From assembly GCA_958296135.2 (NCBI GenBank), contig CATQHZ020000001.1, positions 3,904,001 through 3,968,000 on the forward strand: 64,000 bases of DNA, in the 5' to 3' direction. Below, piece after piece: positions 1 to 64,000 of the stretch. The translations under genes and the position numbers were made by a program. The notes under the pieces are model-generated. The model did not search any database and was not told the origin of the DNA. It saw nothing but the letters and a program-made list of their open reading frames with translations. Source of the DNA: an uncultured Poribacteria bacterium. GTDB lineage: Bacteria > Poribacteria > WGA-4E > WGA-3G. Positions within the stretch are counted from its first letter, which is position 1; each line of letters opens with the position of its first letter.

Positions 1-948
1 CGCAACAAACGGGAAGCGGAACGAGCCGAACAAGAAGCCGCACGCGGCACGGCATTCGACCGGCGACTTGAAAAAATCGCCGCAGACCGAGAGAAAGCCA
101 ATCAGGAATACGCAGCACTCCGCGAAAACGCCGAACGAGAAATGGCTAAACTTCGCGAAAGTCAAGCACGAACTGACGCACTCTTTGAAGCAGCCGCACA
201 GCGAGACGCAGAACGAGACAAACGCGAAGCAGAACGCAACAAACGGGAAGCGGAACGAGCCGAACAAGAAGCCGCACGCGGCACGGCATTCGACCGGCGA
301 CTTGAAAAAATTGCCGCAGACCGAGAGAAAGCCAATCAGGAATACGCAGCACTCCGCGAAAGCCAAGCGCGAACCGATGCGCTCTTTAAGGCAGCCGCCC
401 AACGCGATACAGAACGCACCGAACAAAATGCCGAACGCGACGCACGATTTGAGCGGCAAATGGAGCAACTCAACGCGAATCGGGAACGGGCGGATCGAGA
501 ACTTGCTAAGCACAGCGAGAACCTCGCACGATTGGAAGCAATGTTTGAGGCAGCCGCCCAACGAGACGCAGAACGCACCGAACAGCAAGCAGCCCGCGAC
601 GCGGAATTCAACCGGAAATTTGACGAAATCAATGAAGTCCGAGCCCAAGCCGATGAAGAATACCGCAAAAGCCGAACCAACGCCGAACGAGAAATGGCTA
701 AACTTCGCGAAAGTCAAGCACGAACTGACGCACTCTTTGAGGCAGCCGCCCAACGAGACGCAGAACGCACCGAACAGCAAGCAGCCCGCGACGCGGAATT
801 CAACCGGAAACTGGACACACTCGCCGAACTGAAAGCGGCACTGAGCCCTTGGAAACTGCTCTTTGGAATCATCGCCACCGTCACAGTCACGCTCCTCCTG
901 ACAACGCTCGGCGGAGAAGTTATCAAGTACCTCTCAACGCTGTTTTAG
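1..948 (+). CDS. Repetitive coiled-coil protein with C-terminal membrane anchor (5' partial)
   Basis: The frame of ORF 142..948 stays open back to base 1. It has repeated 'LRESQARTDALFEAAAQRDAER' modules and a hydrophobic tail (WKLLFGIIATVTVTLLLTTLG). Confidence 0.8.
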   Translation, partial: RNKREAERAEQEAARGTAFDRRLEKIAADREKANQEYAALRENAEREMAKLRESQARTDALFEAAAQRDAERDKREAERNKREAERAEQEAARGTAFDRRLEKIAADREKANQEYAALRESQARTDALFKAAAQRDTERTEQNAERDARFERQMEQLNANRERADRELAKHSENLARLEAMFEAAAQRDAERTEQQAARDAEFNRKFDEINEVRAQADEEYRKSRTNAEREMAKLRESQARTDALFEAAAQRDAERTEQQAARDAEFNRKLDTLAELKAALSPWKLLFGIIATVTVTLLLTTLGGEVIKYLSTLF

Positions 949-1040
949 CAAACCCAACAGGCGGCGCGCAAAACGCCGCCCCAAATCGACAGGGCGGATG
1001 TCGCTACCCGCCCAACTCATACCGAAAGGAACCATCAACC

Positions 1041-3910
1041 ATGGCACGAAATAGACGGAATACACCGCAGACGCGGCCATACCATCACGAAACCGAAACC
1101 CGAACGAACAACCCATCCGTTGGGCTCGGTGCCGAAGGGGATATCACTGAAATGCCACAAGCGGAATACTACTACAACCCGCATCTCCAACCCATCCTCC
1201 GTTTCAGTTCAGACAATAAGACCCCCCCCCTGCTCAACAAATATATAGTATAATCCAAGATGCGCAACAGCGGCCCCTGACCGCGGACGAAGCACAGCAG
1301 CTGACAGACGCGCTCCACGCGCAGCCGTGGCTCGAATGGGCAAACAAACGCGAGGAAGGCGCGACATTCACCGTAGACCCGGTCTCGCTCTTCATACACG
1401 AACGCCTCAGCGCGCAAGCCATCCTCGAAACCGCCAAACGGAATGACATCCAACGCGACCTGTTCGCTGATCCGCAGCAGAAATATCGGGATGCCGTGAA
1501 ATTCTACGAGCACGATGTGCCGTGGTCCAACCGGCTCATCCTCGGCGATAGTCTGCAGGTGATGGACTCACTCGCGCACCGCGAAGGCCTGGCAGGCCAG
1601 GTGCAAATGGCATACATCGATCCGCCTTACGGCATCAACTTCCGCTCTAACTTCCAACCGGAGGTGTTTGATATGGGCGGCGCCGACAGTGATAGACACC
1701 TCTCGCGCGAAGTGGAACAGATTAAGGCGTATCGCGATACGTGGGAACTCGGCTCCCATTCCTACCTCTCCTATCTGCGGAAACGGTTTGTCGTCACTCG
1801 CGAACTGCTCAAGGATTCAGGGAGCATCTTCGTGCAAATAAGCGTTAAGAATGTCCATCAGGTGCGTTGCTTGCTGGACGATGTATTCGGGGCGGACAAT
1901 TTTGTGGCGGAAATTATCCTGAGAACGCGCAGCACCTCCACGAGTAAGTACCTATCAACCCTAAACGACTTTATCCTCTGGTATGCCAAAGACCGGGAGC
2001 AATTGAAGTTTCGTCAACTGTTCTTGGAGAAGGTGCCTGATAAAAGTAGATTCTCAAAGGCGGAATTGCCAACCGGTGAGATAGTGTCGGCCTCCGCCAC
2101 GCAAAGTTTATCCCAAAACTCGGAACTTTTCACAACCAGTAGTCTGTTCTCTACTTCCGGTGGAAAAAGAGAGAACCAAGTCTTCACCTTCCGTGGTAAG
2201 GAATATAGGCCTTTACCTCCGAGAGGATGGAGGTGCAGCCTTGAGGGATTAGAGAAACTCGCAAGAGCGAACAGGTTAATCCCACTTGATACCAATCTAG
2301 GCTATAAGTACTACTTTATTGACTCGCCCTACACGGAAGTGACAAATCTTTGGAGTGAGCAACTCTCCGAAATAAACAAGATTTATGTAGTGCAAACCAA
2401 CACAACTGCTGTCCAGCGTTGTATGCTGATGAGCACCGACCCGGGCGACATTGTCCTAGATCCGACGTGCGGCAGCGGCACCACGGCTTACGTTGCAGAA
2501 CAATGGGGACGACGGTGGATAACCATCGATACTTCTCGCATCGCAATAACTCTCGCGCGCACCCGTATCCTTACGGCGACGTTTGATTACTACAAACTCA
2601 ACGATGAAACGAAGGGCATCGGCGAAGGGTTCATCCTTGAGTCGGTTCCACACACGCAACTCAGAGACATCGCGAACAACATCGCGCTAGAACCCATCTT
2701 TGAGAAGCACGAACCGATAATAGCGGAGAAGCTAGCCGCTCTCAACGCCGCCTTAAAAAGCGTTACGCCCGCGCTAAGAGAACAACTCAAACTGAAACTG
2801 CGAAAGAAAACGAAACGTGAACTGACGGAAGCAGACCGGCGACGATGGAATTTGCCTGAAACGGCGTGGGAAGAATGGGAGGTGCCGTTTGACACCGAAC
2901 CCGCGTGGCCCGAGGCGTTGCAGAAGGCGTTGACAGATTTCCGGAAAGCATGGAAAGCGAAGATGAAGGCGGTTAACGACTGCATCGCCGCATCAGCAAA
3001 GCAGGAGAAACTCGTCGATCGTCCCGAAGTCCAGAAGGACCTGCTGCGCGTGAGCGGCCCCTTCACGGTAGAGGCGGTGCAACCGCCAGCGGAGTCGTTG
3101 GACGTGGAAGCACGGCATGGCGAATCAGATACGGAGCCGGCGAACGCCGCCGCGTACCTGGAGCGGATGGCGCAGCTACTAAAAACAGACGGTGTCCACT
3201 TTGAAAGTGAACACAAGAATTTCGCACGATTTGAACTGCTGACAGGAGACATTCTCTTTCACGCAGAAGGGCAGTTTGAGGATGATGAACGCGACGTAGG
3301 GGTTGTGTTCGGGCCACAGCACGGGCCCGTAAATGCTTTAATTGTGGAAGAATGCTTGTCGGAGGCGCGCCGCCACTACGATGTGCTGCTGTTCGCAGGC
3401 TTTCACTTTGAAGCGGAGGCACAGGCGATTATTCAGGACAAGCACAAACGCGTGCAGACACATCGCGTGCAAATTGCACCGGATATCGCAATGGCGGACT
3501 TGCTCCGGCACACGCATAGCGATAAACTTTTCACCGTCATCGGCGCACCGCGAACAGAGGTGGAGAAGACTGACGATGGGCAATTCTTTGTCAAGATGGA
3601 AGGCATGGATACCTACAATCCGGTCGATAACACAATCGAACCGACGCAGGCGGATAAAGTCGCGGCCTGGTTCTTGGATACAGATTACGACGGCCGCACC
3701 TTCTGTCCCACGCAATCGTTTTTCCCAAATAAAAAGGCGTGGAATAACATCGCGCGCTCGCTGAAAACAGTCATTGATGAGGAGAGCCTAGCGGCGTTCT
3801 CGGGGATAGAGTCGCTCCCGTTTGCCGCGGGCCAGCACAACCGCATCGCCGTGAAGGTAATCGATCGGCGTGGAAATGAGTTAATGAAGATTCATAGACT
3901 GTCCGCTTAA
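1041..3910 (+). CDS. Site-specific DNA methyltransferase (N6/N4, Mod-like), frameshifted at C9 tract 1222-1230
   Basis: ORF 1496..3910 has DPPY and DPTCGSGTT motifs, and its frame is open upstream to 1220 (PWLEWANK, DPVSLFIHERL). ATG 1041 has an RBS (gaaagga) but lies in another frame; the two frames join at the poly-C tract. Confidence 0.85.
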
Positions 3911-3999
3911 CCGTAGCGCGAGCGCCTCATATGGCGCGCGAAGAACAGGCCCGCGCACGACAGGGACTCGCGCTGCGGAACCTGACAGCCGCAATTTAT

Positions 4000-4028
4000 T
4001 TGCAATTTCCCGCAACATGTAGTATAAT
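4000..4028 (+). promoter_or_regulatory. Sigma-70-like promoter
   Basis: TTGCAA-17nt-TATAAT upstream of the TAXI genes. Confidence 0.65.
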
Positions 4029-4103
4029 TAGTTCATCATTCATTCGGAGGACGAGGGACAGGTTTCCCTCGCCCTACGGTGAAACTAGAGTAAAGGAGCA
4101 ATT

Positions 4104-5132
4104 ATGCTAAAAAAGCCTCGCGCTTTGTGGATACCGCTCGTCTTGATTGCGCTCAGCGTATTCTGTGGGTGTAGCGATAAGAAAAATACCGAAAAAAAAC
4201 GTGCCGATACGCGCGAAACGGAATGGCTATCGATTCTGGGCGGCTCAATCGGCGGAAGCTTCTCGCAGTTTGCGGGTGGCATTAGCCGCATCGTCGGGCA
4301 TCAGGAACCGCACCTAAAAATATCGGTGGTAGCCTCCGCCGGTTCGGTTGAAAATACGCGCCGAGTCAACGGCGATACCGAAGCACTCGGTGTCGTCTTC
4401 GCATCGGAAAGTTACTTGGGTTACCACGGCGAAGAGATTTTCGCCGAGGAGGGACCGAAAACCAACATTCGGATGGTAACGCTGCTCTTTATGGCCTATG
4501 ATCAGCTCTCTACGCTCGCGAACAGCAATGTGCATCAGCTTGAGGACATTGTCGGCAAAAAGGTTGCTAGCGGCCCAAGCGGTTCCGGCACAGCACAGAC
4601 GCTGGAACGGCTCGCGAAGTCGGCTGGTATCTGGGGGAAGTTCACGCCCATTTACAAGGGCGGCACCGCCGCCGCCGAGGCACTACAAGATGGACAAGTC
4701 GCCGCCTTCCAGTGGCTCGTCAGCGTCCCAAACAACGCCATCATTCAATTGACAACCATCAAAACTGTCCGAATGATCGACCTGGATACACCCGCCAAGA
4801 AATACGGGTTCTATGAAAAATATCCGTTTTATCTATCGGGCGCGTTGCCGGAGGGAGCATACGAAGGGAAAGTGGCACCGGTGAAAACGATTCTGATGCC
4901 GACGGTGCTGATAGCCCACAAAGAGGTGCGCGCGGAAACTATCTACGCGCTCCTCAAGCATGTCTACGCGCCGGAGGGGCACCAGGCCATGCTCCAAGTC
5001 AATCAGGCAGCAGCAGACATGACGGTTGAAAACGGCCCGAAAGCGTTTATCATCCCGCTGCACGCAGGTGCCTACCGGTTTTGGAGTGAACAGGAAGTGG
5101 AAATTCCCGAACACGCCAAACCGGTTGACTAA
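4104..5132 (+). CDS. TAXI family TRAP transporter solute-binding lipoprotein
   Basis: Lipobox-like VFCGC; GGSIGGSF, SAGSVEN, GPSGSGT and IPLHAGA motifs typical of TAXI proteins. Confidence 0.9.
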   Translation: MLKKPRALWIPLVLIALSVFCGCSDKKNTEKKRADTRETEWLSILGGSIGGSFSQFAGGISRIVGHQEPHLKISVVASAGSVENTRRVNGDTEALGVVFASESYLGYHGEEIFAEEGPKTNIRMVTLLFMAYDQLSTLANSNVHQLEDIVGKKVASGPSGSGTAQTLERLAKSAGIWGKFTPIYKGGTAAAEALQDGQVAAFQWLVSVPNNAIIQLTTIKTVRMIDLDTPAKKYGFYEKYPFYLSGALPEGAYEGKVAPVKTILMPTVLIAHKEVRAETIYALLKHVYAPEGHQAMLQVNQAAADMTVENGPKAFIIPLHAGAYRFWSEQEVEIPEHAKPVD

Positions 5133-5250
5133 GAATAACGAACGTAACTGACCGGGAGGCGCGCGTTGCAAGCGCGTTCCCCTCGGGTCAAGGAATCGCG
5201 AGGGATAGGTTTTCCCGCGCACTACAAAAAATCACGAAAGGAATTCTAAA

Positions 5251-6354
5251 ATGCAGATTAACTTAGGGCGTTGCTTCGTGCAATCCCTCTCTCTTATTGT
5301 TGTGACAGCGTTCATTATCGCCCTCAGTGGGTGCGATAGGGTTCAGAAAGACCTGGTGCCGACAACGGAAGTAACGGAAACAGAAACACCTCATAAGTTG
5401 ACAATCGCGGCGGGCACCCCGGGCGGCAGTTTCGAGCCGTTCGCGCGCGCGATTGCGGCTATCCTGATGCAACAGGAACCGAGCATGGCAATCGACATTG
5501 AGCCCTCGCCCGGCTCTGTCGAAAACACGCGCCGCGTCCATGACAACCCGAATTCCCTCGGGCTCGCGTTTGCCGCCGAAACCTACCTCGGTTACAACGG
5601 CATGGAGATTTTCGCCGAAGAAGGTGCCAAAACGAATGTTCGCGTCGTGACGTTGCTCTATATCGCGTATGCGCAATTGGCAGTTACCGAAGCCAGCGAG
5701 ATTCAGGAATTCGCAGACCTGGCGGGCAAAAACGTAGCAACCGGGGGACTCGGCTCCGGCACGGCACAGACGCTAGAACGTCTTGCAACAGCGGCTGGCA
5801 TCTGGCAACAGATTACGCCGGTTTACAAAGGCGGCACAGCCGGCGCGATGGCACTCCAAAGTGGCGAAGCAGACGCTTTTCACTGGCTCGTCGGTATTCC
5901 AAACGAGGCAATTAGTGAACTCGCAGCGAATACCCCTATCAGAATGCTGGATTTGGACGCGCCCGCCAAAGCATCCGGTTTCTATAAACAGTATCCGTTC
6001 TACCTCTCCGGGACAATTCCGGCAGGCGCATACGGCGGCGAGGGGCCACCAACTGTCAACGCACTCACAAGTCTGACCCGGCCGCAACCGGAGGCACCCG
6101 TCAACACAATTCTGATGCCGACGCTCCTCATCGCGCACAAGGATGTGCCAGCGGAAACCGTCTATAACTTCCTCACGAGCGTTTACTCGGCAGAGGGGAC
6201 GCAAGAAATCATATCAGCAACGCAAGGCGCCGCCGCGGATATGACTATTGAGAATAGTCCGAAAGCATTTGTCACGCCGCTCCACGCCGGCGCATACACA
6301 TTCTGGCGTGAGCAGGGAGTGGAAATCCCGCAACAGGCGATGCCTATAAAATAA
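5251..6354 (+). CDS. TAXI family TRAP transporter solute-binding lipoprotein (paralog)
   Basis: LSGC lipobox; GTPGGSF, SPGSVEN and TPLHAGA motifs; clearly paralogous to the upstream gene. Confidence 0.9.
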   Translation: MQINLGRCFVQSLSLIVVTAFIIALSGCDRVQKDLVPTTEVTETETPHKLTIAAGTPGGSFEPFARAIAAILMQQEPSMAIDIEPSPGSVENTRRVHDNPNSLGLAFAAETYLGYNGMEIFAEEGAKTNVRVVTLLYIAYAQLAVTEASEIQEFADLAGKNVATGGLGSGTAQTLERLATAAGIWQQITPVYKGGTAGAMALQSGEADAFHWLVGIPNEAISELAANTPIRMLDLDAPAKASGFYKQYPFYLSGTIPAGAYGGEGPPTVNALTSLTRPQPEAPVNTILMPTLLIAHKDVPAETVYNFLTSVYSAEGTQEIISATQGAAADMTIENSPKAFVTPLHAGAYTFWREQGVEIPQQAMPIK

Positions 6355-6421
6355 AGTTTTCGCGGGAACCATTGGAAAGCGCGCGGGCCTGTCCCGCGCC
6401 ATCTCCGCTGCAAAAAAATCA

Positions 6422-6451
6422 TTGCAACCGTTTTGGAAATTATGGTATAAT
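6422..6451 (+). promoter_or_regulatory. Sigma-70-like promoter of the thiamine operon
   Basis: TTGCAA-18nt-TATAAT with an extended -10 TG, just upstream of the riboswitch. Confidence 0.6.
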
Positions 6452-6469
6452 TTTTTCTGAATGACATTA

Positions 6470-6567
6470 TGGGGTGCTCAACTAGGTTCGCGCTCGGAAG
6501 ACCGCGCCTACAAAGAGCTGAGAAAACACCCTTTGAACCTGATCTGGATCATGCCAGCGTAGGGAAA
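6470..6567 (+). ncRNA. TPP riboswitch
   Basis: Matches the THI-box consensus GGGGTGC...CTGAGA...ACCCTTTGAACCTGATCTGGATCATGCCAGCGTAGGGAA and lies upstream of thiamine genes. Confidence 0.95.
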
Positions 6568-6596
6568 TACAAAATCAACATGTAGCAATATGGGCT

Positions 6597-6718
6597 GGTA
6601 GGAGCATCGAGACCGGGAGGACTCGCCTACCGGAGGAGCATCGAGACCGGGAGGACTCGCCCACAGCAATGTGTGCTCCTATTGTTTGCATGGCGAGGGA
6701 CAGCCCCTCGCCCTACGG
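6597..6718. repeat. REP-like palindrome cluster
   Basis: Tandem 'ggagcatcgagaccgggaggactcgcc' twice, and 'ggcgagggacagcccctcgccctacgg'. Confidence 0.75.
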
Positions 6719-6816
6719 TTGAACGGACAGTGGATGTCCGAAGCTGTCTCCTTTTCGCGCGCCGGTATGTTATCCACACCGGAAACAGGAGATAGCTTTT
6801 TTCTTGGGGATAGGTA

Positions 6817-7599
6817 ATGATGCTAACTTCCGCGAGGCACATCACTACTGTACTGCCGTGGGCAATCCTTTTCGGAATCCTCGGGGCATGGGAAGCCGGG
6901 GTGCATATTTTCAACACACCGCACTATATCTTGCCCACGCCTTCCGACATCGTCGTGACGCTCTTTGAGAAGCGAGCCCTGTTGCTGAAACACACGCTCG
7001 TCACGCTGGAAGAAATGTTGCTCGGCTTTGCGCTCGCCGCGGGCATCGGCATTCCGCTCGCCGTGCTGATGTTTGAATTTCCGGTGCTAGAGAAGGCATT
7101 CTATCCCTATGTCATCGGTTCGCAGACGGTGCCGGTGTTCGCCATCGCGCCGTTGTTGGTGCTGTGGTTCGGCTACGGCATCGCGCCGAAAGTCATCATG
7201 GCCGCGCTCATCGTGTTCTTCGCGATGGTGCTGAATACATTAGACGGGTTAAAGTCTGCCGATCCGGATACGGTAAACCTCTTCCGGATCTTGCGGGCGA
7301 ATCGGTGGCAGATTCTGTGGAAAGTCCATGTGCCATCCGCACTCCCGTCTATTTTCACTGGTGCAAAAATCGGCATATCCATCTCGACGATTGGTGCGGT
7401 GATAGGCGAATGGGTAGGCGCAAGCGCAGGCTTGGGGTATCTCATGTTGTACGCCAACGGCCAACTCCAAGTTGCACTGGTTTTCGCGGCGATTTTTTGC
7501 CTAACACTTTTAGGCCTGGGACTTTTCGGGCTGATGACGCTGTTGGAGGCATACGCTATGCCGTGGCGACGCGCATCAGCACGTCAATCCCGAACATGA
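6817..7599 (+). CDS. ABC transporter permease (NitT/TauT family; ThiX-like HMP/thiamine-precursor uptake)
   Basis: Hydrophobic protein with ILPTPS, QTVPVFAIAPL and GAVIGEW motifs; downstream of the TPP riboswitch. Confidence 0.88.
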   Translation: MMLTSARHITTVLPWAILFGILGAWEAGVHIFNTPHYILPTPSDIVVTLFEKRALLLKHTLVTLEEMLLGFALAAGIGIPLAVLMFEFPVLEKAFYPYVIGSQTVPVFAIAPLLVLWFGYGIAPKVIMAALIVFFAMVLNTLDGLKSADPDTVNLFRILRANRWQILWKVHVPSALPSIFTGAKIGISISTIGAVIGEWVGASAGLGYLMLYANGQLQVALVFAAIFCLTLLGLGLFGLMTLLEAYAMPWRRASARQSRT

Positions 7600-7704
7600 A
7601 GGGGAGACCCCTCGTTCAGCTTTCACGGACTGTGGCAGGGCAGAACTATCAGCCCAAACACAGCCAAACAACCACTAATAACGAAAAAAAATAGGAGAAT
7701 TCTC

Positions 7705-8685
7705 ATGAAAACGATAATTTGTTTGATTTTTGCTATCAGCTGTGGTATCCTATGGATAGGACAAATTGATGGCCACGCCGACGCACATAAGGCAAACGAA
7801 CTGCAAAAAGTAACGCTCCTGCTGGAGTGGTTTCCAAACGCAGACCACGTCCCGCTCTACGTCGCCCAGGAGAACAAGATTTTCGCCAAGCATGGGCTTG
7901 AGGTAGAACTCCACTGGGGCGGCGACCCGAGCGCGCCGATTAAACTCGTCGCGGCCGGGAAATATCCGTTTGCTATTGATTACCAACACGGAGTGACAAT
8001 CGCGCGAGCGGCAGACTTGCCGGTTAAAGCAATCGGGTTGCTCGTGGAAAAGCCGCTCAACACGATTAGCTTCCTTAAGAAATCCGGCATTAAAACGCCG
8101 GCGGATTTCAAAGGAAAGAAAATCGGCTACACCGTCGCACCACTGGATGTCCTCCTCTTTAACGCCATCGCCGCGGAGGCCGGGTTGGCGGAAAGTGATT
8201 ACGAACTAGTAAACGTCAGCACGAATATCTCCGCATCCCTGATGACAGGCAAGATCGACGCAGTCATCGGCCCGTTTCGGAACTTCGAGATTAACGAGTT
8301 GAAACTTGAAGGCGCGGAAGCCAGTTATTTCCCGCTGGAAGAGCACGGCATCCCAGACTATTATGAGCTCGTTATCATCTCCAACGATGCGTCTTTGCAG
8401 GAGAATCCGATGACTGCCAAAAAACTGATGATGGCGATTCGGGAGGCGATTCAATTCACGAAGGAGAATCCGGACGAAGCACTGAAACACTTTTTCAAGG
8501 CGAATCCGGACATTCGGAAAGATTTGAATGAGCTCGCTTTTCGGGATACGTTGGAGGTATTCGCCACAACGCAGGTTCAATCCGCGGAGAAGTGGGCAGC
8601 CTTCGTGAAGTTTGCCCATGAAAAAGGGTTAATCTCCAAAACAGTCACGGCGGAAGAACTGTTTATCAACGTGTTGGAAGAGTAA
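7705..8685 (+). CDS. NMT1/THI5-like substrate-binding protein (ThiY-like)
   Basis: Signal peptide; LEWFPNADHVPLYVA and GIPDYYELV motifs. Confidence 0.9.
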   Translation: MKTIICLIFAISCGILWIGQIDGHADAHKANELQKVTLLLEWFPNADHVPLYVAQENKIFAKHGLEVELHWGGDPSAPIKLVAAGKYPFAIDYQHGVTIARAADLPVKAIGLLVEKPLNTISFLKKSGIKTPADFKGKKIGYTVAPLDVLLFNAIAAEAGLAESDYELVNVSTNISASLMTGKIDAVIGPFRNFEINELKLEGAEASYFPLEEHGIPDYYELVIISNDASLQENPMTAKKLMMAIREAIQFTKENPDEALKHFFKANPDIRKDLNELAFRDTLEVFATTQVQSAEKWAAFVKFAHEKGLISKTVTAEELFINVLEE

Positions 8686-8841
8686 ACTGACTGAAGAAAC
8701 GCCGCTTCACCGTAGGGCGAGGGCCCAGCGAACGCGAATCGCCGAGGGTTCCCCCTCACCATGGTGACAGACAGTTGTAGGAGAGACCTCGGGTCTCGAC
8801 ACCTCGGACGCACTAGCCCGCGCCAGGCACCGGACAAATTC

Positions 8842-10119
8842 ATGGTAGAAAACAGAAACGTTATCATCATCGGCGGCGGCGTAATCGGGCTCGGTATCGG
8901 GTGGCAATTAGCGAAGGCAGGTGCCTCCGTCACGCTATATGAACGCGACCGGGCAGGGCGCGCCGCCTCTTGGGCTGCCGCTGGGATGCTCGCACCACTC
9001 GCCGAGGCACATACCGAAGAACCTGAACTCCTGAAGCTGGGATGCCACAGTTTGGCACGCTACCCGCAGTGGGTGAAGGAATTAGAGGCAGACGCGCAGA
9101 TGTCCATCGGTTATCGCACCGAAGGCACGCTCATCGTCGGGTTGGAGCCTGATGATACGCATCAACTTCAACATCTCTACACGTCGCAAAAACAGTTAGG
9201 GCTAGATGCTGAATGGCTAACCGGACGAGAAGCGCGTGCAATTGAACCCGCACTCTCACCGCGTGTCACGGCAGCAATCCGATGTGCAGCAGACCATCAG
9301 GTAGACAACCGCTGCATGGTTACCGCGTTGCCGCGTGCTTACCAAGCGCGCGGCGGCGTATTATGCGAAAATACCAGCGTAGAACGAATTGAGGTGAATA
9401 ACGGTGTCGCAACGGGAGTGTCAGTAGGAGAGACCCCCCGTTCTCGATGCAATACCGGCGGAGAACCCTCCCCATCTCAATTGCATCCCCCGGTAGGAGA
9501 GTCTCAACTCCCCCCGGTAGGAGAGACCTCCCGTTCTCGATGCAATACTCAGTCTCGATGCAATACCCAGTCTCAACTACATGAGGCTGACGTGATTATC
9601 CTCGCGGCGGGGCCCTGGTCATCGCAGATTCCGGGAATCCCGGATGCCATCCGTCCGCCGGTGCGTCCCGTCAAAGGGCAGATGTTAGCACTCCAGATGG
9701 AGGCAGGCATCGCCGTAGAGACGGTTATCCGCACGGTGCGGGCACGATATCCGACATCGGTGTATCTCGTGCCGAGAACCGATGGCAGACTCATCATCGG
9801 TGCCACAAGTGAGGAAATGGGGTTTGATACGCGCTTAACGGCGGGCGGTATGTTTGAACTCCTCCGCGGCGCGTGGGAGGCTGTCCCCGGCGTTTATGAA
9901 CTGCCGATTTTAGAGACATGGACGGGCTTGCGCCCGGGGAGTCGAGACAACGCGCCCATCCTTGGGCATACGCCCATTGAAAACCTGATTGTGGCGACAG
10001 GACATTATCGGAACGGCATCCTGCTCACGCCTGTCACCGCCTATGAAATATCAAAGTTAATTTTAACAGGCGAACCGTCGCCGATAATCGCGCCGTTCCA
10101 ACTTAAACGCTTTCTTTGA
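8842..10119 (+). CDS. thiO: Glycine oxidase ThiO with a repeat-derived in-frame insertion
   Basis: GGGVIG FAD motif, ASWAAAGML, PVKGQ, GLRPG, GHYRNGILL; adjacent to thiS. Start moved to ATG 8842 because the upstream part is REP sequence. Confidence 0.92.
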   Translation: MVENRNVIIIGGGVIGLGIGWQLAKAGASVTLYERDRAGRAASWAAAGMLAPLAEAHTEEPELLKLGCHSLARYPQWVKELEADAQMSIGYRTEGTLIVGLEPDDTHQLQHLYTSQKQLGLDAEWLTGREARAIEPALSPRVTAAIRCAADHQVDNRCMVTALPRAYQARGGVLCENTSVERIEVNNGVATGVSVGETPRSRCNTGGEPSPSQLHPPVGESQLPPVGETSRSRCNTQSRCNTQSQLHEADVIILAAGPWSSQIPGIPDAIRPPVRPVKGQMLALQMEAGIAVETVIRTVRARYPTSVYLVPRTDGRLIIGATSEEMGFDTRLTAGGMFELLRGAWEAVPGVYELPILETWTGLRPGSRDNAPILGHTPIENLIVATGHYRNGILLTPVTAYEISKLILTGEPSPIIAPFQLKRFL

Positions 10120-10149
10120 ACGTCGGCAGAAATACCAATTTGCAAAACA

Positions 10150-10356
10150 ATGAGAATACGCATTAACGGTGAAAACAAGAACGTCAACGCCGAGTTAACC
10201 CTCTACGAACTACTGAGTGAAATGGAAATCGAGCCAACCCAAAACGGCATCGCTGTCGCTGTAGACAGAGAAGTTGTGCCCAAAACGGCGTGGCAGAAAA
10301 AGGTGCTCGGTGAAAATAGCGAAGTTGAGATTATCCGCGCTGTTCAGGGTGGATAG
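10150..10356 (+). CDS. thiS: Sulfur carrier protein ThiS
   Basis: 68 aa; GIAVAVD and C-terminal AVQGG. Confidence 0.95.
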   Translation: MRIRINGENKNVNAELTLYELLSEMEIEPTQNGIAVAVDREVVPKTAWQKKVLGENSEVEIIRAVQGG

Positions 10357-10367
10357 CGGCCCGTTCA

Positions 10368-10648
10368 ACCGTAGCGCGAGGGAAAACCTGTCCCTCGCGA
10401 GGCTCAGAACCGCCCCCTGCAACCGTAGCGCGAGGGCCGTCACGGTCACGCCTACAGAAAATGTGCGTGTGTCGCCCCGCGTAAACACGCTACCTTTAAC
10501 TTTGTCATCTCTGCAGCCTCGCTGCAGAGATGTCCACTGTCCATCGCGAGGAACAGAACCGCCCCTGCAACCGTAGCGCGAGGGCCGTTACGCCGAAACT
10601 TTGTCATCTCTGCCGCCTCGCTGCAGAGATGTCCACTGTCCCTCGCCA
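10368..10648. repeat. REP cluster carrying two nested elements
   Basis: 'accgtagcgcgaggg...ccctcgcg' three times; inserts at 10439-10537 and 10587-10636. Confidence 0.85.
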
Positions 10649-10696
10649 TCTATGATGGATAATACAAATGAATCTGATGCTAGGAATAGCAAAAAT

Positions 10697-11122
10697 ATGA
10701 ACAGCCAAGAGCCCCGCTGGATACAACGAGCCACTAGTTTTGGCAAGGCTTTATCGCGATTGCGAGCCGCTGTTGAATTGGCGGCGCAACGCGAACTCTC
10801 CGATTTGGAACAGCAAGGGTTGATCCAAGGGTTTGAATATACTCACGAATTGGCATGGAAGACCTTGAAGAATTTCCTTGAAGCCCAAGGCGTGCAAAAT
10901 TTATACGGGGCGAGGGATACAACCCGTGAGGCTTTTAACCGAAGCCTCATTGAAAACGGCGAAGTCTGGATGGATATGATTGACAAACGCAACCTGACTT
11001 CGCATACGTATGATGAGGCAACTGCAGATCAGGTTGGGGACTCTATTCTCAACACTTACTTTGTGGAGTTTGAGACGTTGCTAAAGAGACTCGCTCAACT
11101 GAGGCAGGGAGAATCTTTATGA
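10697..11122 (+). CDS. HEPN-type nucleotidyltransferase substrate-binding protein (HI0074 family; putative toxin)
   Basis: GLIQGFEYTHELAWK and RNLTSHTYDE (RxxxxH HEPN motif). Confidence 0.9.
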   Translation: MNSQEPRWIQRATSFGKALSRLRAAVELAAQRELSDLEQQGLIQGFEYTHELAWKTLKNFLEAQGVQNLYGARDTTREAFNRSLIENGEVWMDMIDKRNLTSHTYDEATADQVGDSILNTYFVEFETLLKRLAQLRQGESL

Positions 11123-11502
11123 AATACGGATTGTCAACGCGGACGCGCCAAGAGCTCGCCAAGGTCTTCAGTCGCTACCCCGAAGTGGAAGAAGCGGTAT
11201 TATACGGTTCGCGGGCCAAAGGCACATATAGAAACGGGTCTGACATCGATCTGACACTCAACGGCAGTGCAGAACTCACACATACTATTGTCTCTCGCAT
11301 CGCGAATGACTTCTATGAGGGACCCCTGCCCTATAAGATCGATCTCTCCATTTTCAACAAACTTCGTAACCCGGAGATGGTTGCGGAAATTCAGCGCGAT
11401 GGCGTAGTACTTTACAAAAAAGGTGATTTGGGCGAGCCGGTAGGCGCCGTTGAAAACCGCGCCTATGGGGATGTACGAAAACAAAACCCATGCAAAAACT
11501 AA
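11119..11502 (+). CDS. Minimal nucleotidyltransferase (MNT; putative antitoxin)
   Basis: LYGSRAKG...GSDIDL motif; ATGA overlap with the HEPN gene. Confidence 0.9.
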
Positions 11503-12269
11503 AAATCGCGGATAAAACCTATCACTCCAGACTGCTCATCGGGACAGCCGGATACCCGAATTTTCACGTGATGACAGAAGCAGTAGCGGCAAGCGGTGCC
11601 GAAATCGCTACCGTCTCAATGCGGCGCGTGAAATTCACCGACGTGTCCGGCGAGAATGTGTTTGCGTTGCTCCGCGAGCGCAGCATCACCATTCTGCCGA
11701 ATACAGCAGGCTGTTTCACGGCGAAGGATGCCATCCTCACGGCGCACCTCGCGCGCGAGGCACTAGAGACACCGCTCATCAAACTGGAAGTCATCGGCGA
11801 TGAACAGACGCTGTTTCCCGATGTCGAGCAGCTGCTCAGTGCAGCGGTGACGCTAGTCAAAGACGGGTTCACGGTGCTGCCCTATTGCAACGATGATCCG
11901 ATTACGTGTAAGAAGTTAGAGGATATCGGGTGTGCCGCCGTAATGCCGCTCGGCGCGCCGATCGGCTCAGGCATGGGCATTCGGAACCCCTATAACCTAC
12001 AGATCATCCGCGGTAGCGTGCAGGTGCCCCTCATCGTCGATGCCGGCGTCGGCACCGCATCAGATGCAGCGGTGGCGATGGAATTAGGATGCGACGGTGT
12101 GCTGCTCAACACCGCGATTGCGAAGGCGCACCGCCCGGTGCTCATGGCAGAAGCAATGAAAAAAGCGATCGAGGCGGGCAGGGCGGCATTTTTAGCGGGC
12201 CGCATCCCGCGCAAACTCTATGCGAACGCCTCTAGCCCGCAAGAGGGGCTCATAGCACCGCTCCTGTAG
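11490..12269 (+). CDS. thiG: Thiazole synthase
   Basis: [37 protein letters not shown] and GVLLNTAIA motifs. Confidence 0.97.
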
Positions 12270-12445
12270 GAGAGACCTAAAGATCGCGGGGACAGGCCCC
12301 CGCGCTACGGTGCTCATAGCACCGCTCCTGTAGGAGAGACATCCCGCGTCTCGACTCCACTTCTGGTAGGAGAGACATCTGGTCTCGATGCAATACCGGC
12401 GGAGAGACATCCCGCGTCTCGATGCAATACCGGCGGAGAGACTCA
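12248..12445. repeat. REP cluster with duplicated thiG 3' end
   Basis: 'gctcatagcaccgctcctgtaggagagac' at 12248-12276 and 12312-12340, followed by 'ggagagacatcccgcgtctcga' units. Confidence 0.8.
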
Positions 12446-12465
12446 ATCTAAAAAAGGAGAACCTC

Positions 12466-13320
12466 ATGAAAAAATCAACGTTACTTTCCCATCTATTCCT
12501 CGCGATGCTCTTTTCGGCAGCGGTGAATATCCCAATCCACGCCGCGAACGTCACCGTCGGCGTATTGGCAGGAAATAATAAACTCGGGGAAGTTGAGGAA
12601 GCCGCTTACGACTGGGTATCCGATAACTTCCAAACGACGCAGTTGCTCGTTGACAAGAGCGGCAAGTTCAAGAATAACAGCGGCACCGCAGTGCCACCTG
12701 AACAATTCGCCGTGCTTTGGCTTTTTTACACGGAAACGGACACGTTGCCAGACCCATTCCTTGCCAATGCGACGAAGGACGTGGTGCGAGACTATGTGGA
12801 GGCAGGGGGCACACTGTTTCTTTCAGCCTTGGCACTCCGCTACGTTGTCGAAATCGGGGTTGAAAAAGGCGGAGACCCGAGAGTCTTTATGCCCCTCGGC
12901 AAGGACCCGCCGGCAATCGGCGTTGTCCCCACCGCCGATGGAAAAAACCATCCTGTTTTTGAAGGGTTTGACACCGCCAAACCCGTTTTCCTCACCAGCA
13001 TGGCACAAGAAGGGTTTACGTCAGATTTCTTCAACTTTGGTGCAGACCCGGGCGGCGTTATCCTCGGCACCAAGACGCGCGGCGGTGGTGCAGGCGGCGG
13101 CGAGCGGCCCTTCGTTGAATATGAAGTCGGCGACGGAAAAATCATCACCCTCGGACATCACAACGGCGTTTTCACCGATGCGAAGTCCAAGGAGGGAGAT
13201 AATCTGAGAAAGCTGACGACGAATATCCTCAACTACCTCGGTGAGAATTCGGCGTTCCTCGCTGTTGAACCTGAGGGAAAGTTGGCAACAACGTGGGGTA
13301 ATCTGAAGACGGTGCAGTAA
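12466..13320 (+). CDS. Secreted protein (DUF4960/GATase-like fold) with a KLATTWG tail
   Basis: RBS aaggag; signal peptide; GGTLFLS; ends VEPEGKLATTWGNLKTVQ. Confidence 0.7.
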   Translation: MKKSTLLSHLFLAMLFSAAVNIPIHAANVTVGVLAGNNKLGEVEEAAYDWVSDNFQTTQLLVDKSGKFKNNSGTAVPPEQFAVLWLFYTETDTLPDPFLANATKDVVRDYVEAGGTLFLSALALRYVVEIGVEKGGDPRVFMPLGKDPPAIGVVPTADGKNHPVFEGFDTAKPVFLTSMAQEGFTSDFFNFGADPGGVILGTKTRGGGAGGGERPFVEYEVGDGKIITLGHHNGVFTDAKSKEGDNLRKLTTNILNYLGENSAFLAVEPEGKLATTWGNLKTVQ

Positions 13321-13361
13321 ATTGTCTGGGCGGATGTCGTTACTATCCGCCCACAACGATA

Positions 13362-16300
13362 TTACTTCACCACCAGCATCTTCCGCGTCGCCCTGAAATC
13401 GCCCGCGGTGAACGTGTAGAAATACACCCCACTCGCAACGTGTTCACCTAGCGCGTTTCGGCCATCCCAATACGCCGCACGGCTGCGGATACGATAAACA
13501 CCAGCCGGCTGATACCCGAAGTCTAGCGTCCGAACCAGCTTCCCATCCGCAGAATAGATGGACACCGTCACATCCGCCGGCTTTGCCAACTGATACGGGA
13601 TCCATGTCTCCGGATTGAACGGATTCGGATAGTTCGCGAGCAGCAGCGTCTTATCCGGGACCAGCAATGCCAGAAGTTGTTCCAACTTCGCTATCCCACG
13701 CCGGAACGCAGGCGAACCGGTGTTTTCTGTATGCAAGAGATTCAGTGCCCACTCCACCGTTTCAAGCGTCAGCCCTGCAGGTAGCGCAGCGTTTGATGGC
13801 GCGGCCGCCTCACCCTCACCGAGGTGTGCAGCGACGAGCGCGAAGTCTTCGCCATTCACAACTCCATCCCCATTCACATCCGTGCGAGGGTTCTGGATAG
13901 GCTGCCCCATCGCCTGTGACACAAGTGCCAGATCTGCAAGGTTCGTCACGCCATCCTCGTTCACATCCCAAGCCGGGTGCGCCGCAGCTGCGGATGCTGC
14001 TACTGCACCACCCACATTGATGCTAATTGCGGGAGACGTTGCCGGAATGATCGCACCGGTAGTATCACCGAATTGGAAGTTCCGGACTCGCACGCGCGTT
14101 TCACCCAATGCCTTCACCCGGAACGTCACCGACACCAACCCGCCGGCACCAGTGACACCGCCTGCCGTAAGCCGCGAGCCACTTAACCCAGTAATGGTGC
14201 CGGCCTGGTTGTCAATCGTGCCTTTCCGGAAGAAGGTAGTACCACCGCCGGTTTCCAGAAAACTGCCTTCGCTAACCCGCGTAGCACTGAGCGCGGCAGG
14301 ATCGAACTTCAAATCGAACTGCCACCCCGCCAAACCGGTAACCTCTTCCGCACTGAGATGCAGCGTGAAGGATTGGCCTACCGAAATGCGCGGGGCATAA
14401 GGGGTATAGGCGAGTCTGGCACCGGGCAGCAGCACAGAATAGTCCGTGCCAGCTTCAAATCCAAAAAAGCCGCTCCAGCCGGCGACGTATTCTTCGACAG
14501 CAACTAACAAGATGTTTTTGCCCTGTTTCAGGGAAAGTGAAAATTCAGCTTCGTAATCTTCAGCTCCGCCACTTCCTCCCACACTATAAACCAATTCACC
14601 GTTGAGCCAAACTCTGGAACTATCATCGGTCCCGATGAACATTCGTGTACGCTGCTCTCGCGGCGACACGATAGAAATTAACCCGTATGCAACATGGTCA
14701 TCTACATCGCCTTTGCCCAAGCCAATGGCGTTGACAAGGTTGTTGATGTTATTGCCGCCGTTTGGGGAGAGGGTGCCGGGTGTCCATACCCTATCGCCAA
14801 CAGCATCTCCAGCAGTTGCACCGTCTGTGGCAATCCCTTGTTCTGTCACAGAGCCGCCACTCGCTTGTGCCAACAAATCTGCTTTATCATGTGTTGTGGG
14901 TAAAATCACCCAGAGCCACGGTCCCGTGATTTTCGGCCCGCCGAGTGCGGAACCTGAGACTGGGTTTCCGGATAGACGGATAACTGTCTTTTCGCGTAAC
15001 CCTACCAACGGAGAGACATCGGATATCCGGTTGCCTTCAAGGTTTAACCTTTCCAAGTTGACTAAAGTTGCCAGGGGCGATACGTCCGATATTTTATTCT
15101 CCTGAAGATGCAGTTCTCGCAATCTGGTTAATTTCGCCAGTGGTGAGACATCCGATACGCCGCTTGAATCAATTGTCAACTCTCTCAAACTAGTTAATCC
15201 CGCCAGTGGCGAGAGATCTGATATGGTTCCGCCGCTAATTCCCATCCATCCCAGTTTCCTTAATTTCGCCAGTGGCGAGAGGTCTGTGATGCGGGTATCC
15301 CACGCTGCCAGCCCATCCAGGCTGAGCATGCCTGAAACCCCGGAAATGTCCGAAATCGGATTGCCATTAATCCCTAACCCACCCAACTTGACTAAGCCAG
15401 AGAGTGAGGATAAGTCGGTTATCCGATTCTCCTCCAACCCTAACCACCCCACGTTGATTAACTTTGCGAGTGGAGACACGTCGACAATCAAATTATCTCG
15501 CAGTTTGATGTTCTCGATACGGGTGAGGTTTCGGAGCGGTGTCAGGTCGGTTATCGCATTATGGCGCAGTTCTATCCGTTCGAGATTGGTGGCAACCTCC
15601 AGCCCGGTCAAATCGCGAATGCCCTTGCGATCGGCGTGTAGATTCGTTAACCGCAGCATGTCCGCCCGCGTGAGTTGCGCATTTTCCGCTTTACCCAACG
15701 CCTTATGAATTGCCGTGCGCAACTGCAGATCAGAGATGTGAACGCCGGAAACAGGCGGTGTTTCATCGTCATCGGGAGTGACGACGGTGTCTTCGGAAAA
15801 CAGGGCGGCAACCAGTGTGCTGAATTGCGATGTCCAGGTATCGCGTTGCACGCGCCCGTTGTCCAGCAGCAGTCCCTGCAATCCGGACGTTTGTAACTTT
15901 CCGTTCCGAATTTCTTGGCGAAAGGCAGACGTTGCGAAGCCGACAGCGGCTGCGGCGTGCGCCGCATCGAAGGGTTCTTCAAACCGCTGTTGCAAGCGTT
16001 CCACCGGCTCAACGCCACCAAAGATACCTCCGGCGGCTTCCAATGCCTCTCGGAAGCGTTGCGTATCCTCTGCCACCAGTGCATCCATCGTCGCCTGTTC
16101 GACATAGAGCCGCAGTGCCTGTTCTTTGTCGTAGGCCGGATTCGCTTGCTGCGCGACTACTGCACGCACACCGTCTGTAAACTTTTTCATCCCCTCCGTG
16201 TGGCACCCGATACAGGAGAGCCCATTGTGAACCACCGGATCGCGGGCAGCGGGATTTGAGACGATCTCCACCGGCGCATCGTCCAGCCGCGTCCCTGCCG

Positions 16301-17429
16301 CCGTGGCGAGGTAATATGCCTGCAAACCGTTGGGCAGATTGAAGATAATCTCGCCGCCATCGTGCGTAAAAGAGAGCGGGTGCGTAAAAACATTTTGACT
16401 GCCGACGTTCCCGGCAAAATCGTAGGATTTCCAATACGAGCCATACCGTGAGCGGTGCCGTTCCACCACGCGATTATTCTCGGAGACGCGGGATTCATTG
16501 AACCCGGCACGCCAGACGCGCACGCCCGGCGCACTCTCGATGTTGCGGGCCACGTTCACCTCCAACTGGGTCTCCAATTCCCGGTCCGTCTGCGGCAAAT
16601 CAAGAATGTCGTTGTAGAGGGGCGGCAGGGAGGCAGTCGCCAGGAACCAATCCACATGAATGAACGGCACCTCGGTGTCCGTTTCCTGCTTCAGCGTGGC
16701 CATTTTCTGCCTCAGCGTGGCATAGGTTGGTGAGTTTCCGTAATCAATAGCATAGGGATAGACATCTTCCATCAGGGTCCATGCATCGGTGACATCCCAA
16801 TCGTAGTGGCGCAAATCGATGTAGAAGAGCGTTTGGGCTACGTCAATGGGTTTCGGCTTAAGAATCTCGGCTCCCCAGGAGAGGCTGTTAATCAGTTTAG
16901 AGAGTGCGCGGCGATATGCGCCGAGTGCCTCATTGCTTTCGCCGGCGTTATAGAGATGCGTCATAGTGAAATAGCGCACGTAGGGCCGGTCAAACGGATC
17001 AAGGGAACTCACATGCCGTTCAATAGCGGTGAGCATTGCATTCGGCGTGATGAAGGCGCGTTGTGTGCGCGCAACTTCCCAATTCAGTGCGCCGGCTGCA
17101 ATCCAGCGGCGCACGGTATCAATCTCCGTTGGCGTGAGCGGGTCGCGTCCCAATGGCATTCTTTTGTGATTGGGCTGATTCGGAAGCAGTCGGAGAAAAA
17201 ATTGGGATGCATCAGGACTTCCTGGAACGACTGCCCCGGATGCAATCAACACAGGGTGCTGAATCGAGAGAAACTCCGTGAACGCGCGGTTTTCGCCGTG
17301 GCAAGTCTCGCAGTGCTGCTCAACGATGGCACGCGCTTGTTGTGCGAGGGGCTGTTGCGCGGCAGCGCTCCCAACGCCTAGCACGATGAATGTCAAAATC
17401 GTTAGTGTCCAATAGTTGAAATTTTTCAT
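13362..17429 (-). CDS. Large secreted protein: c-type heme motifs, internalin-like LRRs, beta-sandwich domain, cohesin, dockerin, FlgD/T9SS-like CTD
   Basis: Signal peptide; CETCH and CIGCH; LxxLxLxxNxISDVSPL repeats; GWQFDLKFDP (cohesin-like); DVNEDG/DVNGDG (dockerin-like); LLANYPNPFNPETWIPY...TRKMLVVK. Confidence 0.88.
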   Translation of the reverse strand: MKNFNYWTLTILTFIVLGVGSAAAQQPLAQQARAIVEQHCETCHGENRAFTEFLSIQHPVLIASGAVVPGSPDASQFFLRLLPNQPNHKRMPLGRDPLTPTEIDTVRRWIAAGALNWEVARTQRAFITPNAMLTAIERHVSSLDPFDRPYVRYFTMTHLYNAGESNEALGAYRRALSKLINSLSWGAEILKPKPIDVAQTLFYIDLRHYDWDVTDAWTLMEDVYPYAIDYGNSPTYATLRQKMATLKQETDTEVPFIHVDWFLATASLPPLYNDILDLPQTDRELETQLEVNVARNIESAPGVRVWRAGFNESRVSENNRVVERHRSRYGSYWKSYDFAGNVGSQNVFTHPLSFTHDGGEIIFNLPNGLQAYYLATAAGTRLDDAPVEIVSNPAARDPVVHNGLSCIGCHTEGMKKFTDGVRAVVAQQANPAYDKEQALRLYVEQATMDALVAEDTQRFREALEAAGGIFGGVEPVERLQQRFEEPFDAAHAAAAVGFATSAFRQEIRNGKLQTSGLQGLLLDNGRVQRDTWTSQFSTLVAALFSEDTVVTPDDDETPPVSGVHISDLQLRTAIHKALGKAENAQLTRADMLRLTNLHADRKGIRDLTGLEVATNLERIELRHNAITDLTPLRNLTRIENIKLRDNLIVDVSPLAKLINVGWLGLEENRITDLSSLSGLVKLGGLGINGNPISDISGVSGMLSLDGLAAWDTRITDLSPLAKLRKLGWMGISGGTISDLSPLAGLTSLRELTIDSSGVSDVSPLAKLTRLRELHLQENKISDVSPLATLVNLERLNLEGNRISDVSPLVGLREKTVIRLSGNPVSGSALGGPKITGPWLWVILPTTHDKADLLAQASGGSVTEQGIATDGATAGDAVGDRVWTPGTLSPNGGNNINNLVNAIGLGKGDVDDHVAYGLISIVSPREQRTRMFIGTDDSSRVWLNGELVYSVGGSGGAEDYEAEFSLSLKQGKNILLVAVEEYVAGWSGFFGFEAGTDYSVLLPGARLAYTPYAPRISVGQSFTLHLSAEEVTGLAGWQFDLKFDPAALSATRVSEGSFLETGGGTTFFRKGTIDNQAGTITGLSGSRLTAGGVTGAGGLVSVTFRVKALGETRVRVRNFQFGDTTGAIIPATSPAISINVGGAVAASAAAAHPAWDVNEDGVTNLADLALVSQAMGQPIQNPRTDVNGDGVVNGEDFALVAAHLGEGEAAAPSNAALPAGLTLETVEWALNLLHTENTGSPAFRRGIAKLEQLLALLVPDKTLLLANYPNPFNPETWIPYQLAKPADVTVSIYSADGKLVRTLDFGYQPAGVYRIRSRAAYWDGRNALGEHVASGVYFYTFTAGDFRATRKMLVVK

Positions 17430-17614
17430 TAAAAAGCTCCTTTTCTCATTCGCATAGGTAGGGCTTTAGCGAACCCTACGGATGAAGGTCAAACGGATTT
17501 TCCTATGCTGAGGCGATAAGCCTATTGGCTCGTAGCGCGGGGGCCTGTCCCTCGCGAGCGTGGCACGCCAAGAGACAGACCCTCGCCCCACGGGCAGTCA
17601 AGTTGGTTTAGCTC

Positions 17615-17890
17615 CTACTTTCCATCGCGCGGGAGCTGCGGCCGGGTTTTCATCGCGTCTAATTCGCCACGCAGCAACGCAATCTCTTCTTGCAGCCGCG
17701 TGATGACAACTTCGGCCTGCTCGCGCGCGTGTTTTTCTGCTTCCAACGCGCGCACGCGTTCTTGCAGCTGCGCGTTGACAGCGGCCGCGACGGCTTCGGC
17801 CTGCTCCCGCGCACGTTGCTCGCGCTCACGCGCACGTTTCTCGCGTAAATACATGATATGCTCCCACACCAAACACGGCGCAACAATCAC
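17615..17890 (-). pseudogene. Truncated duplicate of the 3' half of 17896..18555
   Basis: Near-identical DNA and peptide (IVAPCLVWEHIMYLREKRAREREQRAREQAEAV...), lacking the N-terminal part and some internal repeats. Confidence 0.7.
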
Positions 17891-17895
17891 GGGGG

Positions 17896-18555
17896 TTAGT
17901 TTTCATCCCCCTCGCGCGGCGGCTGCGGCCGGGTTTTCATCGCGTCTAATTCGCCACGCAGCAACGCAATCTCTTCTTGCAGCCGCGTGATGACAACTTC
18001 GGCCTGCTCGCGCGCGTGTTTTTCTGCTTCCAACGCGCGCACGCGTCCTTGAAGCTCCGCAGTGACAGCTTCGGCTTGCTCCCGCGCACGTTGCTCGCGC
18101 TCGCGCGCGTGTTGTTCCTGTTCCAACGCGCGGACTCGTTCTTGCAGCTGCGCGTTGACAGCGGCCGCGACGGCTTCGGCCTGCTCCCGCGCACGTTGCT
18201 CGTGCTCCCGCGCACGTTGCTCGCGCTCACGCGCACGTTTCTCGCGTAAATACATGATATGCTCCCACACCAAACACGGCGCAACAATACCCATACCCAA
18301 ACCGACACCGTAGTGATACATCTGAATGCCGATATTCCGAGCCACCGCCGCCACGGAGGCCACCCACTTCACCTCCGGAAAAATGCCAGAGGCAATTTCA
18401 GATGGCACAACAATGAGCATCGTCGCACAAAAGGCGTAGCCAAAGGCGGCTCGCGCACGGCGTTTCCAAGATTCGGGAAGCTCGCCCAGAAAATTGGAAG
18501 ACGACTCGCGGGGTTGTTCGGTGTTCTCTTGTTGGTTTTCTTGTTCTTCTTTCAA
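17896..18555 (-). CDS. Hypothetical membrane protein with coiled-coil repeats
   Basis: Hydrophobic segments followed by 'REREQRAREQAE' repeats; start codon uncertain. Confidence 0.65.
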   Translation of the reverse strand: MKEEQENQQENTEQPRESSSNFLGELPESWKRRARAAFGYAFCATMLIVVPSEIASGIFPEVKWVASVAAVARNIGIQMYHYGVGLGMGIVAPCLVWEHIMYLREKRAREREQRAREHEQRAREQAEAVAAAVNAQLQERVRALEQEQHAREREQRAREQAEAVTAELQGRVRALEAEKHAREQAEVVITRLQEEIALLRGELDAMKTRPQPPREGDEN

Positions 18556-18589
18556 ATATGATACCTTATTTCTCGCGAAAAGTCAAGTG

Positions 18590-18897
18590 GCCCCCGTAGG
18601 AGGGACATCCTTGTCCCGATACTCCTATCCCCGTAGGAGGGACATCCTTGTCCCGATACCGTACCCATCGAGACCAGGAGGTCTCTCCTACCGAGAAAAT
18701 TCAAGACCGGGGGAAGGCAGGATGGCACATCCCCGGCCCGATACCCCCTAGGAGGCACATCCTTGTCCCGACATCCCATCCCCGGTAGGAGGGACATCCT
18801 TGTCCCGATGCCCCCGGTAGGAGAGACCTCCCGGTCTCGATACTCCCATCCCCGGTAGGAGGGACATCCTTGTCCCGATACCCGCCTGTCTCGATAT
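18590..18897. repeat. REP-like tandem cluster (gtaggagggacatccttgtcccgat family)
   Basis: At least five copies of 'cc(g)gtaggagggacatccttgtcccga', plus 'gtaggagagacctcccggtctcga' in both orientations. Confidence 0.85.
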
Positions 18898-18898
18898 C

Positions 18899-21307
18899 CT
18901 ACTTCCGAATGAGCATCTTCCGCGTAGCCCGAAAATCGCCCGCGGTCAGCGTATAAAAATAGATGCCACTCGCCACCGGTTCACCCAGCGCGTTCTTGCC
19001 ATCCCAATACGCCGCACGACTCCGCTCTTCATAGCGACCGGAGGCCTGATACCCCAAATCCAGCGTCCGAATCAGGCGGCCATCCACCGCATAGAGCCAC
19101 ACCGTCACCCGCCCCGGTTCAGACAGGTGATACGGGATCCACGTCTCCGGGTTAAATGGATTCGGATAGTTCGGCAACAAGACAGTCGCTTCCGGGCGCA
19201 GTGTTGCAAGAATCTGTTGGAGTCTCGCGATTCCCTCTCGGAACGCGACAGACCCGTCGGTTTCTAGCTGCGCGAGTTTTATCCACGCCTGAACCATCGC
19301 GGGCGTAAGTCCACTGTCCATCGCCAGAATACTCGGCGCGGCAGCCGATGCCCCATCAATGTGTTGCGCAATCAGCACGAGGTCTGCGATGTTGATTTTC
19401 CCATCACGGTTGACATCCGTTTGCCGGTTCAGGGCTACCGACTTGCCAAACGCTTGGCCCACCATAATCAGGTCCAGCACGCTCACCTGGCCATCACGGT
19501 TCACATCCCAAGCAGGCACGCTCACCACAATGCGCGCATCCGGCGCGTTCACCGTATATTCTGTCCCCGCCTCAAACCCAAAAAAGCCGCTGAATCCTCC
19601 ATGCGCGTGGTTGTCAAGCGCAACCAACAATACATTCGTTCCTCGTTTCAATGAAACCGAGAAAGCGTCTTGGTAATTGTCAGCCCCACGGCCAACGAGT
19701 GCTTGGTGAACCAACTTGCCGTTGAGCCACACTTTGACAGCATCATCGCTGCCCACCAGCATCGTCGTGGTCTGTTCGCGCGGTGACTGCAGGGATATAG
19801 AGCCGTAAACGACATGGTCATAGATTTCGCCACCGCTTCCCCAGCCGAGCGCAGCTGTCATCTCGTTGATGTTATTATCCCCCGTGGGAGAAAGAGCATG
19901 GGCGCGCCATTTGCTACCCCCAACCGCTTTCCCCTCCGTCGCACCGAAGGTTGCTACCTTCACTTCTGTAGCAGCACCACGAGTGACCTCGGCGAGCAAA
20001 TCCCGGTCATCCAATTGGAATGCTGGCACGAGTGCCCACAACCAGGGACCCTCAATTTTTGGACCGGCGGGTGGCGAACCGTGGTAGTTATGAACAGCGG
20101 CCCCCTCATCAAAACCCGGGTTGTCGCTCCAACCGATAGGTATCCTTTCCGCTAACGCCGCCAACGGCGACATGTCAACGATGTTGTTGTGGCGAAGGAC
20201 GAGCCGTTCTAAGCTAACTAACCCCGCAAGAGGTGAAACGTCCGATATCTCATTGCCGGCAAGATAGAGCTCTCTCAACCCGGTTGCCCCCGCCAAGGGC
20301 GTGAGGTCCGATATCCCGCCGCCGCAGATATCTATTGTTCTGAGTTGGGGCAAGTTCGCAAGGCCCGAGAGGTCATATATCGGGGTACCCCACGAGTGAT
20401 AGGTTTCTAGATGGTTCAATCCTGCCAAGGGTGCCAGGCTGAATCCCACGTTTTCGCTTATCCAAAGCCCTTTCAGTTTTTTTAGATTCGCGAGCGGCGT
20501 GATGTCCGATATCACGTTATGACCTAAATTTAACCATTGTAAGTTAACTAAGCCGGCGAGCGGCGTGACATCCGATAGCAAATTCCCATCCAAATCCAAA
20601 TTCCATAATCGGGTTAACCCAGCGAGCGGTGTGATGTCCGATATCAAATTCTCCTCCAAATCCAAATGTCCCAATCGGGTCAAACCGGCAAGCGGCGTGA
20701 TGTCCAATATGGAATTGCCCTCAAGCCTGAGTTCTTCCAAACCGATTAACCCGGCGAGGGGAGAAATATCTGAGGTGGCGCAGTGATCCATATCAAGCCG
20801 ATTCAGGTGGACTAACCCTGAAAGCGGTGCCAAGTCGGATACCGGATTGTGGCTCAGCCCTACCCCGTCCAATTTTGCTAAGCGGGTGAGGGGAGATACG
20901 TCAGTTATGGCGTTCTCCTCCAGTCCCAGCCACGCCACGTTGACGAGTTGCGCGAGCGGCGTGATGTCGGATATCTGGTTGCCGCGCAGCTTGATGTTAT
21001 CCAAAGCGACAAGGTTAGCCATCGGCGCGAGGCTCGATATCGCGTTGTGGCGCAGTTCTATCCGTACCAGATTGACGGCCGCCTCCAACCCGGTCAGCAG
21101 GCGGATCTCCCTGCCATCGGCGCGAAATTCGGTCAGCGTCGCCATCTCCGCGCGCGTAATCTGCGCGCCTTCCTCCTTACCGAGGTGCTCCGCTAGGGCG
21201 GCGCGGAGGTTCAAGTCAGGAATGTTCACGACTTGGGCGGATGTCTGCAATGTCGCGCACAGCATAAGCGCGCTGATGAAAATGAGTGTAGTGTGACGAA
21301 GTCTCAT
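18899..21307 (-). CDS. Secreted LRR (internalin-like) protein with dockerin and FlgD/T9SS-like CTD
   Basis: Signal peptide; many 22-aa LRRs; DVNRDG twice; LLPNYPNPFNPETWIPY...TRKMLIRK; paralog of 13362..17429. Confidence 0.9.
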   Translation of the reverse strand: MRLRHTTLIFISALMLCATLQTSAQVVNIPDLNLRAALAEHLGKEEGAQITRAEMATLTEFRADGREIRLLTGLEAAVNLVRIELRHNAISSLAPMANLVALDNIKLRGNQISDITPLAQLVNVAWLGLEENAITDVSPLTRLAKLDGVGLSHNPVSDLAPLSGLVHLNRLDMDHCATSDISPLAGLIGLEELRLEGNSILDITPLAGLTRLGHLDLEENLISDITPLAGLTRLWNLDLDGNLLSDVTPLAGLVNLQWLNLGHNVISDITPLANLKKLKGLWISENVGFSLAPLAGLNHLETYHSWGTPIYDLSGLANLPQLRTIDICGGGISDLTPLAGATGLRELYLAGNEISDVSPLAGLVSLERLVLRHNNIVDMSPLAALAERIPIGWSDNPGFDEGAAVHNYHGSPPAGPKIEGPWLWALVPAFQLDDRDLLAEVTRGAATEVKVATFGATEGKAVGGSKWRAHALSPTGDNNINEMTAALGWGSGGEIYDHVVYGSISLQSPREQTTTMLVGSDDAVKVWLNGKLVHQALVGRGADNYQDAFSVSLKRGTNVLLVALDNHAHGGFSGFFGFEAGTEYTVNAPDARIVVSVPAWDVNRDGQVSVLDLIMVGQAFGKSVALNRQTDVNRDGKINIADLVLIAQHIDGASAAAPSILAMDSGLTPAMVQAWIKLAQLETDGSVAFREGIARLQQILATLRPEATVLLPNYPNPFNPETWIPYHLSEPGRVTVWLYAVDGRLIRTLDLGYQASGRYEERSRAAYWDGKNALGEPVASGIYFYTLTAGDFRATRKMLIRK

Positions 21308-21516
21308 TCGGTTTTATCTCCTATTTTGTCAGATACGGACGCAAATGCCAGATTTTCGCCCCGGTAAACGCGGCTTGTAACCGCGCAGGCCCGGAAAGCG
21401 CGCTTACAACGCGCGCCTACGGAATTCGTCGTGCGTCCATCCTATTTGCTAAGAATGTGTGCCTAAGGTAGACTGAAAGTCCCATTGCCGAAGCAAAAAA
21501 ACTTAATATGAGATTG

Positions 21517-21545
21517 ATTTTACACAAAATGTGCGCAAATGTCAA
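21517..21545 (-). promoter_or_regulatory. Sigma-70-like promoter (LRR gene)
   Basis: Minus strand TTGACA-17nt-TAAAAT. Confidence 0.6.
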
Positions 21546-21580
21546 GTCTTTTTGTCAAGAAAAAACCTCAAAACTACCCG

Positions 21581-21609
21581 TTGACAATTTGCAAGATTTC
21601 CTATAGAAT
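21581..21609 (+). promoter_or_regulatory. Sigma-70-like promoter
   Basis: TTGACA-17nt-TAGAAT just upstream of ATG 21628. Confidence 0.6.
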
Positions 21610-21627
21610 ACGCCTAGGAAAACCAAC

Positions 21628-23541
21628 ATGCAAAGAAAAAACGTCAGCGCGCGTGCAGTGCTCATCGCGCTCCTCTTTACTATCCCGAACTCCTACTGGC
21701 TCATGATTAACTGGGGCCCCTCCGGTTACGGCACCGGCCAGAGTTTCCCAACCGTCTCTACAGTCTACTTTAACGTCATCTTTATCGTGCTGCTCCTGAT
21801 GGGCATCAATCCGCTGCTTCGCGCTTTCCGGAAAAGCGCGTCTCTCAGCGATGGCGAATTGATGGTAGTCTACCTGCTGCTCTCCATCGCCTCCTCCATC
21901 GCCGGGCACGATACACTCCAAATCTTGTGGCCCCTCCTGACTTATCCGATCTGGTTCGCGAGCCCAGAGAACGAGTGGGGCGAAGTTTTTCAACAACATA
22001 TCCCTGAGTGGCTCTCTATCAAAGAACGGAGCGCGCTAGCGGCCTTCTATCAAGGCGATTCTACACTCCACACAGCGCAACACCTGCAACTCTGGATGAC
22101 ACCGGTGCTGTGGTGGAGTGCCCTGGTCATCGTGCTAACATGCATGATGCTCTGCATCACGCTGCTCATCCGGCACCAGTGGGTAACACACGAGAAGTTA
22201 AGTTATCCCGTGATTCAGATTCCGCTTCACCTCACCGAAAACGGCGGACGTGTGTTGTTGACAAACCGGCTGTTCCTACTCGGCGCTGTGCTGGCGGGCG
22301 GGATAAATTTACTCAACGGGCTCCATTTCCTCTTCCCTGTCGTGCCGGGATTAGGCGGCAGCCTCTACAACCTAGGACAGTATTTCCAGACCAAACCGCT
22401 CAGTGCCATCGGCAGACTCCCCATCGCTGTCTATCCGTTCGCGATTGGGATGAGTTTTTTCATCCCGCTAGAGCTCTCATTTTCGATCTGGTTTTTCTAT
22501 CTCTTCCATAAAATGACGCGCGTGTGGGGGACGATGGCGGGCATCGGGCATCTGCCGGGGTTCCCGTTCCTCGATGCACAGTCGTTCGGTGCGTGGTTCT
22601 GCCTCGGCATCTCGGCTATTTGGCTCACTCGCAAATTCATCGTGCGGCAGGTGAAAATGGCATTCCAAAGCACGGCGAACGGAAACCCTGCTGAACGCAC
22701 GCGCATCCGATACGCGATAATCGGATTGATAGCCGGAAGCATCTTTATCCTCGTTTTCTTCAAAAGCACCGGCACGCCGATTTTCAGCATCTTCGGCTAT
22801 TTCGCGCTCTTCTTCGCGCTGGCGATTGCGATTACACGCATCCGCGCAGAAGTCGGGCCGCCGGCACACGACGTGCCGTGGAGACCGGATAAAGTGCTCG
22901 TCTCTTTCATCGGCACGCGCCGCATCGGCGCGGAGGGGTTGACGACGTTCAGCATGTTCCACGGGTTCAACCGCTCCTACCGTTCGCATCCAATGCCGAT
23001 TATGTTGGAGGGATTCAAGGTGGCGCAAGTGCGCGGGTTGTCGCATAACCGCTTTATTATTGCCATCATCTTGGTGACTATCGTCGGGACGCTCTCCTCG
23101 GCGTGGGCATATTACGCGCAAGGGTATCACTACGGCGGCGCAGTCTACGGCGAACAAGCGCAATGCCGATGGACCTACGAACAGTTGAAGCAGTGGCTAA
23201 TCAACCCGCAGGCCATCGATGTCGGCGCGGTTTCTGCATCCGGCGGGGCAATCGCACTGACGACACTCTTGATGGTGCTGCGCCGACGGTTTATCTGGTG
23301 GCCCTTTCACCCCGCAGGCTACGCGCTGTCGCTCAGTTTTTGGAATACGAGCTGGTACTGGTTCTCGATTTTCTTGTCGTGGGGGATAAAAGCGATTCTG
23401 TTTCAGGCAGGTGGGTTGCGCACGTATCGACGCGCAATGCCGTTTTTCATCGGACTCGTCATCGGCGAATTCATCGTCGGCGCGATTTGGACGCTCATCG
23501 GCATCTCATTAGAGCGCCCGATGTATCGCTTTATGTTCTAA
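21628..23541 (+). CDS. Polytopic membrane protein (DUF6785/DUF6784-like, putative transporter)
   Basis: Many TM segments; RHQWVTHEKLSYP, RIRAEVG, WWPFHPAGY and PFFIGLVIGE motifs. Confidence 0.75.
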   Translation: MQRKNVSARAVLIALLFTIPNSYWLMINWGPSGYGTGQSFPTVSTVYFNVIFIVLLLMGINPLLRAFRKSASLSDGELMVVYLLLSIASSIAGHDTLQILWPLLTYPIWFASPENEWGEVFQQHIPEWLSIKERSALAAFYQGDSTLHTAQHLQLWMTPVLWWSALVIVLTCMMLCITLLIRHQWVTHEKLSYPVIQIPLHLTENGGRVLLTNRLFLLGAVLAGGINLLNGLHFLFPVVPGLGGSLYNLGQYFQTKPLSAIGRLPIAVYPFAIGMSFFIPLELSFSIWFFYLFHKMTRVWGTMAGIGHLPGFPFLDAQSFGAWFCLGISAIWLTRKFIVRQVKMAFQSTANGNPAERTRIRYAIIGLIAGSIFILVFFKSTGTPIFSIFGYFALFFALAIAITRIRAEVGPPAHDVPWRPDKVLVSFIGTRRIGAEGLTTFSMFHGFNRSYRSHPMPIMLEGFKVAQVRGLSHNRFIIAIILVTIVGTLSSAWAYYAQGYHYGGAVYGEQAQCRWTYEQLKQWLINPQAIDVGAVSASGGAIALTTLLMVLRRRFIWWPFHPAGYALSLSFWNTSWYWFSIFLSWGIKAILFQAGGLRTYRRAMPFFIGLVIGEFIVGAIWTLIGISLERPMYRFMF

Positions 23542-23609
23542 GGGCGGATATAGAAATCCGCCCTTACAAACGGATCCGGGCGGATATGGGAATCCGCCCA
23601 CGCAAATCG

Positions 23610-24878
23610 CTAGATTGCGAAAGTTTTCTCATCATCAATCACCGCGAATTCAAACCACGTCTTGGCATCCGTGTGCCCCAGCATCTTCTTCACAAATGCC
23701 CACTCCCTTTCCGAGCTCGGACCGGCTTGAAGCAGCCGTTCGTTATGTGCCGCAATGTCCGCCTCGTCCTTCGGGTAGTTCTCCCGCAGCCACGCGTCAA
23801 CCTCGGCATCGGTTGGCAGCGTCTTGAGTGCTGCCGCGAATGCGTCAGGCGTGAGACCGAGGAATCCCAGCGCAATCCGGTCCATCTTGGAATCCTCGCC
23901 GTAATAGTAAAGCCCCAGCGAGTCGGAGTTTGCGGCGCGACCCTTGTCTACCATCCGGGCAACGTGGACGATGCCGCAAATATCGGTGACGAAGGGGCTG
24001 CGGGGTGCGCGGCGTTCAAGATCGACTATGCCGAAACTGCGTTCATCATCAACGTCTTGAAGCGCGACCCAGGTGGTAATCTCCGTGGGACTTACGCCGA
24101 CTTCGCGGCAGCGCGATTCAAACCGTTCGCGCGTCTCTTCACTAGGCGCGTAGTTGACTAACGTGTGGTTGAACGCATCGACCTCGGCCGTTGATTTGCC
24201 AGAATTTTCCAGCACCCAGTCGCCGAGCTCAAAGTTATTCGGGTTATTAACAGCGGCCTCTTGAAAGTCAGCGGCGGAGATGCCGAGGAATGCCAAAATG
24301 CGGACATCTTGTCCGGAAGCATCGCCATATTTATACTCGCCGATTTTCCCGGCGCGTTCGGCGCGAGCCTTGTCTGCCATGCGTGCAACACCACAGATGC
24401 CGCCGACATCCTTCGCCCGCGCACTGCGCGGGGGCCGCTCGGTGAGAACCACCTGCCAGAAACTGCCCCAATCGTCCAATTCCATGGATTGGAGCCCCGT
24501 CTTAATATCGGTGCGTCCCGGTGCAAACCGAGCGATACGTTCCTGCATCCGCTGTTTGTGCTCATCGGTATCGGGCAGTTGTGTGAGCCTCTCCTCATTA
24601 AACGCCGCTATCTCCGATGCCGTCTTGCCGCTCGTCTCAAGCACCCAGTTGCTGAGGGCGGCATCGTCGTGTTCTTTCACGGCCGCCGCGAATGCATCGG
24701 CGGAGATACCGAGGAACGCGAGGACGCGCCGGTCTAAGCCTGATGTCTCGCCGTAGAGATAGTCACCGAGGGTTTCCTCGTTTGCGGCGCGTGCCTTGTC
24801 TGTCATCCGTGCCGCGCCAACAATACCGGCAATGCCGAGGTTTGTCGGGCGGCGTGGGGGTTGACGTTTCAAATTCAT
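23610..24878 (-). CDS. Triple DUF5069-like domain protein
   Basis: Three repeats of PR(S/R)x...G..ARMxDK.RA...G.Y.YG..S..D...L.FLG. Confidence 0.8.
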   Translation of the reverse strand: MNLKRQPPRRPTNLGIAGIVGAARMTDKARAANEETLGDYLYGETSGLDRRVLAFLGISADAFAAAVKEHDDAALSNWVLETSGKTASEIAAFNEERLTQLPDTDEHKQRMQERIARFAPGRTDIKTGLQSMELDDWGSFWQVVLTERPPRSARAKDVGGICGVARMADKARAERAGKIGEYKYGDASGQDVRILAFLGISAADFQEAAVNNPNNFELGDWVLENSGKSTAEVDAFNHTLVNYAPSEETRERFESRCREVGVSPTEITTWVALQDVDDERSFGIVDLERRAPRSPFVTDICGIVHVARMVDKGRAANSDSLGLYYYGEDSKMDRIALGFLGLTPDAFAAALKTLPTDAEVDAWLRENYPKDEADIAAHNERLLQAGPSSEREWAFVKKMLGHTDAKTWFEFAVIDDEKTFAI

Positions 24879-25041
24879 GAGTCACTCCTTCCGCGTTGCA
24901 AATTTGACGCGAATATAGTATTATATTTTCCATGGATATGGTATCATATTTGCAAAAAATGTCAAGCGCGAATTGTTCAGTGTCCAAAACGATTTCGTTT
25001 TCGGAAAGGGTTATCGTTTTTATCAAAAGTAGGAAGCGAAC

Positions 25042-25395
25042 ATGAAAGTCATTGTTGTTTTGCTCGTGGCGTTGGCTATCTTACAGGGCCCGGCGTTCGG
25101 CGAGTTCTCCGATGCGGATTTGAAAAGGGTAGAACGACTAATGAACGCCGCGCTGGTGCCGGTGATAGAGGAGCTCAACGAACTGAAGACCGAGGTCCAA
25201 GCGGTGAAAACGGAACTCGCCGCTGTGAAAAACGCCGTAAGCGAATTGAAAGGCGAGGTCCGCGTACAAGGAGATCGAATCTCCGATCAAGAAAATCGGA
25301 TCACCTCTCTGCAATCGCAACTGAATTCGCAGACGAACGCCCTGCTGGTTGTGGCAGGATTGCTGGTGACGGTGCTACTGTGGATGCTCAAGTAA
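25042..25395 (+). CDS. Small exported coiled-coil protein with C-terminal TM helix
   Basis: RBS agga; signal peptide; heptad repeats; hydrophobic C-terminus. Confidence 0.7.
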   Translation: MKVIVVLLVALAILQGPAFGEFSDADLKRVERLMNAALVPVIEELNELKTEVQAVKTELAAVKNAVSELKGEVRVQGDRISDQENRITSLQSQLNSQTNALLVVAGLLVTVLLWMLK

Positions 25396-25767
25396 CAGTG
25401 GGATGCGCGTCGCGAGGATAACAAAACGATTACGTCGCAGCAAGAGACGATTGTGGCACTGCAAGCGGAGATTGAACGCCTCAAATTGGGCATTGTCACG
25501 GGGCAAGGTAAACCGGTTGCGGACAACGTGACATCGTAATGTTACGAGGATTAAACGGGCGGATGGCTGCGGAATACCTCTCACGCATTTAGGAATGGGA
25601 GGCTCGGAACGTGGAGCGGGTTCGCGCGCTTATCACCCTCGCCGAAAAGCGTGGCACAACCTTGCGCGGTGTCATGGCACAACAGCGAGGGACAGGCCCT
25701 CGCACTACGGTATAACATCGGCATTGCGAGGGACAGGCCCTCGCACTACGGAACAGAGACAGCGTTT

Positions 25768-26011
25768 ATGGAACGAAACACCCTCTATTACGGCGATTGC
25801 CTCCACGTCATGCAACAATGGCCCGAAAACACCGTCGACATCATCGCCGCCGTTGAAGATGGGGATAAGCGAATACCCGCGTCTGCAGTTCTTCTCGGTT
25901 GAGGACTACTATGCAAATCGTGCGCCGTTGCAATTGCCGGCGTTGTCCAACCCGTGGACAGGCAAACCGAGGCAAGACTCGTTGTTGGATAAATTGGGAG
26001 GGTTAAACTGA
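25768..26011 (+). pseudogene. Internally deleted DNA methyltransferase remnant (second copy at 26338-26575)
   Basis: MERNTLYYGDCLHVMQQWPENTVDII (MTase N-terminus) joined out of frame to EYPRLQFFSVEDY, which resembles the C-terminus of MTase/endonuclease fusions. Confidence 0.6.
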
Positions 26012-26012
26012 T

Positions 26013-26285
26013 ATGACAACCGAAATCCACTTGTTGAGAAAGATTGAAAAGAATTCTCGGCTGCCGGAGAAAAAACATAACCGGTATTGGGACTTGCGCC
26101 GCAAGCGCGAGGAAAAACCGCTGACAGAAGCGGAATCGGCGGAATACCTCTCGCTCATTCAGGAATGGGAGGCTCGGAACGTGGAGCGGGTTCGCGCGCT
26201 TATCACCCTCGCCGAAAAGCGTGGCACAACCTTGCGCGGTGTTATGACACAACAGCGAGGGACAGGCCCTCGCACTACGGTATAA
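26013..26285 (+). CDS. Small helical hypothetical protein (possibly antitoxin-like)
   Basis: RBS gggagg; RYWDLRRKREEKPLTEAESAEYLSLI...ERVRALITLAEKRG resembles a widespread small-protein family; C-terminus runs into a REP. Confidence 0.6.
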   Translation: MTTEIHLLRKIEKNSRLPEKKHNRYWDLRRKREEKPLTEAESAEYLSLIQEWEARNVERVRALITLAEKRGTTLRGVMTQQRGTGPRTTV

Positions 26286-26647
26286 CATCGGCATTGCGAG
26301 GGACAGGCCCTCGCACTACGGAACAGAGACAGCGTTTATGGAACGAAACACCCTCTATTACGGCGATTGCCTCCACGTCATGCAACAATGGCCCGAAAAC
26401 ACCGTCGACATCATCGCCGCCGTTGAAGATGGGGATAAGCGAATACCCGCGTCTGCAGTTCTTCTCGGTTGAGGATTACTACGCGAATCGTGCGCCGTTG
26501 CAATTGCCGGCGTTGTCCAACCCGTGGACAGGCAAACCGAGGCAAGACTCGTTGTTGGATAAATTGGGGGCGTGATAAGCACGGCGAGGGACAGGTTTCC
26601 CTCGCCCTACGGTTACAAGGCGTTTTTCCGCTACTAGGACGTGTAAC

Positions 26648-28324
26648 ATGCGCAAACCTATTTTCATTATCTCCATACTTGGCGTGCTGCTGTCGGTGCT
26701 CTTGAGCGGTATCTATTTTCATTTCTCCTACTTTGAGCCGGATACCGTCTCCTATCTGTTTCAGGCGAAGTTGTTCGCGGCGGGCAAACTTTCGGTGCCA
26801 GCACCACCGGAACACGGCCTCTCATCCTCGCCGCACATTAACATTCTGAACGGCAAATGGTATTCAAAATATCCGTTCGGCAATGCCTTGATGCTGACGC
26901 TCGGCGTGTTGATAAATGCACCGTGGCTGATTCCCGCACTGGCGACAGGGGGCGCGCTGTTTTTCCTGTATCTCCTCGTGAAAGAGATGCACGGTGGCAC
27001 GGTGGCCCTTATTGCCGCGGTGTTGGGGCTTATCTCGCCGGCGACGCTGGGAATGGGCGCAACGTGGTTCAGTGAACCAGTGAGTCGGTGCTGCCTCGCG
27101 CTCTATTTGTTCGCGCTGATTCGGACGTTGAAAGGCACGCGCGCTTCCAACGCGCGCCCATCGGGATTTAAAAACGGAATCGGGTATCCGCTGTTGTCGG
27201 GGTTCGCTCTCGGATACGCGTTTAATACGCGGCCGCTCTCCGCCGTGGTGTTCGGTGTCATCGGTGCAGGACTGACGCTCTATACTATCGTCACGAGCAG
27301 ATATAGAAATTCACACTCACCCGCTCAAGCGCGCGAAGAAACGGACAGAAACTATAGAAATCTGCCCTTACAAATGGGAGTGTTCTTAGTCCCGTTTTTC
27401 ATCATGGTAAGCGTATGCATGGCATGGAATGCGCATTTCACTGGCGATGCGTTCATGTTTACGCACACCGCCGCGCAACCTTACGACAAAATCGGATTCG
27501 GGAAACGGACAGAAGGATACGAACCGAACCTTGAAAACGCTTTCGATTTCACACCCGCATGGGCAATTGAGCGGACCTGGAAACACATTCTGCCGTGCAT
27601 CAGTTTCAACGCACTCGGCTGGGGCGGGTATCACCACAAGTTACTTACGGGAGAATCCGGATACCCATTCCTCGGTTTCATCATTGCGTTTGTGCCGTTA
27701 CTGATTCCGTGGTGCCTCGCGTTGCTGCCTTTCTTCCATGCCTCGCGCAACCGATACGATTGGCTCTGCCTCGCGCTCATCGTCGGGAATCTATTGCTTT
27801 ACGCCTGCTTCTATTTTGAAGGCTCAACCTGGGGGTTCACCCCTGTCAATGCGCGGTATTATACTGAAACGACGCTGCTCGCGTTCATACCGTTGGTGGC
27901 GCGCGGAATGTTCATCGCCTACGAAAAAATCAAACAGACGAAACCGCTGATTGTTACGGTAAGTGCCCTGCTTCTCCTGCTCAGTGTCAATACGGTATGG
28001 AGTTATGTCCGCATCGGACACGTCTATCAGAATTGGAGCCCCGTTTATCAGAAACTGCCCCCGATGGTAACCGAACGCGGTATCCACAACGCCGTGATTT
28101 TCGTTGCAGCGCACCGGGGCGCGCCGATCGGCGACTATCCGTTTCAGAACTTACAAGAGGCGGATATCGTCTATTTCAAACTCGGGCCCGCCCCGCGCTG
28201 GAAGTTGACAAACAGCGATTGGCAGCGAGTCTACGCGCAGTATTTCACCGGCAGAGCCGCCTATCTCTATATACCGCGTGAAAACAGCCTCACGCGTTTA
28301 TCACCGGAACCTGTCCCCCGGTAG
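26648..28324 (+). CDS. GT-C glycosyltransferase (ArnT/PMT, family 39-like)
   Basis: D..SYLFQAKLFAAG, GKWYSKYPFG, multiple TM helices. Confidence 0.75.
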   Translation: MRKPIFIISILGVLLSVLLSGIYFHFSYFEPDTVSYLFQAKLFAAGKLSVPAPPEHGLSSSPHINILNGKWYSKYPFGNALMLTLGVLINAPWLIPALATGGALFFLYLLVKEMHGGTVALIAAVLGLISPATLGMGATWFSEPVSRCCLALYLFALIRTLKGTRASNARPSGFKNGIGYPLLSGFALGYAFNTRPLSAVVFGVIGAGLTLYTIVTSRYRNSHSPAQAREETDRNYRNLPLQMGVFLVPFFIMVSVCMAWNAHFTGDAFMFTHTAAQPYDKIGFGKRTEGYEPNLENAFDFTPAWAIERTWKHILPCISFNALGWGGYHHKLLTGESGYPFLGFIIAFVPLLIPWCLALLPFFHASRNRYDWLCLALIVGNLLLYACFYFEGSTWGFTPVNARYYTETTLLAFIPLVARGMFIAYEKIKQTKPLIVTVSALLLLLSVNTVWSYVRIGHVYQNWSPVYQKLPPMVTERGIHNAVIFVAAHRGAPIGDYPFQNLQEADIVYFKLGPAPRWKLTNSDWQRVYAQYFTGRAAYLYIPRENSLTRLSPEPVPR

Positions 28325-29445
28325 GAGAGACCTCGGGTCTTGATTCTCGGTGCCTGTCCCTCGCGATCGCCCGACCTCCCCAACGGCCCCCTTTCACCGT
28401 AGCGCGAGGGCCCGGCGATCACTAATCGACGAGGGTTCCCCTCGCGATCACCCGACCTCCCCAACGGCCCCCTTTCACCCTCGCGATCGATGCATGGCGC
28501 AGCACAGGACCGCGCCCTACGGACGAAGAAGCATTTTCACCGCAGCGCGAGGGAAAACCTGTCCCTCGCGTTCCCAAACGGCCCCTTTTTACCGTAGCGC
28601 GAGGGCCGTTACGCCGAAACTTTGTCATCTCTGCAGCCTCGCTGCAGAGATGTCCACTGTCCCTCGCGATCGCTCTCACGCCGAGAACGTCCGCAGCCCC
28701 ATAGCGCCAGGGAAAACATGGCCCTCGCAATCGCCCGATCCCCCAAACGGCCCCTTTTCACCGTAGCGCGAGGTCCTGTGCCTCGCGATCTCTCTCGCAC
28801 CGAGAACGCCCGCAGCCCCGTAGCGCGAGGGAAAACATGGCCCCCGCAATCGATGCATGCGCAGCACAGGACCGCGCCCTACGGGAACGGAAGGGTCGCA
28901 TGGCGAGGGAAAACCCGGCGAGCACGTTCCCAAACGGCCCCTCTTCACCGTAGCGCGAGGTCTTGTGCCTCGCGATCTCTCTCGCACCGAGAACGCCCGC
29001 AGCCCCATAGCGCCAGGGAAAACATGGCCCTCGCTATCGGTGCACGGCGCGGCACAGGCCCGCGCTCTACGGGAACGGAAGGGTCGCGTGGAGATCGAGA
29101 GACAGCGAGGGACAGGCCCTCGCCCTACGGACTAAGGAGCATTTTTACCGTAGCGCGAGGGCCCGGCGAGCGCGTTCCCAAACGGCCCCTTTTTACCGTA
29201 GCGCGAGGGCCGTCACGCCGAAACTTTGTCATCTCTGCAGCCCCGCTGCAGAGATGTCCACTGTCCCTCGCGATCTCTCGACCTCCAAGAAAGCCCTTTT
29301 TTACTCGCGCAAAGCATGGCGCGGCACAGGACCGCGCCCTACGGACTAAGGCCCCTCTTCACCGTAGCGCGAGGGCCTGTGCCTCGCGATCGCTCTCGCA
29401 CCGAGAACGCCCGCAGCCCCGTAGCGCGAGGGCACCCCTCGCGAA
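28320..29445. repeat. Large REP mosaic (BIME-like)
   Basis: Many 'ccgtagcgcgaggg..ccctcgcga' units in both orientations with duplicated linkers; nested elements at 28608-28657 and 29212-29261. Confidence 0.9.
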
Positions 29446-29477
29446 TCGTTTTTTGTGCATTTTTTTTGCATTTTAAC

Positions 29478-29506
29478 TTGACTTTGCCCCAAAAATGTGG
29501 TATAAT
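29478..29506 (+). promoter_or_regulatory. Sigma-70-like promoter
   Basis: TTGACT-17nt-TATAAT with an extended -10. Confidence 0.7.
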
Positions 29507-29622
29507 TAATACATGAATTAGTAAAAAGCGCATTTTTAACGCAATCTTTCACAGAACCGCGCCAAACGCTCGCGCGGACACGCGAACGAGAATACAGCAT
29601 TACACGACTTTAGAGACACACG

Positions 29623-31233
29623 ATGAAAATACGAAACCTCCTCCGACAACCCGCATCGGACACGACGCTCTTCTTCTGCTGCCTCTGCGCCGTCCTCGGC
29701 GGCATTATCCTCCACAACGCAAACAAACAGGCTGACAGCTTTATCACCATCGCCCACGATGAGCCGGAACGGTTCGTCAATGGCAAGAATATCTTAATCA
29801 AGAGGGTGCACGAAGACAGCTGGGACATCGCCTACGGCTTTTCCGACGATTGCCCCGCCAGTGAAAAAACCGAGGAGAACCTCGCTATCATCCGCGAAGC
29901 CTTGGAAAAAGCAATCAGAATGTGGTTAGCTCCTCTACGGGAAATCAGCGATAAACCGATTGTCGATAAGTTCAATTTTTATGATCTCAGTAAAGAGACC
30001 TGGCACATCTTCGCTAGGTTTAGGTGCGATTTTGGCAGATCGCGTGCTGGCCGTGAGGTGAGAAAAATTGTCATGAAAAAAGTAAATTGGGGAAAACCTA
30101 TTTCTCCAGACCTGCCCTATCGCTTGAGCGACCTACTGCATGAACTCGGACACACCTTCGATCTCGCCGATACCTATGTAGAGGAGGGGAGGGGGGAAAG
30201 CTTTGTCAGCACCGGCAACCTCAGCAACACCAGAGGCAAACACCCGAAATCGGTTATGTCCTCGGTACATTGCAGGGAGAAACTCTGTGATGACGACAAG
30301 AAAGCTATGCAGTGGCTGTATCGCTATCACTACGAGGGACTCGATCCCACAAACTGCCCGCCGGACTATGTCTACGATGAACTCCCCGGCGATCGACAAA
30401 TCGGTGGCTGTGTGCCCCGGCAACCGCTGATCTTTGAGGCTCGGCAAGGACATATCAGTCTTGTAATAAGAATGACCAAAGAAAACAAAAACCTACTGAT
30501 CAATGATCAGGATGCGGATGGCAATACGGCCCTGCACCATCTACCTCTCTCGGTGCACGAAAGGGTTTCCGATGGAGCGTGGGAAGAAGTATTACAATCG
30601 GTACTCGCCTACCCAAATATCGACATCAACATCAAAAACAACGCCCAAAATGGACACAACACTGCCCTACACCTCGCGGCTCGCTTCGACAGACATGTCA
30701 TGGTCAAGATGTTACTCGCAGTCACAGGCGTTGAACTCAACGCCCGCAATACCCTCGGCATGACCCCCTTACACTACGCGGCAAAGCGTGGACATGTCGA
30801 AAGTGTCAAACTCCTGCTGGCGCATTCAAACATCAACCCGAATCTCCGCACGGAGGCAGGGCTCACCGCCTTGCAGATTGCGCAGCGGCGCGATGACATC
30901 AACGCGGTCCTCGCCGCCTGGGCGGCGGAGCCAGAGCAGCTACTGGCACATAGATACAATAACCTGGACCTGGCGAACTTCATCCCGTCGCCGTCGGAGT
31001 TACAGCAGGGCCGTGCTGAGATCGCCGCGTTGTTGCGTGCGCATCCGCGGATAATCCTACCGGCGGCATCAGACATCAACGGCGATGGCATTGTGAACAT
31101 CTTAGACCTCGTGAAGATTGCCAATGTGTTTGGGCATCCCTTCGATGGCCCAGAGGATGTCAACGGCGATGGCATTGTAAACATCTTAGATTTAGTGTGG
31201 GTATCCGGCGCGTTTGGGCAGGCGGCGGACTAA
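29623..31233 (+). CDS. Zinc metalloprotease-ankyrin repeat-dockerin protein
   Basis: LHELGHTFDLAD (HExxH); GNTALH, NTALHLAA and GMTPLHYAA ankyrin repeats; DINGDGIVNILDLV twice. Confidence 0.85.
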   Translation: MKIRNLLRQPASDTTLFFCCLCAVLGGIILHNANKQADSFITIAHDEPERFVNGKNILIKRVHEDSWDIAYGFSDDCPASEKTEENLAIIREALEKAIRMWLAPLREISDKPIVDKFNFYDLSKETWHIFARFRCDFGRSRAGREVRKIVMKKVNWGKPISPDLPYRLSDLLHELGHTFDLADTYVEEGRGESFVSTGNLSNTRGKHPKSVMSSVHCREKLCDDDKKAMQWLYRYHYEGLDPTNCPPDYVYDELPGDRQIGGCVPRQPLIFEARQGHISLVIRMTKENKNLLINDQDADGNTALHHLPLSVHERVSDGAWEEVLQSVLAYPNIDINIKNNAQNGHNTALHLAARFDRHVMVKMLLAVTGVELNARNTLGMTPLHYAAKRGHVESVKLLLAHSNINPNLRTEAGLTALQIAQRRDDINAVLAAWAAEPEQLLAHRYNNLDLANFIPSPSELQQGRAEIAALLRAHPRIILPAASDINGDGIVNILDLVKIANVFGHPFDGPEDVNGDGIVNILDLVWVSGAFGQAAD

Positions 31234-31239
31234 AAAAAC

Positions 31240-31785
31240 CTGTCCCTCGATGCTCCGTTGTAGGAGAGACCTCCGGTCTCGATGCCTTCTCCCTTTTCAC
31301 CGTGCGCGAGGGAAAACCCGGCGAGCGCGTTCCCAAACGGCCCCTCTTTACCGTAGCGCGAGGTCCTGTGCCTCGCGATCTCTCTCGCACCGAGAACGCC
31401 CGCAGCCCCATAGCGCCAGGGAAAACATGGGCCCCGCAATCGGTGCATGGCGCGGCACAGGACCGCGCCCTACGGACGAAGAAGCATTTTTACCGTAGCG
31501 CGAGGGCCTGTCCCTCGCGATCGCTCTCGCACCGAGAACGTCCGCAGCCCCGTAGCGCGAGGGAAAACCCGGCGATCGCGAATCGCCGAGGGTGCCCCTC
31601 GCGATCGGTGCATGGCGCAGCACAGGACCGCGCCCTACGGTAAGGGAAGGGTCGCGTGGCAATCGAGAGACAGCGAGGGACAGTGGACATCTCTGCAGCG
31701 GGACTGCAGAGATGACAAAGTTTCGGCGTGACGGCCCTCGCGCTACGGACTAAGGAGCCTTTCCCTGTCCCCCGCCATGCACCCC
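31240..31785. repeat. REP mosaic closely related to 28320-29445
   Basis: 31306-31475 closely matches 28903-29072; nested element in reverse orientation at 31683-31732. Confidence 0.9.
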
Positions 31786-32978
31786 TACCGCACCTGCTCC
31801 AAAACGACAATGTCCCCAGGATTCCACGATTGCGCGATGATATAGAACTTGCCACCAATCTTCCGAATTACCGCACCGTGCAAATGCTGGAACGTCTTTA
31901 CGCCGAGCTCTTCCTTCAGCATGACGGTTGAGACAAGATTGTTACCTTCCAAAATGTAGAGCGGCGCACCTTTATTTTTATCAGGACCATGGAGACACGC
32001 AACGACAGCATACCCCGCCTCATAGTCGATGCTACACGGAAAAGCACCTTTGATCAGCGGCAGCGTTTCAAGATACGTGCCATCAGGAGAATAGCGTTCA
32101 ACTTCCGCATTCGCCCGGTCGGAAATATCCAACCGGTTTGTGCCATACGGCACCGTGATGTGGTGCCCCGTCCCGAATTGCCCCGGCTCATCACCCTTGC
32201 CGCCGAATGCCAACGGATACCACGCTACTAACGGCGTAAAATTGGTAGACGCCGCAATACTCCCGAGGGGAGGACTTCTTCTACCAAGGTTCGGCGCAAA
32301 ATTGGTAATCTTCGCACCCAAAATATAGTCCAATTTCGAGTAGCCGGTCGTGACGTAAAGCATACCATCGACATGCGTTACGCCTGTCGGCACAAACTTG
32401 CCGCCCTCACTGAAATAGGTGTTAACCGCCTGCACTTGGAAATCAGTCATCGCGTCGGGGGCCTCTAGTGTGTGGACGAGCTTGCCATCTAGCGTCGTTG
32501 TGAACACTTTTCCGACATCGTTCGCGGGAAACGAGAGGTAAGGCGTGCCATTGGTGGCTGTCCAGACAGTGGCATAGTGCGCATTCGCCGCTTTCAAAGC
32601 AGGCGGGGTTTCAATAAGCCGCGTCGTCTTCAAATCTGCACTGATTTGGATGATACCGACACCAGGGAGCGCGAAGTAGGTTTCACCCTTGCCGGGCCGC
32701 CGGTCTACGTCAAATCCGCCGTGTGCTTTGTCAATCGCGGCGACGACTTCGGGAGGAAAGTGCTCGCGGGTGTAAAGCACTCTGAATTTCAGCGCGCCTT
32801 GTCCGCTCGTCTGCTGCACCGCTGTCTCGTGGTGCGCAACGAATTGGAAATGCTCAGCGGATGAACGGACATGGAAATCTGTCCCCACATTCGGGGCGTG
32901 TTCGTTCACGTGCGCGGCAGCATTGCCTATTGCGAAGGTAACGCTGAAAATTAGCGTGAAAAGCATTAAATATCTCAT
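31785..32978 (-). CDS. Secreted beta-propeller (NHL/peptidylglycine lyase-like) protein
   Basis: Signal peptide from MRYLML; AHGGFDVD, GGKGDEPGQFGTGH and SDRAN motifs. Confidence 0.7.
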   Translation of the reverse strand: MRYLMLFTLIFSVTFAIGNAAAHVNEHAPNVGTDFHVRSSAEHFQFVAHHETAVQQTSGQGALKFRVLYTREHFPPEVVAAIDKAHGGFDVDRRPGKGETYFALPGVGIIQISADLKTTRLIETPPALKAANAHYATVWTATNGTPYLSFPANDVGKVFTTTLDGKLVHTLEAPDAMTDFQVQAVNTYFSEGGKFVPTGVTHVDGMLYVTTGYSKLDYILGAKITNFAPNLGRRSPPLGSIAASTNFTPLVAWYPLAFGGKGDEPGQFGTGHHITVPYGTNRLDISDRANAEVERYSPDGTYLETLPLIKGAFPCSIDYEAGYAVVACLHGPDKNKGAPLYILEGNNLVSTVMLKEELGVKTFQHLHGAVIRKIGGKFYIIAQSWNPGDIVVLEQVR

Positions 32979-33040
32979 CGTAAAAATCTCCTTCGTGAGA
33001 GTGTGAGGGACAGGGCCTCGCACTACGGGCCAAAGGCACT

Positions 33041-33838
33041 TTATGGTTGGATCATCGCCCGGAATTTCTTGGTAAATTCGCAGCTGCGTTTGACGCTCGC
33101 CACGTCTTCCATTTTATATTGAACGACGAGGGGGCCGGCGAAGCCGATTTCTTTCAAGCCGCGCGCGAACGTCTCAAAATCGAAAACACCACCGCCCGGC
33201 TCACCGCGGTTGCTGCCGGAGACATGCACATCGCCCAAGCAAGCCTTCATCGCGTGTGCGGCAGCATGCGGCTCCGCCCCATCGTTGAAAAGGTGATACG
33301 TATCGCACGTCAGATAGACAGGTAATCCCGTGTCCTCAATGAAGGCGACACCTTCGCGGTAGTTGTCAAGCGGGCAGCCCTTCTCGAACTCCAGCGCGAT
33401 TTTCATGCCGTTTTCCTGACAGGGAGAGAGCATGTGCGATAGGTTATCGGCGAGCGTCTCCAGCGATGCTGCCCGCGACGCATCCGCGCAGGGATTCACC
33501 CAGACTCCGATGACATCAGCCTCAAAACGGCGCGCGACCTCCAGCACAATCTCAAAGTGCTTAAGTGCCGCCTCCTTTTTTGCAGGTGTCGTCAAAATAT
33601 GGTTGCCAAAGCCTATCGTCGGGGCGATGAGGTTATGTTTTTCTGCAAGATTGACTGCATCCGCTATGCCAGCGGTGTAGGCGGGTGCACCGGCTCCCGA
33701 TGAAGGTTCACCGAGAAACGCGGCATTCACGGGGATGTTGATGCCATCGTATCCCGCCGCCGCCACAAGACTGAAGATGTCGGCACGCGTCAATCTGCCT
33801 AAGGTGCCTGCGTAAGGGTCATAGCAAACAGGTAGCAT
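33041..33838 (-). CDS. Sugar phosphate isomerase/epimerase (xylose-isomerase-like TIM barrel)
   Basis: IALEFE, CDTYH, DVHVSGSNRGEPGGG; RBS aaggag upstream of ATG 33838. Confidence 0.85.
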   Translation of the reverse strand: MLPVCYDPYAGTLGRLTRADIFSLVAAAGYDGINIPVNAAFLGEPSSGAGAPAYTAGIADAVNLAEKHNLIAPTIGFGNHILTTPAKKEAALKHFEIVLEVARRFEADVIGVWVNPCADASRAASLETLADNLSHMLSPCQENGMKIALEFEKGCPLDNYREGVAFIEDTGLPVYLTCDTYHLFNDGAEPHAAAHAMKACLGDVHVSGSNRGEPGGGVFDFETFARGLKEIGFAGPLVVQYKMEDVASVKRSCEFTKKFRAMIQP

Positions 33839-33866
33839 TTTTTCTCCTTGAAAGATTTTTGAGGCT

Positions 33867-33895
33867 ATGCTAGCATGAATGCAGTTCTGTGTCAA
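33867..33895 (-). promoter_or_regulatory. Sigma-70-like promoter
   Basis: Minus strand TTGACA-17nt-TAGCAT. Confidence 0.55.
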
Positions 33896-34079
33896 GACAC
33901 AACTTTTTTGAAGAAAACCCCTCTTGAAGTTGACTAACTTCACATCACATCTCAGGACTTGCGCAGAACGCCTCAACCGAACATGACAGATTTGCGGAAG
34001 CCCTAATCTATTATTTTTCAGCGATGCACGGCGAAGGATAGGCCCGCGCCCCACGGTATGAAAAAAAAGGAGCATCTCC

Positions 34080-34556
34080 ATGAAACGCACACACAGCATT
34101 CTTCCCATAATCGCCATCCTGTTGGCGGCTATCCTGATGAGCAGCTGCTCACGGACAAGTGACTTGCCCATTAGTGATAGCGGCGAAGAAGACAACACCG
34201 AATTCGCGCTGGACGAACAATACGATAAAGTCCGAGCCGGCGCACGCCTGATTTTAACCTACGACGCGCAGACGAATTCCTTCAAAGGCACCGTCGAAAA
34301 CACGACGAACGAAACTTTGAAGCAGGTACGCGTGGAAGTCCACTTGTCAAATGGCATTGAGCTCGGCCCGACAACGCCGGGAGATCTTGCCCCCGGTGAG
34401 ACAAGAGACATCGTGCTCATCGCAACCAGCACCGACTTCAACGGATGGACAGCGCATCCCGAAGTCGGCGGCGGCGGTGGCGGCGAATCCGGTGAGAGCG
34501 GACATAGCGGCGAATCTGGTGAACATGCCGGAGAACAAGGAAATGAACACAATTAG
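34080..34556 (+). CDS. Lipoprotein with FxLYD-like Ig domain and Gly/Glu/His-rich tail
   Basis: LMSSC lipobox; GTVENTTNETLKQVRVEV...DLAPGETR. Confidence 0.75.
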   Translation: MKRTHSILPIIAILLAAILMSSCSRTSDLPISDSGEEDNTEFALDEQYDKVRAGARLILTYDAQTNSFKGTVENTTNETLKQVRVEVHLSNGIELGPTTPGDLAPGETRDIVLIATSTDFNGWTAHPEVGGGGGGESGESGHSGESGEHAGEQGNEHN

Positions 34557-34623
34557 AAGGATGCGGAAAGGGATAGGGAAACCCGGTTATGGGCTTCCCT
34601 GCTCCCGCGGCCTTAGTGCCGCT

Positions 34624-35235
34624 ATGAAATACCTATTCGCACTCATACTGCTATTCGGGAGCGCAGGGCTCGCATACGCAGCAGCTGCCCCCGACAACAT
34701 CCTCAAAAACGGCGACTTCGACCTGAACCTGGAGCAGTGGCACCCTTGGACGCACGAGAGTGCCGCCGCACTCTTCCAAACAGAAGGCAAAAAGGCGGAA
34801 CCCATCGCGGGGAAGAAAGCCGCCGCTATTGAAATCAAAAAGCCGGGCAACGCTCCCTGGCACATTCAGTTCTATCAGCAGCCTTTCACGCTGGAGAAAG
34901 GCAAGACGTATACCTTCAACCTGTGGGCGAAGAGCGAAACACCGCGTCCTGTTCGGATGCGCATCCTCCATCAGGGAGACCCGTGGAACGAATACGCTGT
35001 CAAGGACATCAATCTGTCTGAAGCGTGGAAGGAGTTCTTCGTCACGTTTACCATGCCCGCGGACGATGTGAATTCACGCGCCGGCATTATCATGGGCGGC
35101 CAGAAAGGCGACGTTTGGTTGGATCATCTCCGTCTTTATGAAGGCGAATTTGTCAGCGACATCGAAGACGCAGCACCGCAGGCAGTCGAACCTTCGGCTA
35201 AATTGGCGACGACGTGGGCATCCATGAAACTGTAG
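34624..35235 (+). CDS. Secreted carbohydrate-binding (CBM4/9-like) protein with a KLATTW tail
   Basis: NILKNGDF, WHIQFYQ, LEKGKTYTFNLWAK; ends VEPSAKLATTWASMKL. Confidence 0.8.
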   Translation: MKYLFALILLFGSAGLAYAAAAPDNILKNGDFDLNLEQWHPWTHESAAALFQTEGKKAEPIAGKKAAAIEIKKPGNAPWHIQFYQQPFTLEKGKTYTFNLWAKSETPRPVRMRILHQGDPWNEYAVKDINLSEAWKEFFVTFTMPADDVNSRAGIIMGGQKGDVWLDHLRLYEGEFVSDIEDAAPQAVEPSAKLATTWASMKL

Positions 35236-35424
35236 ATGAAGGCTCGCGGGGGACAGGCCCCCGCGCTACGAGGGCGAAGAGGCGAGTGCGGGAGCGCGAT
35301 GCGGTTTTTTCTTGCAAATTCGGGCGCAAAATTGTATCATATCCGTGAAACCGCGCACCTCGGCAGTATCAAAAGTTGTAGGAGCGAATTCCCAATCAAG
35401 ATGTTTCATTCAGGAGGCAAACCG

Positions 35425-36204
35425 ATGAAATTCGATAAATGTTTGACGCTCGTTTGCACCGCCATCGTTCTCTGCGCAGCAGTCACGGCGGGAGTACACG
35501 CGCAAGCTATTGAGGACGGATTGGCAGGACACTGGACTTTTGACGACGGTGACATCAACGGCGACACCGCCGTAGACGCTCTCGGCGAACACGACGGCGA
35601 GATTAAGGGCAAACCGCAAGTCGTAGAGGGCATTGTCGGCGACGCACTCAGTTTTAACGGCAAGGAAGATTATGTCGTCATGGGCGCAGTTACCGAAGGA
35701 CAGAACGTCACCTACGCAATGTGGGTGAAAGTAGCCGCCCTTCCCGCGGGCCCAAAGGTTATCATCTGGGACGATGACCCGCAGGGCGGCGGCGACTCGT
35801 GGCTGGAACTCCTGGCGGATGGCACAGTGCAAACCCAAAGAAACGGCGACGGGTTCGGTGTCTTCAAAACCACAACGCCTATCCCAGAGGACGAATGGAC
35901 GCACATCACCTTCGTCGCCGATGGCGATAACGAAAAAAAGATCCTTTACCTCAACGGCGCAGCGGATGCCGAGGCTGATGGAACAATCAACAGCCGCGAC
36001 ACGCGCAGTCACGTCGTTGTTGCCGTCGGGCATGACAGGAACGCTTTTATCAAACCGCTCTATTTTGAAGGCGAGCTCGACGATGTCGCCGTTTACAACC
36101 GCGCATTAGAGGAAGACGAGGTTATGGACAATTTTGCGATAGCCTTCGCGGTGGAGGCGAACGGAAAACTCGCGCTCACGTGGGGTGCCATAAAAACGCG
36201 CTAG
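35425..36204 (+). CDS. Secreted LamG/concanavalin-like domain protein with a KLALTWG tail
   Basis: GHWTFDDG, GDALSFNG, EWTHI, FEGELDDVAVYNRAL; RBS ggagg. Confidence 0.88.
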   Translation: MKFDKCLTLVCTAIVLCAAVTAGVHAQAIEDGLAGHWTFDDGDINGDTAVDALGEHDGEIKGKPQVVEGIVGDALSFNGKEDYVVMGAVTEGQNVTYAMWVKVAALPAGPKVIIWDDDPQGGGDSWLELLADGTVQTQRNGDGFGVFKTTTPIPEDEWTHITFVADGDNEKKILYLNGAADAEADGTINSRDTRSHVVVAVGHDRNAFIKPLYFEGELDDVAVYNRALEEDEVMDNFAIAFAVEANGKLALTWGAIKTR

Positions 36205-36310
36205 TTTTTCCGGCAGGCGCGCGTTGCAAGCGCGCATGACGCAACGAACGCGGGGACAAACCACGCCTACCGATAAGGAAGGAAGGCGTGCTCAGAAACA
36301 TACCAAAAAT

Positions 36311-38917
36311 ATGAAATTGCTGCCTATTTTTATCCTCTCGCTTTTTATCGCATCGGCATCCGTTGCAAACGCGCTGCCTGCAGACGCAGAACTCCAAAAC
36401 GCTATCCAAACCGCCCGGCTGTTTACGAAACTCAAACCGCGCTACACTGCTAATGAGATAAACGAATGCGCAACCGATAGTTTCGTCACGCTCGCCAAGA
36501 ATTGGCAGAACGTGCCCTCGGTACATCGGCAGGAACTCAAGGGAATATTTCTGCGGCCCGGACTGCCCGGCAGTCTGTTCGGGGATATGGTGCTACCCCA
36601 GCAGTTCAACACGCCGCACTTCAGACTCCACTACACGCGCGTCGGACCGCAGGCACCCCCCCTAGAAGATTTCCACCCGCGCAACGGGGTCCCAGATTAT
36701 GTCGACATTTGCGCCGATGCCATGGAACGGGCCTATCACATACAACTCGATCTGATGCAGTTTAAAAAGCCTTATCTCGATTTTTGGGCGATGCAGAACG
36801 GCGGCAATCACAAATACGATGTCTATCTCTTCACTTTCCCCGCCCTCGGCATTACGACAGCAGACTGGTTTGAGGGACGTGTGCTCTCCACAGCACTGAC
36901 GGTGGCACCTTATTTTATGCTCAACTCGCGCATCTACGACTACGTCGGGAAGGCCGAGGGGAAACGTTATATTGAGACGACTTGCGCGCACGAATTCCTG
37001 CACGGCATCCAATTCGGCTATAACGCTTACATGCCAACGTGGTTCATGGAGGCATCCGCAACATGGATTGAGATTATGACTTACGATGGCGGACGCATCA
37101 ACGATGGCGACAATATCCCAGACCCGGACGAACCCAACGAAACCGATGCCTATAACTACTATATCCATCAACTGCGCCGCTGGTTCTTGCACCCGGATAT
37201 TGCACTAGAAAGCCGCATCGGGGACCACGAATACGGCTCGGTTATCTGGACATTGTACATGGCGGAACGGTTCGGCTACGACATCATCAGGGAGTTCTTC
37301 GGAAACACTACCGATGGCAGCTATCGCGAAATGGGCAATTTCTACGATGTCTTCACCGACCGGGGCACCAACCTCGCGGAAGCGTTTAAGACGTTCACGG
37401 TGTGGAATTATTTTACTTACGACAGGGCAGGGCTGCGAACGGGCGCGCAAGGTTACACGAACGCGCATCGCTTCCCACCGGTTGCGATACATCCTCACGA
37501 TGTCCACGCCGCCTATCCGGTCCGCACTGATTTTGACTCGGAATCGATGCCCGAGCATTTCTCGGCGCGTTACATCGTGTTTCGGCCCGCGGGGATTCTG
37601 CCAGAATTCGCCGTGAAAATTGATGGCGCAGACCTGGCACCAATAGACACACGCAACCTGACGCGCGACGACGCAGAGGATATTCAAAATGAACTCAACC
37701 GACACACGTTCACCGGGTTGCGCGGATGGGCAGCGAAATTCATCGTCAGAAAACGGAACGGCACGACAGAAGTGCGGGAAGCCTTCACCTATCAGCGTTC
37801 GCAAGAAGCGCAAATGACGTTCAAGGATTTCGGCGGCGAGATTCAGGAAATCACGCTCATCCTCATCAACATGCATCCCGATGTCGAACAGGTCATCGTG
37901 CCGGGCGGTACTTTTGGCGGCTCGGTGAGTTATATGGCGGGGCCCCCACCGGTAGGCAGGCTTGCAAACGTGCAAGTCCGGCAAGGAACCAGCGGGCCCA
38001 TCGTGGCGTGGGATGTTACGAATCCCGCGGGCATCCAAGAAGTGGCAATTGTGCGCAAACGCTACACGCTGGCGAGCGAGACAGATGTGCCGCAACCTCT
38101 TCAAAACGCCGCGGAAGTGCTTGCCGCCGCCGACCGGGACGGAAATGGCATTGCGGAGGACGATATAACGCTCGTCGGGCGCGTGCCTGTGACGCAAACC
38201 CGATTTGAGGATACCACCGTTTTTCAAGATGTTGATGTCACTAGTGAACTCTTCGATGCGAATACTGTCCACTATTTCTACGCCGTCGTGCCGGTTGACG
38301 CGATGGGTATCCTGGGCACGCCGAGTCTCGCGCCGAATAGCATCACACCGGCATTTGATTCTGGGAGCGCGGCACCCGCTTTCTTTATTCAGACGCAGCG
38401 GCGCGGCATTGGCGTGTGGCGAGTTGAGGTGCGCAGCACGCACGAACTGCAAAGCGCCCCAACCTTAGGGGTGGAAAGTCCCGACAGGCAAAGTCATTCC
38501 ATCTTTTTAACGCGAGAAACGCCGATGAAATGGGTGGGAACGCTGACAACAGACGGGTTTCCGCCGCCCGGCACTTATCTCTATCGGATTCGTGGTGAAA
38601 CGCCCGCCGGCGTATCAGGCTCCCGCATTTGGCAAGGACGAACCTTCAACTATATCGCGACGAACACGCATCGAAACGTCACCGTCGCGCCGAACCCCCT
38701 CTATGCCGGGCAAAGCGGACACCTTCAGTTCTATCCGCGAGGCTTAAGCGTGCAAATTTACGACGCGCAAGGCACCTTAATTAAAGTGCTTGACTCCGCC
38801 TCCGAGTGGGATTGCACCAATCAACGCGGCGAAATGGTATGTGCCGGGCTCTATTTCTTCCGCGCAACCGATGGGAACGGCTTTGTCAAAACAGGCAAAT
38901 TCTGTATTGTGAAATGA
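36311..38917 (+). CDS. Secreted putative zinc metalloprotease (MXAN_6640-like) with T9SS-like CTD
   Basis: HFRLHYT, NGVPDYVD, AHEFLHGIQFGY, WFMEASATW; C-terminal VAPNP...IYDAQG...WD...GLYF. Confidence 0.8.
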   Translation: MKLLPIFILSLFIASASVANALPADAELQNAIQTARLFTKLKPRYTANEINECATDSFVTLAKNWQNVPSVHRQELKGIFLRPGLPGSLFGDMVLPQQFNTPHFRLHYTRVGPQAPPLEDFHPRNGVPDYVDICADAMERAYHIQLDLMQFKKPYLDFWAMQNGGNHKYDVYLFTFPALGITTADWFEGRVLSTALTVAPYFMLNSRIYDYVGKAEGKRYIETTCAHEFLHGIQFGYNAYMPTWFMEASATWIEIMTYDGGRINDGDNIPDPDEPNETDAYNYYIHQLRRWFLHPDIALESRIGDHEYGSVIWTLYMAERFGYDIIREFFGNTTDGSYREMGNFYDVFTDRGTNLAEAFKTFTVWNYFTYDRAGLRTGAQGYTNAHRFPPVAIHPHDVHAAYPVRTDFDSESMPEHFSARYIVFRPAGILPEFAVKIDGADLAPIDTRNLTRDDAEDIQNELNRHTFTGLRGWAAKFIVRKRNGTTEVREAFTYQRSQEAQMTFKDFGGEIQEITLILINMHPDVEQVIVPGGTFGGSVSYMAGPPPVGRLANVQVRQGTSGPIVAWDVTNPAGIQEVAIVRKRYTLASETDVPQPLQNAAEVLAAADRDGNGIAEDDITLVGRVPVTQTRFEDTTVFQDVDVTSELFDANTVHYFYAVVPVDAMGILGTPSLAPNSITPAFDSGSAAPAFFIQTQRRGIGVWRVEVRSTHELQSAPTLGVESPDRQSHSIFLTRETPMKWVGTLTTDGFPPPGTYLYRIRGETPAGVSGSRIWQGRTFNYIATNTHRNVTVAPNPLYAGQSGHLQFYPRGLSVQIYDAQGTLIKVLDSASEWDCTNQRGEMVCAGLYFFRATDGNGFVKTGKFCIVK

Positions 38918-39834
38918 AAAAAGCACTCTATTCCTTCCTAGAATTAGGCATCACGAGTCCGGCAGCCGCGGGCTCCAACCGCGCACGCCATAACGCGCGC
39001 CTACGGGGTTTGTCCTGTGTGAACTCGCTCCTCTTTATCTTACTGATTTTGACAGGGTGCGGAGACGACGGCCTTGTCAATCCGCACGGCGAAACAACGC
39101 TGCCCCCACCCGATACAACAGGCCTCCACGCCATCGATTTTCCGACAGATACCGGCTCCGCATGGACATACGTCAACGTTAACACGAATCAGGAATTTAC
39201 AGTACGCATCGAAGGCACGCGGGACATCAGCGGCACAACGCATCGGCAGATGACTGTGGGACGAATTAGTCCGGTTGCGCAGGACGCGCTCGACAGGGAG
39301 GCACTCGACCATTTATCCGCGAATGCTTTCTATTTTCGTGTACCAACGGAATCCGAGTTTTTTCAGGAGTTCCCGTTCCCCATCTCTGCTACCTACTTTT
39401 ACAAAACGCCGCAAGCGTTGATAGAATCGGCGTTTGACGCTTACATCTTCCCGTGGAGTAATCCGACGTTTCATCAGAAGCACGCGCCGCCGCGCCGCGT
39501 ATGGGATTTCCCGCTGAAAATCGGAAAAGAGTGGACAGTCTTTGAAAAAACAGTCGGAGACCCGGTCACGGTGACGCGCTATGTCGTGGATAGAGATGTC
39601 CGAATAACCGTGCCCGCCGGCAGTTATCGCACCTATGTCGTTCAGGAAGAAGCAGTTTTCGGAGACAGCGACAATCCGACAACGCGGTTCATCAGCCCGC
39701 CGGCAGCGTATTGGATCGCACCCGAGGTGGGTATTGTCCAATATAGATATAGCCAGTATCGCGCTACTGATGCACTGGCGACGCAAACGTTCGCGCTGAA
39801 AAGTGTGCATCTGCCGGGACCGAACACGGACTGA
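38914..39834 (+). CDS. Hypothetical lipoprotein
   Basis: ATGA overlap with the protease gene; LTGC lipobox; ITVPAGSY and WIAPEVGIV motifs. Confidence 0.75.
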   Translation: MKKALYSFLELGITSPAAAGSNRARHNARLRGLSCVNSLLFILLILTGCGDDGLVNPHGETTLPPPDTTGLHAIDFPTDTGSAWTYVNVNTNQEFTVRIEGTRDISGTTHRQMTVGRISPVAQDALDREALDHLSANAFYFRVPTESEFFQEFPFPISATYFYKTPQALIESAFDAYIFPWSNPTFHQKHAPPRRVWDFPLKIGKEWTVFEKTVGDPVTVTRYVVDRDVRITVPAGSYRTYVVQEEAVFGDSDNPTTRFISPPAAYWIAPEVGIVQYRYSQYRATDALATQTFALKSVHLPGPNTD

Positions 39835-39998
39835 TACGCAATTCACCGTTGGCAACTATCAGGAGCTCTGGCTCTACAGATGAGCCCCAACAGCACCGTC
39901 TCTGAACCGTAGCGCGAGGGAAAACCCGGCGAGCGCGAATCGCCGAGGGTTCCCCTCGCAGCGGAGTCTCTATATCCGAACCCCATCTCCAAAAAAAG

Positions 39999-41306
39999 AT
40001 GAAAAATCTAGCGCATCGGAACATCCCGATTACCATTATCGGCGGCGGGATACACGGCATATCCATCGCGCTACGCCTACGCCGCGAAATGCCGACGACA
40101 GCACTCGCCATTGTGGATAGGCATCCGCTGCCGCTCACGGCGTGGCAGCGCAAAACCGAACGTCAAGGCATGACGTTCCTCCGCTCACCTGCTGTCCATC
40201 ATATCACGCCTGATGCGTTAGGCATCGTTGAATACGCCGAACACCACAACCGCAACGATGAATTGGCACCGCCGTACGCCCAACCTTCAACGCCGCTTTT
40301 CTGGGATTTTTGTCATGATGTGTTAGAAGAAGGCATCGCGAACGGGGGGGAACGCCTACTGGAAAATGGAATTTATTATCAATTTGATGTCGCGAAATTG
40401 CGGTGGGATAAGGGCGCAGGTTCATATCCGTTCCGCCTAGTTTCAACCGAGAATGTCGGCTTTCGGAGCCGGTGTGTCATCCTCGCAATCGGTTCTGATG
40501 ATTGTGCTCATGTGCCGCAGGAATTTGTGCCATGGCAACGCCGATGGCCGGAGAGGATAGTACACGCATCGCGAGTTTCGGTGAGTCCGGGGGATTGCGA
40601 GGGCCAAAGGACAAAAGAAAGTCCCCTCGCGCTACCGACTGAGCAGAAGCCGATTGCCATCGTCGGAGGAGGATTAACAGCTGGCACGCTGGCAAGAAGC
40701 CTCAGCGAACGCGGACACGAAGTAGTGCTCATCGCACGGCAACCGTTGAAAACGGAGCAGTTCGATTTTCCACCAGCCTGGTTGGGACCGAAGGCACTCG
40801 CAGAATTTACGCGGGAGACCGGTTTTCAGCGGCGCTATGAAATAATCCAACAGGTGCGGGGGGCAGGAAGCATCACGCCAGATATTGCAAAAGCCTTGAA
40901 GGACGCACCGCGTGTCGCTATCTATACCGACACTTGCATCCGAGACATCACGGAAGAGCGCGGGAAAACGCTACGCCTGCACCTTGAGAATTCAGGCATC
41001 ACCCCAGAAGCAACGAAGCAACCGCTAGGAACAATAAAAAACGTTTCTTGCGTTATTCTCGCGACAGGGTACCGATTTAACCTGCGGCGTTATCCATTTT
41101 TGGCAGAATTGCTGACACAGCACGAAGTGCCGCTTGTCCGCGGATTACCCAGACTTGATGCCTCTCTGCAGCTGCTTCCTGTCACCAATCTTTTTGGGAC
41201 AGGCACTATCGCGCAATTGCAACTTGGGCCCGCGGCAGGGAATATCGCTGGCGCGAGTCTCGCCTATGAACGCCTACGCAAACAAATTTTACCGCAGTTT
41301 GCCTAA
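39999..41306 (+). CDS. FAD/NAD(P)-binding oxidoreductase (SidA/IucD-like)
   Basis: IIGGGIHG, LRSP...H, IVGGGLTAG, ILATG, LGPAAGNIAGA. Confidence 0.8.
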   Translation: MKNLAHRNIPITIIGGGIHGISIALRLRREMPTTALAIVDRHPLPLTAWQRKTERQGMTFLRSPAVHHITPDALGIVEYAEHHNRNDELAPPYAQPSTPLFWDFCHDVLEEGIANGGERLLENGIYYQFDVAKLRWDKGAGSYPFRLVSTENVGFRSRCVILAIGSDDCAHVPQEFVPWQRRWPERIVHASRVSVSPGDCEGQRTKESPLALPTEQKPIAIVGGGLTAGTLARSLSERGHEVVLIARQPLKTEQFDFPPAWLGPKALAEFTRETGFQRRYEIIQQVRGAGSITPDIAKALKDAPRVAIYTDTCIRDITEERGKTLRLHLENSGITPEATKQPLGTIKNVSCVILATGYRFNLRRYPFLAELLTQHEVPLVRGLPRLDASLQLLPVTNLFGTGTIAQLQLGPAAGNIAGASLAYERLRKQILPQFA

Positions 41307-41340
41307 ATTTCTGCAGACACCCGTGCTTCTGAATTCGGTA

Positions 41341-41946
41341 TTATGCCTGCTGCGCTACCATGCTAGCGAGGATGCCCAGGATTTTATCACACTACCGGAT
41401 TGGGTAGAGCTCCATATCAATGTGCAAACACCTTGCCGCCAATTTGAGGAATTTCCAATCTACGCCTGTTGTAGTAGCACCATAAACCCACGAGATGTCA
41501 TTCCCTTTTTCCGCGTTAAAGCGTTGGGCGGCAACCATCTCTGCCGCACACTGCCCAAGCCCAAGCGTGAGGGCATCCTTCTTCGCCCCCACAAGAGCCA
41601 TGACAGGGGCCTGCAACAAATGCTGGACAGGGGACAAACTGACTAAAAAATCGCACACGCCTGTCAATTCGCTATCCACATCAACGCTGAAGTCAATCCC
41701 CGAAAAAAGGCTGATGCGCCGGTCCGCGTGTTCGCGGAGTTCAACGAGAACCGGGGCGACTATCAATTCTGACTTCGCCTTCTCTGTGTTGGTCGCACTC
41801 GCTAACTGTACATTTCTCGCCAAATCTGCAGTGAAACGGGACCGCGGGGCCACCGGCACGACTTCAGCGAAAAGATTCGCGGACTCGGTGATTTCTAACT
41901 GGAACGTTGTCACTACAGCATCCAACGTAAAACTACTATAGGCCAT
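41341..41946 (-). pseudogene. PD-(D/E)XK nuclease-like protein with a premature stop
   Basis: MAYSSFTL...G.CDF...GQCAAEMVAAQRFN; the in-frame TAG at 41394-41392 is followed by CDKILGILASMVAQQA*; VEAK is changed to VGAK. Confidence 0.7.
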
Positions 41947-41958
41947 CTGATAAAACCT

Positions 41959-42840
41959 CTAGCGGGTGAGCGCATACGCGACGACGTTCATTCCCTGCTT
42001 AAATGCCCAGACCCGCTGTTCTTCGCCGCCGGGACTGCACGGACGCCCTTCCCAAGCGCAGTTGAGATCGCTCGGACAAAAGTAGACCAGCAGCCGGTCA
42101 TCGTCCATGATAGCCTCGTCAGCGTCGCAGACACCGGGAATCAGTTTATCGCCGCCCATATATTCATCATGCTGATAGAGCGTGTGGTAAATTGGATGGC
42201 TCATGTCCAGCGTCTCGAACTGCTTTTCGGGGTAGACCTGGCGCATCATCTCGTAGATATACGGCCGCAAACCGCCCCTGCCGCCATTAAGGCGTGCGTC
42301 GCAATCTTCAACGTGAAGGAAGCCGCCGCGTTCAAGATACTCACGCAGCTTCCGCACCTGCTCCGTTGACAGCCGAATCCCGCGGTGTCCCGTCATAAAG
42401 AGATACGGATAGGCAAACAGCCCAACATCATCGATGTCAACATACTGCGGATTTTCACGAACCTCCACGTCAATCGAAGTATTCGCGGCAAGCACTTCCG
42501 AAAACTTCAGGTCGGACTGCCAATAGTAATAGTTAAGGATGTTCGTATACCAGTCGCCGCCCGGGTATTTGAGGCGCACGAAGGTGAACTTCTCCCCGGT
42601 CGGATTCATCTCCGGATAGTGGTGTTCCACGATGCCGGGCCGGGAGTAACTAGTGCCATAGTGGAGGTCGCGGGCGGCATCGTAAGGGATGTACTCGCGG
42701 AAGCCGAATTGTGCTTCCGCTGTCTGGAGCAAACTTCCTCCGGTGATGGCAGAAGCAGCGATGCCAGCGGCACCTTTGATAAAGGAACGCCTTGACAGCG
42801 GCCGCGTCTTCTCTTCAGTTGGTTTCCAGTTGATTAACAT
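41959..42840 (-). CDS. DUF4159 domain protein with Tat signal
   Basis: SRRSFIKG twin-arginine signal; GGDW, YPYLFMTGH, LREYLERGGFL, HPIYH, DLNCAW, GMNVVAYALT. Confidence 0.85.
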   Translation of the reverse strand: MLINWKPTEEKTRPLSRRSFIKGAAGIAASAITGGSLLQTAEAQFGFREYIPYDAARDLHYGTSYSRPGIVEHHYPEMNPTGEKFTFVRLKYPGGDWYTNILNYYYWQSDLKFSEVLAANTSIDVEVRENPQYVDIDDVGLFAYPYLFMTGHRGIRLSTEQVRKLREYLERGGFLHVEDCDARLNGGRGGLRPYIYEMMRQVYPEKQFETLDMSHPIYHTLYQHDEYMGGDKLIPGVCDADEAIMDDDRLLVYFCPSDLNCAWEGRPCSPGGEEQRVWAFKQGMNVVAYALTR

Positions 42841-42866
42841 TGCGTTTCCTCCTTTAACGTATCTGA

Positions 42867-43505
42867 ACCGTCGCGCGCAGCGCGATTGCTACCCCCTGCC
42901 GTAGCGCGAGGGCCTGTCCCTCGCAATCGCTACTTCTTGAACCGTAGGGCGAGGACCTGTCACCCGCAATCGCCCTTCTTGAACCGTAGCGCGAGGGCCG
43001 TCACGCCGAAACTTTGTCATCTCTGCAGCCTCGCTGCAGAGATGTCCACTGTCCCTCGCGATCGCCCCGCCCTACCGTAACACGAGGGAAAACTCGCGAT
43101 CTCCCCGCCTTACTGACGCACGATGACCTGTCACCCGCAATCGCCCCTTCTTGAACCGTAGCGCGATGACCTGTCACCCGCGATCGCCCCTTCTTGAACC
43201 GTAGCGCGAGGGCCGTCACGCCGAAACTTTGTCATCTCTGCAGCCTCGCTGCAGAGATGTCCACTGTCCCTCGCGATCGCCCCGCTCTACCGTAACACGA
43301 GGACCTGTCACAATCGCCCCTTCTTGAACCGTAGCGCGAGGACGTGTCCCTCGCGATCGCCCCGTAGTACCCGACGCATGGCGAGGGACAGGCCCGCGCC
43401 CTACGGGACGCGGCGCGAATCTGGGCACGGTGAGGAACACACCCGCGCCCTACGGGACGCGGGACGAATCTGGGCACGGCGAGGAATACACCCGCGCCCT
43501 ACGGG
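42867..43505. repeat. REP mosaic with nested elements
   Basis: Repeated 'ttcttgaaccgtagcgcga...' units; nested elements at 43000-43049 and 43215-43264. Confidence 0.9.
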
Positions 43506-43522
43506 ACACCGGGGGTTTCCAT

Positions 43523-45157
43523 CTAATACGGGTTTCCGAGGAGCACAAACGTGACGCTTTGCGCTGCTGCCCCTTGCATCTTTGTGGCACTCTGGCTGCT
43601 TGCAACTGCACGGATACGGTGTTTCGCGATGCCGAGGTCCCGGAGGAATTGCGCCGCCGCTGCCGCACGCTGCGCCGCCAATCTCCGATTTGCCGCCGGA
43701 TCCCCCGCCTGCCGCGTGTGCCCCACCACGCGAAGATAATACTGTGGGAACGATTTCAGGTCGGCGGCGAGCTGCCGCAGCGCGCGCTCGCTATTCCGAA
43801 GAATCCGCGCATTGCCCCTTCCAAATTGGATAGGCTCTATCTTCATCGCCGCGACCGGCGCTAGCGTATCCCAATTCGCAGTTGACAACGGATTCAACGT
43901 TTCCTCTCCACGCACCTCTTCCGCTACCGGGGTGTTGCCGATGACAATATCGTCTAAGCCCCCACCCGTGTTTGATGTCAAAACACCGGGATGGAAGTTA
44001 TCGTGGTGTAACGAACGCAAAATGCCCTCGTAATAAAGCGAACCGTAATCTCCTGAAACCGGGTCTGCAGGGATAGAATGGGTGCTGACTAGCACCTGCA
44101 TAATCTTCCCTATCATCGCTTCAAGCCGGTCTGTCCCTCTCGCCGCCTGCCCGGAAATCACGCCGAAATGCGCATAGTTCTCCATCGTGTTCCGCCACTC
44201 AATGCCTTCAACCAGTTTAAGCGTCTCAGCCCGGTTCAGGGCATCGCCATACTGCTTCGCATCCTCCTGAATTAAGGACAGCAATCTCTCATTTACCGGA
44301 GACGTGCTTTGCACCCGCGCGCTACCAGCCTGATTGTGATAATCGTAGTTTGCGCGCAGATACGCCTGAACGACGTGCGTGACGAGCTCCGAGTTCGCGC
44401 TCAAAAATTCGCGCTGAACCACAAGCACATCAACGATGTAGCCTTTGAGTTTGGAACTATCCAGCAACAAATGCACCCCATCAATCGCTAATGCCTTCGT
44501 CACATAAGGTTCCCAAACGACATAAGCGCGCGGTTCATCCGGATCCGCGGATTTGAGTCGCTTATAGACAGCCTTGGCACCGTTTGCTTCCACTGCCCAA
44601 GCAGCAGGAAGACTCGGCAGGCTCATCTTGTTAATCATAATCCGCGCCAGCGTTTCGCTCGGCGAATCCGGCGTGATGACGATGCGCGCCCGCGGATGAC
44701 TCAAACTCGGAATCTGGGGCACACCACGCTGATACGCCACAATCGCATCCGCACCTTTGGATTCATCAATAACCAAGACAATCGAACCCGGAAACTCGCC
44801 GATAGCACTGCCAGCCTTGAGGTAAGCGTCAATAGTAAACACTGCCATCTGATGCTTGCCGCTTTTCAGCGCGCGCATCCTGCCGATGTAATCCGCTTTA
44901 TCGTCAACGAAGGTAAGTTTTATCCCCTGCCGGTCCAGCAGATTTTTCACAGCAAGCGAACGGAGAATTGCATACCCCGGAAACGAGTCGTGTGCGACCT
45001 TAATCTCGTGCGCATAACGCTGCGTACTCGTCTGCTTGACAAGGTCGCCGCGCAGCCGCGGCTCAACGACAAACTTATAGACGAGCCCGATTATCCCAAT
45101 GAGTATCAGCCAACTCGCCACCATGATGATCTTGCTTCTTTTCCCATCAGCGTCCAT
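43523..45157 (-). CDS. Membrane-anchored NMT1-like substrate-binding domain fused to an OmpA-like domain
   Basis: N-terminal TM; DESKGADAIV, TPDSPSE, WEPY, IVDVLVV; C-terminal IQF...VVGHT...NRRLAAQRA. Confidence 0.8.
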   Translation of the reverse strand: MDADGKRSKIIMVASWLILIGIIGLVYKFVVEPRLRGDLVKQTSTQRYAHEIKVAHDSFPGYAILRSLAVKNLLDRQGIKLTFVDDKADYIGRMRALKSGKHQMAVFTIDAYLKAGSAIGEFPGSIVLVIDESKGADAIVAYQRGVPQIPSLSHPRARIVITPDSPSETLARIMINKMSLPSLPAAWAVEANGAKAVYKRLKSADPDEPRAYVVWEPYVTKALAIDGVHLLLDSSKLKGYIVDVLVVQREFLSANSELVTHVVQAYLRANYDYHNQAGSARVQSTSPVNERLLSLIQEDAKQYGDALNRAETLKLVEGIEWRNTMENYAHFGVISGQAARGTDRLEAMIGKIMQVLVSTHSIPADPVSGDYGSLYYEGILRSLHHDNFHPGVLTSNTGGGLDDIVIGNTPVAEEVRGEETLNPLSTANWDTLAPVAAMKIEPIQFGRGNARILRNSERALRQLAADLKSFPQYYLRVVGHTRQAGDPAANRRLAAQRAAAAAQFLRDLGIAKHRIRAVASSQSATKMQGAAAQSVTFVLLGNPY

Positions 45158-45238
45158 AATGTTTAGAACCCTGTCTCATCGCCTTTGAAGTTCACGGATG
45201 TCGAGACAAGGGGGGTTCCTCCTACCGAAGAGCGCAAC

Positions 45239-46144
45239 TCATCTCTTCCTTCGTAAAATGAAAAATGCGATAACCGCGACGGTAAGAACCGGCATCCACA
45301 GGAAATTACCGATTCGGTTGCGGCGCGGCTTTCGGGCCTGCTGAGCCGGTGCCGCGGGTTGCGCCGGCGGCGGTTCAACCGGCCGTTCCGTAATTGCCGC
45401 ATTGCTCGGCGGCATCGTGAGCCGCTGAATTAAGTCCAAGGCGAGCTCGGAGGTAAGCGGCGCGATGTCTTCAAACACTTCCTCGCTACTGATATCCGTG
45501 CCCGTATCGTCGGTAGTCTCGGCGAGAATCTGCGACACCGCCGCTACCAATTCGCCGGGGTTGTCCGCTCGCCGATAACTATCCACCATGTTGGCCAACA
45601 TGTGCTCCTGCTTCATATCCACGCCGATGACATCGATGCGAATCTGCCGGTTGATGACTTCCGGCGTATACAACCGGACCTTGCGCGCGTCCGATGCCTC
45701 GCCATCTGTCACAACTAACAGCCGATAACTCCCGTAGTTATACTGCTTCTCCCGCTGCGCCACAAGGCGATTCGCACCCAAACGGATATACTTTCCGAGC
45801 GGCGTACCGCCACTCGGCCGGGGTAAGTCAATAGCAGCCATCAGTCTCGGCATGTCAATCGGACCCAACGGATACACCCAATCGTTTGGGATGTTTGCAC
45901 CGCTGAAAACCAGCAAGCCGATATGCGTATCTGCCGGGACTTTCGCCAGAACCTCCCGCAGTGCCGCCTTTGCCGCGTCCATCTTCGTCAACGTCCGGTC
46001 GCTGCTAAATCTGTCTTTCATGGAGCCGGAGGCATCCAAGATGACGACGATATTATCCGAGTGGAGCGTATCATCGGCACGGCTCATCTGAACGAAAATA
46101 AACACGCTCAGGACGAGCAGCCACCCTATATTTCGCTGTTTCAT
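45239..46144 (-). CDS. von Willebrand factor A domain protein, exported and C-terminally anchored
   Basis: ILDASGSM (MIDAS), GGTPL, VVTDGE; signal peptide; C-terminal TM followed by RRKR. Confidence 0.9.
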   Translation of the reverse strand: MKQRNIGWLLVLSVFIFVQMSRADDTLHSDNIVVILDASGSMKDRFSSDRTLTKMDAAKAALREVLAKVPADTHIGLLVFSGANIPNDWVYPLGPIDMPRLMAAIDLPRPSGGTPLGKYIRLGANRLVAQREKQYNYGSYRLLVVTDGEASDARKVRLYTPEVINRQIRIDVIGVDMKQEHMLANMVDSYRRADNPGELVAAVSQILAETTDDTGTDISSEEVFEDIAPLTSELALDLIQRLTMPPSNAAITERPVEPPPAQPAAPAQQARKPRRNRIGNFLWMPVLTVAVIAFFILRRKR

Positions 46145-46201
46145 ATCTGTTGCCTATGGACGGAAACCATAGAAATCCGCCCAGACCCACTAGCATATTC
46201 A

Positions 46202-48100
46202 TCAAAAATCGAAATCTGAGACAGCAACTGCCTCCGCCGATACCTTAATCAAGGCGAATTCAACACGGCGGTTTTCTGCCGCTTCCTCAGGGCTCGTCGG
46301 TTTGGCGATGACAGGTTCCTTAATCCCAACTCCTACCGGCACAATCTGGTCTGCATCGATGCGTGCATTTTTGCGGCGCGCGTAATCAAGGATTGCCCGT
46401 TTCACCGACTCCCCGCGCTTCTCGGAAAGTGCAAGTGCCGCTTTCATCACCTGATACGGACTTTCAACCGAACTTGCATCGTCAAACCTTTTTTGCTCAA
46501 TCAGGCGAATTAAGGCCGCGGTATCCTCAAGGCTAAACGGTTTCCCGTTCATAAAGTATTTGTAACTCCCGCGCTTGCCGGTGCGTTTCAAAACTCCGCT
46601 TTGAAGCCCAGTTTTCACCATCACGCTGAGCGTTCGAGACGGGTCGCTGTGCCCCTTGATAGCAACGGCGGCGTTGCCGTATTTGGAGGCGAGCTCTACC
46701 ACCCGGTCAAACTCAGCACTGTACTCGGTGTCGCTGAAGGTATCCTGATTCGCCTTGAATTGAATGGTGAAAGAAATGAGCGTCTTTTCGTCTAGCACCG
46801 CGTCTTCGTTAAACGTCTCGATCTCGGCGCGCACCACCTCTTTTTTGAACCGCTGCTGCTTGAGCTGCGCCGGGGCATCGACGGTTGTCGCGAGCAACTC
46901 CTTAAACATCGGGGCGTTAAAATTCAAATCGGAGGGGATGAGCGCATAGCGTTGCTTCGCGAACCCCCAACTGACTGCCATGTCCAACCCCGCTTTGTTG
47001 AATCCCTCAAAGCCCGTGATGGTATTGCTCGGGTCGTTGAAGAAAGCGATGTTGCCGGGTTGCCCGACGAACGTGCAATCCGCGATGAGCCCGTGCGCGT
47101 CCTCCTCCAGCGTCGGCAGCACCTCTCTGCCGTAGATAGTCTGCATCATCGTCAGCAGCGTGATGTATTTCGCGGAGCCGCTCGATTCGTACGCCTTTTT
47201 CAGGGCGACTACCTCCTCCGCGCCTTTGAGGTAACCGGCGAAAAACCGCTCAACAAAAGGCTTATAGGCATCGTAGAAATCTTTGCGGCACGCATAGACA
47301 TCGGCGATGGAGCGAGAGAGGGTGGCCGTGCTGACGACGACGTGCGCGCCTTTCACCGTGCCCTCCGCACCCGTCCCCGTATTCTCAGCACCGCCTGTCA
47401 ACCCCAGCATGTCCGGCGTGATGACAAAACAGCCGGCGATAGACGCGTCATTGCGGAAACGTTCCGCCGGCCCCTTCGCACCGGTGAGTTCATCTACCCA
47501 AACAAGCTGCACATTTGCTTTTGTGAGCCGCGCGGTTCTCAACATATCGTAGAGCATACCGACGTGCGGCCCGCCGTTTTGGATGGCAATCTTTTTACCG
47601 TTCAAGTCAGAAATCTTTCGGATGTTCGCGCGTCCGACAAAATGGTCTCCTGCAGACCAGGTGAGTTGTCCAAACACAACCGGTTTTGTGCGCGCATCGC
47701 GCCCGACAGCTTCGCTTGCCTGCGCTATCATCCTAAATGTACCGCGCAAAAAGGGCGACTTGCCAGAGAGGTAATCGCGCACCTGCTGCTCGAAATCGTC
47801 ACCCGGCACCAGCTTCAGGTTCATGCCTATCTCCTCCATGATGGTGCCCGGCTGCGTCGTGAGCCCACCGTTGGCATGGAAGAGCGCGGCTTCGCCGCCC
47901 CAAGTAATGTAGGGCACGACAAGCGGTGCTATCGCTGTCACCTCTTTGACGGTAACAGGGCCGACTGCATCGGCGAAGCGTTGCTGCGCGTCCGCTCGCG
48001 GCACAAGAAAAAGGATGAACAGGCAGACAACATACGGTGTAGCGCGCTTACAAAGCGCGCCTACCGATGTAGGTGTAACTAGCGTGGCTTTGCTTTTCAT
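46202..48100 (-). CDS. Substrate-binding domain-OmpA-like fusion protein
   Basis: ITWGGE, QLTWSAGD, GGPH, IADVY; C-terminal IKGHSDP...ENRRVEF. Confidence 0.8.
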   Translation of the reverse strand: MKSKATLVTPTSVGALCKRATPYVVCLFILFLVPRADAQQRFADAVGPVTVKEVTAIAPLVVPYITWGGEAALFHANGGLTTQPGTIMEEIGMNLKLVPGDDFEQQVRDYLSGKSPFLRGTFRMIAQASEAVGRDARTKPVVFGQLTWSAGDHFVGRANIRKISDLNGKKIAIQNGGPHVGMLYDMLRTARLTKANVQLVWVDELTGAKGPAERFRNDASIAGCFVITPDMLGLTGGAENTGTGAEGTVKGAHVVVSTATLSRSIADVYACRKDFYDAYKPFVERFFAGYLKGAEEVVALKKAYESSGSAKYITLLTMMQTIYGREVLPTLEEDAHGLIADCTFVGQPGNIAFFNDPSNTITGFEGFNKAGLDMAVSWGFAKQRYALIPSDLNFNAPMFKELLATTVDAPAQLKQQRFKKEVVRAEIETFNEDAVLDEKTLISFTIQFKANQDTFSDTEYSAEFDRVVELASKYGNAAVAIKGHSDPSRTLSVMVKTGLQSGVLKRTGKRGSYKYFMNGKPFSLEDTAALIRLIEQKRFDDASSVESPYQVMKAALALSEKRGESVKRAILDYARRKNARIDADQIVPVGVGIKEPVIAKPTSPEEAAENRRVEFALIKVSAEAVAVSDFDF

Positions 48101-48177
48101 ATCTATTTGCTCCTCGTTGGAGTGAGTGTATTTTTTATTTTAACATAACCTCTTTAAAAATGTCCAGTTAATTTTTT
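48056..48177. repeat. 122-bp direct repeat, copy 1 (promoter, RBS and start of 46202..48100)
   Basis: Near-identical to 52265-52386. Confidence 0.9.
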
Positions 48178-48202
48178 GTACCACAGTGATACCACCCACA
48201 CG

Positions 48203-49456
48203 CTAAAGATAGCTCTTCCGCGGGATGCCGTGACGTTCCAATTTGTTGTAAAAAGTCCGTTCCTTCAACCCCAACGCCTTCGCGGCGTGGGCGCAATTCT
48301 GGTCACACCGCGCGAGCGCGTCCTCAATACACGCCTTCTCTATCGCTTTCAACGCTTCCGGTAGCGGTGTTTGGAGAGGGACTTTCACGGTGTGGGCAGC
48401 CTCGCGTTTCAAGGCTTCTTGGGGAAAGTCCACTTGCTGCACTTCAGGACCCTCAAAGTGTTTCGGGAGGTGCTCCGGTAGGATCGGACTACCTTTGGCA
48501 AAAATGGCCGCGTAGTCCATCGCATGTTGTAATTCGCGGATATTTCCGGGCCAGTCATAGGTTTGGAGGAATGCAAGGACTTCCGGACTCAGTAGGCTGT
48601 GCGGGAATCCTTCACTCTCACACGCGAACCTCAAAAAGTGTTCCGCCAACAGACAGATATCCTCACGCCGCTCACGCAACGGCGGCACCTCAATCATAAC
48701 AGTGTTCAAGCGTTGATAGAGGTCTTGGCGAAACCTGCCTGCCTCAATTTCGGCCGGCAAATAGCGGTTGGTAGCCGCCACAATCCGGACGTTCACATGA
48801 ATCTGTTTGGTGCCGCCGAGGTGCCGAAACTCTCTTTCTTGGAGCACGCGTAACAAGACCGCTTGAGCCTCTAGCGGCAGTTCTCCGATTTCATCGAAAA
48901 AGAGCGTGCTTCCATCAGCCTCTTCAAACAGCCCTTTTTTCTCCTGATATGCATCGGTAAACGCGCCCTTCTCATGTCCAAAGAGTTCACTCACAGCCAT
49001 GGCGGACGAAAGGGAAGCGCAGTCAACAGGAACCATGTCTTTCTCGCGCGATTTTCCGTTGAGGTGCAAAGCGCGCGCAACGCCCTCCTTGCCCGTCCCT
49101 GTCTCCCCCAAAATCAGCACCGTTGCATTCGTTGGGGCAACGGCCTCAATGAACTTCAGCATCTTGAACACCTGAGGACCCTCGCCAACGATGCCTACAT
49201 AATTCCCTTTCAAGTCCGAGCGGGTGCGCGGCACCGGTTCCATCAAGCCACTTGCCTGATGCTCGGCCCGCGTATCCACCGTTCTCGCCGCAGGAATTGC
49301 ATGCCGGATGTGGTAAACTGCATCACCATCCGCGCGCGCCAGCGCAGGCACTAACGGAGATACTTTGTAACTGTGACGTTCAAGAAGGGTGCGGACATTC
49401 GCCGCCTCGGACGCATCCTCGATGATGAAAACGTGTTTTCCGTTTCTACTTTCCAT
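48203..49456 (-). CDS. Sigma-54-dependent (NtrC/Fis family) transcriptional regulator
   Basis: GETGTGKE, SELFGHEKGAFTDA, FFDEIGE, WPGNIREL; C-terminal Fis HTH; RBS aaggag before ATG 49456. Confidence 0.92.
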   Translation of the reverse strand: MESRNGKHVFIIEDASEAANVRTLLERHSYKVSPLVPALARADGDAVYHIRHAIPAARTVDTRAEHQASGLMEPVPRTRSDLKGNYVGIVGEGPQVFKMLKFIEAVAPTNATVLILGETGTGKEGVARALHLNGKSREKDMVPVDCASLSSAMAVSELFGHEKGAFTDAYQEKKGLFEEADGSTLFFDEIGELPLEAQAVLLRVLQEREFRHLGGTKQIHVNVRIVAATNRYLPAEIEAGRFRQDLYQRLNTVMIEVPPLRERREDICLLAEHFLRFACESEGFPHSLLSPEVLAFLQTYDWPGNIRELQHAMDYAAIFAKGSPILPEHLPKHFEGPEVQQVDFPQEALKREAAHTVKVPLQTPLPEALKAIEKACIEDALARCDQNCAHAAKALGLKERTFYNKLERHGIPRKSYL

Positions 49457-49613
49457 CCCGTTTCTCCTTTCGTAGGATATGGAAAGCATAACCGATTTTT
49501 CAAAAGAAGTCAAGAAAAATTTGCGAAGAGGAGTTTCTAGGCAGAAAGGTAAAGCAACTATGCCCAATTCACCTTTGAGAACTCGGTGGCACGTTTCAAC
49601 TTGCACGAAACCA

Positions 49614-49653
49614 GAAAACCCGCGGCACCAACTATTTGATGCGGCGGGTTTTC
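49614..49653. terminator. Stem-loop, possible intrinsic terminator
   Basis: gaaaacccgc.gca...tgc.gcgggttttc inverted repeat. Confidence 0.45.
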
Positions 49654-49792
49654 CTGATAACCGAATTAAACAACACGCGGTTTCACTCGTTGTTACCCTG
49701 CGTGTTGTTTCGGATACCGCGCCGGGCGCGCGGTGGGTTAAACGGGAATCTGCATTACTGCCTTTCGTGCCCTACGAACTTCAATGCGTTTG

Positions 49793-50071
49793 CTATCTAA
49801 CCGCTGTTGTCTCAGCTTGTCTTGCGGCTCGCTTACGTTCACGCGCCTCTCGGATGAGTTTTTGGATACGCGCTTTTTGCTCAGCACAACATCCGCAGGA
49901 TTTCTTCGTTACTGAAGAAGTAGGTGCCACTTCAGGTATGACTGGATTCACGGGTGCCTGTCGGTGAGGCGTATGCATCGGGAGAGTCCCCGTGGCGTAA
50001 GCGACAAACACGGCGAGAATTGCCAGGAGCGCGAGCGTGGCAATGCCATCCAGAAAACGGATATCTTTCAT
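49793..50071 (-). CDS. Small membrane-anchored protein with CGCC motif
   Basis: N-terminal TM; KKSCGCCAE; directly adjacent to the upstream gene's stop. Confidence 0.6.
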   Translation of the reverse strand: MKDIRFLDGIATLALLAILAVFVAYATGTLPMHTPHRQAPVNPVIPEVAPTSSVTKKSCGCCAEQKARIQKLIREARERKRAARQAETTAVR

Positions 50072-51403
50072 TTACCTTTCCTCCTGTTGTCTCCGAAGGA
50101 ACCGTGTGACATGCTCAGCGACTTCCGGATCTGACGCTTGTAAACGACGGAGCCCTTCTTCAGCACCATAGCGATTCAAAGTTTGCACCGCACGGTTGAA
50201 ACGCTCGGGCGAAAAGCGCTCGCGAAGCGAGATTTTAAAGCCTTCTTCAGTGGAAAAATCTGGTTGATCAGATTCCCCAGCGGTAACCCGATCTTCAAGT
50301 TCTGCCTCAACAGCGTCGGCGTTTGGCGAAAACTGTCGACTCAATTCAGCCTCAATTTCCGCGTCGCTCATTTCCAAGAACCGATCTAGAGGAATACCTA
50401 TGGATTGCTCGAAGAACCTGTGCATTTCTTCCCACTCGGCATCGTCCAAATCTCTCATTTCGTCCAACAAGTCCGGCCTTGATGCAAGATCTGCTTCAGG
50501 CATTATTGGCTCCGGAGATTCCTGAGAGGATTCAATTGAAGCCCTATCTGACGCTGCATCGGTTGGCTCGGGTTGTTGAAGTGGGGATATTTTCTCTCCA
50601 TCCGCGTTGAGATAAACATCCTCGTATTGGACAGAAACCCGTAATTCCTCGTATTCTGGCGGTGGAGGTTGTGAATCCCAGAGCGGTGTCCTATCCAACG
50701 CCGCCAGATATGCCTGGATAGCCGCTCCAATCTCCGGATTTACGGCATGTGACGATGTTCCAACCCGCAGATCCTCGACAGTTCCATCAGCATGATGGGT
50801 CCGCTGTCTATAGACTGTCAGCATATTGGGATAGAGTTTTGTATACTCACCGGTGATCCGATTTTTCTCTAATCCGATCATGTCGGGATCGGTCTTCATG
50901 AGTTCCTCCGCCATCTCTTGCAACTGAGCTGCATCGCGCTCATGATACAGCAGAAAATAGCGGCGATGTTTCAGGACCGCGAGGATTGCGTCTTTGGCAC
51001 CGCGTGACCGATCCGATGCCTCGACTTCCTCAATAGCCGCGTTGATTTTGTCAAGTTCCTTCTGCCCCTCTTCCTGGTCGGGATGCGAATGCTCAACCTC
51101 ATACGGATACTCTGTGACAAGCTCTGGGTTTTCACGCTGTAAGTCCCGAAGATGCGTTCCCATCAAGTCAAGTTGTTCTTGAGAAAGAGGATTCTGTTTC
51201 TCAAGTTCGATGATGGCGAACGTCGTATCGAAATAAACCTGTTTTTCTTCGGGAGTCAGTTTTCCCGAAAGAGAACGCAGTTTATTGATGTGTATCTGGA
51301 CTTCATCCTGGCCAAGTTGATGCCGGTCGCGAAGGAAAAATATCGCGCAGCCAAGCATCATAATGCACAACACGCCTACTGTGACGATTCTCTTATTTAA
51401 CAC
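50072..51403 (-). CDS. Hypothetical acidic exported/anchored protein
   Basis: GTG start with gggagga RBS; N-terminal TM; long open frame. Confidence 0.7.
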   Translation of the reverse strand: MLNKRIVTVGVLCIMMLGCAIFFLRDRHQLGQDEVQIHINKLRSLSGKLTPEEKQVYFDTTFAIIELEKQNPLSQEQLDLMGTHLRDLQRENPELVTEYPYEVEHSHPDQEEGQKELDKINAAIEEVEASDRSRGAKDAILAVLKHRRYFLLYHERDAAQLQEMAEELMKTDPDMIGLEKNRITGEYTKLYPNMLTVYRQRTHHADGTVEDLRVGTSSHAVNPEIGAAIQAYLAALDRTPLWDSQPPPPEYEELRVSVQYEDVYLNADGEKISPLQQPEPTDAASDRASIESSQESPEPIMPEADLASRPDLLDEMRDLDDAEWEEMHRFFEQSIGIPLDRFLEMSDAEIEAELSRQFSPNADAVEAELEDRVTAGESDQPDFSTEEGFKISLRERFSPERFNRAVQTLNRYGAEEGLRRLQASDPEVAEHVTRFLRRQQEER

Positions 51404-51504
51404 GGTTCTATCCTCCCGTAATAAGATTCCCGGGGGGTAAACCCCTGTCAGTTTTCGCGGGGATGACAAAGACTGACAGGGGTTCGTGAGGAGCCTGACG
51501 CACC

Positions 51505-51932
51505 CTACGGGCTCGCGCAGAATCTCCAATTCGTTTGATCATCCCGATCCGCGATGGAACTGCTAGCATAAGCGTCGCCTTCCCACCGTGGAGTCCCGAG
51601 GTCTACGACTTGCTCTTGCTTATAAGGGTAGAAGCACTGCGTGCTCTCTACGGAGACACCGGCTGGTTTCTCCCTCGGATTGTTGCTACCAACTCTCGCG
51701 TGTAGCGAATAGTCGAGATAGTGCCAATGTGGGACAATCAGGTTAGCACCTGTCGTCATGTGGGACCAAGTAACGGACGCTCTTGCTTCCGTTTGGGAAG
51801 TATACCAAGGGCTTCCAACGGAGCAAGTCGCGTTCACAACTAGCGGCAGTGCCTTGGTTGAAAGGCTAATGATAAAACCGCTAGTCAGGAGCAATCCTAA
51901 AATTAGGATGCTAACGACTCTTTGGTAAACAT
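51505..51932 (-). pseudogene. Secreted hypothetical protein with an apparent 1-nt frameshift just after the start
   Basis: The RBS aaggag and ATG at 51932 are out of frame with the ORF. Adding one A gives the signal peptide MFTKRVVSILILGLLLTSG. Confidence 0.5.
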
Positions 51933-52264
51933 TGAAGTTTTCTCCTTTTTTCCCCTCCCGCTGAAGAACGGAGAGGTCGGAAAGATAAAAATAGAAACCT
52001 TCGCTAGCAACGTTGGGCAGAATCCCCGGATGCGTTTTCATGATGCCCAACGGGATAGTGTCACTGATGCGTTCCGATTGTTACGCGCTACCTGACCTGT
52101 CTTTCACACGCAAACAACTCATGTTCAACTCACTTTTGTGATTTTTGTCAAAATTCAGGCGCAGCAAGGGAGCAACCAGAACTAGGTTGTGTTTAAATTT
52201 TGGCGGGCGGAGAGAGACATCTGTCCTTACCGTTCAGACAGACCCCGTAGGCACGGTTTCAAAC

Positions 52265-52386
52265 CGCGCCTACCGGTGTAGGTGTGACTAGCGTGGCTTT
52301 GCTTTTCATATCTATTTGCTCCTCGTGGGGGTGAGTGTATTTTTTATTTTAACATAACCTCTCTAAAAATGTCCAGTTAATTTTTT
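52265..52386. repeat. 122-bp direct repeat, copy 2 (orphan promoter and first codons)
   Basis: Near-identical to 48056-48177; begins within the REP gtaggcacggtttcaaaccgcgcctac. Confidence 0.9.
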
Positions 52387-52511
52387 AAGGCGGATTCGGT
52401 GAAGGCTCGTAGCAGGGGGGCCAGGACCGGATACCGGCAACCGAGGATAATATGTGATAACACGCCGGCAACTGGAACCGTGCGAGCATCAGTGGATGAT
52501 GAAACAGCCAC

Positions 52512-52540
52512 TTGCGTCGAAAACAGTAATATGATATACT
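52512..52540 (+). promoter_or_regulatory. Sigma-70-like promoter
   Basis: TTGCGT-17nt-TATACT with an extended -10. Confidence 0.55.
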
Positions 52541-52678
52541 AGTTCATGTCAGAATACTTCATCGGGTGTCTCCTGGAATGTTTGGTTTGTTCATGCTAGG
52601 ATACCCCAATTCCTGACAGTTTGCAACAACGATTTATGAAACACCCTCATTCAAATCAACGACAGAGGAGGCATTTCG

Positions 52679-53539
52679 ATGAGAACCTTAGCATGGCTCG
52701 TGCTGCTCTTTTGGCTCAGCGGCGGTGTGTTCGCCGCTGCCGAATACCTGCACGAGGCGCGTGAACCTACCGCGCTGGAGCAAGCGGCGTTCGCGCGCCT
52801 AAAAAATAAGTTTCCCGGTGCGGTGCTGGATGCGAACCTTAGAACCTTCCGTAACCTCGCCGAGAGTCCCGAATATCTCACCTTCCTCGCCGAAGCATAT
52901 CCGGACGCGGCACCGCTGAAGGCGTTTGAGGAGATTATTGACTTTGAGAAGATTATGAACAGGATTTTGCCTCCGAAAGAACGCTACCTCAGCTTCTATC
53001 GGGCGCAGTTCGGGGCGGGAACAGTAGACGAGGTAACGGATGAGGAACATTTCCTCGTCCACTTTGACGTGACGACGAAATGGGTTCGCGAAGCATCTAA
53101 AGCTGGCGGAGAGCTATCGAACGCTGAGCGCACTGATGGGATGAGGCGTATGTCAGGGCGCACTCCTGCTAGACTCATGGGTACATCGGCGGCGAGAGAA
53201 ATGCTGGCACGCCGCTTCGGCATTGACGCAACTATCAAACTCACACAAGCGGAATGGACACCGATTGTCCAGTATTTCAAAATGCCGCTGGGAGAAGTAG
53301 CCGATGCGCACCTCGCCGAGGATGTGCGCTGGATAAAAACCGTCTTTGAGACGTATGGGCAAGCCGATGGAAGTTTGCAGATAGCACTCCAGGATCCGCT
53401 GCTTTTCAATCGAATCGTGTACGCGTTTAACACAGACAAGACGTTCCTGACCTGGGTCTATCCCCCTGTGGATAGGCATCAAAAAGCGCGCTTGCTCCCT
53501 GGATTAAAGCCGAGTGCAAGCCCGCCAAAGGAACGTTAA
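52679..53539 (+). CDS. Secreted hypothetical protein
   Basis: RBS ggagg; signal peptide; 286-aa ORF. Confidence 0.7.
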   Translation: MRTLAWLVLLFWLSGGVFAAAEYLHEAREPTALEQAAFARLKNKFPGAVLDANLRTFRNLAESPEYLTFLAEAYPDAAPLKAFEEIIDFEKIMNRILPPKERYLSFYRAQFGAGTVDEVTDEEHFLVHFDVTTKWVREASKAGGELSNAERTDGMRRMSGRTPARLMGTSAAREMLARRFGIDATIKLTQAEWTPIVQYFKMPLGEVADAHLAEDVRWIKTVFETYGQADGSLQIALQDPLLFNRIVYAFNTDKTFLTWVYPPVDRHQKARLLPGLKPSASPPKER

Positions 53540-53753
53540 CTCTCTAAGCCCCGGCGGACAGATGCACCGCCGCGCGGCGAGTTTCGTCCGCGTGCACGTT
53601 TCACAACGGGCGCGCGGGCAAACCGCACCTACCGGGTTGGCACGGCTCTCAACTTTGCAACTCTTTTGGAGATACCGCACACAACTCAAGGTTCTCGCCA
53701 GCATCAAAACTATCGCGGATATGGAAATCCATCCTTACATTCCGGAATGAGTC

Positions 53754-54797
53754 TTACAGCTTCAATTTGCCCCACACGGTGATGAGCAACCGCGGCTGCG
53801 GCACAACCGGCAATGCCGCCGGATCGAACCAAGCCGCATCAAAATTAGAACCCGCAGCGGTGAGCTGCACCGGGACACCGCCTCCCAAATCGATTTTGAA
53901 AAGGTGCAACTCCTCGCCAATAGTTTGTTGGTAAATCAACTCACTTCCACGGGGAGACCAGGCCGGATCGGACGTTTTCGTGCCATCCAAAACAACAAGC
54001 CGTTTCAACCCGCTACCGTCGCGATTGATGGAATAGAGCGCCGATTGAATATCAGCCGCTTTGCCATCCCCTTTGACGACACCCGCTTGCTTATCGCCTT
54101 TCTTTACCTCCGGGGCATCGCGTGCCTCCCGCGCCTTATCGAGAAGGAAATCGAATATATCTAGCCGCGTGAAGGCGATTTGCGCCCCATCGGGACTCCA
54201 CGCCAAATCCATGGCCATCGCGCCTTCCATCGGCGCGATTGTCTCTTCCTCCCGAGTCTCTACGTTGATAACCCGAATCTCACCTTTCTCCGAAACAAAG
54301 GCGATTTCGGTCCCATCGGGTGCCCAAACAGGGAAACTTCCATCTGCAATACGCTTTTCACCCGTGCCATTAATTGAGGCGATATAGAACTGCGGCACTT
54401 TTTTGTCTTTCTTGCTGCCGCGCACATAGACAATCCGTCTCCCATCGGGTGCCCACGCCGGATGTTGTCTCACGTCCCATTGCCGGAAGACACGCCTGAC
54501 GTTTCGTCCCCGCGCGTCCATGAGATAAAGATCGAGGAAGCCATCCCGGTCGGACGTGAAAAGGATATGCCGTCCTGTCGGAGACCAGGTTGGGTGGTAA
54601 TTGTTTCCATCCAAATGAGTCAAACCTACCGGCTCCGTTCCATCGGGATTCATCAGATAGATGTCCCATGCGCCATCGCGGCTTGAGGAGAACGCGATTT
54701 TGGCAGTTGCCGGGGCCCTGGCGAGACTTACCTCAACGCCGGCGAGCATCAGTATCAAACTGAGCGCGCAAAAATATGAAAAATGCATCCGTTTCAT
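53754..54797 (-). CDS. TolB-like PD40 beta-propeller protein with an LLITVWGKLK tail
   Basis: KIAFSSSRDG; PTWSPTG, PAWAPDG and AWSPDG repeats. Confidence 0.88.
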   Translation of the reverse strand: MKRMHFSYFCALSLILMLAGVEVSLARAPATAKIAFSSSRDGAWDIYLMNPDGTEPVGLTHLDGNNYHPTWSPTGRHILFTSDRDGFLDLYLMDARGRNVRRVFRQWDVRQHPAWAPDGRRIVYVRGSKKDKKVPQFYIASINGTGEKRIADGSFPVWAPDGTEIAFVSEKGEIRVINVETREEETIAPMEGAMAMDLAWSPDGAQIAFTRLDIFDFLLDKAREARDAPEVKKGDKQAGVVKGDGKAADIQSALYSINRDGSGLKRLVVLDGTKTSDPAWSPRGSELIYQQTIGEELHLFKIDLGGGVPVQLTAAGSNFDAAWFDPAALPVVPQPRLLITVWGKLKL

Positions 54798-56104
54798 CGT
54801 TCATTCCTCCTTCGGGGTTCGTTCTCTGTCCTATCAAAAATCAGCAGTGCGTCCGCGGTCGCGCGTCCCTGTTGCTTCGGCATCGGACGAACGCGCCGGT
54901 TGCCGCGGGCTGCCTTTTGGGGTTTCTCTCGTGAGTTAACACTCACTACCTTATCTCGGATGATGAGCATAGAGGAACTGCCGCCGTCAAGATTGAGCGC
55001 ATCTGTCGCCCCCCATTCGGCAAACAATTCCGCGAGGCGCGGCAACGTCACGCCGCGTCTAACCCCGGCATCCACGGCGGTTATCGTTACAAAAAGCAGC
55101 GTGCCATCCACCTTTTTCCCGATAGCGGTGCGCGGGTGCCAGAAACTATGGAACGCTTTGTCAAACCCTTCGGCCTGATACGCTCTCGTGGAAGACGCAA
55201 TACCATCGCGGAGTAACAGCGGTCCGCCGCCGATAATATGTTCGCAACTCTCCCACAGCGCGCTGTCGCCGACGCGTTCCGGAATGACTGTCTCGCGAAT
55301 CTGCACAGCATCTCCAACGGCCAGGTTCGCTAAGAGCACCTCCCGTTTCTTGCCGCTTGCGGAGAGGATGTAGCCATCGGCGGGGATGCGTAGGCTGCCG
55401 GTTCTATCGTAAATGCCAGCAATTTCGCCGTTTTTCACAACTACCTCAACGCCATTGGGCATTGTCAATGTCACGCTGTGGAAGTCGGAACGGTAAAGCA
55501 CCAATTCGTTTCTGCCGCGGCTACGATTGAGGCCATCAACCCGGAACCTCTCGCCGTTCGGGAGGATGAATTCTATTTTCAGGACAATCCTGTCAATGGA
55601 CGTTTCAAGTTTGCCGTTGACAGTTCTGAATCCGATGACAGCTCTACCTTGTTCAGGTTCACTGTGCCATTCGCCATCAATCTTCAGCGCGCCGACAGAT
55701 TCACCGCGGAAGGTGCCTACCATCTCAAAGTAGCCGCCGTTTATGGCGGCGAGTGCTTTGTGCCGCCGCGCCAAAGAACGTAACGTTTCGGTGCCGATGC
55801 CAGCCTCCAAGGCGCGATAAGGACGGATTTCCACTGCAGCCGGTGACATTTCAAGGACGTTCGTCAGCACCCCTCTGTGTTGCATCTGCCGATGCACGAT
55901 GCCGGGCGCGATGCGCTGCGTCACATCGCGCCGGGAGAAATCGAGATAGGAGGTGACATACTGCTTGAGCTGACTGAAGCGCGCGGCACGTCCGGTCCAG
56001 ATACCGAGGACGAAGGTGAGCAAGAAGGCTACCGTCAGCCAGAAGCGTGGATATCGCTTCATGCCATGGAAGCCGCGCCGCATCAAATAGACGATGTCAA
56101 ACAT
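54794..56104 (-). CDS. Phosphodiester glycosidase (NAGPA) family protein
   Basis: AAINGGYF, GGGPLLL, HPRTAIG, ALNLDGGSSS; start uncertain (56104 or 56062). Confidence 0.85.
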   Translation of the reverse strand: MFDIVYLMRRGFHGMKRYPRFWLTVAFLLTFVLGIWTGRAARFSQLKQYVTSYLDFSRRDVTQRIAPGIVHRQMQHRGVLTNVLEMSPAAVEIRPYRALEAGIGTETLRSLARRHKALAAINGGYFEMVGTFRGESVGALKIDGEWHSEPEQGRAVIGFRTVNGKLETSIDRIVLKIEFILPNGERFRVDGLNRSRGRNELVLYRSDFHSVTLTMPNGVEVVVKNGEIAGIYDRTGSLRIPADGYILSASGKKREVLLANLAVGDAVQIRETVIPERVGDSALWESCEHIIGGGPLLLRDGIASSTRAYQAEGFDKAFHSFWHPRTAIGKKVDGTLLFVTITAVDAGVRRGVTLPRLAELFAEWGATDALNLDGGSSSMLIIRDKVVSVNSREKPQKAARGNRRVRPMPKQQGRATADALLIFDRTENEPRRRNER

Positions 56105-56218
56105 GATAATTTGTCGTTGTTCCGTAGGGCGAAGGCCTGTCCCTCGCACTACGGGGGCAGGGTAAGGGTTGCAAGTCTTGACAACGTCAAGACGGCCTGG
56201 TAAAGAGAGTCAGCAGCC

Positions 56219-57637
56219 TCAGTGATGCTCAACGAACGCCTCGCGAAAGACAAAAATTCGTTTCTCCCATGCATCACACGTTGCATACGTGCGTTGCACG
56301 GAGGCACCGATATAATTTGCCGGCGTGCGGAGTGCCGCGCGTTGCGCATCCGTCAGTTTGTCAAGAAACGGCCGGAACGTCTCATCTTCCCAAAGCAGCG
56401 CGGAGAGACTTTTCCCTGTCTCATGTACCTGCGCAATCAACTGGCGGGTGTGCTCATAGGCATCAGGAAATCCGTAATACGCCATCAAAAGATAGATAGG
56501 TTCCGCAATCGTATCCTCCGCGCTGAGGGCTAGGTTCCGGCGCATATTCTCCGCCTTGACATCCATCTCCCCCACGGCGCGCTGCAGCCGGTAGATGGCA
56601 TAATCAAACGCGGTGAACAATTCCGTTAAAAAACGGCTTGAGGCAGAATTCGTCAGGTCGCGCTGATGTTCAAGGATACTGTCCATAAAGACAGTTTGCA
56701 TGCGTGGCACAAACGCCTTCCAGAGACTTTTGACGTTCTCATACGCCTCCGGATTTACCTTGTGCGGCATCGTCGATGAACCGACAAGCTGGGGATTATA
56801 TTTCCTACCTACCTCCGCAATTTCGGTGCGGTAAAGGTGCCGCATATCATCGGCGAAATTGGCAAGCACGGTGTAAGCCGCCGTAATCTGATACGCCAAG
56901 TCCGCTATAAACTCCGGCTCCACACACTGCGTTGACGTGTGTGTATCGGATGGCTTCAAACCGAGCAAGGCAAGGAAATGTGCCTCGATTTGTTCCGGGT
57001 GCTCGTGAATTAGCGCAAGTCCATTAAACGCACCGACTGCGCCTGAAAATTGGCCCCGCAGGTTTTGGGCGGCATCGTGAATCTTCTCAATGCGCGTGCC
57101 GATACGACTGACGTAGAGTGCTACCGTGTAGCCGAAGGTAGTCGGTTCGGCGTGTTGTCCGTGCGTCCTGCCGATTTGCACCGTCGCCGCATGCTCCCGC
57201 GCCAACGCAATAAGCTGCTTCTCGAACGCCACCATATCGGGAATAATAACGTTTTCCGTGAGTTCTTTGAACCGCAAGGCGGTGGCAGTATCAAGTATGT
57301 CGGCGGATGTCGCAAACAGGTGAACATAGGGGCGCGCTTCAGACGAAATCTTTCGCTTGATGACATTCACAAGCGAGCGGATGTTGTGCCGGATGCGCCG
57401 CTGTTCCTCGTAAACCTCTTCTGCCGTGACGAGGGCAACTGCCTGTGCCACTTCATCGGCGCTCTCTGTGGTGCAGACACCGTAGTCTGCGAGGGTGCGC
57501 ACGAGTGCCGCCTCTACTCTCGCCTGATAGGTGACGTAGCCCGCCTCGGAGACGTAAGGCAGAAGCCGTTTCATAAATGCCGTGTCGCCACCATAGTATC
57601 GAAAATCTAGTGGACTAACGGCTTCGTAAAGTTCCAT
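56219..57637 (-). CDS. purB: Adenylosuccinate lyase
   Basis: SPLDFRY, GRTHGQHAEPTTFG, GSSTMPHKVNP, HQRDLTNSA. Confidence 0.93.
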   Translation of the reverse strand: MELYEAVSPLDFRYYGGDTAFMKRLLPYVSEAGYVTYQARVEAALVRTLADYGVCTTESADEVAQAVALVTAEEVYEEQRRIRHNIRSLVNVIKRKISSEARPYVHLFATSADILDTATALRFKELTENVIIPDMVAFEKQLIALAREHAATVQIGRTHGQHAEPTTFGYTVALYVSRIGTRIEKIHDAAQNLRGQFSGAVGAFNGLALIHEHPEQIEAHFLALLGLKPSDTHTSTQCVEPEFIADLAYQITAAYTVLANFADDMRHLYRTEIAEVGRKYNPQLVGSSTMPHKVNPEAYENVKSLWKAFVPRMQTVFMDSILEHQRDLTNSASSRFLTELFTAFDYAIYRLQRAVGEMDVKAENMRRNLALSAEDTIAEPIYLLMAYYGFPDAYEHTRQLIAQVHETGKSLSALLWEDETFRPFLDKLTDAQRAALRTPANYIGASVQRTYATCDAWEKRIFVFREAFVEHH

Positions 57638-57696
57638 AGAAAGTGTTTCTCCATTCTCGGTTTTAATAGCGCACGCGTTGGCTGTGCCGTTTTGGC

Positions 57697-58311
57697 TCAG
57701 GCGTGTCTGCTATCGGTTTCAGTCGCGGCTTCAAAGACTGCATTAAGTGCGCCAAAGAGTTCTGGGAATTTGGCCAGCAAGAAAGGCGTTATGTTTTGCG
57801 TAAAAACATCGCCAGAAAGCCGCCCAAATTCCCACGATTTCCCATCGGTGACAATGCCATATACCGGACAAGCCGCATCGTCATTGATTTTCTGTGCGGC
57901 GACTAATTCGGCGAGACATTGTCCCCAGCCCAGTTCAAAATCGTTCTTCTTCGCCTCTACCATAAGTATTAGCGGGCTTCCGACAACAGTTTTGCCTAAT
58001 TCCGATTTGGTGGAGACGAAGTAATCTGGCGTGCCAGTCAAAATGTCATCGTAAACGATGGATTTCCTTACCCAGAGTGCACAAATATCTGCATACGCCT
58101 TGTAGACTTCCCGTAAGACAGGAAAGATAATTGCCTCTGTCCGGATTGCCTCGGACGTGAAAACATCAAAGTGCTCCTGAGTAAACGCGAGCTCTTCAAG
58201 AAAATGCTCCGACGGTTTTGAAGGTTCCCCCTTGACGAAGTCACTTTCCGAGTAGGTGATTCTGAATTGCTGCTGCACCTCAGAGACTGTTTTGAAATCG
58301 CTAAATGCCAC
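57697..58311 (-). CDS. PD-(D/E)XK nuclease-like hypothetical protein
   Basis: MAFSDFK...GTPDY...VEAKK...GQCLAELVAAQ...YGIVTDG; paralog of 41341..41946. Confidence 0.75.
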   Translation of the reverse strand: MAFSDFKTVSEVQQQFRITYSESDFVKGEPSKPSEHFLEELAFTQEHFDVFTSEAIRTEAIIFPVLREVYKAYADICALWVRKSIVYDDILTGTPDYFVSTKSELGKTVVGSPLILMVEAKKNDFELGWGQCLAELVAAQKINDDAACPVYGIVTDGKSWEFGRLSGDVFTQNITPFLLAKFPELFGALNAVFEAATETDSRHA

Positions 58312-58343
58312 GGGCTTCTCCCTCCTTTTTTCACGCTTTAGAT

Positions 58344-58412
58344 ATTATACCATATTTCGCGGCAATGTCAAAATAAAAAAGATTTGACATCTAGTCCCAA
58401 ATATGGTATCAT
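58344..58412. promoter_or_regulatory. Divergent sigma-70-like promoters
   Basis: Minus strand TTGACA-16nt-TATAAT (58371-58344); plus strand TTGACA-17nt-TATCAT (58384-58412). Confidence 0.65.
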
Positions 58413-58461
58413 AATTAATAAATACAATTTTTCGTTTCTAAAAAAACGAGAGGGATTTCGC

Positions 58462-61400
58462 ATGTTTGAAGAGGTATCCCCACAATTCACGTTTGCAGAC
58501 AGGGAAAAAGCAACTTTGGATTTCTGGCGTGAACACCACATCTTTCAGAAAAGCATGGAATTGCACAAGGCGGACCCGCCCTTCGTCTTTCTCGAAGGAC
58601 CGCCGTTCGCGAACGCACCACCCGGCGTGCATCACGTCCTCGCACGCATCATGAAAGATGCTGTCTGCCGCTACAAAACGATGACAGGACACTATGTCCA
58701 TCGAAAAGCCGGCTGGGACACGCACGGACTCCCCGTTGAATACCAAGTCGAAAAGCAACTCAATATCACAAATAAGGCGGAACTTGAGGCATACGGTGTT
58801 CAGAACTTCATCGAAAAGTGCAAGGAGAACGTCTTCCAATACGAACAGGAATGGCGGCTCATGACTGAGCGCATCGGGTTCTGGGTGAACCTAGACGATG
58901 CCTACATCACGCTGTCAAACGATTACATTGAGAGCGTGTGGTGGGTGCTGCGGCAAGCGTGGGATAAGGAGCTCCTGTATCAAGGACACAAAGTGCAACC
59001 CTACTGCTGTCGATGCGGCACAACCCTCGCTACGCACGAAGTCGCACTCGGTTACAAGACTGTCGAAGATCCTTCTATCTACGTGCAGTTCCCCATCAAA
59101 AACAAGGAGAATACCTACCTACTTGTCTGGACGACAACACCGTGGACGCTCCCCTCTAACGTGGCCATCGCTGTGGGCGAAGATTACGATTACGTCTGCG
59201 TTGAGCATGAAGGACAGAATCTCATCCTCGCAGCCGAACTTTTACCGAAAATGTTCGCGGAGGAACAGCCGAGGGTGACAACACGCTACAAGGGACATGA
59301 ACTCCTCGGTTGGCACTACGAACCGCTGTTCGACTTCGCAGAAACCGCACAATCCGGAGCGCGAGGGACTGTCCCTCACGCGCTAGCATCGGCCAGCGAG
59401 CGCGCCTACAGCATCGTCGCAGCCGACTTTGTCACGCTCGAAGATGGTACCGGATTGGTGCATATCGCCCCCGCTTTCGGACAAGACGACTACGATATCG
59501 GACAGAAATACGGCCTGCCTTTGGTGCAACTGGTAGCCCCAGACGGAACATTTGTCACTGAAGTAGCCCCGTGGGCAGGCGAATTTGTGAAAGATGCAGA
59601 CTCGGGTATCATCGAAAACCTCGCAGGGCGCGGGCTACTGTTGAAAGCAGATGAGTACACGCACGAATACCCGTTCTGTTGGCGATGCGATACGCCGCTG
59701 CTCTATTACGCACGCGAGTCTTGGTTCATCCGCACCACCGCCATCCGCGAACAGATGCTCCAGCACAATCAACAGATAAACTGGTACCCTGAGCATATCA
59801 AAGAGGGACGGTTCGGCAATTGGCTGGAAAACAACGTCGACTGGGGGCTGAGCCGCGAACGGTACTGGGGAACGCCGCTGCCGGTATGGACATGCAACAC
59901 CTGTGGAAATCAGCACTGCATCGGCAGTATCGCCGAAATGAAGGAGCACGGGCAGATGGCCGCCGATGCATCCGTAGCGCAAGGGCCCGGCACTCGCAAT
60001 GTCCCCATCCCTGACGATATCGAACTCCACCGTCCCTACGTCGACGATGTGATTCTCACCTGCAAGAAATGCGGCGGCACGATGCAGCGCGTGCAAGATG
60101 TCATCGATTGCTGGTTCGACTCCGGCTGCGCGCACACTGCACAATGGCACTACCCGTTTGAGAATCAGGATATGCTGACGCAGGCATACCCCGCTGATTT
60201 TATCTCCGAAGCCATCGATCAGACGCGCGGCTGGTTCTATAGCCTCTTGGCTACCGGCACGCTGCTCTACGATAAGCCTGCATACAAAAATTGCCTCTGC
60301 CTGGAACTCATCATGGCAGCAGATGGACAGAAGATGAGCAAAAGCCGCGGCAACACCGTCGATCCGTGGACAATTCTGAATGAACAGGGTGCCGATGCGA
60401 TGCGGTGGTACATGTTCACCGCTTGCCCGCCGTGGGCGCAGCGCGCTTTCAAACTTGAGGGAATTGACGAAGCACTGAAGAAGTTCATGGGCACCCTCCA
60501 TAACGTCTACAGTTTCTTCGTCATGTACGCCAATATCGAGGGAAGTTCCGTCCAATCCGTCACGCAAGGACCTGCCCCTCACGAACTTTCACTCATGGAT
60601 AAGTGGCTCTTGTCGCGGCTCCATACCACTATTGACACGGTTCGCACCGAGATGGAAAGTTATCATCTCACGAATGCGTCGCGCGCAATCGAGGCGTTCA
60701 TCGCTGATCTGAGCAATTGGTATGTTCGCCGTTCACGCGACCGGTTTTGGGGGGCGGAATCTGGCCCGGACAAGCGCGCTGCATACGCCACGCTTTACGA
60801 GGTGCTGGTAACCGCCGCGAAATTGTCCGCACCGTTCGTTCCGTTTCTGGCGGATGAGCTCTACCGGAACCTCGTCGGTTCGCTTGATGACGAGGCACCG
60901 GTAAGCGTTCACTTGGCACTCTACCCTGTCGCGGATGAGACGCTGAAAGACGCGCAGCTGGAAGCCGACATGGCATTCGTACGTGAGGTTATCAGCATGG
61001 GACACGCCGCTCGCAATCGCTCCGGCATCAAGACGCGGCAGCCGCTCTCAGAACTGACGATAGGCGGATTGTCCGAGGGGCAACAGGCAACCGTTACCTA
61101 TTTAGCAGAACTCGTGCATGCGGAACTCAACGTCAAATCCATCTCCTTCACGAAGGATATGAACGCCTTCGCGCAGGTAACGCTCAAACCGAACTTTAAG
61201 GTGTTAGGACCGAAGTACGGAAAGAATGTCCAAGCCATCGCGAAAACTCTCGCCACGGCTGATGCAACAAGTCTGAAGGCGGAACTCGATGCAACCGGCA
61301 GCTTACAAGTCGGGACTTTCACCCTCACGCCCGAAGAAATCGATGTGCAGACGCAGCACCGGGAAGGCTTCTTCGTGGAGGCGGACGCACAGAAATTCGT

Positions 61401-61689
61401 CGCCTTGGCGACAGAGGTGACGCACGAATTGAAGTTGGAAGGTTTGGCGCGCGAGCTCGTTAACAAAATCCAGAACCTGCGGAAAACGGCAGATTTTAAC
61501 GTCGCCGACCGGATTCAGTTGAGCCTCACCGCTACATCGCTGGTTCATGAGGCGTTTGAAGCACATCAGGACTATATTCTCAGGGAGACGCTCACCACCG
61601 AGGTAGTTGAATCGCCCAGAGAAAATGCGTTCAGCCGCGTCGAAAGCCTCAACGGCGAAGAGGCAACGCTGAGCGTCCTGCGTGTGTAA
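58462..61689 (+). CDS. ileS: Isoleucine--tRNA ligase, type 2 (IleRS2)
   Basis: GPPFAN..GVHH, GWDTHGLPVE, WTTTPWT, SRERYWGTP, KMSKS, SNWYVRRSR, EGLARELVNKIQNLRK. Confidence 0.96.
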   Translation: MFEEVSPQFTFADREKATLDFWREHHIFQKSMELHKADPPFVFLEGPPFANAPPGVHHVLARIMKDAVCRYKTMTGHYVHRKAGWDTHGLPVEYQVEKQLNITNKAELEAYGVQNFIEKCKENVFQYEQEWRLMTERIGFWVNLDDAYITLSNDYIESVWWVLRQAWDKELLYQGHKVQPYCCRCGTTLATHEVALGYKTVEDPSIYVQFPIKNKENTYLLVWTTTPWTLPSNVAIAVGEDYDYVCVEHEGQNLILAAELLPKMFAEEQPRVTTRYKGHELLGWHYEPLFDFAETAQSGARGTVPHALASASERAYSIVAADFVTLEDGTGLVHIAPAFGQDDYDIGQKYGLPLVQLVAPDGTFVTEVAPWAGEFVKDADSGIIENLAGRGLLLKADEYTHEYPFCWRCDTPLLYYARESWFIRTTAIREQMLQHNQQINWYPEHIKEGRFGNWLENNVDWGLSRERYWGTPLPVWTCNTCGNQHCIGSIAEMKEHGQMAADASVAQGPGTRNVPIPDDIELHRPYVDDVILTCKKCGGTMQRVQDVIDCWFDSGCAHTAQWHYPFENQDMLTQAYPADFISEAIDQTRGWFYSLLATGTLLYDKPAYKNCLCLELIMAADGQKMSKSRGNTVDPWTILNEQGADAMRWYMFTACPPWAQRAFKLEGIDEALKKFMGTLHNVYSFFVMYANIEGSSVQSVTQGPAPHELSLMDKWLLSRLHTTIDTVRTEMESYHLTNASRAIEAFIADLSNWYVRRSRDRFWGAESGPDKRAAYATLYEVLVTAAKLSAPFVPFLADELYRNLVGSLDDEAPVSVHLALYPVADETLKDAQLEADMAFVREVISMGHAARNRSGIKTRQPLSELTIGGLSEGQQATVTYLAELVHAELNVKSISFTKDMNAFAQVTLKPNFKVLGPKYGKNVQAIAKTLATADATSLKAELDATGSLQVGTFTLTPEEIDVQTQHREGFFVEADAQKFVALATEVTHELKLEGLARELVNKIQNLRKTADFNVADRIQLSLTATSLVHEAFEAHQDYILRETLTTEVVESPRENAFSRVESLNGEEATLSVLRV

Positions 61690-61736
61690 GGGTGGATTTC
61701 TATAGCCACCCTTACCACCAATAGAGGGAAAATAGG

Positions 61737-63149
61737 TTGACATCTCAGAACTTGCTGCAGCAATTACCATCCATCGAAAAACTGCTGAACACATCGGAGC
61801 TGCGTGAACTGCAAGCCACCTACGCGCGCCCGCTGGTGATAGAAGCACTACGCGCCGTCGTCGCTGATATCCGAAAGGACATTCTCCGCAACAACGGGAA
61901 CGTCCAGCCGCCAGCCACCGCCGTATACGCACGCCTGACTCGCCAACGTATTGAGACTCAGGTTTCCTCGCGATTGCATCCTGTCGTCAACGCCACCGGC
62001 ACAATAACTCATACCAACTTAGGCAGGGCCCTGCTCAGTCCCACTGCCTGCGAAGCCATCCAGCAAGCAGCGCAAAACTATGTCAACCTTGAATACGACG
62101 TGGCTACCGGTAAACGGGGACATCGAGATAGGATAACCGAACCGCTCTTGCAAGAATTGACTGGAAGCGAAGCATCCACCGTCGTCAATAACAATGCCGC
62201 AGCGGTGTTATTAGCCCTGCAGACGATGGCGCATGGCAAAGAGGTGATTGTTTCGCGCGGAGAACTCATTGAAATCGGCGGCGCATTCCGCATCCCCGAT
62301 GTCATGGAGGCAAGCGGCGCAATACTCCGAGAGGTAGGAACTACCAACCGAACCCATCTACGGGACTACGCCGAGGCAATCACGGAAAACACGGGACTGC
62401 TGCTCAAGGTACACCCGAGTAACTACAAAATCCTCGGTTTCACCGCAACACCGGCGATGGAAGCCTTGACTGAACTGGGCGCACAGCACCGCATCCCCAC
62501 CATGGAAGACCTGGGTAGCGGCGCACTCGTTGATATGGCGCAATATGGACTGCCGTGCGAACCCCTCGTCGCTGAAAGCATCGCAAGCGGCGTAGACATC
62601 GTCACGTTTAGTGGTGACAAACTCCTCGGCGGCCCGCAGGCAGGACTCATCGTCGGCAAGGCCACGTGGATTGAGAAAATGCGTAAAAATCCAATGATGC
62701 GCGCACTCAGGGTAGATAAACTTACCCTCGCCGCTTTATCCGCAACGCTGCAACTCTATCTCACCACTCCCTCAGCCGATAAATTAGCCGCCCAACTGCC
62801 GATGCTCAACCGATATACGCGCCCCATGGAAGCACTACACACCATCGCCACGAAACTCGCACAACAACTTGCAAGCATCTTTGGCGAAAAGGTTCAGATT
62901 CAGATAGCAGAAACGTACGCGCAAATCGGAAGCGGCGCGCTGCCTGTTGAAACGTTGCCGAGCGTCGCCATCGTGCTGGAATCCACCGCGGTCTCTGCCG
63001 AAGTGCTTGCAGCGCATTTCCGAGACGCGAAGGTGCCAGTAATTGGGAGAATCAAGGATGCGCAATTGCGGCTAGACTTGCGGACCATCTACGAGAGAGA
63101 ACAAGCATGGATAACTGAAACAGCAAAACAAGTCTCATTGAAATTATGA
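61737..63149 (+). CDS. selA: L-seryl-tRNA(Sec) selenium transferase
   Basis: NATG..HTNLGRA, VNNNAAA, SRGELIEIGG, EVGTTN, KVHPSNY, FSGDKLLGGPQAG, RALRVDK. Confidence 0.95.
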   Translation: MTSQNLLQQLPSIEKLLNTSELRELQATYARPLVIEALRAVVADIRKDILRNNGNVQPPATAVYARLTRQRIETQVSSRLHPVVNATGTITHTNLGRALLSPTACEAIQQAAQNYVNLEYDVATGKRGHRDRITEPLLQELTGSEASTVVNNNAAAVLLALQTMAHGKEVIVSRGELIEIGGAFRIPDVMEASGAILREVGTTNRTHLRDYAEAITENTGLLLKVHPSNYKILGFTATPAMEALTELGAQHRIPTMEDLGSGALVDMAQYGLPCEPLVAESIASGVDIVTFSGDKLLGGPQAGLIVGKATWIEKMRKNPMMRALRVDKLTLAALSATLQLYLTTPSADKLAAQLPMLNRYTRPMEALHTIATKLAQQLASIFGEKVQIQIAETYAQIGSGALPVETLPSVAIVLESTAVSAEVLAAHFRDAKVPVIGRIKDAQLRLDLRTIYEREQAWITETAKQVSLKL

Positions 63150-64000
63150 AATCGGTTTGCATCCCTTCCACCTTTAGCGGATTAATGTTTATAGCGGCAT
63201 GCTGCATCATCTGCGTCTTTCTTTGTGGCTGCATGCAAGATTCAGATGTGCCACCCACAGAGATTGTCTCTCCAATTGATGGCGCGACAATGGTGCTCAT
63301 CCCTGCAGGCACGTTTCTGATGGGCTCTGCTACGGGCGATAACGATGAGAAACCAGTGCATCCAGTCTCGCTTGACGCATTTTACATGGATAGCCACGAA
63401 GTAACAAACGCGCGCTATCGGGCATTTGTAGACGCAACAGGGTATCCTGAGCCGCCACTCTGGCACAACCCAAGGTTCAACGCGCCCGATGCCCCGGTTG
63501 TCCGAGTCACATGGCGCGATGCCGCCGCTTATGCAGCATGGGCAAACAAACGGCTGCCAACCGAAGCAGAATGGGAATATGCTGCCCGCGGAAATCTCGA
63601 TGGAAAACTTTATCCAAACGGTGATATAATCACACATAACGATGCCAATCTCGGCGGCACGGACGGCGCAGATAAATGGACATGGACAGCACCCGTAGGG
63701 AGCTTTCCGCCGAACAACTATCATCTCTACGACATAGCAGGCAACGCCTGGGAATGGTGTTTTGACGAATACAACGGCGACTTCTACAAGGTGAGCCCGA
63801 AACATAACCCCCGTTTCGGCAGAACATTGGCACCGAATAGCGACAGGGAAATAGACACTCGCGAGCAGCGGGATACATTCCGTATCTTGCGCGGCGGCGG
63901 TTGGGGTGGCAGCCCCGAAGCCCTGCGTGTCGCAGACCGGTGGTATCATCTCACCTCGGGAAGCACCATCGGTTTCCGATGTGTGAAAGAGGTACCTTAA
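63146..64000 (+). CDS. Formylglycine-generating enzyme family (FGE-sulfatase) lipoprotein
   Basis: IPAGTFLMGS, HEVTN, RLPTEAEWEYAARG, LYDIAGNAWEW, RGGGW, GFRC. Confidence 0.9.
   Translation: MKSVCIPSTFSGLMFIAACCIICVFLCGCMQDSDVPPTEIVSPIDGATMVLIPAGTFLMGSATGDNDEKPVHPVSLDAFYMDSHEVTNARYRAFVDATGYPEPPLWHNPRFNAPDAPVVRVTWRDAAAYAAWANKRLPTEAEWEYAARGNLDGKLYPNGDIITHNDANLGGTDGADKWTWTAPVGSFPPNNYHLYDIAGNAWEWCFDEYNGDFYKVSPKHNPRFGRTLAPNSDREIDTREQRDTFRILRGGGWGGSPEALRVADRWYHLTSGSTIGFRCVKEVP

Follow-up and report, generated by a model that had tools for sequence, protein, structure and literature searches.

GTAG-headed REPs are mostly intergenic, but in-frame copies have been described in many genes, some of them in unrelated enzymes (Di Nocera, De Gregorio and Rocco, 2013, PMC3733652). 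In the portion of that work considered here, 70 rows are given for Opitutus terrae, with inserts of up to 53 amino acids; clusters in Thauera and Rickettsia conorii encode 43–82 amino acids, uvrA is among the hosts, and neutral insertion in loops is proposed. REP, BIME or REPIN elements together with a RAYT (TnpA-REP) have been described as a REPtron, in which a Y1 HUH gene lies among the REP copies (PMC8266576, PMC3116915; parts of both sources). A further system is that of the Rickettsia palindromic elements RPE-1 to RPE-7, which occur in frame in existing genes at solvent-exposed sites (PMC3767692, PMC3184786, as far as the portions considered go), and, for RPE-4/6/7, orthologues carry different elements, or extended ones, at roughly the same position (PMC3767692).

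In this study, an in-frame REP-derived insert was analyzed in the glycine oxidase gene thiO of a 64,000-nucleotide stretch of DNA, referred to below as the window. The insert resembles the intragenic GTAG REPs of the 2013 study in its GTAG head with a short palindrome, its RAYT partner and the presence of some copies in frame. However, it differs from them in REP sequence and phylum, its units are arranged head-to-tail rather than mainly as inverted dimers, and, compared with the portion of that study considered, one site is followed here through 29 loop forms in one genus. The family shares with the REPtron, as described in those parts, the GTAG tetranucleotide, a short stem, hundreds of copies, tandem arrays and a Y1 HUH transposase gene, whereas the REPtron studies cover extragenic copies and 75 of the 527 strict units here (∼14%) lie inside predicted genes. 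Judged from its sequence, it would be classed as a GTAG-type REP family, with head and palindrome, high copy number, a mostly intergenic location and a flanked RAYT gene. The Rickettsia elements are 100–150 bp long (PMC3767692, in the portion considered), whereas the thiO unit is ∼25 bp, GTAG-tagged and multiplied in tandem; the insert works like an RPE and is not one, its single elements falling short of 100–150 bp. The original prediction, made from the DNA sequence, had cited the Rickettsia elements as the precedent. The likeness stands, but the intragenic GTAG REPs of PMC3733652, in the portion considered, are a nearer precedent than the longer RPE-1. Intragenic GTAG REPs in frame are thus already known, and the present example is of value for its allelic series and its scale across the genus. 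No publication on REPs in Poribacteria or in ThiO was found in the open-access literature by titles and abstract openings.

The thiO gene and the thiamine operon

The window is part of a 5.19-Mb assembly, and its nearest ThiO relatives, with 80 loci compared, are from Candidatus Poribacteria. The open reading frame at 8842–10119 on the forward strand encodes a ThiO of 425 amino acids (TIGR02352, 349.5 bits in a profile search against a cut-off of 250.8), and glycine oxidases are the best fold matches of the predicted protein. A longer start at 8761 was ruled out, as the orthologues begin at the Met of 8842. The gene is present in a single copy, the only other tblastn match in the genome being 30% identical. 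It is like known glycine oxidases (TIGR02352; PDB entries 1ryi, 1ng3, 4ysh and 7cyx) in fold, FAD-binding motif, substrate-binding residues and operon, and unlike them in carrying 51 residues at a short hairpin turn before the strand that leads to the AAG motif. The features of the operon are as follows.

6460–6582, + strand, TPP riboswitch that leads the thiamine operon (Rfam RF00059, 59.7 bits against a gathering score of 54.3)
6817–7599, + strand, ABC permease, upstream operon gene (PF00528)
7705–8685, + strand, NMT1/THI5-like binding protein, upstream operon gene (PF09084)
8777–8799, + strand, lone intergenic REP unit of the thiO array's family, 42 bases 5' of the thiO start (hairpin −4.7 kcal/mol)
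8842–10119, + strand, thiO, glycine oxidase (TIGR02352, fold matches)
10150–10356, + strand, thiS (PF02597)
11490–12269, + strand, thiG (PF05690), the stop codon of which is the TAG of a REP head
12266–12442, + strand, intergenic array after thiG, of the thiO array's REP family, with a period of 34 bp (from the sequence)

A second REP family is densely clustered at 10360–10650, with two 27-bp hairpin cassettes 99 bases apart. After this REP-rich spacer, a gene pair at 10637–11502 on the forward strand (HEPN-like and nucleotidyltransferase, PF08780 and PF18765), which we take to be toxin–antitoxin-like, lies between thiS and thiG. The pair is present in the related locus L001 and absent from the open reading frames listed for L004 and L051.

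Extent and composition of the insert

The insert occupies 9424–9576, comprising 153 bp or 51 codons that replace a turn of four residues, for a net gain of 47 amino acids, in agreement with the predicted surplus of about 50 residues. The limits first proposed were 9424–9580; the start, at GTA GGA GAG, is correct, whereas the true end lies 4 bases earlier and 9577–9582 (encoding LH) is ancestral. Between common anchors, the segment measures 98 amino acids in the window, 51 in 65 and 52 in 11 of the 80 ThiO loci, 55 in L004 and 70 in L001, with two loci lacking an anchor. The insert is accordingly a coding addition to an older gene: the short turn is present in 76 of the 80 orthologous loci and an insert in two. 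The starting base is shared by the three carriers, namely the window, L001 and L004. The array is composed as follows.

9424–9576, + strand, in-frame REP-derived array in thiO, 153 bp, 51 residues
9424–9456, + strand, unit 1, 33 bp, GTAG-tagged, with a rare stem-breaking variant
9457–9492, + strand, unit 2, 36 bp, decayed, having lost GTAG; the junction that it forms with unit 1 recurs in the array after thiG and nowhere else
9493–9516, + strand, unit 3, 24 bp, GTAG-tagged, with an internal stem deletion (sequence, repeat match)
9517–9552, + strand, unit 4, 36 bp, 97% identical to unit 1 over 32 bases and with the same rare variant (repeat match)
9553–9576, + strand, slippage-like 18-bp duplication of the unit tail (9553–9570) and a 6-bp remnant

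All of these segments (33, 36, 24, 36, 18 and 6 bp) are multiples of three, and the in-frame position claimed for the insert is supported. As to the expression 'tandem array' used for it, Tandem Repeats Finder reports only an 18-bp unit of 2.2 copies at 9535–9574, and the insert is a decayed head-to-tail array with no clean tandem repeat. Kinship with the intergenic units at 12366–12430 had also been proposed, and it is closer than proposed. A 15-mer junction occurs three times in the chromosome, once in the thiO insert and twice in the array after thiG, 2.9 kb away, and its restriction to these two arrays points to local copying.

The region 8600–10396 is covered by a single 6.3-kb contig in each of four short-read runs, with no differing letter and no gap; the four runs are from one sample, which is possibly the source sample of the assembly. 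No contig joint skipping the insert was found among the joints listed (15 more were unlisted), contigs being an object that drops rare variants.

The REP family and the RAYT-type gene

The REP family of the insert has a unit of ∼25 bp, in which GTAG directly precedes a palindrome with a 6-bp stem, and the consensus folds at −5.3 kcal/mol. A chance match is excluded: against an expectation of 2.6, the genome contains 291 copies of the 11-mer head, and the strict pattern gives 527 chromosomal units but two in the reversed sequence. The REP origin given in the original prediction is supported. Gene interiors, by the gene calls made in this analysis, on which the intragenic counts also rest, make up 70% of the chromosome. 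A second pattern for this family gives 375 copies here, 136 and 1449 in the two congeners, seven in one other genus and 0–3 in each of the other 57 of the 61 genomes compared. The family has undergone its burst at the level of the genus. A loose REP census (226 candidates among those listed) was rejected, since the short patterns of families C and D match by chance (21 and 47 in the controls).

Hairpins are weaker in intragenic than in intergenic units, with medians of −3.5 and −4.7 kcal/mol (74 versus 449 units, p = 0.0004). In the thiO array, GTAG is kept in units 1, 3 and 4 and the stems are damaged, with values of −1.3 and −2.9 kcal/mol against −5.3 kcal/mol for a consensus unit. The claim that a selfish palindrome is now amplifying in the gene gains no support from these damaged stems, nor from the latest-looking event, which is the 18-bp duplication that lacks GTAG.

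A RAYT-type (Y1 HUH) transposase gene with an open frame (L093:945–2302; PF01797, 45.2 bits against a cut-off of 23) lies ∼170 kb before the window, with arrays of the thiO-insert family on both sides. Its open frame extends upstream through REP units. A second Y1 match, L094, has flanks without arrays of this family. With L093 as the query, no RAYT homologue was found in congener G001 (86% complete), and the flanks of the RAYT match of congener G002 contain no copy of the thiO-insert family. The small contigs C2–C4 of the assembly differ from C1 in GC content (37%, 67% and 60% against 54%) and are free of the family; they may be plasmids or contaminants of the bin.

Length series and history of the site

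ThiO proteins were collected from the search matches listed (120 of 390) and from cluster look-ups (up to 15 members of nine clusters), giving the set P0001–P0182. Among the matches listed, the genus-type loop is present at one site in 61 proteins, window included, and in 29 distinct forms. It measures 8 residues in 31 of them, 12 in one, 19 in 11, 23 in one, 25 in three, 30 in 10, 31 in three and 51 in one, so that the length variation expected among relatives is indeed present at a shared site. In a tree with one row per loop form, the carriers constitute one clade with a support of 100/100 against nine outgroup rows. The 8-residue loop is a single REP unit substituted for part of the turn, where no target duplication can be seen, and 15 of the longer loops include a peptide of the second REP family, as a match at the protein level only.

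The stem-breaking variant is found in three of 523 chromosome units. Units 1 and 4 of the insert account for two of these; L004 also carries it in its only unit, and L001 has the consensus base at that position. This shared variant points to in-place duplication from a founder unit, although its value as a marker of descent is weakened because it is commoner in congener G001 (four of 65 places listed). In the tree of ThiO cores, most inner branches lack support and different loop types are intermingled among cores that are 97% identical, and the tree therefore gives no order of growth versus shrinkage, which also leaves the predicted selfish growth without a direction. Some of the short loops may have arisen by contraction, and recombination may have moved loops; both are as possible as growth.

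In a first version of a test for local copying, 24 of 78 arrays were positive against a shuffled mean of 1.0, a result inflated by duplicated genes. With controls for duplicate genes there were three pairs, a number reached by 23 of 1000 shuffles; one pair was found with overlapping flank windows (380 of 1000 shuffles) and five without overlap (one of 2000), the thresholds having been chosen after the data were seen. Local copying is a weakly supported proposition as a genome-wide rule. A pattern scan of metagenome contigs for frameshifted thiO alleles returned 0 stretches, and a protein scan returned 16 distant loci. Protein searches are blind to such alleles.

Structure and selection

A structure model based on 35 close sequences has a mean pLDDT of 68 and a pTM of 0.72. 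Strands at residues 189–195 and 245–248 flank a low-confidence stretch at 199–243; this low confidence may reflect the presence of the insert in only two of the 35 aligned rows, and parts of the catalytic domain are low as well. When a one-unit orthologue is aligned, the insert site falls on the KTPSG turn in the glycine oxidase of Bacillus subtilis (PDB entry 1ryi). Model and homology together place the insert at what would be the tip of a β-hairpin in the FAD-binding domain, as expected from the surface turn named at the outset, and the 51-residue loop is inferred to be disordered.

Outside the loop, dN/dS is 0.061–0.066 (window, L001 and L004), which by sequence comparison indicates that the ThiO core is under purifying selection. 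Residues Y308, R364 and R390 are invariant in the 35 aligned ThiO sequences and align with substrate-binding residues named in the portion of PMC3818420 considered. All three checked motifs are present in 59 of the 61 loop-bearing proteins. The terminal branch of the window is the longest in the carrier clade, at 0.052.

Other genes with in-frame units

Strict units lie inside 44 genes, at least one of them by chance (in the TAG frame), and about 40 genes carry the family in frame; thiO is one of ∼40 in-frame hosts in the genome and is not special. Among the 40 scanned, the named hosts include RsgA, ClpB, RecD2, a copper ATPase, a cysteine desulfurase, WcaJ, AnmK, GlpK, LeuS, TlyA and a D-Ala-D-Ala carboxypeptidase, and matches of other REP families lie within UvrA, CarB, RecG, ribokinase and Tgt. 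In ClpB (L099), residues 548–598 are an in-frame array of 4–5 units, and relatives have 18–84 residues there, with units in both orientations. The segment measures 18 residues in 66, 24–28 in 42 and 45–84 in nine of the 117 proteins measured among the 120 matches listed, which is the same kind of length series as in ThiO. Ten other host genes were compared with five genomes. In five of the ten (ClpB, the copper ATPase, an aldolase-like protein, AnmK and a second LeuS site) the site is common to a congener and the length is different; NifS shares one unit, RsgA and GlpK are filled in the window genome only among the genomes compared, as is one LeuS site, and WcaJ and CarB are ambiguous, as the outgroup loops vary too.

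In a test independent of frame, 52 of 1099 strict arrays had stop-free coding flanks on one strand, and 48 of these were in frame and open; the remaining four have an ATG nearby and look intergenic. Old broken genes would be missed by this test. Spacings are multiples of three in 27 of 27 intragenic and 51 of 172 intergenic cases, in a comparison that is partly circular. At 18 of 34 independent sites the units are read in the VGETSRSR frame, where one in five would be expected (p = 2e-5), and four other frames are also used.

Discussion

The reading preferred here, with a probability of roughly three in four, is that one insertion at the base of the genus was followed by local duplication, deletion and patching, filtered for frame and tolerated at the hairpin tip. 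A GTAG REP unit of ∼25 bp would have entered thiO once, probably via the RAYT (TnpA-REP) transposase or REP–REP recombination, replacing a few codons at the tip of the hairpin for a net gain of four residues and being read as VGEPSRSR. The seeded unit would then have been duplicated head-to-tail and deleted by slippage or unequal recombination, and patches may have been copied in from other REP arrays, here probably from the array after thiG. Selection would purge frameshifts and the single frame that holds a TAG stop, and the remaining variants would be tolerated because the loop points outward from the surface and lies clear of the active site. ThiO most probably continues to supply ThiG with the thiazole precursor, the loop being tolerated baggage.

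An artefact of assembly has a negligible probability: the assembly is metagenomic and repeat-rich, but the insert is spanned by one contig in each of the four runs (one sample, possibly the source) without differences, and inserts begin at the same base in other assemblies. The possibility of mis-assembly raised for the original prediction is thus answered within that sample. It is also very improbable that ThiO is degrading, the enzyme being impaired by the insert and the symbiont depending on salvage via the neighbouring ABC transporter. An addition of 47 residues is large, a THI5-like transporter lies within the operon and the window has the longest end branch of its clade; however, a dN/dS of about 0.06, the invariant active-site residues, the intact thiS and thiG genes and the complete motifs in nearly all loop-bearing proteins (59 of 61) argue against decay. 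A more serious proposal, although still an unlikely one, is that the array is a self-driven landing pad, the RAYT transposase nicking the intragenic REP and adding units. The open-frame RAYT-type gene between arrays of the family, the restriction of the burst to the genus, the peptide of the second family in 15 related thiO loops (at the protein level), the two orientations in ClpB and the cleavage and joining of single-stranded REP DNA by TnpA-REP in vitro (PMC8266576, in the part considered) would all be consistent with it. Against these stand the weaker intragenic hairpins, the loss of GTAG from unit 2 and of the stem from unit 3, an 18-bp duplication for which a transposase is unnecessary and the 31 of 61 ThiO proteins, among the matches listed, that still have one unit.

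A co-opted function, in which many enzymes of the genus would have a common tag or pause signal in the Ser/Arg/Pro-rich peptide or in mRNA hairpins, is quite doubtful. The bias towards the VGETSRSR frame is the main opening for a functional reading, and pure tolerance leaves it unexplained, but selection against harmful peptides alone can give a frame bias, and four other frames are in use. The hosts include ClpB, RsgA, LeuS, RecD2, the copper ATPase and AnmK, yet have no pathway in common. The one-unit loop is retained across lineages with cores about 90% identical, whereas between cores 97% identical the loops differ freely in length and sequence, and the sites are patchy, three of them (in RsgA, GlpK and LeuS) being filled here only among the genomes compared. 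There is a similarly slim chance of a wider version, in which loops throughout the genome would lengthen and shorten like an accordion through their REP arrays. Once a first in-frame unit is present, the turn would stay open to more units, those of other REP families included, and the Ser/Arg-rich frame would have been retained on dozens of housekeeping enzymes as a disordered tag common to them. If this were true, the tag could be for modification, partner binding or sorting, and mobile elements would, through these arrays, supply new disordered regions under positive selection.

Cases of this known kind have mostly been catalogued one genome at a time. On the preferred reading of insertion followed by tolerated local change, the thiO site can be traced from an empty turn through one unit to a 51-residue array, with a parallel of up to 84 residues in ClpB. 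The natural alleles make it possible to test both the tolerance of a core enzyme for foreign peptides and whether the REP transposase or slippage drives growth. In addition, where in-frame REP inserts occur in the genus, profile matches are broken up and predicted genes come out longer.

Additional loci

The gene of the copper ATPase is split in G002 (L166:2040–2290). This was rejected as a REP effect, since the break is at a run of A, and it is apparently a one-base slip or a sequencing error in that run. Four large paralogues (L102, L112, L125 and L127), which gave no NCBIfam match at 1e-15, have REP at one homologous site with differing frames and copy numbers. L209 encodes a UvrA of 1957 amino acids, double the usual length, with three REP-like matches, which echoes the uvrA cases in the portion of PMC3733652 considered. 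L123, L124 and their paralogues (about eight) share a C-terminal domain, and the linker carries the antisense reading IETGRALL.

Follow-up and report, generated by a model that had tools for sequence, protein, structure and literature searches.

Why do some copies of a short hairpin repeat carry an extra stretch of DNA in their loop, always at the same point, and how did it arrive there? The question is raised by a stretch of 64,000 nucleotides (the window) from the genome of an uncultured Poribacteria bacterium, in which copies of a REP occur both empty and filled. The original prediction took the filler to be a non-autonomous element that parasitises the REP and is mobilised in trans by a recombinase, or else one old insertion that spread along with the REP. 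Our analysis places the filler, here called the cassette, within the familiar setting of REP repeats and REP transposases, and it leads us to a different view of how such a cassette might move.

Filled and empty REPs in the window

Direct reading of the sequence bears out the layout originally described, GTAGCGCGAGGGCC | GT(C/T)ACGCC...GTCCAC | TGTCCCTCGC, where the bars mark the junctions between REP arms and cassette. The 99-nt version at 10439-10537 and the empty REPs at 42901-42924 and 31495-31518 were likewise present as claimed, and apart from one ambiguous C there is no target duplication. The copies concerned are:

10425..10547, + strand: REP with 99-nt long cassette (left arm 10425-10438, cassette 10439-10537, right arm 10538-10547)
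10573..10646, + strand: REP with 50-nt cassette (10587-10636)
28399 (start): REP with the second loop form, B
28594..28667, + strand: REP with 50-nt cassette (28608-28657)
29198..29271, + strand: REP with 50-nt cassette (29212-29261)
31495..31518, + strand: empty REP, of a subtype identical to the REP at 42901..42924
31552..31602, + strand: REP with loop form B (..CCCGGCGATCGCGAATCGCCGAGGGTGCC..)
31673..31746, - strand: REP with 50-nt cassette (31683-31732)
42901..42924, + strand: empty REP, GTAGCGCGAGGGCC|TGTCCCTCGC; 7-bp stem, loop CCTGT containing the CC|T site
42986..43059, + strand: REP with 50-nt cassette (43000-43049)
43201..43274, + strand: REP with 50-nt cassette (43215-43264), part of a ~215-nt unit duplicated from 42986

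A search with the 33-nt cassette core at up to 3 mismatches recovered the same seven copies that had been claimed (at 10500, 10599, 28620, 29224, 31688 on the minus strand, 43012 and 43227), against none in 100 shuffles. With up to 2 mismatches allowed, the REP left arm matched the window 42 times, where shuffles gave a mean of 0.77. The 99-nt cassette is composed, in order, of GTCACG, one 49-nt unit, a linker, the hairpin and TCCAC. The 12-bp hairpin folds as predicted in the A28 version of the cassette; the copy at 10587-10636 has the C28 allele, which places a C.T mismatch in the stem.

The host repeat has the consensus GTAG(C/G)GCG(A/G)GGGCCTGTCCC(T/C)CGC. Its GTAG tetranucleotide stands directly 5' of a short GC-rich imperfect palindrome, as in REPs of the RAYT type, and its high copy number and visible arrays are equally those of a REP. 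When empty it folds at -8.3 kcal/mol into a stem of 7 bp topped by a loop of 5 nt, and none of 200 shuffles folded as well.

A modular cassette family with more than one host

The seven copies first noticed describe the window correctly, but genome-wide there are about 218, every one on contig C1. The loop of the GTAG-tagged REP, between GGGCC and TGTCCC, is the site of 204 of these 218; a recognisable REP left arm lies directly 5' of GTYAC in 204, and TGTCC follows the cassette in 188. There is always one orientation (220 direct junctions, 0 inverted), and the cassette always stands 3' of CC (GGCC, GCCC or GACC) without target duplication.

In outline, the cassette has the motif GTYACGCC on its 5' side, then either a spacer or tandem 49-nt units, followed by the 12-bp hairpin and TCCAC. 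A short class of 49-51 nt comprises 141 copies, and longer classes (97-107, 148-155, 186-197 and at least 234 nt) carry one to four or more tandem 49-nt units, so that the 99-nt version is not a lone variant but one class of a length series. In the short form there is a single hairpin, near the right end, and the two ends (GTCACG... and ...GTCCAC) are not mutual inverted repeats; classification as a MITE was rejected, terminal inverted repeats and target duplication both being absent. Long-hairpin cassettes too occupy REP loops (C1:583k and C1:2381k). Genome-wide, no cassette copy was found to enclose an ORF, and no ORF in this genome was found flanked by a left or right cassette end. The hairpin arms were also considered as the ends of a small gene and discarded as such: arms 45-5000 nt apart have only nested non-coding inserts of ~30-85 nt between them, or match coding DNA spuriously. 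Rfam at gathering threshold reported a TPP riboswitch (6460-6582) alone in the whole window, with no cassette match.

An unrelated second repeat carries cassettes at its centre, of the short- and the long-hairpin kind. Its empty site, GACC|TGTT or GCCC|CGTT, resembles the REP site in the form CC|YGT, and CC and YGT are all that it has in common with the REP. Seven loci with cassettes in this second host gave no Rfam match at E up to 1.

Within the REP family, three arm subtypes are each filled at 22-32% (by exact patterns, C-A/T 90/279, G-A/T 25/113 and C-G/C 19/88), and variants also holding CC|TGT are never filled (0/100 for GGTCC/GGTCT..TGTGCC, 0/25 for G-G/C). Loop form B, with 215 copies in this genome and 1 in the congener G001, is not a clean insertion: its right-side loop bases differ. 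The cassette itself forms clean presence and absence alleles. REP units more than 3 kb apart, whose flanks (45+45 nt) differ at 7-10 of 90 positions, are empty, cassette-filled or of form B at the same point, and such a flank partner with a differing loop exists for 6 of 146 cassette copies at up to 10 mismatches and for 19 of 146 at up to 20. Many REP units have 45-nt linkers in common on both sides.

The cassette has probably entered REP loops many times, not once. Its alleles are common to the REP arm subtypes without significant association (p = 0.06-0.8), and of 62 informative cassette copies 22.5 (36%) have another cassette copy as their nearest flank neighbour, where the base rate is 23%. 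The second of the originally proposed readings, in which a single old insertion travelled along with the REP, is therefore insufficient alone, given three arm subtypes, the second repeat and this weak tie to the surrounding REP lineage. Positions 3, 14 and 28, the sites of the three common polymorphisms of the cassette, are in linkage equilibrium (r2 <=0.014), which speaks for widespread exchange among copies, or for recurrent mutation, and not for simple copying.

The cassette is restricted to one lineage

At up to 3 mismatches the cassette occurs 211 times in this genome and in none of 40 relatives. Empty REPs, at up to 2 mismatches, number 819 here and 1178 and 4463 in the other two genomes of the genus, G001 and G002; both congeners have the empty REP without the cassette, which makes the empty REP the older state. 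Only in this lineage did the cassette arise or expand, and it did so later than the REP family. A 30-nt query made of the hairpin plus the end had no exact match in species-representative genomes, metagenome contigs or viral contigs, in scans that return exact matches only and may leave out records near the window's own genome. One metagenome match to the REP-cassette junction (L078) was put down to chance, as it falls within coding sequence on an unrelated high-GC contig.

Across the orthologous intergenic regions examined, the congeners hold 0-4 REPs against 3-20 here, and because they are REP-poor at these sites the filling of an ancestral empty REP is not directly seen. What looked like a REP insert in G002 proved to be another REP family adjoining the first. 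Short-read contigs from four runs of one sample, covering window positions 27500-44500, end at REPs, and all joints listed are repeat-induced.

How might a cassette enter a REP loop?

A candidate enzyme is encoded within an array of these REPs:

C1:4791065-4791610 of this genome, G000 (= L002:1411-1956), - strand in L002: RAYT-like gene

The gene is flanked by seven of the REPs, among them empty, cassette-filled and B-form copies. Its protein matches Pfam Y1_Tnp at 29.8 bits (cut-off 23), and its best NCBIfam match is REP_Tyr_transpos at 57 bits, where the curated cut-off is 80. The translation shows the motifs HFH and AYIENNP, which would correspond to the HUH motif and the catalytic Tyr. A protein query did not find the gene in G001 or G002, where a search for the Y1 family yielded just a different RAYT and a broken IS200-type gene; the co-occurrence of gene and cassette is drawn from three genomes, of which one is 86% complete. 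Related loci recovered with the protein are distant relatives only (28-51% identity).

Our preferred explanation, to which we would assign about half of our confidence, is a gene-less modular loop cassette, non-autonomous, for whose movement REP/RAYT chemistry on single strands would be responsible. We infer here the enzyme, the single-strand route and the cleavage in the loop. As the most likely mechanism we envision that a REP is extruded as single-stranded DNA, so that the loop CC|TGT would be its exposed part, and that the REP-associated HUH/Y1 transposase, the putative product of the RAYT-like gene, would nick it at CC|T. Cleavage and strand transfer might then paste or exchange loop contents among REP copies. 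The cassette would need no enzyme of its own, and would travel further with each copying of REP units. The stronger strand bias of filled REPs, detailed below, also counts in favour of this explanation.

TnpA-REP of E. coli cuts single-stranded DNA at C|T (for example TGCC|TGAT and GGCC|TACA), acts only with a GTAG-REP in cis, shows little sequence specificity and builds BIME variants by strand transfer (PMC3333891). The insertion site GGCC|TGTC matches this CC|T cleavage motif (PMC3333891), and the right junction of the cassette, CAC|TGT, is C|T again. The left junction is CC|G, not C|T, and the rule of the E. coli enzyme would neither make nor recut it. A plain CC|T rule also does not explain the CC|TGT variants that are never filled, whereas a dependence on homology would.

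A stronger form of this proposal, which we offer tentatively, regards REP loops as cassette sites. The HUH transposase of the REP would nick CC|T of the extruded loop and paste small hairpin cassettes starting GTCACGCC (the cassette, the 49-nt units and their long-hairpin kin), which encode nothing and would be mere tenants of others' hairpins. Independent assortment of the polymorphisms would then result from breakage and rejoining by the enzyme at intervening C|T sites. If true, genomic parasitism would gain a third tier, with the cassette living on the REP and the REP on the RAYT, and an HUH enzyme would be seen to bring cargo naturally into a defined hairpin loop.

Alternative explanations

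Alternatively, the filled REP may be a longer REP subtype without dedicated mobility, which is the main rival explanation, though in our view the less likely one. It would have arisen a few times, by illegitimate recombination or template switching at CC/TGT microhomology, and would then have spread as REP units were copied and through ectopic gene conversion or mismatch repair among ~1000 similar REP units. Consistently, there is no autonomous copy, and REP variants with altered loop-adjacent arms are never filled (0/100, 0/25), as homology-driven exchange predicts. Linkage equilibrium of three polymorphisms within 25 nt implies frequent exchange, the 45-nt linkers common to many REP units give conversion enough homology, form B has the look of a variant REP that multiplied within this one genome, and slippage-type deletions together with tandem 49-nt units mark the region as prone to replication errors. 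Crossing between arm subtypes, however, requires tracts that end within 5-6 nt on each side, yet the three subtypes are similarly filled and hold the same alleles, and the cassette is also present in an unrelated repeat sharing just CC and YGT. Nor does such recombination alone predict the stronger strand bias of filled REPs: the GTAG strand lies on the C-rich strand in 86/117 cassette and 66/87 B-form REPs and in 181/309 empty ones (filled versus empty, Fisher p about 0.005, which holds after collapsing arrays). A mere longer subtype had been expected to lack an autonomous partner and to show identical derived flanks throughout; the partner is indeed absent, but the filled copies are without identical derived flanks.

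It is conceivable, if improbable, that the filled REP is kept for a host function, as a larger terminator, an mRNA-stabilising structure or a protein-binding site, and that its abundance reflects selection rather than mobility, which would be compatible with RAYT chemistry and with inter-REP recombination alike. Compared with shuffles, the filled REP does have the better fold, with z = -2.9 at 74 nt and z = -5.5 at 123 nt. When flanking genes are called crudely from ORFs, REPs that carry the cassette are co-oriented with both flanking genes in 54 cases and opposed to both in 28, an unreliable context, as spurious ORFs traverse REP arrays; empty REPs give the same ratio, 61 to 34. The hairpin stem is not protected, with C.T mismatches at pair 28-36 in 54 of 139 short copies and at pair 20-44 in 12, and with compensatory change in 5 cells only. 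Rfam offers no match, and the congeners manage without the cassette.

Could a known type of insertion sequence supply the mobility? PF01797 (Y1) finds two genes in this genome, both RAYT-like and closer to the REP-associated type than to IS200, and no IS200-type TnpA; PF01548 finds no IS110 DEDD transposase in the whole genome (an assembly 94.7% complete), where 6 of 14 control genomes were positive in the same search. The 34 TnpB genes of the genome belong to TnpB-only IS copies with the ends GGGCTCGGTGCAGTGG... and ...TCTAGGGAGCGG. These ends were rejected as a source of the cassette, with which they have no sequence in common, and in the 2 of 34 TnpB loci that have a cassette nearby it sits in a neighbouring REP. 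The long, transposase-encoding version looked for on the strength of the original prediction was not found in this genome; of the predicted non-autonomous parasite, the non-coding, non-autonomous and REP-loop-specific character stands, but no mobiliser of the IS110 or IS200 type was found. It is thus very improbable that the cassette is a miniature IS110-family (bridge-RNA) or IS200/IS605 derivative mobilised in trans by that element's recombinase: REP targeting reported for five IS families with IS110 best represented (PMC1525189), the absence of target duplication, the one subterminal hairpin, the fixed orientation and the 34 TnpB genes would suit it, but the PF01548 search is negative, PF01797 gives two RAYT-like genes only, the TnpB element ends are unrelated, no cassette end flanks an ORF, and in the short form just one of the two ends has a hairpin.

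Significance

The cassette copies record DNA that has recently moved into hairpin loops. The ways in which REPs multiply and diversify have been argued mostly from test-tube work in E. coli and from population genetics in Pseudomonas, and this genome adds a natural record with hundreds of data points, in which one REP family switches between three loop states within otherwise identical units and the change of state sits exactly at the known RAYT cutting motif. If the link to the enzyme holds, empty and filled REP oligonucleotides would make a simple substrate pair for RAYT cleavage and strand transfer, and loops exposed on single-stranded DNA would be landing sites for gene-less DNA. If it fails, the locus would still be a clean case of short repeats evolving in concert through recombination.

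Relation to known repeat systems

PATEs are gene-less IS200/IS605 derivatives that are small and hairpin-bearing, make no target duplication, insert in a fixed orientation at a short motif, presumably with Y1 acting in trans, and retain both end hairpins of the parent IS. The cassette is likewise small, gene-less, hairpin-bearing, without target duplication and oriented 3' of a short motif. It differs in having one hairpin, no parent IS and no IS200-type TnpA in the genome, and the loop of another repeat as its target; IS200/IS605 elements themselves also differ from the cassette, whose hairpin is at one end only. BOX elements of Streptococcus pneumoniae (boxA-boxB(n)-boxC) have variable tandem middle units of ~45-49 nt between fixed ends. 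The modular build is similar, but there is no sequence relation, and BOX elements are not known to lie in REP loops.

Insertion sequences that target REPs include IS1397 and ISKpn1 (IS3 family) and IS621, ISPpu9, ISPpu10 and ISPa11 (IS110 family) (Tobes and Pareja 2006, PMC1525189). They share with the cassette a highly specific insertion into REP hairpins, but they are autonomous elements of at least 1 kb with a transposase (PMC1525189), whereas the cassette is gene-less and lacks a partner element, and the genome has no IS110 gene.

The REP/BIME and RAYT system of E. coli resembles ours in its GTAG tag 5' of a short GC-rich hairpin, and its hundreds of copies in arrays with conserved linkers. 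Its Y1/HUH gene is flanked by its own REPs, as the RAYT-like candidate gene is here, and its published single-strand cleavage at CC|T, with strand transfer that gives mosaic variants and tandem copies, may be compared with the insertion point GCC|TG of the cassette (Ton-Hoang et al. 2012, PMC3333891). Here, however, the loop holds a modular cassette of 50-250 nt that is also found in a second repeat family. The published E. coli cut sites flank the inverted REP or lie in linkers, whereas the cut proposed here would be in the REP's own loop, on the GTAG strand (PMC3333891). The left junction, CC|G, departs from the TnpA-REP rule, and the local candidate enzyme is distant (57 bits, below cut-off).

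Similar in form are the loop-length variants of GTAG-REPs, in which short and long loop types likewise coexist within one family (Di Nocera et al. 2013, PMC3733652). Some of their long loops are self-complementary inside, the proportions of loop types vary by species, and some REP dimers lie within other palindromes (PMC3733652). Inner pairing as described for those loops reaches 6-7 bp (PMC3733652), whereas the loops described here hold a 12-bp hairpin with flanks, tandem 49-nt units and nested inserts, and the same contents occur in a separate second host repeat.

The cassette in the window and along the chromosome

The cassette, a gene-less hairpin element in the loop of a GTAG-tagged REP, is a real, abundant and lineage-specific feature, and it counts as a variant within the REP/RAYT world, not as a system of a new kind. 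Its frame is given by REPs, BIMEs and RAYTs (PMC3333891). Loop-type variation, REPs housed in other palindromes and inner pairing of up to 6-7 bp have been described for GTAG families (PMC3733652), and REP-targeting insertion sequences of five families, all autonomous, are on record (PMC1525189). A limited full-text literature search returned no description of a modular cassette that lacks genes and resides in REP loops.

The window occupies C1:3904001-3968000 (C1, main contig) of the 5.19-Mb assembly. The original prediction had listed seven filled copies, empty REPs at 42901 and 31495, and junctions without duplication except for one ambiguous C, and each of these points is borne out. Read directly, the layout is identical in every window copy: GTAGCGCGAGGGCC ^ GT(C/T)ACGCCGAAAC(T/G)TTGTC, 12-bp hairpin, GTCCAC ^ TGTCCCTCGC (here and below, a caret marks a junction, insertion point or cleavage site). 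With up to 3 mismatches allowed, the window contains seven matches to the 33-nt core, versus 0 in 100 shuffles.

Features of the window
10439-10537, cassette, 99-nt version
10587-10636, cassette
28399-28452, form B REP
28608-28657, cassette
29212-29261, cassette
31552-31602, form B REP
31683-31732, cassette, reverse strand
43000-43049, cassette
43215-43264, cassette
6460-6582 (+), TPP riboswitch (RF00059, 59.7 bits, over the gathering score)

Form B is a second loop form (..CCCGGCGATCGCGAATCGCCGAGGGTT..) whose expansion is confined to the genome under study (G000): it is found in 215 REPs there, in 1 of congener G001 and in 0 of congener G002. Form B, cassette and empty loop alternate within the same REP-unit lineages; form B is no clean insertion, because the bases to its right do not match the empty loop.

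A tolerant search of the genome under study recovered 218 cassettes, every one on C1. In the long ones, GTCACG is followed by one to four or more 49-nt units in tandem, every unit beginning with GGTCACGCC and closing with ACAC, and then by a linker and the hairpin also seen in the short ones; a few copies carry an extra insert within the hairpin arm, or their hairpin is longer and its interior conserved, and others are slippage-type deletion derivatives in which the right junction is kept exact. Those read among the copies without a recognisable left junction were arrays exceeding 260 nt, palindromes hit a second time on the reverse strand, truncated copies, or copies located in the second repeat described below. 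Selection on hairpin pairing is not visible: one pair is a C.T mismatch in 54/139 copies, and compensatory change appears in only 5 cells.

Cassette lengths, counted from the REP left arm
49-51 nt, 141 copies
72-81 nt, 5 copies
97-107 nt, 31 copies
148-155 nt, 15 copies
186-197 nt, 9 copies
234 nt or more, 3 copies
no recognisable left junction within 260 nt, 14 copies

Four cassettes, at C1:1676947, 1144726 (-), 4557022 and 3744907 (-), have a further palindrome of about 30-85 nt (GCTGTCGATCG...CGATCGACTGAGC) inserted in the left arm of their hairpin. The second contig, C2 (143,886 bases), has 36.8% G+C compared with 54.4% for C1, holds no cassette copy and could represent a plasmid, a phage or contamination.

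The empty REP is the older state

The host REP (GTAG tag, GC stem of 7-8 bp, loop CCTGT) is present at up to 2 mismatches in 819 copies in the genome under study, 1178 in G001 and 4463 in G002; by the same search, one other genus gave 3 matches and the remaining 37 genomes covered gave none. A 34-nt search for the cassette hairpin, tolerating up to 3 mismatches, found it 211 times in G000 and in 0/40 relatives, and a 30-nt exact cassette pattern had no match in species-representative, metagenome or viral collections. The empty REP is thus older than the filled one. BLAST with a long-hairpin copy recovered from G002 only hairpin-interior pieces, in other contexts. A small G002 repeat (GGTCACGCCTGTCAAGACG, hairpin, GTCC..CTT; for example at G002:C1 5054867, 343958 and 3217752) is homologous to the long-hairpin cassette interior and sits amid short AATCCTG-like repeats in arrays.

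In the orthologous intergenic regions that were compared, the congeners show 1-4 REPs versus 3 in G000 and, elsewhere, 0-4 versus 20, so that the window arrays are themselves lineage-specific; filling of an ancestral REP was not directly observed at these regions.

A second host repeat

The cassette also resides in a second, diverged repeat. Measuring about 130-230 nt, this repeat has at least 80 profile matches in G000, ends resembling TATACCAAAT...ATTTGGTATA, no match in Rfam and a frequent position directly upstream of genes.

Examples of the second repeat on C1
53343-53501
405079-405302
1769591-1769806 (-)
1983099-1983310
3242220-3242369
4674158-4674378 (-)

Two cassettes lie inside it, in 5' regions, at C1:1769590-1769799 (-) and C1:1983109-1983299. 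The cassette takes the centre of the repeat, where empty copies read GACC^TGTT, GCCC^CGTT or GCCC^TATT. Compact copies are common in the congeners, with the core CTGTAG, hairpin, CC ^ CGTTCGGG..CCCGAAC, TACAG; by eye, this core looks like an inverted pair of GTAG-tagged hairpins, and would be REPIN-like. Filled second repeats hold the short form or diverged long-hairpin forms (C1:4674k, 4362k, 3013k), and long-hairpin cassettes are likewise found in REP loops (C1:583k, 2381k). Since both forms occur in both repeats, two cassette kinds (GTCACGCC-hairpin modules) have settled in two unrelated hairpin repeats, at CC^YGT and in the same orientation.

Search for an autonomous partner

The original prediction further called for a search for a long version encoding a transposase; neither junction scans nor hairpin-arm scans revealed an autonomous copy in G000. 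A right end follows within 1500 nt of the left junction in 200/220 starts; among the other 20, the seven read further were truncated copies running into unrelated DNA. Hairpin arms 45-5000 nt apart enclosed only small non-coding inserts or were false hits within coding sequence. No IS110-type gene is present and no IS200-type TnpA was detected; the genome's sole Y1 genes are two RAYT-like ones. Its 34 TnpB (Cas12f1-like_TNB) genes, for example at C1 2120806, 204121 and 567599, fall into several subfamilies with elements of about 1.3-1.9 kb; these were rejected as a cassette source on account of ends unrelated to the cassette.

How might cassettes enter REP loops?

Cassette entry into REPs happened more than once. 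Three of four arm subtypes contain filled copies, and the same subtypes occur empty in the congeners.

Filled REPs by arm subtype (exact patterns)
C-A/T, 90/279
G-A/T, 25/113
C-G/C, 19/88
G-G/C, 0/25

The best pairs of REP units, which in G000 include conserved linkers, differ at 7-10/90 flank positions and otherwise solely in loop content. Among the 62 cassettes whose flanks had an informative neighbour at a distance above 3 kb, this neighbour was again a cassette for 36% (base rate 23%), an empty REP for 44% (base rate 59%) and form B for 20% (base rate 18%).

We envision that an enzyme inserts the cassette into the loop, a mechanism to which we assign an even chance. According to Ton-Hoang et al. 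2012 (PMC3333891), E. coli TnpA-REP cuts single-stranded DNA at C^T (e.g., TGCC^TGAT, GGCC^TACA), with low specificity and only with a GTAG-REP in cis; linker sites have a conserved CC^T. The enzyme also performs strand transfer, and these authors propose that this gives rise to tandem copies and to BIME variants. The insertion point GGCC^TGTC fits this motif and is an exposed hairpin loop. The right cassette junction, CAC^TGT, is a C^T like TnpA-REP sites, whereas the left, CC^G, is not. One RAYT-like gene (C1:4791065-4791610) is embedded among empty, cassette-filled and form B REPs; searches of G001 and G002 did not find it, even though G002 has 4463 REP copies. In G002, Y1 matches were limited to an orthologue of the second RAYT (59% identity) and an IS200-type gene that two TGA stops interrupt. 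Relative to GC skew, cassettes (74%) and form B (76%) show a stronger strand bias than empty REPs (59%; p about 0.005), which fits either a replication-linked, strand-specific origin or merely a younger age.

Alternatively, filled REPs may have spread by recombination, which we consider the less likely of the two. Several observations count against an enzyme acting alone: the G-G/C subtype is never filled, nor are REPs that keep CC^TGT but are altered beside the loop (0/100); the hairpin lacks visible selection for pairing; and the window arrays are lineage-specific. A further one lies in the 139 short cassettes, which form 59 haplotypes. Their three intermediate-frequency polymorphisms, at positions 3, 14 and 28, appear in each of the eight possible combinations, have no significant association with arm subtype and, over a span of 25 nt, show complete linkage equilibrium (r2 <=0.014). 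Such a pattern would not usually be expected of a family that arose by copying; it implies heavy exchange among copies, or recurrent mutation. Under enzymatic loop insertion, rejoining at the cassette-internal C^T sites, which lie between the three positions, could, speculatively, shuffle these polymorphisms.

Within C1:3732978-3736307 (L001), a bona fide RAYT (125 bits for REP_Tyr_transpos) is flanked by a second REP family (GTAGGAGAGACC..GGTCTC), and a related pattern has 144 occurrences in G002 and 3 in G000.
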